Source: Methanocella sp. (GTDB taxonomy: Archaea > Thermoproteota > Bathyarchaeia > Bathyarchaeales > Bathycorpusculaceae). Taken from it: a DNA stretch of 38,434 nucleotides. The position numbers and the translations under genes were made by a program. Below are positions 1-38,434 of this stretch, one piece after another. Within the stretch, counting starts at the first letter, position 1; every line of letters starts with the position of its first letter. The stretch is from positions 1 through 38,434 of the forward strand of contig JBLNCY010000022.1 of the NCBI GenBank assembly GCA_050261115.1. The letters run 5' to 3'. The notes under the pieces were generated by a model that was given only the letters and a program-made list of their open reading frames with translations, searched no databases and was not told the origin of the DNA.

Positions 1-451
1 GCGCCTCGAATTCTGGGGGTAGCGCCATGACGGTGTCGCCGTGGCTCATCCAGACCTGTTCTTTCATGCTTAAGCCTTCGAGTACGCCGACTGGTTTGTC
101 GATGTTGACTTGGGCTATGCCGTATTCTTTGCAGCTTGCGGGTTCTACTTTGCCGTTAACCATCTGCGCAAGAAGCTGGTGACCGTAGCATAAGCCGAGT
201 ATGGGTAAGTTAACGTCTAGGATGCGGGTGTGGAGTTTGGGCGCGTTTTTGTCATAGACGCTTGAGGGTCCACCGGAGAGGATTATGCCTTTTATGTTGA
301 ATTTCTCGTTTAGCGAGTTGACTTCTTCCGGTGAGATGTCGTGTGGGACGATTTCGGAGTAGACACCGTGTTCTCGTATGCGTCTACCGATGAGGTGACA
401 GTATTGTCCGCCGAAGTCTAGGACAAGTATGGTGTCGTATTTGGCTGGCAT
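1..451 (-). CDS. guaA: GMP synthase glutamine amidotransferase region (partial, runs off window start)
   Basis: Manual translation from ATG at 451: MPAKYDTILVLDFGGQYCHLIGRRIREHGVYSEI...GIILSGGPSSVY...PILGLCYGHQL...VWMSHGD, which are class I GATase/GuaA motifs. Not in the ORF track because it is truncated. Confidence 0.93.
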   Translation of the reverse strand, partial: MPAKYDTILVLDFGGQYCHLIGRRIREHGVYSEIVPHDISPEEVNSLNEKFNIKGIILSGGPSSVYDKNAPKLHTRILDVNLPILGLCYGHQLLAQMVNGKVEPASCKEYGIAQVNIDKPVGVLEGLSMKEQVWMSHGDTVMALPPEFEA

Positions 452-664
452 GTTAATTCAGGGACTATGGCGTTTTGGGGTTAATTTAAGATTGCTCTCT
501 TTTTTCTTAGATAACTAAGTGTTTTGGTCGGTGTTTTTTATTGTAACACCCGTGGCTTTTGTAGGTGAGGAGCTAAACTTTTATAAACTTAATAAATAAA
601 TAATCAAAAGCACGTTTCATAAATCAGGGCTTAACTGAAAAAATGTACAGGGAAGAATGTAAGT

Positions 665-1108
665 ATGGAATTGAATGATACAGACGTAAAAATCCTCCAA
701 AGCCTCCTAGAAGACGCCCGCTTCTCAAGCCGACAAATCGCCAAAAACGTCGGCGTCTCAGTCGGAACCGTTTTATCCAGAATTAAAAAAATGGAAGATG
801 AAGGTCTAATCAAAGGCTACTCCGTTATCCTAGATCACGAAAAACTTGGCTACCAGCTAACCGTTGTTACCGAAATATCCGTTTCCAAGGGCAAATTAGT
901 GGAAACAGAGAATGAAATCGCCAAAATCCCCAACGTATGCGGCGTCTATGACGTTACAGGATTAACTGACGCAGTTATCATTGCTAAATTCAAGAGCAGA
1001 GAAGACCTAGGTGCCTTCACCAAGAAGATACTGTCACTGCCCTACATTGAACGCACCAACACGCATGTTGTGTTAACTACCGTTAAAGAAAACTTCCGCC
1101 TACTTTAG
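665..1108 (+). CDS. Lrp/AsnC family transcriptional regulator
   Basis: N-terminal HTH (DVKILQSLLEDARFSSRQIAKNVGVSVGTVLSRIKKMEDEGLIKGY) and C-terminal RAM domain (YDVTGLTD). Divergent from guaA. Confidence 0.93.
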   Translation: MELNDTDVKILQSLLEDARFSSRQIAKNVGVSVGTVLSRIKKMEDEGLIKGYSVILDHEKLGYQLTVVTEISVSKGKLVETENEIAKIPNVCGVYDVTGLTDAVIIAKFKSREDLGAFTKKILSLPYIERTNTHVVLTTVKENFRLL

Positions 1109-1222
1109 GCACCATTCTTCTTTTCCTTAATCTGTGGCTTTTAGGTTTTTTGCTCTTTTCTGCTGCAGTAGGTAATGGGCTTAGCGTTAAGAAGACATAT
1201 AACACAAAAACGTTATTCAGGT

Positions 1223-1819
1223 ATGGAAGTAGAAGGCAACCTGCCAATGAAACTAGGCTTTGACATTGATGGTGTAATCGCAAACGTTTCAGAATCGCTA
1301 ATTCAAACAATAAATAAAACCTACGGCATAACCATCACAGAACAGGACCTTACCCGTTTTAGTTTAAGCGTTGTCTTAGGAATAACTCGAGCTGAAGAAA
1401 AGCAGTTAATAACCGATGTCCTATATGGGGACTTGCCTATTTACCCTGATGCCAAAGAAACTCTTGAGCAACTAAGAAAGGAGGGGCACAACATTTACCT
1501 TTTAACGGGTAGATACAACTACCTTAAAGAGACAACCTTGTCTTGGCTTAAAGCCAAAGGTGTACCGTTTGATGAACTGCACCTGCTGGAGATGGGTCGC
1601 AAGTACCAAGCCAACATTGAAGGCCTAGCTGTGATCGTTGAAGACTCATTAGAAGAAGCGCTAGAATGGACGCCCAAAGCAAAATTGGTGCTCATATACG
1701 ATCACCCCTATAATCAAACGCTTAACGTCAAGAACCTGATAAAGCGAGTTCACTGTTGGAAGGAAATCTATCAAGAAATTTGTATGCTGGCGGATTCAAA
1801 TCAAACGAAGGGCGAGTAA
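1223..1819 (+). CDS. HAD-superfamily 5'(3')-nucleotidase-like (NT5C type) phosphatase
   Basis: Motif I GFDIDGV, motif II LLTGR, motif IV IVEDS, and a C-terminal HPYN. Start is probably ATG 1223 or 1247 rather than 1175. Confidence 0.8.
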   Translation: MEVEGNLPMKLGFDIDGVIANVSESLIQTINKTYGITITEQDLTRFSLSVVLGITRAEEKQLITDVLYGDLPIYPDAKETLEQLRKEGHNIYLLTGRYNYLKETTLSWLKAKGVPFDELHLLEMGRKYQANIEGLAVIVEDSLEEALEWTPKAKLVLIYDHPYNQTLNVKNLIKRVHCWKEIYQEICMLADSNQTKGE

Positions 1820-2085
1820 TTGGCGTGCGTACACTCTTTTGTTTGTTGGACATTCTGCTATTGATTAGGAGTATTTATGGCCGTTTGATCAGCTTTTTTG
1901 ACGCATAATTGTAAATCCATCCCCATGGTTGATTGAATAAATCACCTAGCCAGTTATATAGGCACCAAACACATGTTTCGTTTACCGTTTATGTTTATGA
2001 CTATTCTTACACATATATCGTATTAAACACCATTAAATACAAAAACAAGCATTCAAACTAAACAAACGTACAACTTTGAGGTAAA

Positions 2086-3441
2086 ATGAGAGGGAAAACA
2101 ATGTACAATTCTCCAGCACAATTTATGGATTATGTTAAAGAAAAAAATCCAGGCCAACCAGAATTTCACCAAGCAGTTTCAGAAGTAATCGAATCCGTCT
2201 GGCCAGTAATTGAAAAGAACCCCAAATATCAAAATGCCAACCTGCTGGAACGCATAGTCGAGCCCGAAAGAGTCACAATCTTCAGAGTAACTTGGGTAAA
2301 CGACAAAGGCGAAGTCCAAGTTAACCGTGGGTACCGCGTCCAGATGAACAGCGCCATTGGCCCCTACAAAGGCGGCTTACGCTTCCATCCAACAGTCAAC
2401 CTAAGCATACTCAAGTTCTTAGCTTTCGAGCAAGTCTTCAAAAACTCCCTAACCAGCCTGCCTATGGGCGGTGGTAAAGGAGGCGCAGATTTTGACCCCA
2501 AAGGCAAGAGCGATGCTGAAGTTATGCGCTTCTGCCAAAACTTCATGATTGAACTCAACCGCATAGTAGGCCCCAACACAGACGTACCAGCAGGTGACAT
2601 CGGCGTAGGCGGAAGAGAAATCGGCTACATGTTTGGCATGTATAAGAAACTACGCAATGAATTCACAGGTGTCCTAACTGGAAAGGGACTTAACTGGGGT
2701 GGCTCCTTGATAAGGCCAGAAGCAACCGGCTATGGCGCAACTTATTTAGCTGATGAAATGCTAAAGACGCGTAAAGAATCCTTCAAAGGCAAAATCGTAA
2801 CCGTTTCAGGTTCAGGAAACGTCGCCCAATATACAGTTGAAAAAGTCAACCAACTAGGCGGCAAAGTAGTCACCCTATCTGACTCCGATGGAACAATCTA
2901 TGACAAAGACGGCATTGACGAAACAAAACTAGCCTACGTCATGGATTTAAAGAACAACAAGCGTGGACGCATAAGCGAATATGCAAAGAAATACAAGAAT
3001 GTAGAGTTCCTTGCTGGCAAACGTCCATGGGGCATAAAGTGTGATGTTGCCTTCCCAAGCGCGACCCAGAATGAAATCAGCGGCGACGACGCAGAAACCC
3101 TCGTCAATAATGGTTGCATATGTGTTTGTGAAGGTGCAAACATGCCAACTACACCTGAAGGTGTCGAAGTCTTCTTGAAGGCAAAAATCCTCTATGCACC
3201 AGGTAAAGCAGCAAATGCAGGCGGTGTCGCTACTTCGGGTCTAGAAATGTCTCAGAATAGCTTACGCCTCTCATGGACACGCGAGGAAGTAGATGAAAGA
3301 CTCCACAACATCATGAAATCCATCCACGCCACATGCGTAAAGTATGGCAAAGAGGACGGCTTTGTAAACTACGTTAAGGGCGCTAACGTCGGTGGCTTTG
3401 TGAAAGTTGCTGATGCAATGCTTGACCAAGGCGTAATCTAA
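2086..3441 (+). CDS. gdhA: NADP-specific glutamate dehydrogenase (E. coli GdhA type)
   Basis: GPYKGGLRFHP, KNSLTSLPMGGGKGG, DVPAGDIGVG, RPEATGYG, SGSGNVA, EGANMP. Alternative start at ATG 2101. Confidence 0.96.
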   Translation: MRGKTMYNSPAQFMDYVKEKNPGQPEFHQAVSEVIESVWPVIEKNPKYQNANLLERIVEPERVTIFRVTWVNDKGEVQVNRGYRVQMNSAIGPYKGGLRFHPTVNLSILKFLAFEQVFKNSLTSLPMGGGKGGADFDPKGKSDAEVMRFCQNFMIELNRIVGPNTDVPAGDIGVGGREIGYMFGMYKKLRNEFTGVLTGKGLNWGGSLIRPEATGYGATYLADEMLKTRKESFKGKIVTVSGSGNVAQYTVEKVNQLGGKVVTLSDSDGTIYDKDGIDETKLAYVMDLKNNKRGRISEYAKKYKNVEFLAGKRPWGIKCDVAFPSATQNEISGDDAETLVNNGCICVCEGANMPTTPEGVEVFLKAKILYAPGKAANAGGVATSGLEMSQNSLRLSWTREEVDERLHNIMKSIHATCVKYGKEDGFVNYVKGANVGGFVKVADAMLDQGVI

Positions 3442-3470
3442 AAGCCCCCAAGGCTTTTTCTTATTTTTTT
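3440..3470 (+). terminator. Hairpin plus oligo-T terminator candidate after gdhA
   Basis: AAAAGCC-cccaa-GGCTTTT inverted repeat followed by TCTTATTTTTTT, between convergent genes. Confidence 0.5.
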
Positions 3471-3474
3471 AGAA

Positions 3475-3813
3475 TTAGAAGTTAGTCAGGTGTTCTTCAA
3501 CTACTTGCGGCCCTCTGAGGCACTGGGGGCATACACAGGTAAACGGTAGATTTTTAGTCGTGCATACATCGATGTAGCTGCAGCCTTTGCATGCAAATGA
3601 CTTGCCACAGCGAGTGCAGTTCTGCATGAATACAACTTCGTCCTTTAGTATGCTGCTGATTTCGCCAATAACTTTCTCGATGTTATCATAGCTCTTGATT
3701 GAAAAAAGCATCGAACTACGGTCATAATCCAAGCCAAGGTGCATTAGATTAACGAATTTTTCTCTCTCAAGCCGCGGAAGCTTGAAGCCTTTACTGTTTA
3801 GAACAATTGTCAT
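3475..3813 (-). CDS. Hypothetical 8-Cys metal-binding protein, translationally coupled to rfcL
   Basis: C-x2-C-x5-C-x2-C-x5-C-x8-C-x-C-x2-C pattern. Its ATG lies 1 nt after the rfcL stop. Confidence 0.75.
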   Translation of the reverse strand: MTIVLNSKGFKLPRLEREKFVNLMHLGLDYDRSSMLFSIKSYDNIEKVIGEISSILKDEVVFMQNCTRCGKSFACKGCSYIDVCTTKNLPFTCVCPQCLRGPQVVEEHLTNF

Positions 3814-3814
3814 G

Positions 3815-5065
3815 TCAATACCTACCCATCGTAACCAAATAGTTCACTTCTTCAGGCGTCAACTTGAAGGATGCCACTAAGGGGTGATTACGTTTCTTCT
3901 GCAGAATCAACCGAACATAGGGGATGAATACCGATCGAGCGGTTTCGACTGACACATGGCATTGTGCTCCGATCTTTGCACATATGCCCTCAAGCATGGT
4001 GCGTTTGGATTTAGTCCAAAACAGCGTCATGATGCGTAGGGGCGGCGCGATGAATGTGAAGGGCTTATAGGATTGCGGGTTAACTGCAGACGCCTCAGAC
4101 AGTTCGTTGTAGAAGTATTTTAGCAGATGCCAGTTTTCGGTGCCGATTCTGCCACGGAAAAGATCTGCCCGCGATACATGCTCAAAGGCTTTGGCGAGTT
4201 CTACTGGGTCAGGGTAGCGTTTAGGCATGTTATCGGCTACGGAGAGGAGAAAGTCGTCGTAGTCAATGCTTGAGAAAGCTAGCATGCTGGAGGTTTCGGC
4301 TATTGATTGGGCTGCAAAGTAGCGACGGAGGGTTTCGTCTAGACTTATGTCTTTATTGCGGCTACTCAACAGCAGGGTATCCTGCAAGGTCAGGGTATGG
4401 CTTTCTTCGCTGAGGCTTTGCAGGTCGTTTATGGCTGAGCGGACATCGCCTTTGCTGTTTTTGGCTATGCGTTCAAGCGCCTCGAACTCTGCTTGGATAT
4501 TCTCCAATTGGCAAATCTTCTGCAGAAGCGCTATGATGAGTGGGATGCGTACCTCGTGGAAGCGAATCAGCAGGCATGCTTTTTTAAGTGGGCGAAGCTT
4601 CTCGATGTCTGGGTCATTTGCCGCCAAGATGACTGGCACAAGGGATTCTTGGATGATTTTTATGATGGCGCTTACTCCGCCACGGTCTTCGTTGCCTGCG
4701 ATGCCGTCGACTTCATCGAGGAAAAGGATGTTGCCGATTGAATGGTCAGGGTTGTCTGTGAACCTGTCAAGTGAAGCATAGGATGTAGCGGGTTTTGCGA
4801 CTTCGTTTATGGCTTTTTCGTTTCGGGTGTCACTAGCATTCATCTCGATGACGATGAAGCGGAATTCTCTTGCTGCAGCCATAACCAGTGTTGTTTTGCC
4901 GACTCCGGGCGGACCATAGAGTAGCACTGCTTTTTTGGTATGGCGTTTGTTTTTTAGCCATTCAATGAAGAGTGCTTTGGCTTCATCGTTGCCGGTGACT
5001 TCCTCTATTTTTTTGGGTCGATACTTCTCAACCCAGAGGAGAGGCTGCTCACTTTGCATCTGCAT
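3815..5065 (-). CDS. rfcL: Replication factor C large subunit
   Basis: WVEKYRP, Walker A GPPGVGKT, EMNASD, Walker B DEVDG, GDVRSAINDLQ. Follows rfcS with a 17-nt overlap. Confidence 0.95.
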   Translation of the reverse strand: MQMQSEQPLLWVEKYRPKKIEEVTGNDEAKALFIEWLKNKRHTKKAVLLYGPPGVGKTTLVMAAAREFRFIVIEMNASDTRNEKAINEVAKPATSYASLDRFTDNPDHSIGNILFLDEVDGIAGNEDRGGVSAIIKIIQESLVPVILAANDPDIEKLRPLKKACLLIRFHEVRIPLIIALLQKICQLENIQAEFEALERIAKNSKGDVRSAINDLQSLSEESHTLTLQDTLLLSSRNKDISLDETLRRYFAAQSIAETSSMLAFSSIDYDDFLLSVADNMPKRYPDPVELAKAFEHVSRADLFRGRIGTENWHLLKYFYNELSEASAVNPQSYKPFTFIAPPLRIMTLFWTKSKRTMLEGICAKIGAQCHVSVETARSVFIPYVRLILQKKRNHPLVASFKLTPEEVNYLVTMGRY

Positions 5066-6062
5066 AATTGCCCTCTATACTTTTACCGAACTTGCCAAAT
5101 TGTGCTAGAAGCGCGCTGAGTTGGATATCGCTGTTGGCGCCCTCGGTTAAGCGGAAATCATATTCGCCGATGATACTTGAAAGGTCTGCTTTCTGCTCAG
5201 CGGTTAAGTCGCTCATTTTGAAGATTTCACGTTGTATTTGACGAATAATCTCGGTTCCGCTGAAGCCGAAATTCCCCATAATGTCATACATTACTTTACG
5301 TGCCTCCATAAAATCGCCATATAGCGCTTTTCGGATCATTTTTTGCACTTGCATGGGGCTTGCCTCGCCGATGACTAATGCGACGGTTTTCTCGTCTATG
5401 ACGCCTTCTTTGTAGGCAGAGGCGGTTTGGAGGGCGTTGATGGCATGGCGCAGGTCGCCTTCGGAGAATTCTACAATGCGATCTGCCGCTTCAGGTAGGA
5501 GAACGTATTTTTCTTTGGCTGCAATGTCGATTAAATGTTGTTTCATGGCTGATTTTTCGACGCGGCTGAAGCGGAAGATGGCACATCGGCTCTGAATGGG
5601 TTCGATTATTTTGCTAGATTGGTTACAAATCAGGATGAATCTAGACGTACGGGACCCGGTTTCCATAATTCGACGCAGAGCTGTTTGAGCTGGTCCGGTC
5701 ATTTGGTCGCATTCATCTAGGATGATTAGGGCGAAGGGTATGTTGCCTCCGAAGCCTGTTCGGCTGTAGCGGCTGAAGTCTTTAATGCGTTCTCGGACAG
5801 TGTCGATGCCACGTTCGTCTGAGGCGTTTAATTCGAGGGTAAAGCTTCTCCAGTTTGCTCCATAGAGGGTGTGGGCTATGACGAGTGCTAGGGTGGTTTT
5901 TCCAGTGCCGGGTACACCTGCGAACATAAGGTGCGGCATGGTTTTGGGGTTTTTCATGAATGCTTTGAGACTGTCTACGATATCTTTTAGGCCTACGACT
6001 TCGTCTAGGGTTTTGGGTCGGTATTTCTCAACCCACATAAGTGCATCTTCGGATAATGCCAT
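5049..6062 (-). CDS. rfcS: Replication factor C small subunit
   Basis: WVEKYRP, GVPGTGKT, LELNASDERGID, DECD, IQSRC arginine finger. No intein. Confidence 0.96.
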   Translation of the reverse strand: MALSEDALMWVEKYRPKTLDEVVGLKDIVDSLKAFMKNPKTMPHLMFAGVPGTGKTTLALVIAHTLYGANWRSFTLELNASDERGIDTVRERIKDFSRYSRTGFGGNIPFALIILDECDQMTGPAQTALRRIMETGSRTSRFILICNQSSKIIEPIQSRCAIFRFSRVEKSAMKQHLIDIAAKEKYVLLPEAADRIVEFSEGDLRHAINALQTASAYKEGVIDEKTVALVIGEASPMQVQKMIRKALYGDFMEARKVMYDIMGNFGFSGTEIIRQIQREIFKMSDLTAEQKADLSSIIGEYDFRLTEGANSDIQLSALLAQFGKFGKSIEGNYADAK

Positions 6063-6291
6063 AAGAGATTCTCCACAAGTAACTGTTCTTAGGGATAATC
6101 TGCGGTATTGGATTTAACTTTTCTGCAAATTGTTGCGTATTCTTAGGCCGCTTTTCTTGTCTTAAGAATATAGAGCGGGTTACTCCGCTTCTTTTTAAGG
6201 TCTGGTTTCTAGCAACCTATCGAGGTATCCATACTATTTTAATAAACAACATTGTTTACTCTATATACCTAAAATCGTGTAAGGTGACCAT

Positions 6292-7347
6292 GTGAAAGCG
6301 TTGATATTAGCAGGCGGCTTTGCAACGAGGCTGCGACCGCTAAGCTGTGCGCGGCCAAAAACCCTTTTCCCAATTGTTAACAAGCCCCTTCTACAATGGA
6401 TCTTTGAGGGGCTAGCAGAAAGTGGAGTAAACGAGGCCATAATGGCAGTCAACGCCTTAACCCAATTTCACATCCGACAACAGAAACCGCCCCGATGCGG
6501 CTTGAAAGTCAGATTTTCGGTCGACCCCCCTAAAAAGCCACTGGGAACCGGAGGCCCCATCAAGAAGGCAGAGAAACTCTTAGGCCACGACGAACCCTTC
6601 TTTGTCCTTAACGGTGACATTTACGCCGAAATAGATTACAAAAAAATCCTCGAAGTGCACAAGAAAACCAAAGCTATCGCTACCGTGGCGCTTTGTTGCG
6701 TTGATGATCCCAGTAGCTTTGGAGTAGTTGAACTCAATGGCGACCACATTAAATGCTTTGTTGAGAAACCGCCTAAGGATCAGGCGCCAAGCAACCTCAT
6801 AAATGCAGGCGCATATGTGCTTAGCCCCGAAATTTTCAGCTACATCCCCGATGGAAGAGCAGTGTCAATTGAACGGGAAGTTTTCCCTAGGCTTGCTGAG
6901 GCAGGCAAGCTTGCGGGTTGTCGCATCGACGGTTTATGGATGGATATCGGTAAGCCCTATGAGTACCTGCAAGCCAACAAAACCGTGCTAGATGCCATCG
7001 GCAGCAAAATAGTTAAGCCCAAAGCGGATGGTGTCAAAATCAATGGCCCTGTGGCCCTTGATCGAGGTGTCAGCATCGGTGAAAAATCAGTCATTGGCCC
7101 CTATGCAATCATTGGAAAAAACGTAAAAGTCGGCATAAACGTAACCATAAACAACTCCGTTATTTTTCCCAACGTGACTATCGAGGACGACGCAATCATC
7201 GAGGGTGCGGTTGTCGGCGAGAACGTGCATGTAGCCAAGAACGTAAAGCTAGAAAAGGGCTGTATAGTTGGCGATCAATGCCGGATTCGATCCAATGTGG
7301 ATTTACATGAGAACTCGGCGGTGTGCCCAGCGAAAGAAATCTCTTGA
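6292..7347 (+). CDS. Sugar-1-phosphate nucleotidyltransferase (mannose-1-phosphate guanylyltransferase/GlmU-like) with C-terminal left-handed beta-helix
   Basis: LAGGFATRLRPLS..RPK, LGTGG, LNGD, FVEKP, WMDIG and hexapeptide repeats. GTG start preceded by an AAGGTGA Shine-Dalgarno. Confidence 0.9.
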   Translation: MKALILAGGFATRLRPLSCARPKTLFPIVNKPLLQWIFEGLAESGVNEAIMAVNALTQFHIRQQKPPRCGLKVRFSVDPPKKPLGTGGPIKKAEKLLGHDEPFFVLNGDIYAEIDYKKILEVHKKTKAIATVALCCVDDPSSFGVVELNGDHIKCFVEKPPKDQAPSNLINAGAYVLSPEIFSYIPDGRAVSIEREVFPRLAEAGKLAGCRIDGLWMDIGKPYEYLQANKTVLDAIGSKIVKPKADGVKINGPVALDRGVSIGEKSVIGPYAIIGKNVKVGINVTINNSVIFPNVTIEDDAIIEGAVVGENVHVAKNVKLEKGCIVGDQCRIRSNVDLHENSAVCPAKEIS

Positions 7348-7413
7348 AAACCTTTTAAACAGAAAGGGGCTGTAGTTAAGGTGCACACACTTACTAGTAC
7401 AGGATGAAACTAT

Positions 7414-8784
7414 ATGAGCAGTACAAAACTTTTCGGAACAAACGGTGTCCGCGGTGTAGTTAACGTTGAATTGACACCTGAAATGGCTATTAAACTTGGA
7501 GCCTCAATTGGGACTTTTTTTGGCAAGGGCAAAAACCTCATAATCGGCTATGACGCCCGCACCAGCGGCCCCATGTTTGCCAAAGCTGTTACCTCTGGCT
7601 TAATGGCAGCAGGCTGCACTGTTTACGATGTTGGTTTGGCTTCAACCCCCGCGATTCAGTTCTCGGTTAAGAACCACAACATGGATGGGGGAGTTATCAT
7701 CTCAGCCTCTCACAATCCACCTCAATACAATGGAATTAAATGTGTCTGGAGTGACGGCATTGAAACAAGTCATGAACAGGAAGCGGAAATCGAAGCCATC
7801 TACTTTAACAATACAATTAACTATGCCGCTTGGAATGAGCTTGGGATTAAACGCGAGTTGCCCAATGTTAACGAGGAATACAAGGACGCCATAAAAAAAC
7901 ATGTCAACCCAAACCTGATAGCAGAGAAAAAATTCCATGTTGTGGTCGATGCTGCTAACAGCGTCGGCGGCATCGCACTGCCACCCCTGTTGAGAGAGTT
8001 GGGAAGCAAAGTAACAACCATAAACGCAAACATCGACGGAACCTTCCCTGGCAGACTTCCTGAACCTCGACCCGAAAGCCTAGGTGATCTCTCTGCGACC
8101 GTAAAAGCAGTCGGCGCAGACCTAGGCGTAGCTTTCGATGGAGATGCTGACCGTTCAATCTTTTGTGATAGCCACGGAGTCATCTACTGGGGCGACAAAA
8201 CCTTTGCGGTAGTCATAAAACAGTACCTTCTCAAGAATCCCAGTGCAAAAATCGTTACACCGGTTAGCTCCTCTACCCTAATCAAGGACACTGTGGAAGC
8301 CTATAAGGGTCAACTAATCTGGACAAAAGTGGGTAGCGTTACCGTCTCGCAGACCATGAAAGCAGAGAATGCAAACTTGGGCGGTGAGGAAAACGGCGGC
8401 ATATTCTACCGACCCCATCAAGCAGTGCGCGATGGAGCAATGACCACTGCATTGTTGCTAAACATAATGGCTGAAACAGGTAAATCACTTGCAGAGCTCA
8501 TCGCTGAGCAGCCTCAATACTTCCTTGAAAAGGGCAAAATCGAGTGCCCCAACGGAAAAAAAGAGCCCCTACTAAAGCGACTCTATGAAGAGGTAAAGAA
8601 CGAAAACGTTAGCACCATCGATGGAGTGAAAATCTGGTTCAATAACGCCAGCGCTATCCTAATCCGGCCAAGCGGGACCGAACCTGTCTTTAGACTCTAC
8701 GCTGAAGCAAAGGACCAAGAGAAGGCCATAAAGCTAGTCGCGGACTATACTGCAAAGCTTGAAAAGCTACTTGCCACTATGTAG
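7414..8784 (+). CDS. glmM: Phosphohexomutase (phosphoglucosamine mutase / PMM-PGM)
   Basis: FGTNGVRG, SASHNP phosphoserine loop, DGDADR metal loop, GEENGG, IRPSGTEP. Confidence 0.88.
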   Translation: MSSTKLFGTNGVRGVVNVELTPEMAIKLGASIGTFFGKGKNLIIGYDARTSGPMFAKAVTSGLMAAGCTVYDVGLASTPAIQFSVKNHNMDGGVIISASHNPPQYNGIKCVWSDGIETSHEQEAEIEAIYFNNTINYAAWNELGIKRELPNVNEEYKDAIKKHVNPNLIAEKKFHVVVDAANSVGGIALPPLLRELGSKVTTINANIDGTFPGRLPEPRPESLGDLSATVKAVGADLGVAFDGDADRSIFCDSHGVIYWGDKTFAVVIKQYLLKNPSAKIVTPVSSSTLIKDTVEAYKGQLIWTKVGSVTVSQTMKAENANLGGEENGGIFYRPHQAVRDGAMTTALLLNIMAETGKSLAELIAEQPQYFLEKGKIECPNGKKEPLLKRLYEEVKNENVSTIDGVKIWFNNASAILIRPSGTEPVFRLYAEAKDQEKAIKLVADYTAKLEKLLATM

Positions 8785-8811
8785 TCTTCTTCCAATCTAA
8801 GGAGCCTTCCC

Positions 8812-10128
8812 TTGTCGCCAGCTCTATTCCTTAAACCCATAGAGGTAGATACCTATGAGAAACGCGCCAAGTATAGCGTAGCTATAATTGGGTGTGGACG
8901 CAAAGGGATCTTTTTAGCGAACTCTTTTGCCAATGCAGGCTTTAACGTAATCTGCACCGATGCGGATATTGCCGTTGTGAAAAAAACGGCCAAAGGCAGG
9001 ACGGCTTTTGGCAGGCTGGAGACAGAGGAAAAACTCAAAGAGCATATCGCAGCAGAAAAAATCGATGTCACAAGCGACCTTAAGAAAGCAGTTGCCCAAA
9101 GCGATATTGTAGTCATTGCTTTTTCTGCAAAACTTGATGATCAGAAAAATGATTCCGCTAGGCTAGTAAATACCTGTAAACGGGTTGGAACTGCCCTTCG
9201 GCACGGGGCTTTGGTTATTTGCTGTGGCATCGTGGGCTTAGGCTTTATTGAGGACACAATAAAAAAGCAGTTAGAGAATTCATCAGGATTGGAAGTTGGC
9301 AAAGACTTCGGTTTAGCATACAACCCAATACTTGACACCACTTTATCCATCAGTGATTTGCAACTTCGGGTTGCAGCTACAGACCAAGCGAGCCTCAAAT
9401 CAGCCGCAACTATCCTAAAAACCTTAACTAGCAAAATACGTCAAATCAACGACCTAAGAACCGCAGAAGCAGCCACCCTGTTCGCCGTCGCAAAACGGAA
9501 CGTAACAACCGCATTAGCCAACGAGATAGCAGTGTTCTGCGAGAACGCTAACATCGATTACTATAAAGTACTTGATACCCTAAACCTCAACCACCCTGAG
9601 TTTCACCCAACCATTGAGTATGAGGATAACAAAAACGAAGCAACCCTACTTCTGGAGGACGCCGAAAACCTTAACGTAAAACTACGCCTAACCGCATTGG
9701 CTCACCAAGTCAATGAGGATATGGTTAGGTACGCTTTGAATTTGACGCAGGAGGGGCTGCGGAGTTGTGATAAGACACTTAGACGTGCGAAGGTGGCTGT
9801 TCTGGGGCAAGTGCTCCCGAAATCAGGTGCATTTTTGTATGTTCAAATGCTTGAACAGAAGGGCGCCAAGGTTACCTTGTATGGTTCTAAAGCGAGAAAG
9901 GATATGCAGACTTTTGAGGGCATAAAAACAAGCCTCAATAGTGCGGTGGAAGGCGCTGACTGTATAGTTGTAGTCGCAGGTAAGGAACAGATGGGCAATC
10001 TGAACTTTACAAAACTCAAGGCTCTAGTGAAGGCACCTGCTGTGTTGGTGGATTTGGCCGGTACGTTTGAGCGGGCACAGGTTGAAGAAGCAGGGTTTAA
10101 GTACTGTGGGTTAGGCAAAGGAAATTGA
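8812..10128 (+). CDS. UDP-glucose/GDP-mannose dehydrogenase family protein with degenerate active site
   Basis: Three-domain layout retained (IIGCGRKG Rossmann start, SGLEVGKDFGLAY, ALANEIA, KVAVLG, AVEGADCIVV). The catalytic Lys and the GGxC motif are not recognisable. Confidence 0.8.
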   Translation: MSPALFLKPIEVDTYEKRAKYSVAIIGCGRKGIFLANSFANAGFNVICTDADIAVVKKTAKGRTAFGRLETEEKLKEHIAAEKIDVTSDLKKAVAQSDIVVIAFSAKLDDQKNDSARLVNTCKRVGTALRHGALVICCGIVGLGFIEDTIKKQLENSSGLEVGKDFGLAYNPILDTTLSISDLQLRVAATDQASLKSAATILKTLTSKIRQINDLRTAEAATLFAVAKRNVTTALANEIAVFCENANIDYYKVLDTLNLNHPEFHPTIEYEDNKNEATLLLEDAENLNVKLRLTALAHQVNEDMVRYALNLTQEGLRSCDKTLRRAKVAVLGQVLPKSGAFLYVQMLEQKGAKVTLYGSKARKDMQTFEGIKTSLNSAVEGADCIVVVAGKEQMGNLNFTKLKALVKAPAVLVDLAGTFERAQVEEAGFKYCGLGKGN

Positions 10129-10161
10129 ATCTAAGCAATAAACTAACAAATTAAGAAGGGG

Positions 10162-10437
10162 TTATTCGGATTTTAGGTTGAAAGGTTTGCCTTCCAAAAC
10201 GGTTTTCTGGGGGGCTTTATCCTTCCATTTCTTGAGGAACGGCAGGTCCTCGGCTTCTTTTCTTAGTTCGTCCGGAAGCATCTCTGGGATTTCGTCCCGG
10301 ATAGGGTACCAGCGATTACATTGTGGACAAACGATTAAGCCTTCAACGATTTCATCTTTTTCTTCAAACACGTGAAGCTCAAGAGGGTGATGCTTGTCGA
10401 TTGGGCAAGCGAGGATTTCCATAAGTTTCAGTTTCAT
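10162..10437 (-). CDS. Trm112 family methyltransferase activator
   Basis: LMEILACPIDK...EGLIVCPQCNRWYPIRDEIPEMLP matches the Trm112 zinc-knuckle pattern. Confidence 0.9.
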   Translation of the reverse strand: MKLKLMEILACPIDKHHPLELHVFEEKDEIVEGLIVCPQCNRWYPIRDEIPEMLPDELRKEAEDLPFLKKWKDKAPQKTVLEGKPFNLKSE

Positions 10438-10474
10438 GTATATGCCACAGTTTAGATAGGTAGACTCTGGGTTA

Positions 10475-11338
10475 TTAAGACTTACTTGACAAAGCGCCTA
10501 CCTGAATATCCAACACAGTCTGATACCAATTTGGCCCTATACTACGAATAACACGAGAACAGGCAAACATGTAATTGACGCCTAACCGCCTAAGCTCAGC
10601 AGCTACTTTCTGCTCTGTCTGCTCCAATGGGTCCGCCTCGGCAGCTGCATGCTGGAAATCATAGTAATGTATCCAGCCGCCACTTGTCTTAAGCGCCGAA
10701 ACCGCCACGGGCAGATACTCAAGTGCTTTCTCTGGCAGCGGCATCAAGACACGATCGGCAACACCCTGCAGTTTGGCCTCTATGATCTCTTTGGAGTCAC
10801 CAAGCAAGGGGTGGACGCTACCAAAAAGTCGATTACGCCCAACATTCTCGATCATAAATTGGTAGGCGGTTGGGTTTATGTCAATAGAGTACACTTCTGT
10901 GCGGGGCGATGTTTTGGCTATTAATACGCTAAAGCAGCCTACCCCCGCAAACATGTTGATGACTTTTTCGCCTGGCACGACTTGGCTTGCTATACGTAGA
11001 CGTTCATGGTTTAGTCTGGGCGAAAAATAGCATCGCTTAACATCCACCGCAAAGGTGCAACCAGCTTCCCTGTGCTGAGTTACCGTTTTATCTTCGCCTG
11101 TTAGCAGTGTGAGCTCGCGTGTGCGGTGACTGCCTTTAACGGGGCTGGTTTGAGACAGCACGGTTTTTACGTTTTTGTGGGTTGCCATTATCTGTTCTGC
11201 TATGGCTTGCGCGTCTGAGGAGTTGCTGGGGGCTTTGATGATGGCTATGTCCCCTACTATGTCAAATGAACTGTAGACTTTACTTAAGGCGTCAGATGGT
11301 AACGTGTTTTTAAGTCTTTCTTTGAGGCGTTTTCTCAA
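10475..11338 (-). CDS. Trm5/Taw2-family tRNA methyltransferase (short, Trm5a-like)
   Basis: FDIVGDIAII, CYFSPRL..ER.RI, NMFAGVGCFS SAM motif, DINP, DRVLMPLP (Pro where Trm5b has NLP). Confidence 0.85.
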   Translation of the reverse strand: MRKRLKERLKNTLPSDALSKVYSSFDIVGDIAIIKAPSNSSDAQAIAEQIMATHKNVKTVLSQTSPVKGSHRTRELTLLTGEDKTVTQHREAGCTFAVDVKRCYFSPRLNHERLRIASQVVPGEKVINMFAGVGCFSVLIAKTSPRTEVYSIDINPTAYQFMIENVGRNRLFGSVHPLLGDSKEIIEAKLQGVADRVLMPLPEKALEYLPVAVSALKTSGGWIHYYDFQHAAAEADPLEQTEQKVAAELRRLGVNYMFACSRVIRSIGPNWYQTVLDIQVGALSSKS

Positions 11339-11417
11339 CCCTTACATCCCGTTTAGTTAACCTATTGGAAATGTTTAAAAGTAAAATGCTTTTCTTTGTA
11401 GGAACAGGCGTTTCCAC

Positions 11418-11579
11418 ATGGAAAAATCAGGAATTGTTTACGAATGCATGAGATGCGGCTCACGTGTGCCGTCTGAAGAGTTAGAACTGCGAGGCGGCGA
11501 AACCAAATGCATCATCTGCGGCTATAGGATTCTAAAGAAAGTTAAGCCACCGATAGTTAAACGGGTTCAAGCAAAATAG
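11418..11579 (+). CDS. rpoP: DNA-directed RNA polymerase subunit P (Rpo12)
   Basis: Manual translation, 53 aa: MEKSGIVYECMRCGSRVPSEELELRGGETKCIICGYRILKKVKPPIVKRVQAK. Zinc ribbon plus the GYRILKK..P..VK.V.A signature. Below the ORF-track size cutoff. Confidence 0.93.
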   Translation: MEKSGIVYECMRCGSRVPSEELELRGGETKCIICGYRILKKVKPPIVKRVQAK

Positions 11580-11587
11580 ACAGGTAA

Positions 11588-11605
11588 CTCGTGCGCCTGC
11601 ACGAG
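11588..11605. terminator. GC-rich hairpin between rpoP and the convergent gene
   Basis: CTCGTGC-gcct-GCACGAG perfect 7-bp stem followed by T-rich sequence. Confidence 0.4.
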
Positions 11606-11633
11606 CACTAATTTTGTTTTTATAAAATTATTT

Positions 11634-11951
11634 TTAGTAGTATTCTTGGTCTCCAAGTTTGCGAAGCGCTTTGCCCTTAAGTTTGATGTTTGCCGCGGCT
11701 TTTTTGTTGTCTTCGTAGAATGTGTCGTCTAGGTTTATTTCGGAGGTTTTTCGTTTGACGGTTTCGCCGCAGATTGCTCCGGGTAGCAGGCGTCGTTTAA
11801 AGCACATGGCGTATGTGCACTTGGCTACGGTGCATGGTTCGTCGCCGTCTCTGCACCAGACTGAGTCACGTCTGAAAATCGCAGCGTTCTTACCGCACTT
11901 AAAGGATTGGCATGATGGAGAACAAGCTTTTGATTGGGCCAACAGATACAC
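11634..11951 (-). CDS. Hypothetical Cys-rich protein
   Basis: Eight Cys in the N-terminal 60 aa (CSPSCQSFKC...VWC...PC....C....C...IC), charged C-terminus, and a GAGGTG Shine-Dalgarno-like sequence near the start. Start uncertain. Confidence 0.65.
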   Translation of the reverse strand: MYLLAQSKACSPSCQSFKCGKNAAIFRRDSVWCRDGDEPCTVAKCTYAMCFKRRLLPGAICGETVKRKTSEINLDDTFYEDNKKAAANIKLKGKALRKLGDQEYY

Positions 11952-12045
11952 CTCAAGTTGTGTTGGAACAGATCTTTGTGGTTTCCTTATTTTCCTTAAT
12001 GTTTCCTAGATACCATATAAACTTTGTTACATTCGGATTCTGAAT

Positions 12046-14121
12046 TTAAGCAGCATGTTTTGGTGCTGATTTTGCTTTTTTGTGCCTAATTACCTCTATT
12101 ATGATGAAAAGTACGGCGCTGATAAGTATCACAATCAAAGTCAGAGCTGTGCTTGCCAGCATCAAAGCGCCGCTCAAAAAGACATACTTCTCAAGCCGCA
12201 CCTCTATGTCGCCGGGTTCATTAACTGTAACTGTTACGGCTTGGAAGGCATCTAAGGTATCCTGCAATTCAGCCACGACCTGCAAGTCCCCGCCCACTAT
12301 GTTGCTAAAGGTTGCTTTGCCGTTGCTTGCTGTGAAAGCCGACGCCTTCTGCTGTCCGTTGATGGTTACGTAAGCGTTGGGGATGGGCGACCCAAAGAAG
12401 TCTACGACTGAGACGGTGAGTTGGATTCCATATAGGGTGCATTTGATTTGTCTGCGGGTGTCGTCGAAGACTTTGAGTTGGGTTTCTCGGATGAGTGCGT
12501 CGTCTTTGTAGACTCTTAAGCGGTAGGTGCCATAGGTGGCATGGACGGTCACTACGCCGCTGGCATCGGTGGTGGCGGAGTAGAATAACCCGTTGGATAA
12601 CTCGACTAGTTCGACGCGTGCTGATGCGATTGCTTGGTCATTGTAACCCGTTATGCCTATTGAGACGTTGGCGCTGGGGCAGATGATAGTGACCTCGGTG
12701 ATTGCTTTAGCGTTAGATATAGTAAGGGTGTCGTTTCCGCTATTGAAGACTTCGCCGTAGGATGAAGCTGCAATGTGGTATTCCGCGTTGGTTAGGGTTG
12801 AGGGTAAGATGTAGTATCCGTTGCCGCCTGTTTGACCCGAAACGGAAGCGACCTGAGAGGCGTCGCCGTTTTTGTACTGATAGGATATTGCTAACAAAAC
12901 AAAGGGCATGGTTGTGCCCTCTTCAGTTTTAACCGTGATTTTGAGGTCAGTTAACTGGCAGATCAACGTATAGTTACCGTCGCCAGTGACGGTTATGTCT
13001 GCTGCGCCGATGTTAACTTGATTCCAGTAGGCTGTTAACTTATTTAGTCCACTTCCGAGATTAAAGAACACCTGCCCCGAAGAATCAGACGTTTGATTAT
13101 AGACCAGATCAGTGGCAACGTCAATGCATTGCACCGTGATGCCGGGCACAGGTAAACCACCAAGATTAGTGACAGTGACGTTAACGTTGTATCCTATTAT
13201 GGTGAAGGTTTGGATTTCCGCCATACCTTTGGGATTGCCAGCTACAGATATGCGCACAGTACCTTCCCCCATAGGCGCAGTAGCTGGGACCACCCAGCTT
13301 GTTTTTATGGCGCCATGGGAGTCAGCGTTGACTGAGAGGGTGTCGAGGGTTCCCTGTTTGCTTAGTATGGTTATGGTGGCAGCTTGATTGGGCTCGTATC
13401 CTATTGCGTTTATCTCCATCTTGTCGCCCCGGTGATATGTGATGGAGTCTAGCATGTTGACGTTGAAACTGCTTTTTCCCATGGTTGAGTTAATTTTGAT
13501 GGTGTATGATCCGGCAAGTTGGGTGTCGCCGGCTGGTGTGAATGCGCTGCTTGGGAAATCTATGGAGTTGTGGGCGGTTCCTTTGGTGTTGGGAGTTCCG
13601 AGGTTGATTTTTGCGTTGTAAGCAGCGCCAGCGGGGGTTACTACTGATATGTCTGCGCCGTAGATGGTGCCTAGTACTCCACCGGTGAGGTTGACGGTTA
13701 TTGTGAGGCTTTCGCCTTCTTGTATGGCTGAGGGCGATGCAGAGGCTGTGTAGCCTGTTATTACGTTAAAGGGACCAGTGCAGTTTTTGTTGATTCTGAC
13801 GTCGCGTAGCGTTAACTCGTAGAGTGCGGCGGGCAATTCTGGGATGGTAAAGTTTGTGTAGATGTTGTGGCCGTCGGCTTTTCCGGAAGCAACCAGAACG
13901 CCGCCTAGGAACAGTTGGTAGGTGCCGTCTGAGGTGGCGAGGGTTCCTTTGAGGGTTATTGTGTCGTCTTTTGCGCCGTTTGCACTGGTTAATTCGAGGA
14001 TGTCAACGTCAGGAGTTTCTTGTGCTGCGGCTAACAGGGGTGTTGTTAATGCAGCAGATGCCATGAGTGATAATAGGATAGCTGTGACAAATTTTGAGTT
14101 CAAAGGTTGGTGTGTTTTCAA
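12046..14121 (-). CDS. Secreted, C-terminally anchored cell-surface protein with repeated Ig/prealbumin-like (carboxypeptidase-regulatory-like) domains
   Basis: Signal peptide ending LAAA-Q. Thr/Ser/Gly-rich beta repeats (V.V....G.P...V......TD..G...F..L..G.Y). Many N-x-S/T sequons. C-terminal TM helix plus basic tail RHKKAK. Confidence 0.8.
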   Translation of the reverse strand: MKTHQPLNSKFVTAILLSLMASAALTTPLLAAAQETPDVDILELTSANGAKDDTITLKGTLATSDGTYQLFLGGVLVASGKADGHNIYTNFTIPELPAALYELTLRDVRINKNCTGPFNVITGYTASASPSAIQEGESLTITVNLTGGVLGTIYGADISVVTPAGAAYNAKINLGTPNTKGTAHNSIDFPSSAFTPAGDTQLAGSYTIKINSTMGKSSFNVNMLDSITYHRGDKMEINAIGYEPNQAATITILSKQGTLDTLSVNADSHGAIKTSWVVPATAPMGEGTVRISVAGNPKGMAEIQTFTIIGYNVNVTVTNLGGLPVPGITVQCIDVATDLVYNQTSDSSGQVFFNLGSGLNKLTAYWNQVNIGAADITVTGDGNYTLICQLTDLKITVKTEEGTTMPFVLLAISYQYKNGDASQVASVSGQTGGNGYYILPSTLTNAEYHIAASSYGEVFNSGNDTLTISNAKAITEVTIICPSANVSIGITGYNDQAIASARVELVELSNGLFYSATTDASGVVTVHATYGTYRLRVYKDDALIRETQLKVFDDTRRQIKCTLYGIQLTVSVVDFFGSPIPNAYVTINGQQKASAFTASNGKATFSNIVGGDLQVVAELQDTLDAFQAVTVTVNEPGDIEVRLEKYVFLSGALMLASTALTLIVILISAVLFIIIEVIRHKKAKSAPKHAA

Positions 14122-14251
14122 TCAATAGCCTCCATGGCTTTAACTCATCTAGAATGTGGATTGGTTTTAAACTTTCGCTTGAACCGGCTTTTTGTATAGC
14201 GATTTTTAAAAGGCAGTGTTTTGTTATCTTAGCAGAAATTCGGTGTAGATC

Positions 14252-15217
14252 TTGGAAGAGCCTGTTGCATCTCCGCTTTTAGCGTCGCTAAAGAAGCAGA
14301 AGTACCATTTAATCGGTACCCACTCAGCGGTCAAGAGATGCAAATGGCTCTACGAATCCCTAGTTAACAACCGACCCTGCTACAAACAGAAATTCTATGG
14401 CATACAATCACACAGATGCATACAGATGACGCCATCACTTTACTATTGCACACATCAGTGCCTTTTCTGCTGGCGTGCCCAAAGCGGCGACCTAAAAGAC
14501 GTTACCTGGGATGAAATGCGTAACCCCAACAAGGATACCCCTGAGCAGATAGTGGAAGGCTGCTTTAGGGCGCAGGAAAGAATAATCTCAGGTTATAAAG
14601 GGAACGAGAAAACTGATTGGCGCAAATTCCAAGAAGCCCATCAACCCAAGCAGGTTGCCATAAGCTTAACCGGTGAACCCACACTCTACACGCCGCTTGG
14701 GGATCTGATTGCGCTTTTTCACAAGAGGGGCCTAACCACGTTTCTGGTAACCAACGGGACCCTACCAGCTAGGCTCTCTTCGCTGTCTAGCGAGCCCAGT
14801 CAACTCTACGTTTCGCTCTGTGCACCTAACCAAGAAATCTACAAGAGGGTTTGTCGGCCGCAGTTTCCAAGTGCCTGGGAGAAGCTCAACGAGACACTTG
14901 GTTTGTTGCCGAGTTTTCGCTGTCCAACGGCTTTGCGTATGACTATGGTAAAAGACCATAATATGAGTTTGATTGAGCAGTACGCTAAGTTGGTGGAGAA
15001 GGCGCAGCCGACCTATATTGAGGCGAAGGCGTATATGCATATTGGGTTTTCGAATTTGCGGCTTGGGTTTGACCGTATGCCCATGCATGATGAGGTTAGG
15101 GTTTTTGCCGATAGGTTGGCTGAGGCGACTGGTTATAGGGTTATTGATGAGGCGCCTGAAAGCAGAGTTATACTGCTAAGTAAACTGGAGCAACCTATAA
15201 AGCTTAATAACCAATAA
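14252..15217 (+). CDS. taw1: 4-demethylwyosine synthase (radical SAM, TYW1)
   Basis: HSAVKRCKW, CYKQKFYGIQSHRCIQMTP, CTHQCLFCWR, ISLTGEPTLY, FLVTNGT, IEAKAYMHIG. Confidence 0.95.
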   Translation: MEEPVASPLLASLKKQKYHLIGTHSAVKRCKWLYESLVNNRPCYKQKFYGIQSHRCIQMTPSLYYCTHQCLFCWRAQSGDLKDVTWDEMRNPNKDTPEQIVEGCFRAQERIISGYKGNEKTDWRKFQEAHQPKQVAISLTGEPTLYTPLGDLIALFHKRGLTTFLVTNGTLPARLSSLSSEPSQLYVSLCAPNQEIYKRVCRPQFPSAWEKLNETLGLLPSFRCPTALRMTMVKDHNMSLIEQYAKLVEKAQPTYIEAKAYMHIGFSNLRLGFDRMPMHDEVRVFADRLAEATGYRVIDEAPESRVILLSKLEQPIKLNNQ

Positions 15218-15399
15218 AAGCCAGCATTAGCACTCTTTCATCAGATAAACTCATTTTTTAGCTTATTTTTTGTTCGGTTTTGTCAGTGGATGTCCTACAA
15301 CACATCATTTATAGGGTATGACCGAAAAAATCGGGTGAAAATTTAAATAGCTTACTTCCGCCGTTAATCAATTTAACACCAATTCAAGCGGTAAACACC

Positions 15400-15588
15400 A
15401 TGGTAAGCGAAGGTAAAGGCAGGCTATTCCGAAGAAAAGACGGCAAATACTTAGTCTATCTGCCAAAAGACTTAGCAGAAGACAGCATGTTTCCATTCAA
15501 AGGCGCGGATACAATATTTGTGAAAGTCAAATTCGCATTAGGCGACAACAAACTGATGGTTGAAAAGTGGGCTGAAACAGTCGAGTAA
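15400..15588 (+). CDS. Small hypothetical protein, possibly AbrB/swapped-hairpin fold
   Basis: GRLFRRKDGKYLVYLPKDLAED...VKVKF....LMVEK resembles an AbrB-like beta-hairpin/helix pattern. TTTAAATA TATA box ~55 nt upstream. Confidence 0.65.
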   Translation: MVSEGKGRLFRRKDGKYLVYLPKDLAEDSMFPFKGADTIFVKVKFALGDNKLMVEKWAETVE

Positions 15589-15650
15589 CACCACCCCACT
15601 AGAGAACAAAAATAAGCCACCAAAAGTATCGTTTATACTGGTGCTAGTAG

Positions 15651-16319
15651 TTGTCGTCGTTAGAGAACTTTATTGGCGAAATAAAAACGGAGCTTATGGC
15701 CAAAAACAAGATCCGCGAAGAAACCCATGAGGCAATGCGTAAAGCCACAAGCCTCTCCAAGCAGGCTATTCTTCGTATCCACCAAAAGAGACTCGACGAA
15801 GCCGAAAAACTGGTAGCAAATGCTAAAGACCTAATCTCTAACTTACAAAAACACACCGACACATACCCCGACATTATTTATGGAGGCATGATGAGCGCGG
15901 CACAACAAGAGTACGCAGAAGCCAACATACTCCTCACACTGGTAAAGGAAGATCGATTTATCGCCCCAGCAGACGCCAAAGTGCCCTCCATCGATTACGT
16001 TTTGGGTTTGGCGGATGTGATTGGCGAATACAGGCGGATTGCACTTGATGCACTCCGATATGGCGAGGTGGAAAAGGGCGTGCAGTGTCTAGAGATAATG
16101 GATGAAATCTTTATCCAGCTCCAAGCACTCGACGAAGCCTACATGCTAGTACCAGGTTTACGGCACAAATCAGACACGGCACGGCGCATCATCGAAGCTA
16201 CCCGCGGCGACATAACCTTAGAGGTTCGCCGTAAATCACTTGAGGATTACCTCAAAAAATTCATCCCCCCAGAAGCCAAAACCAAGCCCGAATCAAAACG
16301 GGCCAAGGCAAAACAGTAA
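15651..16319 (+). CDS. Translin/Trax (C3PO-like) family protein
   Basis: QQEYAEA and YVLGLADVIGEYRR motifs with the acidic residues of catalytically active Trax-like subunits, and LRHKSD. Confidence 0.88.
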   Translation: MSSLENFIGEIKTELMAKNKIREETHEAMRKATSLSKQAILRIHQKRLDEAEKLVANAKDLISNLQKHTDTYPDIIYGGMMSAAQQEYAEANILLTLVKEDRFIAPADAKVPSIDYVLGLADVIGEYRRIALDALRYGEVEKGVQCLEIMDEIFIQLQALDEAYMLVPGLRHKSDTARRIIEATRGDITLEVRRKSLEDYLKKFIPPEAKTKPESKRAKAKQ

Positions 16320-17005
16320 TGCCCAAGCTGCCCCCAAATTTTTCGATACAAAAAGCCCACCAAACCCAACTATGCTTATCCAAATCCGTTATCCGTGAAG
16401 ATAGGCTACCCAAGCCGATTTGTACGGTTGGTGGTGTGGACGTAGCCTACATTGGCGAGATGGGAATTGGAGCAACAGTCGTTTTAGATTATAACAGCCT
16501 AAAAGTTATAGAGACGTCGATTGCTATATGCCCCGTTAAGATGCCTTATGTGCCGTCTTTGTTGTCTTTTCGGGAGCTTCCATTTGCAATGGCAGCGATT
16601 AAGAAGTTAAAGTGTCAGCCGGATGTGTTTTTGGTGGATTCACAGGGTTACGCTCATCCGTTTAGGTGTGGGTTTGCAAGCCATTTGGGGCTGGTACTAG
16701 GTAAACCTACTATCGGAGCGGCTAAGAGCCGACTAAAAGGCGAACCCCAACAGCAGAATGGGAGAGTCCTACTAATCGATAAGAATGAAGTAATAGGCGA
16801 GATAGTGGAAACTCAACCGAACCGTAAACCTATCTACGTCAGCATCGGTAACATGGTAACATTGGAAACCGCTGTAGAAATCGTGCGCCACTGCAGCATT
16901 AACAGAATTCCTGAACCTACCTTGCAGGCCCATAATTTAGCAACGGAAACAAAAAGAAAATCACATCCCTCAATAGCCAGCCTGCCCAAACCTAAAGAAA
17001 GTTAA
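16319..17005 (+). CDS. nfi: Endonuclease V
   Basis: GGVDVAY, PYVPSLLSFRE wedge, VDSQGYAHP, IGAAKS, PIYVSIG, RIPEPT..AH. Start overlaps the translin stop (TAATG). Confidence 0.93.
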   Translation: MPKLPPNFSIQKAHQTQLCLSKSVIREDRLPKPICTVGGVDVAYIGEMGIGATVVLDYNSLKVIETSIAICPVKMPYVPSLLSFRELPFAMAAIKKLKCQPDVFLVDSQGYAHPFRCGFASHLGLVLGKPTIGAAKSRLKGEPQQQNGRVLLIDKNEVIGEIVETQPNRKPIYVSIGNMVTLETAVEIVRHCSINRIPEPTLQAHNLATETKRKSHPSIASLPKPKES

Positions 17006-17049
17006 AGTTAATATCGCCAAAGCAAACTACCTACCATAAGTGAATTAAC

Positions 17050-17400
17050 ATGGCAGAAGAAAACCAGCCGACAGAAGAAATTACCTTTGATTACTTCCAA
17101 AAAATCGATTTAAGAATCGGAAAAATCATCGAGGCCGAAGCAGTCCCCCAATCCAAGAAACTCATAAAAATGCAGATTGACTTCGGAAATGAAAAACGAC
17201 AATGCATTGCCGGATTACAAAAACACTACAAGCCAGAAGAGCTAATCGGCAAAAAATGCGTATTTCTACTTAATCTGCAGCGCCGCCTGATTGCGGGGTT
17301 GGAGTCTCAAGCAATGATTCTCGCAGCAGAAGACGCCGAGGGCGCTGTGTCGGTTTTACAGCCTGAAAAGGATATAGCGGAAGGAAGCAGAATCGGTTAA
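17050..17400 (+). CDS. Stand-alone tRNA-binding OB domain (MetRS C-terminal/Trbp111/CsaA-like)
   Basis: ITFDYFQKIDLRIGKI, KKLIKMQIDFG, LIGKK.VFLLNL, GLESQAMILAA, GSRIG. Confidence 0.9.
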   Translation: MAEENQPTEEITFDYFQKIDLRIGKIIEAEAVPQSKKLIKMQIDFGNEKRQCIAGLQKHYKPEELIGKKCVFLLNLQRRLIAGLESQAMILAAEDAEGAVSVLQPEKDIAEGSRIG

Positions 17401-17453
17401 ACGCAACCTCTACACCCCAACGTTTGATTAAATCCTTACAGGCCACCCACGCC

Positions 17454-17507
17454 TAAGTTGAACCCAAGGTTGACGCTATATATAGAGTCAACCACGGGTT
17501 CAACCTA
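17454..17507. repeat. Dispersed repeat site 1: B|B palindrome with TATATATA core (17477-17484)
   Basis: GTTGAACCC-aa-GGTTGAC-gc-TATATATA-ga-GTCAACC-ac-GGGTTCAAC, a near-perfect 48-bp inverted repeat. Confidence 0.9.
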
Positions 17508-17609
17508 CAAATGATTGGAATGCTCAGTTTTTCACTGGATAAGGTGCTAAGCAGTGTTGGGTAAAATTAAAAGGGGGCTTTAACCCATTAGGAGGTAACT
17601 GGAAGGAGA

Positions 17610-17990
17610 TTGAGTGCTGTGAGTGGTAATGGCGTTTCTGTTTCATATGAGCCCTTCAAAGAAATTGTGATTATGGAGAAGACCCGTTTTAATAATGCAG
17701 AGGAGATCGCCCGTTTTACGTCTGTGATTGCGGGGGGCAAGTTGGCGGGGCTTTACTGGGTTGAGGGCATAGTGTTTCTCTATTTCCCACTCACGGCTTC
17801 TAATGCCGTAGTTGCAAAGGAGCTCTTAGAGAAGCGTCGGGTTTATTGGACGTTTGTGGGATATGCGCCGATGCCAAAGTACACGCCGGCGATTGAGACT
17901 AAGGAGAAGATGATTGTTCCGGTAGTGGATATTTCGTCTGACCCGATTTTGCGGTCAGTTGCTTTGTGGCTAAAAGAACAGCCCTGCTAG
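17610..17990 (+). CDS. Conserved archaeal hypothetical protein
   Basis: Clean ORF with GGAG Shine-Dalgarno (YEPFKEIVIME...LYWVEGIVF...IVPVVD). Function not recognised. Confidence 0.7.
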   Translation: MSAVSGNGVSVSYEPFKEIVIMEKTRFNNAEEIARFTSVIAGGKLAGLYWVEGIVFLYFPLTASNAVVAKELLEKRRVYWTFVGYAPMPKYTPAIETKEKMIVPVVDISSDPILRSVALWLKEQPC

Positions 17991-18392
17991 ATGTGTGGCC
18001 GTTTGAGCCAAATATGCTTTAGGGGCACCGTCTTCACCGGCAAAGGCACTGGTAAACGGTTTGTTGATTTACCGTGGGTTAGGGCGCAGATGGAATCCAA
18101 GCTCGGCTTCTCACCCTTCAGCGGGACCCTAAACCTACACTTAACCACAGAAGAAGTTGAGAAAAGAAACCTTTTACCCCCCGAGCATGGCATCGTGATT
18201 ACGCCCCAAGACGGCTACCTCCCCGGCGTACTATTCCCCGCAAAAATTCAGGGCTTAGAGTGCGCTGTTGTCTTGCCACTGGTGCCCGGCTACCCCGAGG
18301 ACGTGTTGGAAGTGATTTCGCCGCATTACCTTAGGGGTAAACTGGGTTTAGTGGACAAAAAAGAAGTGACTGTTTGGGTTACAGTCTTTTAG
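17991..18392 (+). CDS. ribK: CTP-dependent riboflavin kinase (no N-terminal HTH)
   Basis: GTVFTGKGTGKRFV, LGFSPFSGTLN, VLEVISPHYLRGKLGL. Confidence 0.88.
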   Translation: MCGRLSQICFRGTVFTGKGTGKRFVDLPWVRAQMESKLGFSPFSGTLNLHLTTEEVEKRNLLPPEHGIVITPQDGYLPGVLFPAKIQGLECAVVLPLVPGYPEDVLEVISPHYLRGKLGLVDKKEVTVWVTVF

Positions 18393-19905
18393 GTTTGGTT
18401 TGCGCCTGGATGGGTGCCGCAGAGCTCTTAAACGCTTTAACGTAGCTTTCATAGGCACCGTGCTTTTGGAGGTACTCGCCGTAGAGGACAAGTGCTTTCA
18501 TGGCACGCGCTGCATCTTCGGGTGAACCGAAGGCGGGGACGTTTAAGCGGTCAAAGCGGCTTCTTGTGTAGAGGGCCATTTCAGTTTCGCCGATGTCGAC
18601 CATAACGAGGGGTTTGTGATAGACCTCAGTTAAGGCGGCTATGTCGTCGATGTACTTCTCCTTTAAGCCAGGCATGTGGTGTAGACCCAAGAGGATGATG
18701 CCATCGGTGTCAGGGTCCTGGAACATAATCTCTGCTGATATAGTGAATTGGTCATCGAGCACCGAGGCAGTCAAGTCCACGGGGTTATGCACAGCGGCGA
18801 TTGGCAGAATCTTGCCTTCTTGCTGGAGCTTTAGGAATTTCTCATGAGTTTCCTTGTTAAAGTGCTCAGCAGTCAAACCCTGCTCCTCAAGCTCATCAAC
18901 CGTCATGACTCCCGGTCCACCAGCATCAGTTAGGATACCGATGTTTCGGCCTAAAGCCGGCGGCTGCATCGCAAGAGCCTTGCCATAATCAAAGAATTCC
19001 TCCATGCTTTTTGCGCGGATGATGCCGCACTGCTCAAACACTGCATCATAAACTTTGTCAGAGCCTGCGATGGCGCCTGTGTGGCTTGCGGCGGCACGTG
19101 CACCGGCGTTGCTGCGACCTGACTTTATGACGACTACAGGTTTCTTTAGTGTAACTCTCTTGGCGACCTCTATGAAGCGGCGGCCGTCCTTGATGTCCTC
19201 AAGGTATACTAGGATGACTTTGGTTTCTTCGTCGTATTGTAGGTAATCGAGCATCTCGGCTTCAGAAACATCGCACTTGTTACCGAAGCTGACGAATTTG
19301 GAGACACCCATCTGGCGACCAGTCAAGTAGTCCAATGCCGCTGAACCGAATGCGCCGCTTTGGGTGATCATGGCAATGTTACCCGGCATCGGTCTGGGGG
19401 TAGCCACGACAGTCTCGCCGGTAGATAGCGTTTTTATTTCAGGTAAAAACAGCGTGTCGATGCCGCTTTTTGCGTAGAATACGCCGAGGCAGTTTGGACC
19501 AAGTAGGCGGATGTTGCCTTGCTTGGCGATGGCAACCACTTCGTCCTCCATTTCTTTATTGCCAATTTCTTTAAAGCCAGCGGTGATAATGACTGCCGCT
19601 TTAACTTTTTTCTCAACCGCTTCTTTCATGACAGCGGCAACAGCTTTGGCGGGGACAATAATTGTAACAAGATCAATTTGAGCTACAGGAATCTTGCTTA
19701 AAGATTCATAGCATCTAAATCCGAAAATCTCCTCTTCACCAGGGTTAACGGGATAGAGTTCACCTGTGAAGGTTCCACGTTCCTTATTTGTGGCTAAATT
19801 TTTACAGATGACGTAGCCCGCTTTACCAGCTTTCTTGGTGGCGCCGACGACTGCGACAGATTTAGGATTAAAGAATGCGTCTAATCGTTGTAGTGATTCT
19901 TCCAT
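18379..19905 (-). CDS. ADP-forming acyl/acetyl-CoA synthetase alpha subunit
   Basis: FFNPKSVAVVGA, ITAGFKE, GPNCLG, TQSGA, SFGNKCD, phospho-His ASHTGAIAG, NPVDL. No beta subunit adjacent. Confidence 0.9.
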   Translation of the reverse strand: MEESLQRLDAFFNPKSVAVVGATKKAGKAGYVICKNLATNKERGTFTGELYPVNPGEEEIFGFRCYESLSKIPVAQIDLVTIIVPAKAVAAVMKEAVEKKVKAAVIITAGFKEIGNKEMEDEVVAIAKQGNIRLLGPNCLGVFYAKSGIDTLFLPEIKTLSTGETVVATPRPMPGNIAMITQSGAFGSAALDYLTGRQMGVSKFVSFGNKCDVSEAEMLDYLQYDEETKVILVYLEDIKDGRRFIEVAKRVTLKKPVVVIKSGRSNAGARAAASHTGAIAGSDKVYDAVFEQCGIIRAKSMEEFFDYGKALAMQPPALGRNIGILTDAGGPGVMTVDELEEQGLTAEHFNKETHEKFLKLQQEGKILPIAAVHNPVDLTASVLDDQFTISAEIMFQDPDTDGIILLGLHHMPGLKEKYIDDIAALTEVYHKPLVMVDIGETEMALYTRSRFDRLNVPAFGSPEDAARAMKALVLYGEYLQKHGAYESYVKAFKSSAAPIQAQTKPKRL

Positions 19906-20011
19906 ATGCTGATCCCTTTATTTCCGCATAGTGCGTGCAACGCAATTTTTATGTCTTACTATCCGAAATGCCATTTTCCGCTAAGCTGACATCAATATTT
20001 AACAAAAAAAT

Positions 20012-20854
20012 TCAGTCAAGCCGTCTTACAATAACCAAAGGCTTATGCCCAACAGACCCCAACATCTCCCAAGTCACCGACTCAAGGCCCGCACCAAACC
20101 GCGCCGCCATATCCCAAACCGTTGCCCCCGACCCTGGCCCCCGTGCCCGATCCGCAACATTAGTAACCGACAACGCTTCACCCGCACTCAAGCGGCAGCC
20201 ATAAACCGCCAAAGGAGTCGAACTTCGCCTAAACCCCAACAGTCGCCCCAGCACATACGACGCCACACCCCCAAAAGAATAGATGCCCCGCAACGGATAC
20301 GGCCGAGGCGTGAAGTAGAAGTTCCGGAAACGGTAAGTTTTGTCGGTATCAGCGATTATCACGCAGACCCGTCGACCAAGCCGCATCCAGATAGCATGTG
20401 CAATTTCTTCGGCAAAGACGTCTTTGTCAGGCAAAGGCAAGCTAACATAGCTGTAGGGCAGGTTGGAGCCGTCGATTCCTGCTTCGGAGCCAAACAGTAG
20501 CGCCTGCAAAAGCCCGCCCCTTTCAAGCGCAACCTGCTTATGCCGACTCCCCGACTCCAATGGATAGCTACGTAGTCTTGCTAGCAGTCTTGGCCCAAAT
20601 CCGCATAGTATCCCAAGCGGGTAGCCCCATACATGGCGCATCCAAAACCCCGCGATGAACCGGGCGGTTCTGCAAGGCACCACAGGGGCTTCGTCGATGA
20701 TTCGCCCAGTGGCTATGGCCAACGCCTTCTCTGAGACCACCACATAGTCGCCGTCGCAGAGTTTGCCCTCCAGTGCCAGGGTTATTTTGTTGAGGTAGTC
20801 TTCGCCTGGTTTCCAGTAACTGGTCCTGACCGCTAAAGCTGCATACCTACTCAT
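20012..20854 (-). CDS. CofE-like (F420:gamma-glutamyl ligase family) protein
   Basis: GDYVVVSEKALAIATG, EAGIDGSN, VIIADTDKTY. These are CofE-fold motifs in a divergent subfamily. Confidence 0.78.
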   Translation of the reverse strand: MSRYAALAVRTSYWKPGEDYLNKITLALEGKLCDGDYVVVSEKALAIATGRIIDEAPVVPCRTARFIAGFWMRHVWGYPLGILCGFGPRLLARLRSYPLESGSRHKQVALERGGLLQALLFGSEAGIDGSNLPYSYVSLPLPDKDVFAEEIAHAIWMRLGRRVCVIIADTDKTYRFRNFYFTPRPYPLRGIYSFGGVASYVLGRLLGFRRSSTPLAVYGCRLSAGEALSVTNVADRARGPGSGATVWDMAARFGAGLESVTWEMLGSVGHKPLVIVRRLD

Positions 20855-20910
20855 GGGGGCGTCTACTGATGCAAAACCCGTCTTGCCCTAATAAGACTAA
20901 TCAATAAAAG

Positions 20911-21972
20911 CTAAGCCAGATTTACTAGCCCCGCTTCTTTAGCTAACTGCTGCGCCCGCGCCACCTCCGCATCCGTGAGCCGTCGCCGAAGCTCAGGCAC
21001 CTCATAGGCACGCCATTCTGGACGGTACTGAAACATCAAATTCACCCGCGTTTCCACACCCAAGTTAGCGGCTATCCAGTCAAGTATCGGTTTGGTGCAG
21101 CATCCCAGATGCCCCGGCAACACCAACACCCTCAGCAACAACTCACCGTATTGTTTAGCTTTGAGCAGATTATGTGTGGCTACCTGCCAGTAGTTCGGAG
21201 TACCCGATAGCTTCTCTGCGCAACTGCCGGGGCCGTACTTGAAATCCAGCAGATAAACATCCGCAAACCCCGCCAGCAACTCCGCGGTCTCTGGGCTATA
21301 ATAGGCGTTAGAGTTCCACACTATGGGCATGTTCACATCTACAATTCGGAAGGTGTCCAGCCAGTGCCCTAGCCATGGCGTAGGTTCTCCGCCAACCAAG
21401 TTTATGTTGCGACAACCAGCCATATGCAGGTCTTTAACTTCTTTTGCAAGCTCCTGAGGCGAATAGCTCAATGGGGCTTCTTGCCATTGCGATATAGTCC
21501 AATTCTGGCAGTGTAGACACCGAATAGTACAGCCCATAGTAAATACAGTGCCTGAGAGGACAAGCTCCGGCTCCTCACTAGTATGCGCAAAAATGCTTGA
21601 AACAGCCAGATCATTGCCACAGCCACAATAGCCCAACTGACCAACCAATCGGTTTACTCCACACCGACGACTGCAAAAGGCGCAGTGTTCAAGCATCTTA
21701 CTGGCGACTGTTAATTTCAAATCTAAATATGACTTCTTTGGGCTGCCGGTTAAGGCAGCGTTCTTGCTGTCTAGTTGGCGCTCAAAAGCATAGTATTCCC
21801 TGGTGTATTCTGTGTGTTGCTTGAGAAGCGTTTCCAAAGTATCTTGTTCTGAGAAGTCAGCCGCGACTTTTTTGGCTATCAAGAATTTTGCCCGCTTCTC
21901 TTTCCCAACGACGGCAAAGTATCTAGCCAAACTTTTCCGTACCAGTGCATCAGAAAACGGTTCTTTTCTCAT
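20911..21972 (-). CDS. Radical SAM protein, PflX-like
   Basis: CAFCSRRCGVNR..G..GYCG, EEPELV.SGTVF.GCTIRCLHCQNWTISQ, NINLVGGEPT, VNLMFQYRP. Confidence 0.88.
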   Translation of the reverse strand: MRKEPFSDALVRKSLARYFAVVGKEKRAKFLIAKKVAADFSEQDTLETLLKQHTEYTREYYAFERQLDSKNAALTGSPKKSYLDLKLTVASKMLEHCAFCSRRCGVNRLVGQLGYCGCGNDLAVSSIFAHTSEEPELVLSGTVFTMGCTIRCLHCQNWTISQWQEAPLSYSPQELAKEVKDLHMAGCRNINLVGGEPTPWLGHWLDTFRIVDVNMPIVWNSNAYYSPETAELLAGFADVYLLDFKYGPGSCAEKLSGTPNYWQVATHNLLKAKQYGELLLRVLVLPGHLGCCTKPILDWIAANLGVETRVNLMFQYRPEWRAYEVPELRRRLTDAEVARAQQLAKEAGLVNLA

Positions 21973-21990
21973 CGGTCCTCGCTTAACAAT

Positions 21991-23052
21991 TTAGAATAGG
22001 GCATAGGGGAATCTTTGGTGGTTTTGATATGGTTTGCCTCTTATTGGGATTTGTTGTCCACACACTGGGCATTTGTAATCCTCTGTTAGGTTCCATTGAG
22101 TGATGTCAAAACCGTAACGTCGGATGACAGCGGTGTCGCAGTTGGGGCAGTAAGTGTTCTCCGCCGCGTGCCCAGGCACATTACCCAAATAGACATAGCG
22201 TAAGCCCTGGTTTTTGGCTGTTAGTAACGCTTGCTCCATAGTTTGAACGCTCGTTGCGGGAATCGTGGTCATCTTGTACTCCGGATGGAACCGTAGCAAG
22301 TGCAGGGGCGTATCGGCTCCCAAGTTGTCGTGTACCCAAGCGGCTAACTCGCGTATTCTATCCATAGAGTCACCCGATCGGGGAACAACTAGGTTAGTGA
22401 GTTCTATGTGGACGCCGCTTAAGCGGAGCTCTTTTAGTGTTTCAAAGATGGGTTTAACGTCTGGAACGCCCATGACGGACTTGTAGAAGTCAGGGTCAGC
22501 ACCGCCCTTAAAATCAACCGTAGCTGCATCGAGGTAGGGAGCGATTGTTTTCACGGCTTCAGGGGTCATGTAGCCGTTGGTTACAAACGTGTTGAATAGC
22601 CCCGCTTCCTTGGCGAGTTTTGCCGTGTCATAGGCGTACTCCATGAACATGGTGGGTTCAGTGTAGGTGTAGCTTATGCCTTGGCAGCCGGCATTCTGGG
22701 CGGCTTTGACGATTTCTTCTGGTGACATGGGGTTACCGGGAGCTTCGCGGTCTTGGCTTATCATCCAGTTGTCGCAGAATTGGCAGCGGAAGTTGCATCC
22801 CGCAGCCGCAAAGCTGAGCACCAGCGCGCCGGGGTTGAAGTGTGAGAGGGGCTTTTTGCCGATGGGGTCTACGCCTACGGAGACGGCTCTGCCGTAGTTT
22901 AGGGTGTAGAGGGTGCCGCCTTCGTTTCTGCGCACCAGGCAGAAGCCGGGGGCTCCATCGCTGATTAGGCAGCGACGCGAGCAGAGGCAGCATTTGACTT
23001 TACCTTCGTCTTGGCGGGTGTAGAGCATGGCTTCGTGATGCGAATGAGACAT
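21991..23052 (-). CDS. amrS: AmmeMemoRadiSam system radical SAM enzyme
   Basis: CCLCSRRC.I..G..GFCLVR, DPIGKKPL.HF.PG, GCNFRCQFCDNW.ISQ, YTYTEP, RFHP.Y, YVYLGNV, TYCPNC...CPVCG. Confidence 0.88.
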   Translation of the reverse strand: MSHSHHEAMLYTRQDEGKVKCCLCSRRCLISDGAPGFCLVRRNEGGTLYTLNYGRAVSVGVDPIGKKPLSHFNPGALVLSFAAAGCNFRCQFCDNWMISQDREAPGNPMSPEEIVKAAQNAGCQGISYTYTEPTMFMEYAYDTAKLAKEAGLFNTFVTNGYMTPEAVKTIAPYLDAATVDFKGGADPDFYKSVMGVPDVKPIFETLKELRLSGVHIELTNLVVPRSGDSMDRIRELAAWVHDNLGADTPLHLLRFHPEYKMTTIPATSVQTMEQALLTAKNQGLRYVYLGNVPGHAAENTYCPNCDTAVIRRYGFDITQWNLTEDYKCPVCGQQIPIRGKPYQNHQRFPYALF

Positions 23053-23179
23053 AACGTGTTCACAAAGAAGATAAAGTCCCTCGGTTTAAAAGGATATACT
23101 AACTATTGAGCATGGCCGCAGATATTTTTTAGGTAGTGTTATAAGCTAAATTTAACCAAATAACCGATAGGGGTTTAGC

Positions 23180-23596
23180 TTGCAGACAAAAATTCTTGTT
23201 GTCGTCATAGTTGGTTTAATTTTGGCTGTTTCAGTTTTAAGCGTTGCATTTGTTTGGTTTTATTTATCTACAACCCAAAGAGAAAAGGTTCCCTTGGCTT
23301 ATGAGGGTCAAATGATTATGATTGAAAACAGCACCTATGCTACTATGGCAGTTAACTTTAAAGTGGACAAGGGAGTGCGCTATGATTGTGTAGCCACAGT
23401 GACTTACACTGCTACCAACGGATCGCAAGTGCAAATCACCAAAGAGTTGGGTTTACTAAGCGTAAGCACTAACGGTATGGGTACAGGCTTTCAGTTAATG
23501 GAGTACTCATCAGAAAATCCGTTTCTGGTTAGTTTCTCGAATAATAACCCCTTGCCTAATGTGCATATAGACGCATATGGATACACTAAACCTTAA
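23180..23596 (+). CDS. Hypothetical membrane-anchored exported protein
   Basis: N-terminal hydrophobic helix followed by a beta-rich domain with N-x-T/S sequons. TTG start and upstream TTATAA box. Confidence 0.65.
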   Translation: MQTKILVVVIVGLILAVSVLSVAFVWFYLSTTQREKVPLAYEGQMIMIENSTYATMAVNFKVDKGVRYDCVATVTYTATNGSQVQITKELGLLSVSTNGMGTGFQLMEYSSENPFLVSFSNNNPLPNVHIDAYGYTKP

Positions 23597-23905
23597 TTCA
23601 CCCAAGCTGCCGATAACATTAGAAGGGTTTTTGTTGCTATAGATTAGCCATTGTCGCTCTCTTATTTTTTTAAAAAAAAAATATTTTTTTTTTAGGGCGA
23701 TGGGGGCGCCTTCCGGGTTTAGCCTTCGTGTGGGGTGATGTTTTTTTTGCGGTTGTCGTCGTCTCCATATGGTTCATCTGGATCCTTGGGTTGGATGCCT
23801 CGCCGGCGCTTATTGTATGTAAAATAAAGGTTTAGAAAAAACCTTGCCCTTTTTCGGCAATATGGCGTACCCACCATTACCGCTTTTTTTTTTAAAAAAA
23901 AAATA

Positions 23906-24238
23906 TTATAATAGTTTGTTATAGAAGCAGCTGTATTCGCCTGTGTGGCAAGCTGGACCTGTCTGCTCAACAACATATAGTAATGAATCATAGTCGCAGT
24001 CAGTTGTCACGGAAATGACTTTTTGTGTGTGGCCGCTGGTTTCGCCCTTTATCCAGAGTTCGTTTCTGCTGCGGCTCCAGTAGGTGGCTTTGCCTGTCTT
24101 GAGTGTTAATTCTACGGCTTCTTTGTTGGCGTAGGCTTGCATTAGAACCTCTTTGGTTTTTGCGTCCTGAGTGATGACCGGAATGAGGCCATTGCCCTTG
24201 TTGAAGTCTAGCTTTGCAAGTAGCTCTATAGATGTCAT
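23906..24238 (-). CDS. hisI: Phosphoribosyl-AMP cyclohydrolase (monofunctional)
   Basis: [35 protein letters not shown]. No HisE domain. Confidence 0.95.
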
Positions 24239-25038
24239 TATCGGATAGTCACCCCCATTTTACGCAAGTAATCCTTAACGACCGGTACAGGATACTGGTT
24301 GTAGTGGAAAATCGACGCAGCTAACGCTGCATCCGCTTTGCCCTCCACAAAGACATCATAGAGGTGCTTTGGAACGCCTGCTCCTCCTGATGCGATAACT
24401 GGAACATTGACACGCTCGGATATGGCGCGGGTTAATTCGATGTCATAGCCGTCTTTGGTGCCATCACAATCCATCGACGTTACAAGAAACTCACCTGCGC
24501 CTAGCTTCTCAGCTTGCATAGCCCACGCCACAGCGTCGATGCCTGTTGGTTTGCGTCCCCCATAGGTGTTGACTTCAAACCAGACTTTGCCCTCGGGTGT
24601 GTCGAAGAGTAGTTTTCCCTCTGTGGGTGTGTGGTTGCGTTTGGCGTCTATGGCGACGACGACGCATTGGCGGCCAAATACGTCCGCTAAGTCTGTTATG
24701 AGCTGTGGTTTGTCGATGGCTGCGGTGTTAACGGAGACTTTGTCGGCCCCGCTGCAGAGCACATTGCGGGCATCCGACACGGTGCGTATGCCGCCTCCGA
24801 CAGTGAAGGGTATGCTTATGGCTCTGGCGACGCCTTCTACGTATTGGCGCATTATGTCGCGCTTCTCATGAGAAGCGGTGATGTCAAGGAACACGAGTTC
24901 ATCGGCGCCTTCATCAGAGTAGCGTTTAGCCAACTCGACGGGGTCACCTGCTTGCTGAAGTTGGAGGAAATTTATGCCCTTGACTACTCGTCCATGGTCA
25001 ACGTCAAGGCAGGGTATGATACGTTTTGCTAGCGGCAT
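24238..25038 (-). CDS. hisF: Imidazole glycerol phosphate synthase cyclase subunit
   Basis: [48 protein letters not shown]. Confidence 0.96.
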
Positions 25039-25040
25039 CT

Positions 25041-25766
25041 TTAGGCTCCTATTTTGGTTAAGGCTTCTTTTAGTGTGAATCGTTCCTCATATAGGGCTTT
25101 GCCGATGACAGCGCCACTGCAACCGATGCCCTTGAGCGCTGCAAGGTCGCCTATGCTGCCGATTCCGCCAGCCGCAATGACTTTAACGCCTTCATAGAGC
25201 ACTGCGCGGCTTAGCGTTTGCAGGTCAGGTCCACTTAGCATGCCATCTTGCGCTATAGAGGTTATCAAGAAGGTTTCCACACCTAGCTGGGCGTATTTGT
25301 AGAGTGCATCATCAACGGTAATGGCGGTTTCGGTTTGCCAGCCCTCCACCATGATGCGTCCATCTCGGTTATCAAGCGCGACAACAACAGAGTCGGGACC
25401 AAAGCGCCCCTGAATCTTTGTGATTACCGAGGGATCGCTAACGGCTAATGAGCCTAGGATAACTTGTGCGACGCCGGTTTTGAGCAGGTTCTCTGCTGCT
25501 TCGTAGCTGCGTATGCCTCCACCGACTTGGATGGGTAGCGAAATGTTTTTGGCTATTTCAGCGATTACTTCTCGGTTGTCGCCTATGCCGAATGCTGCAT
25601 CGAGGTCTATTATGTGAAGTTTACCTGCACCTTCCGTTTTCCATCTTTCTGCGGCTTGGAGGGGTGTGCCGAATTTGGCTTCGTAGCTTATGGCGGTTTC
25701 TGCTTTGCCCTTGGTTAAGCGAACTATTTTTCCGCCCATCAAGTCTATTGCTGGAATTAACTGCAT
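25041..25766 (-). CDS. hisA: ProFAR isomerase
   Basis: [45 protein letters not shown]. Confidence 0.95.
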
Positions 25767-25775
25767 ACCATTTTT

Positions 25776-26381
25776 TCACCTTGTTACTATTTTGGCGAAG
25801 TTTTTTAGGATTTGGAGTCCTGTGTTGCCTGATTTCTCGGGGTGGAACTGGGTGCCGTAGATGTTGCCTTTTGCCACCGCAGAGGCGAAGGTGGAGCCGT
25901 ATTCGGTTTCGGTTATGATAATGCTTTTGTCGGTTGGGTTGGGGTAAAGTGAGTGGACAAAGTAAACGTATGTGCCCTCGGCTATGCCGTCAAAGAGTTC
26001 GTTGAGGCGGGCGATGTGTAGGGTGTTCCAGCCCATATGCGGCACCTTCACGGTTCGGGGGAGTTGTATGACTTTGCCCTGGAAGAAACCGAGGCCATCG
26101 CCGGGGCCTTCTTCGCTTGACTCAAAAAAGAGCTGCATACCAAGGCAGATTCCCAAAAGGGGGGTACCTTCCGACACTTTATGCTCTATAATGCCTTTTA
26201 CGGTGGCTAGTTTCTCGAGTGATGCGGTAAAGCTTCCGACACCCGGCAAGGCGATGGCGTCAGCATCCGCTAAATCAGCCGACGTGGAGCCTATGGTGAC
26301 GGATAGTCCGACTTTTTCAAGGGCAGTTTTTAGGCTTAAGAGGTTGCCTGCGCCGTAGTCAAAGATTACTGCTTTAGCCAT
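25776..26381 (-). CDS. hisH: Imidazole glycerol phosphate synthase glutaminase subunit
   Basis: DYGAGNL, LPGVG, GICLGMQ, VPHMGWN, YFVHS, QFHPEKS. Confidence 0.96.
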   Translation of the reverse strand: MAKAVIFDYGAGNLLSLKTALEKVGLSVTIGSTSADLADADAIALPGVGSFTASLEKLATVKGIIEHKVSEGTPLLGICLGMQLFFESSEEGPGDGLGFFQGKVIQLPRTVKVPHMGWNTLHIARLNELFDGIAEGTYVYFVHSLYPNPTDKSIIITETEYGSTFASAVAKGNIYGTQFHPEKSGNTGLQILKNFAKIVTR

Positions 26382-26957
26382 TTAGATTACGCCTTTGCTG
26401 CTGGGTACGCCTTTGCGTCGGGGGTCGGATGATATGGCTTGGCGGAGTGAGAGGGCAAGTGCTTTGGTGGCGGCTTCTGCTTTGTGGTGGTCGTTGCTGC
26501 CGTACTCGATAAATATGTGTACGTTTGCCTGCAGTGTCTGGGTGAGGGACTCATAGAAGTGCACTATGTCCTCGGTGGGCATGTCTTCTACTTTTTTGCC
26601 GCGTAGTTTGAGGTCGATTTTGAAGTAGGGACGCTTAACGAGGTCTACGGCGCAGAAGGCAAGTGAGCAGTCCATGGGGGCAGCTGCATTACCAAATCGC
26701 ACGATGCCTTCACGGGGGCCCAGCGCCTTGTTTAGGGCTTCGCCTAAGCCGAGAGCGAGGTCTTCAACCATGTGGTGTATAAGGTCGCCTTGGACGGAGG
26801 CTTCGATGTCGATTAGACTATGTGTGGCCAGCGAGGTAAGCATGTGGCTAAAAAACGGTACGGGAGTGTCGATTTTGGCCTTTCCTTCGCCATCTAGGTT
26901 GACTTTGACTTTTACTTCGGTTTCTTTGGTTTTTCGGTAAACCTCTTCACATCTCAT
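26382..26957 (-). CDS. hisB: Imidazoleglycerol-phosphate dehydratase (monofunctional)
   Basis: RKTKET, FFSHML, HHMVED, NDHHKAEA, PSSKG. Confidence 0.95.
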   Translation of the reverse strand: MRCEEVYRKTKETEVKVKVNLDGEGKAKIDTPVPFFSHMLTSLATHSLIDIEASVQGDLIHHMVEDLALGLGEALNKALGPREGIVRFGNAAAPMDCSLAFCAVDLVKRPYFKIDLKLRGKKVEDMPTEDIVHFYESLTQTLQANVHIFIEYGSNDHHKAEAATKALALSLRQAISSDPRRKGVPSSKGVI

Positions 26958-28078
26958 GGTTTATCACTCATTATCTCCTTTAATGCCTCGATTAGCGTGG
27001 TGTTCATTTCGGGTAATCCGACGGTCACTCGGAAACAGTTGTCGTACTGTAGGAGTTTGCCCCATTTCTTTAGCATAATGCCCCGTTTAAGCAGCTCAGC
27101 GTAGACTTCATCGGCTGGTTTTCTGGTGTTGATTAGGATGAAGTCGGCTTGGCTGGGAAAGGCTTCTACGCCGTCTATTTGGTTGAGTGCGTTTATGAAT
27201 TTTCCGCGCTCTGCCACTAGCCTAGACACAGCGGTGCGCATGATGTCCATGTTCTCAAGCATTTTGATGCCCATGCGGATGGTGAAGCCCGACACAGGAT
27301 AAGGCAGAGGTGCTTTCTCGCGAATAATTCTGCAAAGGTCGGGATTAGCAACCGCATACCCCAAGCGTAGCATGGCTAAACCGAATGCTTTGCTGAAGGT
27401 ACGCAGAATAACCATGTTTGGGAACTCTCGTATACGTGGCACAAAGCTGTAGTTGGCGAATTCTCCGTAGGCTTCGTCGAGGATGACTATGCCAGGGAAG
27501 GCTTTAACAAGCCGCTCGATGTCATCGGCGTTCATCTGGTTGGAGGTCGGGTTGTTGGGTGAGCATATGTAGAGCAGCCGGGTGCGTTCACCGAACTGGG
27601 CTAGCATTCCCTCTAAGTCAAGTTGGAAGTTGGCTTTGAGGGGTACGGTTATGTATTGGCCTTCTTGGCGATTTACGCAGAGGCGCGGTATGGCAAAGGT
27701 TGGGGCGGGTGAGATGGCGGCGTCGCCTTTTTCGATAAATAGGCGGATGATGCGGTCTATTAATTCGTCGCCTGCGTTGCTAATGGCCAAGAAATCCGAC
27801 GGAACACCCATATAGTCTGTGAGTTTCTCTCGAAGTTTGGCTTCCTCGTCTTCGGGGTACATGCGAAGGTCGATTTCCTCAGCTAGCTGCCTCATTAGCG
27901 GAGTCTGTCTTGTGCGGTCGACGAAGAGGTTTTCGTTAAAGTTCAACTTGACGATTTTAGATACATCAACGCCTAGTTGCTCCGCTAAACCCTCCGGCGT
28001 GATGCCTGCGGAGTAGCAGTCAATCGCACCAAGTTTCTGCTGTTTTTCTTTAAACCATTTTTGGTAAGCTTCGCTCAT
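26954..28078 (-). CDS. hisC: Histidinol-phosphate aminotransferase
   Basis: KLNFNEN, CSPNNPT, LDEAYGEF, RTFSKAFGLAMLRLGY, plus operon position. Confidence 0.93.
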   Translation of the reverse strand: MSEAYQKWFKEKQQKLGAIDCYSAGITPEGLAEQLGVDVSKIVKLNFNENLFVDRTRQTPLMRQLAEEIDLRMYPEDEEAKLREKLTDYMGVPSDFLAISNAGDELIDRIIRLFIEKGDAAISPAPTFAIPRLCVNRQEGQYITVPLKANFQLDLEGMLAQFGERTRLLYICSPNNPTSNQMNADDIERLVKAFPGIVILDEAYGEFANYSFVPRIREFPNMVILRTFSKAFGLAMLRLGYAVANPDLCRIIREKAPLPYPVSGFTIRMGIKMLENMDIMRTAVSRLVAERGKFINALNQIDGVEAFPSQADFILINTRKPADEVYAELLKRGIMLKKWGKLLQYDNCFRVTVGLPEMNTTLIEALKEIMSDKP

Positions 28079-29376
28079 TACTCAAACCTCGCAGTTATCG
28101 CCTTAGTGTGATTAGGGAGGTTCTCGGTATCAGTTAGCACCTTGACATGGGCACGGACTTTCTCGAGTCCCTCACGTGAACACTCGACTACGCTGACCCT
28201 GCGCATGTAATCGAATGCAGAAAGACCTGAGAAGGACTTTGCAAAACCGCCAGTGGGAAGAACGTGATTGGTTCCGCTTGCGTAGTCACTTAATGGTACG
28301 GGGCTGTAGGGGCCGATTAGGATGAGACCTGCAACGAGTTTCTCAGCAAGCTGCTTTGCGTCTTTGGCTATGACTTCAAGGTGCTCAGCCGCAAACTCAT
28401 TAGTTAACGCAACGGCCTCCCGCATGTTTTGGCAGGTGACTATGAAGCCATACTTGTTGAGTGAATCGACTATTTTGTCGCCCCGCGGAGCGGTTGAGGC
28501 GATTCCGCTGAGTTGCTGCTGCACTTGAACCGCAAGCTTGTCAGATGTCGTGATTAATGCGGCCACACTGTCTGTTCCATGTTCTGCCTGCGATACCATG
28601 TCATAGGCTACCAGATGGGCATCAGCTGTTTCGTCAGCTAAGATGAGAACCTCGCTGGGTCCAGCAGGCATGTCTATGGCGACGTCTTGGGAGACGAGAA
28701 CTTTGGCCATGGTGACGTATTTGCTGCCGGGTCCAACAATTAGGCGAACTGGCTTGATTGTTTCAGTTCCGTATGTTATTGCGGCTATTGCTTGAGCTCC
28801 GCCGATTTTATAGACTTCATCAACGCCGCATATGTCGGCCGCAACCAGCACTAAAGGGTTAACTTTGCCCTGTGCATCCGACGGTGAACATACAACTATA
28901 CGGGGTACACCCGCTATTTTAGCTGGCACAGCCGTCATGACCACGGTGCTTGGGTATGATGCTTGACCTCCTGGAACATAGCAACCGACACTTTCTATCG
29001 GACGCAGTACCGTTTGAACCATTATGCCCTCGTTAAAGGCCCTAATGTCGGTTTGGCTAAGCAGCTGCTTTTGGAACCAGCTGACTCGCTGCTTCATAAA
29101 TTCGATTGCGGCCACTTGTTCTTTGGTGACTTTGCTGTAGGCTTCTTGGATTTCTTCTTTGGATGCTCTAAGAGTAGAGGTGGTGAGTTTGGCTTTGTCA
29201 AATCTCTGCGCAAACTCTAGTAGCGCTTTGTCGCCGTCTACTCTGACTTGGTTTATTATGGCTTTGACGCTGGCTTCAAGATCAGCAGTGGCTTTTTGGT
29301 CCGCCTGCTGTCTTTTGGCCCAGTCTTTGGGTAGCTCGGTTGATTTGTAGACTTTTACTTGGACTTGGGTTTGCAC
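28078..29376 (-). CDS. hisD: Histidinol dehydrogenase
   Basis: VGCYVPGG, GGAQAIAA, IDMPAGPSE, SQAEH, AEHLE, DYASGTNHVLPT. Confidence 0.96.
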   Translation of the reverse strand: MQTQVQVKVYKSTELPKDWAKRQQADQKATADLEASVKAIINQVRVDGDKALLEFAQRFDKAKLTTSTLRASKEEIQEAYSKVTKEQVAAIEFMKQRVSWFQKQLLSQTDIRAFNEGIMVQTVLRPIESVGCYVPGGQASYPSTVVMTAVPAKIAGVPRIVVCSPSDAQGKVNPLVLVAADICGVDEVYKIGGAQAIAAITYGTETIKPVRLIVGPGSKYVTMAKVLVSQDVAIDMPAGPSEVLILADETADAHLVAYDMVSQAEHGTDSVAALITTSDKLAVQVQQQLSGIASTAPRGDKIVDSLNKYGFIVTCQNMREAVALTNEFAAEHLEVIAKDAKQLAEKLVAGLILIGPYSPVPLSDYASGTNHVLPTGGFAKSFSGLSAFDYMRRVSVVECSREGLEKVRAHVKVLTDTENLPNHTKAITARFE

Positions 29377-30356
29377 GAACAGTCCTCTCTTTGGGCTATC
29401 TCGTCTAACGCCAGTACCTGTCTAGGTTCGTAGACGACTAAGCCTTGGGCGATTTTTCTGATTTTTGGGAGGAGCTGTATGAGGCAGTCTTTTTCGATGA
29501 CTGTGTTTACGCTAACCCAGGCGTCGTCTGCAAGTGGCGAAATGGTTGGGTTTTTGAGTGCCGGCAACTCTGTGAGCAACGTGTTTAGGTCTGCTTTTTT
29601 GACGTTAACAAAGATGTGTATCCGCTTAGAACCATCCACAACACCCTTGAGTAGGGCAACTATGTCGTAGATCTTTTCGCGTTTTTCGGGGTCTTCGAGG
29701 CTTTTCTTGTTTGCGATGAGGATGGCGCATGAGCGCATGACGGTCTCGATGATGCGAAGGTTGTTTGCCTCGATGGTGGTGCCAGTTTCGGTTACGTCCA
29801 TGATGCAGTCGCTGTTTTCTGGTGGTTTAGCTTCAGTAGCGCCAAAAGAGAGGAATATCTTTACACGTGGATTGTCGCCTTTCCTCCACCAGGGGGTCAC
29901 AAGCATGGGGTCTTGGGTGCCAAAGCGTTTCTGATATTCAGGTAAGCTCTTGAGATATTCGGATGCGATGTTGAGGTATTCGGTGCTTACGCGGAAGTTT
30001 CTGTCCTGAGACCAAATTGACTCCATGTATTCGCCTAGCGTGGTGCCTTCGGAGACGCTTTTAGGTACGGCGATGACGAGGCGGATTTTTCCGTATTCAA
30101 GGCTTTGGAGAACCTCGACGTCAGCTTTGTTTTCTCGGACCCAGTCTTCGCCGGTGATGCCTATATCTTGAAGACCTTCAGATACGAATACGGGGATTTC
30201 TTGGGGGCGCAGGACTTTCATTTCGATTTGAGGATCGTTGATTGATGGGCGGTATGTTCGGTCGGATGCGCCGATTTTGAAGCCGGATTTAGCGAAGAAT
30301 TCTGCGGTTGCTTTTTCTAGGGAACCTTTGGGGATTGCAAATTTTATTTTATCCAT
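29355..30356 (-). CDS. hisG: ATP phosphoribosyltransferase, long form
   Basis: AIPKGSL, RPQEIP, DIGITGEDW, FGATE, DVTETGTT..AN.L, and a C-terminal regulatory domain (LPALKNPTISPL). ATG 30356 preceded by GGTGA. Confidence 0.95.
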   Translation of the reverse strand: MDKIKFAIPKGSLEKATAEFFAKSGFKIGASDRTYRPSINDPQIEMKVLRPQEIPVFVSEGLQDIGITGEDWVRENKADVEVLQSLEYGKIRLVIAVPKSVSEGTTLGEYMESIWSQDRNFRVSTEYLNIASEYLKSLPEYQKRFGTQDPMLVTPWWRKGDNPRVKIFLSFGATEAKPPENSDCIMDVTETGTTIEANNLRIIETVMRSCAILIANKKSLEDPEKREKIYDIVALLKGVVDGSKRIHIFVNVKKADLNTLLTELPALKNPTISPLADDAWVSVNTVIEKDCLIQLLPKIRKIAQGLVVYEPRQVLALDEIAQREDCSCKPKSK

Positions 30357-30549
30357 TAATCTCACCAATTTTGTTTAGAGAGTTGTCTAATGTTTTTTGT
30401 TTTGCTAAGAGAACGTTTTGCGGGGGATTAGCGTCTAATTTACAGTAATAAAATCGTGTTAGGCTTTCAATGAAGGCAATCGCCTTGTATGAACGCAATC
30501 CCTCATCATACGTCACTGGTGACACCTCAATGCTTACCTTGCATATAAA
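30357..30549 (-). promoter_or_regulatory. his operon promoter (TTTATATG at 30549-30542) and ~165-nt structured leader
   Basis: TATA-like box far upstream of the hisG start. The leader contains several inverted repeats and short uORFs (see findings). Confidence 0.45.
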
Positions 30550-30965
30550 CCTGCCCACTAGTATTTAACTCTGGAATAGGCGCTGAGTGCTAATTTGTGG
30601 CTGTTTTGCAATCTTTTATTTCAAAAACAAGCGGAACCATAGAGTTTCGGGTTTCTAACTCTACAGTAAGCAAGCCTTCAAGGAGGCCCCGCCATATTTC
30701 GGCGTCGTTGATGAATGGGCTTTTTATGAGTAGAACTTGTCTCTTTGGTAGAGGTCGCCTAGCCCTTGGACCTTGAGACGTTTGAAGATGTGCACACAGT
30801 TTTCTTGTTTTGGGGCGTCAACACCAATGGTTGATTGGATGGATATTCTAAGAGCATCATGGGTGTTCCGACTTTGTGCCATTTCTTTTTTGGGACATAT
30901 TTGGGAAGATGTTTATCATTTCTACGTTGATTATGCTATGCTGCTTATTCCGCACACTAAACCGA

Positions 30966-31018
30966 CCTAAAACCCATACCATTGACTCTATATATAAGGG
31001 AGGGGTAGGTGCAGAGCA
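30966..31018. repeat. Dispersed repeat site 2: B|A with TATATATA core (30989-30996)
   Basis: CCTAA.AACCCA....TTGACTC-TATATATA-AGGGAGGGGT....GCAGAGCA. The left side matches the site-1 arm next to the core and the right side matches the site-3/4 arm. Confidence 0.85.
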
Positions 31019-31158
31019 CAGTATAGAAGCCTGTAGAGTAGCTGTGTTTTAGTTAGCCTTAATCGGTCTGTGTGGTTGGTGGGGTTTTGGGTTGTGGCTA
31101 GGAATTGTTAATAACTTGTCTTTTCAAGAGGGTATCAAACAACTGGAAGGCATGTAGT

Positions 31159-32202
31159 TTGTCTCTTAGTCTGAATTTAGAGAAACTTTCCAACGCTCAA
31201 GGCGTTACTGGCAGAGAAAATATAGTTCGAGAACTCCTAGAAGATATGCTCAAACCTTTAAGTGACGAAATCTACGTTGACCGATTGGAAAACATTATCG
31301 CAATAAAGAAGGGACGGGCTGATGCGCCTAAAGTTATGCTTGCGGCGCACATGGATGAAGTCGGCTTGATGGTAAAAAACATCACCAAAGACGGTTTTCT
31401 ACAGTTTTCAAAGCTAGGCGGCATCGATGACCGTATCCTGACGGCTCAGCGGGTGATCGTTTATAGCAAAGAACAATCCTACCCCGGCGTGGTTGGTTCT
31501 AAGCCGCCTCACATTCAAAAGGAAGAAGAACGGAAAAAAGTCATCAACTACGACGACCTATTCATTGACGTCGGCGCCAATAACAAAGCTGAGGCAGTCG
31601 CCATGGGCATCGCCATCGGTGACCCCATCGCGTTTGATGTGGCCTACACTAAGCTGGCCAACGGTAATGTTATGGGTAAGGCTTTTGATAACCGTGCAGG
31701 ATGCGCCGCAATGGTGGAAACCCTGAGGCTTCTGCAGGATTGTGACTGCACAATTTATGCCGTTGGCACGGTGCAAGAAGAGGTTGGATTGCGCGGTGCA
31801 GGAACGGCAGCATACGCTATTGACCCCGACTTCGCGTTAGCACTCGACGTTACCATCGCAGGTGATGTGCCTGGTGTTAGAGAGAACGATACCAGCGTAA
31901 AACTCGGCAAAGGACCCGCCCTAACGCTTTCTGATTCAGGCATAATTACCCACCCAAAGATTACGCGCTGGATACTTGACACCGCCAAAGAAGCAAAAAT
32001 ACCCCTTCAGCTCGAGACAGGATTACTGGGCAGCACCGACGCGGCACGCATCAGCCTCACACGTCAAGGCATACCCGCAGGGGCCCTCAGCATACCCACA
32101 CGCTACATTCACAGCCCCGCAGGCATCCTAAACCTCACCGACCTCGAGAACACCGCCAAACTCGCAGCCTCAGCCATCAAACAAGCAACCAAATACTTCT
32201 AA
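31159..32202 (+). CDS. M42 family (TET-type) metalloaminopeptidase
   Basis: AAHMDEVG, LGGID, GKAFDNRAG, VQEEVGLRGA, ALDVT, GSTDA, RYIHSP. Start is probably TTG 31159. Confidence 0.93.
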   Translation: MSLSLNLEKLSNAQGVTGRENIVRELLEDMLKPLSDEIYVDRLENIIAIKKGRADAPKVMLAAHMDEVGLMVKNITKDGFLQFSKLGGIDDRILTAQRVIVYSKEQSYPGVVGSKPPHIQKEEERKKVINYDDLFIDVGANNKAEAVAMGIAIGDPIAFDVAYTKLANGNVMGKAFDNRAGCAAMVETLRLLQDCDCTIYAVGTVQEEVGLRGAGTAAYAIDPDFALALDVTIAGDVPGVRENDTSVKLGKGPALTLSDSGIITHPKITRWILDTAKEAKIPLQLETGLLGSTDAARISLTRQGIPAGALSIPTRYIHSPAGILNLTDLENTAKLAASAIKQATKYF

Positions 32203-32337
32203 CAAACCTTATGTGTTGGTTATGTTTGGTGGCTATTCAAGCTACCTCTTTTTCTCAACCGCCCACTTAGCCGCGGCTGTTTTTGCGCAATCGTTTTTTA
32301 ACTTCTTTGTTATCTTTTGAGTCGCAGTGGCGAAACC

Positions 32338-32853
32338 ATGGGTAAACAAGAAAAACAGGAAAAAATAGTCAAAACAACGCCGGAAGCAACATCGAAACCT
32401 AAACCAGCAAAGGCAGACAAATTCGCCGGCAAATTCGAATTCCTAGAACACACCGCAGACGTCTACGTTCGCGCTTTTGGCGAAAAGATGTGGGATGCCT
32501 ATGAGAACGCCGCGTTGGCCATGTTTGAAACCATGACAGATACAAGCAAAGTCGCGCCTACAGTTGAGTTGGCTTTTGAGGTTGAAGCCGAAGACCAGTA
32601 TGCTCTGCTCTATAACTGGCTTGAGACATTGCTTGTAAAGTTCGAGACCGAGGGACTGCTATTTAGCAAATTCACCGTAGAACACTGGCGGGAGACACCT
32701 GAGGGGTTCAAGTTTGAAGCCAAAGTCTGGGGCGAAAAATTCGACCCCAAAAAGCATCCACAAAAAGTTGCTGTAAAAGCGGTAACGTATCATTTGATGA
32801 TGGTTATCCGAGAAGCAGACAAAGTAATCCTTGAATTTGTACTAGACATCTAA
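32338..32853 (+). CDS. Archease
   Basis: FEFLEHTADV, ENAALAMF, VKAVTYH and C-terminal LDI, with a Lys-rich N-terminal extension. Confidence 0.92.
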   Translation: MGKQEKQEKIVKTTPEATSKPKPAKADKFAGKFEFLEHTADVYVRAFGEKMWDAYENAALAMFETMTDTSKVAPTVELAFEVEAEDQYALLYNWLETLLVKFETEGLLFSKFTVEHWRETPEGFKFEAKVWGEKFDPKKHPQKVAVKAVTYHLMMVIREADKVILEFVLDI

Positions 32854-32882
32854 AAGAAAGGAGAAGAGGAAAAACTCTTCTT

Positions 32883-33536
32883 TTAGGCAAATCCGAGCTT
32901 TTTGAGTTCACCCATCATATGCTCAACCATCGGTTCAGGTGGTTGGTCGATGGATTTGGTGACGTTCACGACAAAGGGTAGGCCTTTCTGCTTGTAGTAG
33001 GCGACTACCGGTTCGGTTTGGGTCTTGTAGACTTGTAGGCGGTTCCGTATGACGGCTTCGTTGTCGTCTGCACGTTGGTAGAGTTCGCCGCCGCATTTGT
33101 CGCATTTGCCTTCAACTTTGGGTTTAAGGAAGCGGATGTTGTAGACGGTGCCGCAGTTTTTGCAGATTCGGCGCGAGGTTAAGCGTTCAACGATGATTTG
33201 GTCGGGGACGTCTAGCATTAAGATGACGTCGATTTTGGCGATTTTCTCAAGTGCTTCTGCCTGGGCGATGGTGCGTGGGAACCCGTCTAGGAGGAAGCCT
33301 TTGCCTTGGGGGACTTTGCTGAGGCGTTCTTTTAGGACTTCGACGACGACTTCGTCGGGAACTAAAGCGCCCCGCTCGACGTAGGATTTTACTTTTGTGC
33401 CGAGTTCGGTGTTTTGTTTGACGGATTCACGGAAGATGTCGCCCATGGCGATGACGTCTACGCCAAGCTGATTCTGCATCCTTGTTGAGTAGGTGCCTTT
33501 GCCTGCGCCTGGCGCTCCAAAGATAATAGCGTTCAA
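32883..33536 (-). CDS. adk: Adenylate kinase (bacterial-type, zinc LID)
   Basis: GAPGAGKGT, MGDIFR, G.LVPD, LDGFPRT, CKNC...CDKC, QRADD. Confidence 0.95.
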   Translation of the reverse strand: MNAIIFGAPGAGKGTYSTRMQNQLGVDVIAMGDIFRESVKQNTELGTKVKSYVERGALVPDEVVVEVLKERLSKVPQGKGFLLDGFPRTIAQAEALEKIAKIDVILMLDVPDQIIVERLTSRRICKNCGTVYNIRFLKPKVEGKCDKCGGELYQRADDNEAVIRNRLQVYKTQTEPVVAYYKQKGLPFVVNVTKSIDQPPEPMVEHMMGELKKLGFA

Positions 33537-33644
33537 CTTGAGTTTTCACCTGTTAATGGGTCGTATACAGAGCATTTGATAATTAAGGTTTGTCATCTCC
33601 CGAGCGTTTTCTATGGTTGCGGTTGTGGCTATAGGGTTAGGCGC

Positions 33645-33710
33645 CTGCTGCTTTGCCCAGAGACCGCCTCCCTTATATATAAGGGAGGGGGGTCACTTTG
33701 AGAGCAGCAG
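33645..33710. repeat. Dispersed repeat site 3: A|A palindrome with TATATATA core (33674-33681)
   Basis: Perfect 22-bp palindrome CCTCCCT-TATATATA-AGGGAGG (33667-33688), extended by GACC/GGTC and CTGCTGCT/AGCAGCAG. Confidence 0.9.
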
Positions 33711-34014
33711 AAGTAACCTTTCTATCCGCTAGGTGAGTTCTTGGTGGGTTAGGTGGGTTTTTTGGGGTAGTCTTTGCATTCGTAGATGCGTAGTTGTCGC
33801 TGGGGTTCTATTCGGCAGCGTTTGCGGCTGTTTTTGCGTTTTAGGATGGGTGGGAGTTGGAAGAATGGGCATTTGGAGCAGAGGGTACTCATTTTTTTGT
33901 CTCCTGTTGTTTGTTGTTGGTTCTGGTTGGGGCCATTCTATTCTCCTCTAAGGTTATATTATTGAATGCAATATATAGCGGCAAGATATAAGTATTCCCT
34001 AAAACACTATAGAA

Positions 34015-34602
34015 ATGAACCATATGAAGCCAGACAGCCAGGACAAAACCACACAAAGCTGGATAAAAGAAGCCCAAAAAGGCTACATCCGCCTAGGCGT
34101 CCTCATACTCCTAAGCAAAAAACCCGCCCACGGCTATGAACTGATGAAGGAAATCGACCAGCGTACCCAGGGCTTCTGGCGACCCACCGCAGGCGGAGTC
34201 TACCCCATCCTAAACAACCTCGAGAACGCAGGCTTCATCAAGGGACATTGGGAAACACAAAAAAATCGACGACTAAAAGTCTACACCATCACCCCCTCAG
34301 GCGACGCCATCCTAAAACGCGCCATACGCAAACAAGCAGAAATCTTCAACAACCTAAGCAGCCTCTTCAACGAATTCGCCCGAGACGTCCTACACATACA
34401 AGAAACCATTCCCACGCCCACCCCGCCCTCACCGTTCACGCCGTTTTTAGAAGACAAAAACAGCCAAACAACCCTTCAACAACTCGAAGTCCAGCGCAAA
34501 CTTCTCACAGACCACCTAAGAACGGTTCGAGAACAACTAAACGCCACTGACGCAAAAATCGTCCAACTCAAAAAACAGTCAAACCCTGACTCAGAGCAGT
34601 AG
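34015..34602 (+). CDS. PadR family transcriptional regulator
   Basis: LILLSKKPAHGYELMKEI...PTAGGVYPILNNLE..G.I...KVYTITPSG, with a C-terminal coiled coil. Confidence 0.9.
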   Translation: MNHMKPDSQDKTTQSWIKEAQKGYIRLGVLILLSKKPAHGYELMKEIDQRTQGFWRPTAGGVYPILNNLENAGFIKGHWETQKNRRLKVYTITPSGDAILKRAIRKQAEIFNNLSSLFNEFARDVLHIQETIPTPTPPSPFTPFLEDKNSQTTLQQLEVQRKLLTDHLRTVREQLNATDAKIVQLKKQSNPDSEQ

Positions 34603-34661
34603 TGGTTGGTTAATGGTTTAAATTTACGTTATTGCTATCCTCTAGCAAGGAGAGAATACGC

Positions 34662-34985
34662 TTGTTCCGCGTTAGAGTCAACAAAATCGAATCCACCCGC
34701 GACTTAGACGGCAATCTGGGAAAAAGAATCGAACTACTAGAAGAACGCGAAGTCAACCCCTACATTCTCAGACCCCAAACTGACGAAGCAAAAATGGCCC
34801 AAGACATCCTGCAGGCCCTTCAGACACAGATGCCCTTCCTGCCCCAGCGCCAACAAATGGCGACACCAAAAATCGTCCTTTTCCTAACTGAACACGAATA
34901 CGATAGCCTCGGCATCGTCTTTGACGTCAACCAGGTCTACGAGGTTTTGCTTGAGAACCAAACAATAAGGTTTAGGAAAGTTTAA
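34662..34985 (+). CDS. Arcadin-1-like protein
   Basis: RVRVNKIE..RDLDGNLGKRIEL.EE...PKIVLFLTEHEYDSLG..FDVNQVYE resembles arcadin-1 as I recall it (not verified by search). TTG 34662 follows a GGAGA Shine-Dalgarno. Confidence 0.65.
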   Translation: MFRVRVNKIESTRDLDGNLGKRIELLEEREVNPYILRPQTDEAKMAQDILQALQTQMPFLPQRQQMATPKIVLFLTEHEYDSLGIVFDVNQVYEVLLENQTIRFRKV

Positions 34986-35307
34986 GCAGCTCACTACGCA
35001 TCGAAGCCAACCCACGATGCTTCGGATGGAAAGACAACACAAACATCATGTGCCGCAAGGCACTGCTTATTTCTTCATAACCAACAATTTTACCCTCATC
35101 ACAGTACAGCGGTATCGGCTCCCCCTCGTCTTCTTCATAGTAGACATAGATAGGGGTGCTTTGGCGCTCGAATCGCACAACCTCAAAGTCGAGGTTCAAC
35201 CGTTTAGCTGTTTCTTTTGCTGCATCCCGCACGGAGTCTAATCGATTATTACTCGGCAGACCGGTGGGGGTGTAAACCATGAGTTTTCCCGAGGAACCTT
35301 TAAACAT
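34972..35307 (-). CDS. Conserved archaeal hypothetical protein
   Basis: Likely start ATG 35307 (MFKGSSGKLMVY...PIYVYYE...EPIPLYCD...MMFVLSFHPKH) with a GGAGA Shine-Dalgarno. Confidence 0.7.
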   Translation of the reverse strand: MFKGSSGKLMVYTPTGLPSNNRLDSVRDAAKETAKRLNLDFEVVRFERQSTPIYVYYEEDEGEPIPLYCDEGKIVGYEEISSALRHMMFVLSFHPKHRGLASMRSELLKLS

Positions 35308-35463
35308 ATACGCATCTCCAATCAGCATTTGCACTCGGTTCGCATTTAAGTCAACCCAGAAAGCGACTCGCCCATGCAGGAGAGGGGTAACTGAAAGTGA
35401 ATGATGTTGACGTATTAAGGTTGCCACAACAGCTTAAACAAGACATTAAACTTCAATTCAACC

Positions 35464-35931
35464 ATGACTTCTCTGCAGCAAACAGAGCACCCCTACTGGT
35501 GGTACCGCGAAAGCCGCCCCAAAAGCGACAACGCATACTTTGAGAACCTCTGCCGAGTCATCTTCCAGACAGGCCTTAACTGGGCAATCGTTGAGAAAAA
35601 GTGGCCAACCATAAAAGCCGCATTCTGCAACTTCGACGTTGAGCGAGTCGCCGCCTTCACCCAAACCGACATAGAACGCCTGCTGTCTGACAAAGGCATC
35701 ATTCGAAACATCTACAAGATCCATGCAATAATAGAAAACGCCAAACAGTTCCGCCAAATCAGACAACAGTACGGATCCTTCCGCGCCTACATAGACAGCT
35801 TTGACAAGTCAGACAATTACGCCCAGGTAGTTAAAGCCCTCTCAGACCGCTTTGAACGAATAGCATCAACCACGGCGGCGCTATTCCTCTACTCGGTTGG
35901 AGAAAACATCACGCCCCAACGTATGTATTAA
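35464..35931 (+). CDS. tag: DNA-3-methyladenine glycosylase I family protein
   Basis: DNAYFENL...IFQTGLNWAIVEKKW..IKAAF.NFD...VA, IIRN..KI.AIIENA. Short form lacking the N-terminal Zn motif. Confidence 0.85.
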   Translation: MTSLQQTEHPYWWYRESRPKSDNAYFENLCRVIFQTGLNWAIVEKKWPTIKAAFCNFDVERVAAFTQTDIERLLSDKGIIRNIYKIHAIIENAKQFRQIRQQYGSFRAYIDSFDKSDNYAQVVKALSDRFERIASTTAALFLYSVGENITPQRMY

Positions 35932-35957
35932 AATAGGGTAGAGAAACCAAGAGAATT

Positions 35958-36236
35958 ATGGCAAAAACCAGAGCACATGTCTACGTAACCGGCAAAGTCC
36001 AAGGAGTATTCTTCCGCCAAAACACCAAACGCCAAGCACAATCTTGGGGCGTTACGGGCTGGGTTAGAAACCTTGAGGATGGCCGTGTAGAGGCTGTTTT
36101 TGAGGGTGAAGAGGACGCGGTTAGTGCGGTGGTAGAGTTCTGCAAGGTTGGCCCCAAGGCCGCTGAAGTCACCGACATCGCGATCGATTGGGAGCCCTAT
36201 CGCGGTGAATTCCAAGCGTTTAGCATTGTTTACTAA
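35958..36236 (+). CDS. acyP: Acylphosphatase
   Basis: GKVQGVFFR, GWVRNLEDGRVEAVFEG, GP..A.V. Confidence 0.95.
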   Translation: MAKTRAHVYVTGKVQGVFFRQNTKRQAQSWGVTGWVRNLEDGRVEAVFEGEEDAVSAVVEFCKVGPKAAEVTDIAIDWEPYRGEFQAFSIVY

Positions 36237-36283
36237 GTCATTTAACGGTAAATTAAAATGCGAAGAGCTGCCATTGGTTTGGT

Positions 36284-36817
36284 ATGAGAATTTTGGGTTT
36301 AGTCGGCAGCCCCCGAAAAGGAAGCAACACTGATTTGCTGGTTTCCGCAGTCCTTGCAGGGGCAGGCGAGAAGCATTCAACCCAGAAAATCTACCTCTAT
36401 GACGTCGAGATCGCTCCATGTGTTGATTGTCGGGCCTGCAAAAGGGGCAGCCTGCAATGCATACTAAAAGACGGCATGCAAGAACTCTACGGTAAGCTCG
36501 AAGAAGCCGATGTGGTGGTTTTTGGGACGCCGCTTTACTGGTATGGCCCATCAGCTAAGATGAAGCTCCTAATTGATCGGTTGCGGCCCTTCATTGAATC
36601 CAAGAAACTTAAGGGTAAGCGCGCAGTGGTGGTGGTTCCCTCTGAGGAAGGCGCAGAAGCCTGCAGCCACATCGTTGGCATGTTCAACTTGTCCCTAAAG
36701 TATCTCGAAATGAACCTAATTGGTGCATTGTTACCCCGGGCTTCTGAGAAAGCAGAGGTAAAGTCCCAACCACACACAATAGAAGAGGCGCAATCGTTAG
36801 GCAGGCACATCAAGTAG
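36284..36817 (+). CDS. Flavodoxin-like iron-sulfur flavoprotein / NAD(P)H-dependent FMN reductase family
   Basis: GSPRKGSNT, PCVDCRAC.....C..KDGM, GTPLYW..S.KMK.LIDR. Confidence 0.88.
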   Translation: MRILGLVGSPRKGSNTDLLVSAVLAGAGEKHSTQKIYLYDVEIAPCVDCRACKRGSLQCILKDGMQELYGKLEEADVVVFGTPLYWYGPSAKMKLLIDRLRPFIESKKLKGKRAVVVVPSEEGAEACSHIVGMFNLSLKYLEMNLIGALLPRASEKAEVKSQPHTIEEAQSLGRHIK

Positions 36818-36825
36818 CGCAGATT

Positions 36826-37302
36826 CTAGGTTTTCTTTTTGGGGATTCTGAAGTGGCTGTCCTTGCCTGCGCTTATGTATTCTCCGCCCATGCCGCGCGA
36901 GGCTGCTGCGATTTTAGCAAAATTTTCACTACCTAGGAACTGTTTGGGTTTTATTATTATGTAGTCCCCTTTTTCTTCAAAACTTAGGCGTGCTTCGAGG
37001 TCTTCGGGGAAGGACATGCGGATGTCATCGAGGCTCCTTGTTTTGCCGACATCTGCCTGCGGTGTGATGGGTTGCGGTGTTGTTTTTGGTGCTGATGGGA
37101 TTGTCGGTTTGGCTGTCGAGGGTGCGGTGGTTGGGGGTTTGGTGACGGTTACTGTTGGGGGCTGAGTTATTTGGCTAATGGCCAGTGATTTTAAGGATGC
37201 CGAGACTGAGCGTAGTTCTTCTTGCATCTTAGAGATGGTTATGTTCATTTCTTCGATGCGTTTTAGAATCTTGTCGAGCTTTTCGGTGTCGGTACTGCTC
37301 AT
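36826..37302 (-). CDS. Hypothetical protein: coiled coil, Pro/Thr linker, small globular C-terminal domain
   Basis: N-terminal heptads, PT-rich linker, C-terminal FPEDL...IKPKQFLGSENFAKIA....GGEYISAGKDSHFRIP. GAGGT Shine-Dalgarno. Confidence 0.75.
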   Translation of the reverse strand: MSSTDTEKLDKILKRIEEMNITISKMQEELRSVSASLKSLAISQITQPPTVTVTKPPTTAPSTAKPTIPSAPKTTPQPITPQADVGKTRSLDDIRMSFPEDLEARLSFEEKGDYIIIKPKQFLGSENFAKIAAASRGMGGEYISAGKDSHFRIPKKKT

Positions 37303-37356
37303 GTAGGCGACCTCTTAACCCTAAATGCCTCCGACACCTAATAATTATTTCTAGGT

Positions 37357-37409
37357 TGCTCTGCCGAGAGACCCCCTCCCTTATATATAGAACCAACCAC
37401 GAGTTGAAC
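37357..37409. repeat. Dispersed repeat site 4: A|B with TATATATA core (37382-37389)
   Basis: TGCTCTGCCGAGAGACCCCCTCCCT-TATATATA-GAACCAACCACGAGTTGAAC. The right arm differs from the site-1 right arm GAGTCAACCACGGGTTCAAC at 4 of 20 positions. Confidence 0.9.
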
Positions 37410-37478
37410 TTGCACTTGTTTGTCCCTAAGAGGGGTAAGATTTAACACTTTAATCGCTAACAACACAGCAGATCCGTC

Positions 37479-37976
37479 ATGATAAAGGTAACAGCAGACA
37501 TCATTGACAGCCGCTGCGTTTGGGATGGACCCCGTAACGAATACAGATACACCCTGCATCGAGTATGGGATCCCTCAAAACCAAGGATAGTCTTTATCGG
37601 CCTAAACCCATCCGTTGCAGATGAACATCAAGACGACAACACCGTACGCAAATGCATAAACATCGCCCGACGCGACGGCTATGGCTCCATGACCATGCTA
37701 AACGCCTATGCATACCGCTCCACCGACCCAAAAGCCCTCACAACCCACCCCGACGTCATAGGCACCCACAACGACCGCTACATCGCAGAGGCCTGCAGTG
37801 AAGCAGACAAAATTGTGGTCGCATGGGGCAACCACGTCACCGACGACCGACACAACACACTACTAAGGGTGCTTGATGGACACAAACTCTACTGCTTTGC
37901 AAAAAACCGCAACGGCAAACCCAAACATCCACTCTATGTCTCGCTAAAAGCGCCACTATTTCCATACCGAAAATAG
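37479..37976 (+). CDS. DUF1643 family protein
   Basis: YRYTL.R.WD, FIGLNPS.AD...DD.T.RKC, N.YA.RSTDP, IVVAWG, G.PKHPLY. Confidence 0.88.
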   Translation: MIKVTADIIDSRCVWDGPRNEYRYTLHRVWDPSKPRIVFIGLNPSVADEHQDDNTVRKCINIARRDGYGSMTMLNAYAYRSTDPKALTTHPDVIGTHNDRYIAEACSEADKIVVAWGNHVTDDRHNTLLRVLDGHKLYCFAKNRNGKPKHPLYVSLKAPLFPYRK

Positions 37977-38031
37977 GTGGAAACATTTATGCACCGTCCA
38001 GCCCCTTTTAGGTAGTACACGAGGAGTTTTA

Positions 38032-38434
38032 ATGCACACCAAACCGATCGGGAAAAACCTCTACCAAGTCGAGCTATCCACCGGAGGCATAGAGCAGCTC
38101 ATATGCAGCTACGTCATCACAGGCGCCAAACCCATACTGGTTGAAGCAGGCCCAACCAACTCGATCCCCAACCTGTTAAGCGCCATAGCTGAGCTAGGCA
38201 TTAGCCGCGAAGCCATCCAATATGTCGCAGTCAGCCATATCCACCTAGACCACGGCGGCGGAGCAGGCACCCTTCTAAAGCAGCTGCCAAACGCCAAAGT
38301 CATAGTCCACCCCCGCGGCGCCCCACACCTAATCAACCCCGAGCGCCTATGGCCTTCCTCGCAGTCAGTGCTGGGCTTTGTTAGCGAAGTTTTCGGCAAA
38401 CCCGAACCAATACCCCAAGACCGCGTTATCCCAA
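38032..38434 (+). CDS. MBL-fold metallo-hydrolase (partial, runs off window end)
   Basis: Manual translation from ATG 38032 (GAGGAG Shine-Dalgarno): MHTKPIGKNLYQVEL...ILVEAGP...VAVSHIHLDHGGGAG...VHPRGAPHLINP, containing the HxHxDH motif. Confidence 0.9.
   Translation, partial: MHTKPIGKNLYQVELSTGGIEQLICSYVITGAKPILVEAGPTNSIPNLLSAIAELGISREAIQYVAVSHIHLDHGGGAGTLLKQLPNAKVIVHPRGAPHLINPERLWPSSQSVLGFVSEVFGKPEPIPQDRVIP

Follow-up and report, generated by a model that had tools for sequence, protein, structure and literature searches.

We found that four intergenic sites in a 38,434-nucleotide stretch of Bathyarchaeia DNA (the whole stretch analyzed, hereafter the window) share the self-complementary core TATATATA, and that each of the four coincides with a breakpoint of synteny with related genomes. 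The explanation that we favor, and to which we give about even credence, is that these sites belong to a single directional, lineage-restricted repeat of REP/MITE-like type whose copies recombine at or near the core. Across the genome, the family looks like a rearrangement hot spot, with copies mostly where gene order differs from that of relatives. The Bathyarchaeia are an abundant, mostly uncultured group whose genome dynamics are, to our knowledge, hardly known at all; our search of the literature on Bathyarchaeia and miniature inverted elements found no report of such repeats.

Structure of the repeat units

Exact TATATATA matches in the window start at positions 17477, 30989, 33674, and 37382 (four vs. 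0.23 expected), and none of 100 shuffled versions of the window reached that number. An earlier note on this DNA had described the common core and the sequences of two arm types, A and B, both of which we confirmed, and had proposed that the arms are shuffled around the core in all four combinations. A/A and B/B sites do exist, once each, but the idea of free shuffling does not hold: throughout the 2.15-Mb genome (G000) the layout is that of one directional unit of 75–170 bp in about 107 copies, running from arm A through the core to a tail that is not A, and this order is kept in about 105 of 107 units. Since the tail opposite arm A is B-like (B, ~35 nt), C (~125 nt), or unique sequence, the A/B arrangement at site 4 and the B/A arrangement at site 2 are a single unit read on two strands. 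The unit consensus consists of a distal box (CTGTTGCTYTGCC or ..CTCAC), a linker, CCCCTCCCT, TATATATA, and GA[GAC][TC]CA.. followed by the B, C, or unique tail. A search with nhmmer using a model of arm A plus core (E≤1e-3) gave 108 matches, which represent 107 cores because site 3 was matched on both strands. The 79 genomic copies of TATATATA have arm A on one side only in 66 cases, on both sides in one (33674), and on neither in 12, although this last class reflects a strict test and includes several degenerate units as well as site 1. The earlier note had also asked whether arms occur without the core, and they essentially do not: all 80 matches of a B-only HMM lie beside a TATA-like core, solo A arms number just three and are truncated, and the 37 copies of the 125-nt C extension are each joined to arm A and core (35 to units with E≤1e-3 and two to weaker A matches, E=0.004 and 0.025). 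The B arm contains a short hairpin.

Left and right halves of the unit reassort freely, with A subtype and tail type in linkage equilibrium (chi-square, p=0.23). The core itself is variable: it is a perfect TATATATA in 67 G000 cores, with many copies deviating from it (TATACATA, TATGTATA, 6–10 nt), and in relatives it reads TTATATAA or TTATTTAA. The symmetry that the earlier note had ascribed to the core is thus true of the palindromic TATATATA at the four sites but not of the orthologous units in G102 and G113 (TTATTTAA or TTATTTAT, non-palindromic), nor of 26 out of 95 units, about a quarter, in G064 (TTATTTA variants). In the alignment, the unit ends (TCTGTTGC... and ...CTTGAA) are non-complementary and hence form no terminal inverted repeats, and no target-site duplication is visible in the flanks of aligned units. 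Variant cores differ between the members of a pair, as read from the match lists, which means that the core is no duplication common to the pair. Searches of Rfam 15 returned no match in the window at gathering thresholds and none at E≤1 in eight loci (four of them C-type), in keeping with the REP-like intergenic family that the earlier note had considered.

Units, gene blocks, and breaks in gene order

The four sites divide the window into five synteny blocks. Site 1 (17448–17513), at the junction of blocks I and II, is the sole B/B site in the genome, with a B' arm at 17448–17476, the core at 17477–17484, and a B arm at 17485–17513, and B-only HMM matches on either side of the core; in relatives for which both of its flanks are listed, these either are separated by 210–300 kb and lie on opposite strands or fall on separate contigs. 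Site 2 (30960–31025), at the junction of blocks II and III, is a single minus-strand unit (nhmmer match 31018–30982, E=1.1e-6) composed of a B-like tail (~30960–30988), the core (30989–30996), and A' (30997–31025); its tail is degenerate, as the earlier note had reported. Site 3 (33640–33713), at the junction of blocks III and IV, is the sole A/A site in the genome: arm A (33640–33673) and inverted arm A (33682–33713), which belong to different A subtypes, flank the core at 33674–33681. Site 4 (37355–37420), at the junction of blocks IV and V, is a canonical plus-strand unit (E=8e-14) with arm A at 37355–37381, the core at 37382–37389, and a B arm at 37390–37420. The A/A and B/B sites are 16.2 kb apart, and each consists of two non-identical arms. 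DNA contigs (Logan) from two studies span site 3, and the arrangement is fixed in these contigs.

Block II (17514–30959) contains the his operon and other genes and is collinear with G014, the reference relative (738.6 to 726.5 kb). Block III (31026–33639) encodes an M42 peptidase, archease, and adenylate kinase and has an inward-facing pair of units on its flanks. Block IV (33714–37354), with a PadR regulator and 5–6 small genes, forms a 3.7-kb cassette between inverted A arms. Blocks III and V adjoin in five relatives (G014, G050, G046, G003, and G075), in which block IV is absent from the interval between them, and no unit lies at the III–V junction in G014, G050, or G046. In G050, block IV directly precedes block II.

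The association with breakpoints, which the earlier note had suggested examining, extends to the whole genome: gene order breaks at 40 out of 53 spacers with a unit vs. 409 out of 1251 without one (OR 6.3, p=6.6e-10), a comparison based on crude ORF calls and on one relative, of which 75% of the genome was covered. Breakpoints are frequent in any case, occurring at 50% of unit-free spacers of at least 100 nt, and against such spacers (228 out of 457) the excess was smaller (OR 3.1, p=4e-4); stratification gave 40 observed vs. 30.4 expected breakpoints (CMH, p=0.005). Units are thus preferentially located where conserved gene blocks meet. Not every unit marks a rearrangement, since 13 out of the 53 that could be scored lie in conserved adjacencies, and several pairs flank segments that are collinear with G014 on both sides; the window also has three breakpoints without a unit (at ~1.1–2.1 kb, 3.45 kb, and 6.1–6.3 kb). 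Units and breakpoints may both simply favor operon boundaries.

Relative to G014, the unit is an insertion. In five out of seven strictly conserved adjacencies, the spacer with a unit is 96–215 nt longer than its counterpart, compared to a median difference of 0 for unit-free spacers, and the spacer of one convergent gene pair measures 6 nt in G014 and 120 nt in G000, where it contains a unit. The 2.0 Mb of G014 that was fetched has no match to either unit pattern; the other match-free relatives were checked at the window junctions only.

We propose that copies recombine in or beside the shared arm A and core, via homologous or microhomology-mediated exchange, which would swap the right-hand tails and move or invert the gene blocks between copies. 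In this view, a single head-to-head exchange, which the self-complementary core alone would permit, would have given rise to both of the unusual sites, A/A and B/B. The earlier note had likewise anticipated that two A/B sites could give A/A plus B/B, and the two unique sites are indeed made of four different arms, as such an exchange predicts. Block IV may once have been bounded as B'cA'..AcB (c, core) beside block II; its exit would have left a B'cB scar at 17477, and its re-entry at III-[AcB]-V would have created AcA' at 33674 and AcB at 37382. The I–IV adjacency that this model requires was seen in no relative examined.

Distribution among relatives and inward-facing pairs

Across 101 genomes, units show a near all-or-none distribution that is patchy over the genus, with 83 genomes having none. 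Where present, copies occupy orthologous positions across species of 70–79% DNA identity: for the units that border blocks III and IV, position and orientation are kept in three to five species that carry them, with distal boxes specific to each genome. The consensus is likewise kept in orthologous units of G000, G102, G113, G064, and G069 amid surrounding spacers that cannot be aligned, a pattern that points to selection or homogenization and for which a purely selfish repeat fails to account.

Units also occur as A-inward pairs. Their orientation alternates along the genome (55 vs. 18), and gaps between units in (−,+) order, with arm A facing inward, are far shorter than those in (+,−) order (n=33, median 5.3 kb vs. 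n=22, median 19 kb; p=8e-8), an asymmetry found in G064 as well (11.8 vs. 20.8 kb, p=0.0015). Conservation is higher for genes located inside pairs (RBH 140/195 vs. 902/1553; identity 77.5 vs. 73.6%), and the members of a pair are no more similar to each other than random copies. Recombination alone does not account for the excess of closely spaced A-inward pairs. This excess fits a reading that we consider rather unlikely overall, in which the unit is a boundary or architectural element: a lineage-specific factor (or TBP/TFB) would bind arm A and the TATA core, inward pairs would delimit conserved and probably highly expressed clusters, and the link with breakpoints would stem only from rearrangements being tolerated at boundaries. 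The pair asymmetry in both genomes, the conserved genes inside pairs, the retained positions with their genome-specific distal boxes, and the all-or-none distribution all speak for it, as does the closeness of arm A to stop codons (~0–25 nt). However, our analysis found no such factor, and TFB-domain counts do not track the units (four each in G064, G069, and G102, and eight in G014, which has no pattern match). RNA contigs (Logan) from two studies pass straight through whole units, which argues, as weak evidence, against tight terminators or insulators, and a boundary role alone leaves the unique A/A and B/B sites and the reassorted halves unexplained.

Search for a dedicated enzyme

Boundary function and strand exchange could also be combined. 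Units might be cassette-delimiting boundary elements at which a fast-evolving, lineage-specific factor reads the distal box and the CCCCTCCC-TATA module, and at which strands are exchanged at the core by this factor or by an associated nuclease or recombinase, so that cassettes are excised and reinserted; inward pairs would then bracket conserved clusters, like convergent loop anchors. We regard this combination as quite unlikely. If true, it would be a chromosomal gene-shuffling system without a described archaeal counterpart.

Decidedly improbable, in our assessment, is a dedicated site-specific recombination system in which a recombinase acting in trans reads the arms, exchanges strands in the core, and mobilizes cassettes between inverted A arms by excision and reinsertion. 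In every case the switch between arms falls at the core, and B'cB, AcA', and AcB would fit attB-like, attP-like, and hybrid products; other translocated cassettes are flanked by (−,+) pairs (C57 910–909k, C57 877–880k, and a single-gene, aquaporin-like cassette on C38), and the patchy distribution suggests dependence on a trans-acting factor. A recombinase tracking the motif, which the earlier note had suggested looking for, did not emerge from our searches, however. G000 (94.85% complete) gave no match to Y1/HUH (PF01797) in a search whose control matched six known genomes, no TnpB over the cut-off, and no protein family with at least three copies at 60% identity that would indicate a multi-copy transposase, bearing in mind that MAGs can lose IS copies. 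Its four to five tyrosine recombinases (PF00589) all have homologs of 28–52% identity in the fetched part of G014, which has no match to the unit patterns. Moreover, about 105 of 107 units lack inverted-repeat arms, cores differ in length and sequence within G000 and are non-palindromic in the G064 fraction and the G102 and G113 orthologs described above, several pairs flank resident collinear segments, and the presence of only one A/A and one B/B site means that antiparallel exchange is rare. Ordinary homologous or microhomology-mediated recombination over the ~45 bp of shared arm A and core would give the same signals.

Relation to genes and promoters

The core is the best TATA consensus of the genome, and 67 of its 79 TATATATA copies lie within units. 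Such sequences could serve as promoter modules from which some 100 small RNAs, non-coding or antisense, are transcribed, with arm A as an upstream or BRE-like box, the core as TATA, and the B or C arm (or A', in reverse) containing the transcript start, although we judge this highly improbable. Both arms have about the length of the archaeal TATA-to-start distance, and the random orientation of units relative to flanking genes (four classes, 22/22/19/19, with the same result for each tail type) would suit autonomous units. Against this, RNAalifold found no consensus secondary structure for the C arm on either strand, no Rfam match was obtained, G064 shows no conservation downstream of the core, and the flanks of units are G+C-rich, unlike those of ordinary TATA boxes here, which are A/T-rich and lie 40–60 nt from start codons. 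Three units have a core that RNA contigs read across; such contigs are weak evidence and show no starts. Halovirus HF2 is reported to carry intergenic repeats with promoters (PMC8707807), an analogous case that shares repeated intergenic position, AT-rich promoter-like motifs, and an archaeal setting; as described there, the HF2 repeats are viral and upstream of genes, whereas the units are chromosomal, randomly oriented, and apart from native promoters. That units are promoters of the flanking genes themselves can be rejected, given their random orientation and the native promoters beside them, which are separate from the unit and conserved with G014. For annotation, this means that the best TATA boxes of the genome are not gene promoters.

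Comparison with known systems and implications

The units resemble bacterial REP/BIME (REPIN) sequences in being short, present in high copy, strictly intergenic, species-specific in sequence, patchy among relatives, often located just past stop codons, and associated with rearrangements, and the B-arm hairpin adds to this likeness. They differ in having no RAYT/Y1 transposase, no palindromic doublet, a TATA-like core with a C-rich box, inward pairs spaced by kilobases, and an archaeal host. MITEs, such as the Correia elements of Neisseria and those of the archaea Sulfolobus and Haloquadratum, share the size, the copy number (~100), presence or absence at orthologous sites with empty sites in relatives, possible promoter-like sequence, and the character of a genome-plasticity hot spot. 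Unlike MITEs, the units have neither terminal inverted repeats, an autonomous partner, nor a visible target-site duplication, and they keep orthologous positions over the species distances given above. With loxP, FRT, and dif they have in common arms around a 6–8 bp center at which partners appear to have been exchanged and where a symmetric spacer permits both alignments. However, the arms of a unit are nearly always unrelated (66 out of 67 A-bearing TATATATA cores have arm A on one side only), the core varies in both length and sequence, and our searches of G000 found no cognate enzyme.

The repeat family provides a concrete marker of breaks in gene order in this genus and a natural setting in which to ask whether it is short dispersed repeats that drive the shuffling of gene blocks in archaea. 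The inward-facing geometry of pairs around conserved genes is puzzling and reproducible, and the all-or-none distribution should allow phylogenetic profiling to find a trans-acting partner, if there is one.

A directional repeat unit centred on a TATA-like core

We found that the intergenic repeat family proposed in the earlier note, which read it as two arms (A and B) shuffled around a symmetric core and possibly serving as recombination sites or a REP-like family, is real and larger than claimed. The core TATATATA is present in the window at 17477 (site 1, B|B), 30989 (site 2, B|A), 33674 (site 3, A|A), and 37382 (site 4, A|B), four copies versus 0.23 expected, and the flanks of all four read as described. 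The genome (G000; 2.15 Mb, 66 contigs, 47.4% G+C, the window being contig C22; adenylate kinase homologues labelled Bathyarchaeota, and Bathycorpusculum at 77% identity) holds 79 copies of TATATATA in total. Arm A lies on exactly one side of 66 of these, on both sides of one (33674), and, by a strict test, on neither side of 12, among them site 1 and degenerate copies. The arm itself is composed of ..CTGTTGCTYTGCC/CTCAC, then a linker, then CCCCTCCCT, and a profile built from arm A and the core matched the genome 108 times at E<=1e-3 and 121 times at E<=1. Directly past the core, almost all copies carry GA[GAC][TC]CA, behind which we observed three tail types: B (~35 nt, pattern GAGTCAACCnnnGGTTSAAC..CTTGAA), C (~125 nt), and unique sequence. 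All 37 C tails are attached to arm A plus core (35 on units at E<=1e-3 and two on weaker A matches), and their conserved 125-nt extension reads GACTCAGCAACCGCAG...GGGTGTTTGCTGG...GGCTGCACAACTG..GATAGAAA (e.g. loci L001 (C51:49400-50200), L002, L003, and L004). Every B arm likewise adjoins a TATA-like core; the exceptions to core attachment, for which the earlier note had proposed a search, are three truncated solo A arms (C60:4059-4085, C6:112838-112867, and C13:2904-2931) that end at or just short of the expected core start and may have been left behind by exchange or deletion at the core.

Since the A-bearing cores are nearly all one-sided and the tails are always joined to a core, sites 4 and 2 are the same directional unit on opposite strands. 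The claim of two arms in four combinations therefore gives way to one directional unit, while A|A and B|B do exist, as single exceptions. Both lie within the window, 16.2 kb apart, and because the two arms within each site differ, a self-templated (quasi-palindrome) origin is ruled out. G/T-rich motifs occur 50-90 nt past the inverted A arms of site 3 (GGTGGGTTAGGTGGGTTTTTTGGGG, window 33735-33765) and site 2 (GGTTGGTGGGGTTTTGGG, 31075-31100), and similar GT-rich runs are found in C tails and next to other units.

Synteny breaks at the units

BLASTN comparison with relatives split the window into blocks at all four cores. In the reference relative G014, block I (up to 17401) matches 424-438 kb, block II (17634-30848) 738.6->726.5 kb, block III (31182-33594) 660.3->658.0 kb, block IV (33759-37032) 753.2->758.7 kb, and block V (37979 onward) 657.4->656.95 kb. 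Block III adjoins block V in G014, G050, G046, G003, and G075, and in G050 block IV immediately precedes block II. The flanks of site 1 are adjacent in none of the relatives listing both, lying 210-300 kb apart or on separate contigs; with this separation and blocks II-V in four places, a single 16-kb inversion between sites 1 and 3 is ruled out, and relocation of block IV is the better fit. Three further breakpoints in the window carry no unit (~1.1-2.1 kb, 3.45 kb, and 6.1-6.3 kb; 6040-6300 was checked by eye).

We extended the comparison to the first 2.0 Mb (75%) of G014, using 1151 reciprocal best hits (median identity 74%). Breakpoints fell in 40 of 53 scorable unit spacers versus 409 of 1251 unit-free spacers (OR 6.3, p=6.6e-10), or versus 228 of 457 when the control was limited to unit-free spacers >=100 nt (OR 3.1, p=4e-4). 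Stratification by orientation class and length gave 40 observed versus 30.4 expected breakpoints (CMH p=0.005). The coincidence with synteny breakpoints that the earlier note had asked about thus holds in the window and genome-wide, as a genuine enrichment of moderate size; 13 units sit in conserved adjacencies. Contig ends, considered as a sign of strain variation, showed no significant excess near units (8 observed vs 4 expected within 600 nt, p=0.065).

Reassortment across the core

The A-arm subtypes (CAC, ACCTA, GAGGGA, and ATAGA) show no association with tail type (chi-square test, p=0.23), which indicates that halves have been swapped across the region of the core. The window can be read most simply by supposing that block IV was originally bounded by B'cA'..AcB (c, core; primes, inverted arms) next to block II, that its excision would have left B'cB (site 1), and that re-entry at a III-[AcB]-V junction would have produced AcA' (site 3) and AcB (site 4). 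Within this model, III-V and IV-II are ancestral adjacencies, and we infer the I-IV adjacency and a circular intermediate. For exchange in normal alignment, the ~45 bp of common A plus core would suffice; head-to-head products would require the self-complementary core and would be rare, at one event in ~107 units. The order seen today is also present in DNA contigs of two studies, and the species was detected in samples of sludge and digesters from 12 studies.

Distribution and conserved positions among relatives

The III-V junction is empty in relatives, without a unit. At strictly conserved adjacencies, the G000 spacer is 96-215 nt longer than that of G014 in five of seven cases, versus a median difference of 0 for unit-free spacers, and in one convergent gene pair a 6-nt spacing in G014 corresponds to 120 nt in G000, where a unit separates the genes. 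For the 18-mer CCCTCCCTTATATATAGA (<=1 mismatch) we counted 49 copies in G000, two in G007, and none in 39 other relatives. A looser pattern is found in G000 (42), G064 (68), G069 (46), G113 (31), G102 (24), G075 (18), and G050 (5), with zero matches in 83 of 101 genomes of the genus; the other carriers have CCCCTCCC-TTATATAW-AGA in common, and their distal boxes are genome-specific. Block II identity to G000 descends from G113 (79%), G050 (78%), G064 and G102 (77% each), and G014 (75%) to G046 (74%), G075 and G067 (72% each), G069 (70%), and G003 (69%); judged by these values, the carriers are not simply the nearest relatives.

Some positions are nevertheless shared. At the adenylate-kinase end of block III, a unit occupies the orthologous place in like orientation in G000, G102, and G113, and is absent in G064 and G075. 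For block IV, the right end is likewise occupied in G000, G113, G102, and G069, as well as in G064 when judged from coordinates. Upstream of block III, G102 also carries an inward-facing unit, from its own subfamily; the spacer there is not alignable between G000 and G050, whose unit 590 nt away is not counted as orthologous. Tandem units were also seen: two upstream of the adenylate-kinase start codon in G102 (L151), and two of different subfamilies, 15 nt apart in equal orientation, in G113 (L044, G113:C1:60000-62000, at ~950-1060).

Inward-facing pairs

Successive units along contigs alternate in orientation (55 vs 18, p=1.7e-5), and gaps with A arms inward (-,+; n=33) have a median of 5.3 kb versus 19 kb for (+,-) gaps (n=22; p=8e-8). 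The window holds two such pairs, 30993-33677 and 33678-37385. This geometry is new. In G064, which carries a different subfamily, we observed a like spacing asymmetry (11.8 vs 20.8 kb, p=0.0015), with alternation not significant (47 vs 36); in G113, gaps tallied by eye (7 vs 7) show the same trend. The pairs enclose ordinary genes, in one case a lone aquaporin-like gene, and these are more conserved than the remainder; some segments are collinear with G014 and others are translocated cassettes. Local duplication was rejected as the source, as pair members are no closer in sequence than random copies. The core as a target-site duplication was likewise rejected, as partner units have, on inspection, different variant cores. 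The inward-facing pairs and the conserved positions of units among genomes make a boundary or architectural role a serious competing explanation.

Candidate enzymes and relation to transcription

A dedicated recombinase system acting on the units is possible but unsupported. Tyrosine recombinases are present in G000 and have homologues in G014. The Pfam searches, which covered Y1 transposases (none found in G000), TnpB (none over the cut-off), and tyrosine recombinases, yielded no specific candidate; the linked recombinase or HUH gene suggested in the earlier note did not emerge. No multi-copy protein family was found in G000, and an extra TFB paralogue as partner was rejected, as TFB-domain counts do not follow the units.

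Unit orientation relative to flanking genes (crude ORF calls) is A-toward/B-away in 22, toward/toward in 22, away/away in 19, and away/toward in 19 cases, with 18 further units within short ORFs and eight at contig edges; these orientation counts equal random expectation, as do those of each tail type. Ordinary TATA boxes of the genome lie 40-60 nt upstream of start codons in A/T-rich flanks, and at two units the gene's own promoter, conserved with G014, lies between unit and gene; together with the random orientation, this rules out the unit as an ordinary promoter of adjacent genes. RNA contigs of two metatranscriptome studies span site 3 and the C42 and C16 copies in full, so units are transcribed through, unless the libraries contain DNA. 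An intrinsic terminator is rejected by this and by T5 runs, which are neither enriched nor depleted beside units (26% vs 31%), and a structured ncRNA in the C arm by RNAalifold, which found no structure on either strand, as for shuffled columns; an Rfam search of the window and unit loci matched no family. RNA contigs cannot reveal starts, and stretches without cover are uninformative; the contigs gave no usable transcript start or end near units. The X7 joints 17504->26136 and 31005->37357, with sides <30 nt, derive from other repeat copies.

Near site 2, RNA contigs of two studies end at 30501 and 30504, 485 nt from the site, and a TTTATAT box belonging to the his operon itself lies at 30549-30543 (minus strand), ~25-45 nt upstream of these ends. 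The operon seems to start ~150 nt ahead of hisG (30501-30550, minus strand), implying a long leader that might have a regulatory role. A T10A10-type palindrome, CTTWTTTTTTTAAAAAAAAAATATT, is present twice at an offset of 222 nt (23661-23685 and 23883-23907); public DNA contigs break there, the region was skipped as a repeat in contig mapping, and the copies may act as paired bidirectional terminators or mark a variable site.

For comparison we drew on REP/RAYT, Correia elements, loxP/dif, Tn10-type precise excision, and convergent loop anchors. Overall, the units form a directional repeat family, REP/MITE-like and centred on a TATA core. It marks the boundaries of gene blocks and is very probably involved in their shuffling via exchange at or near the core.
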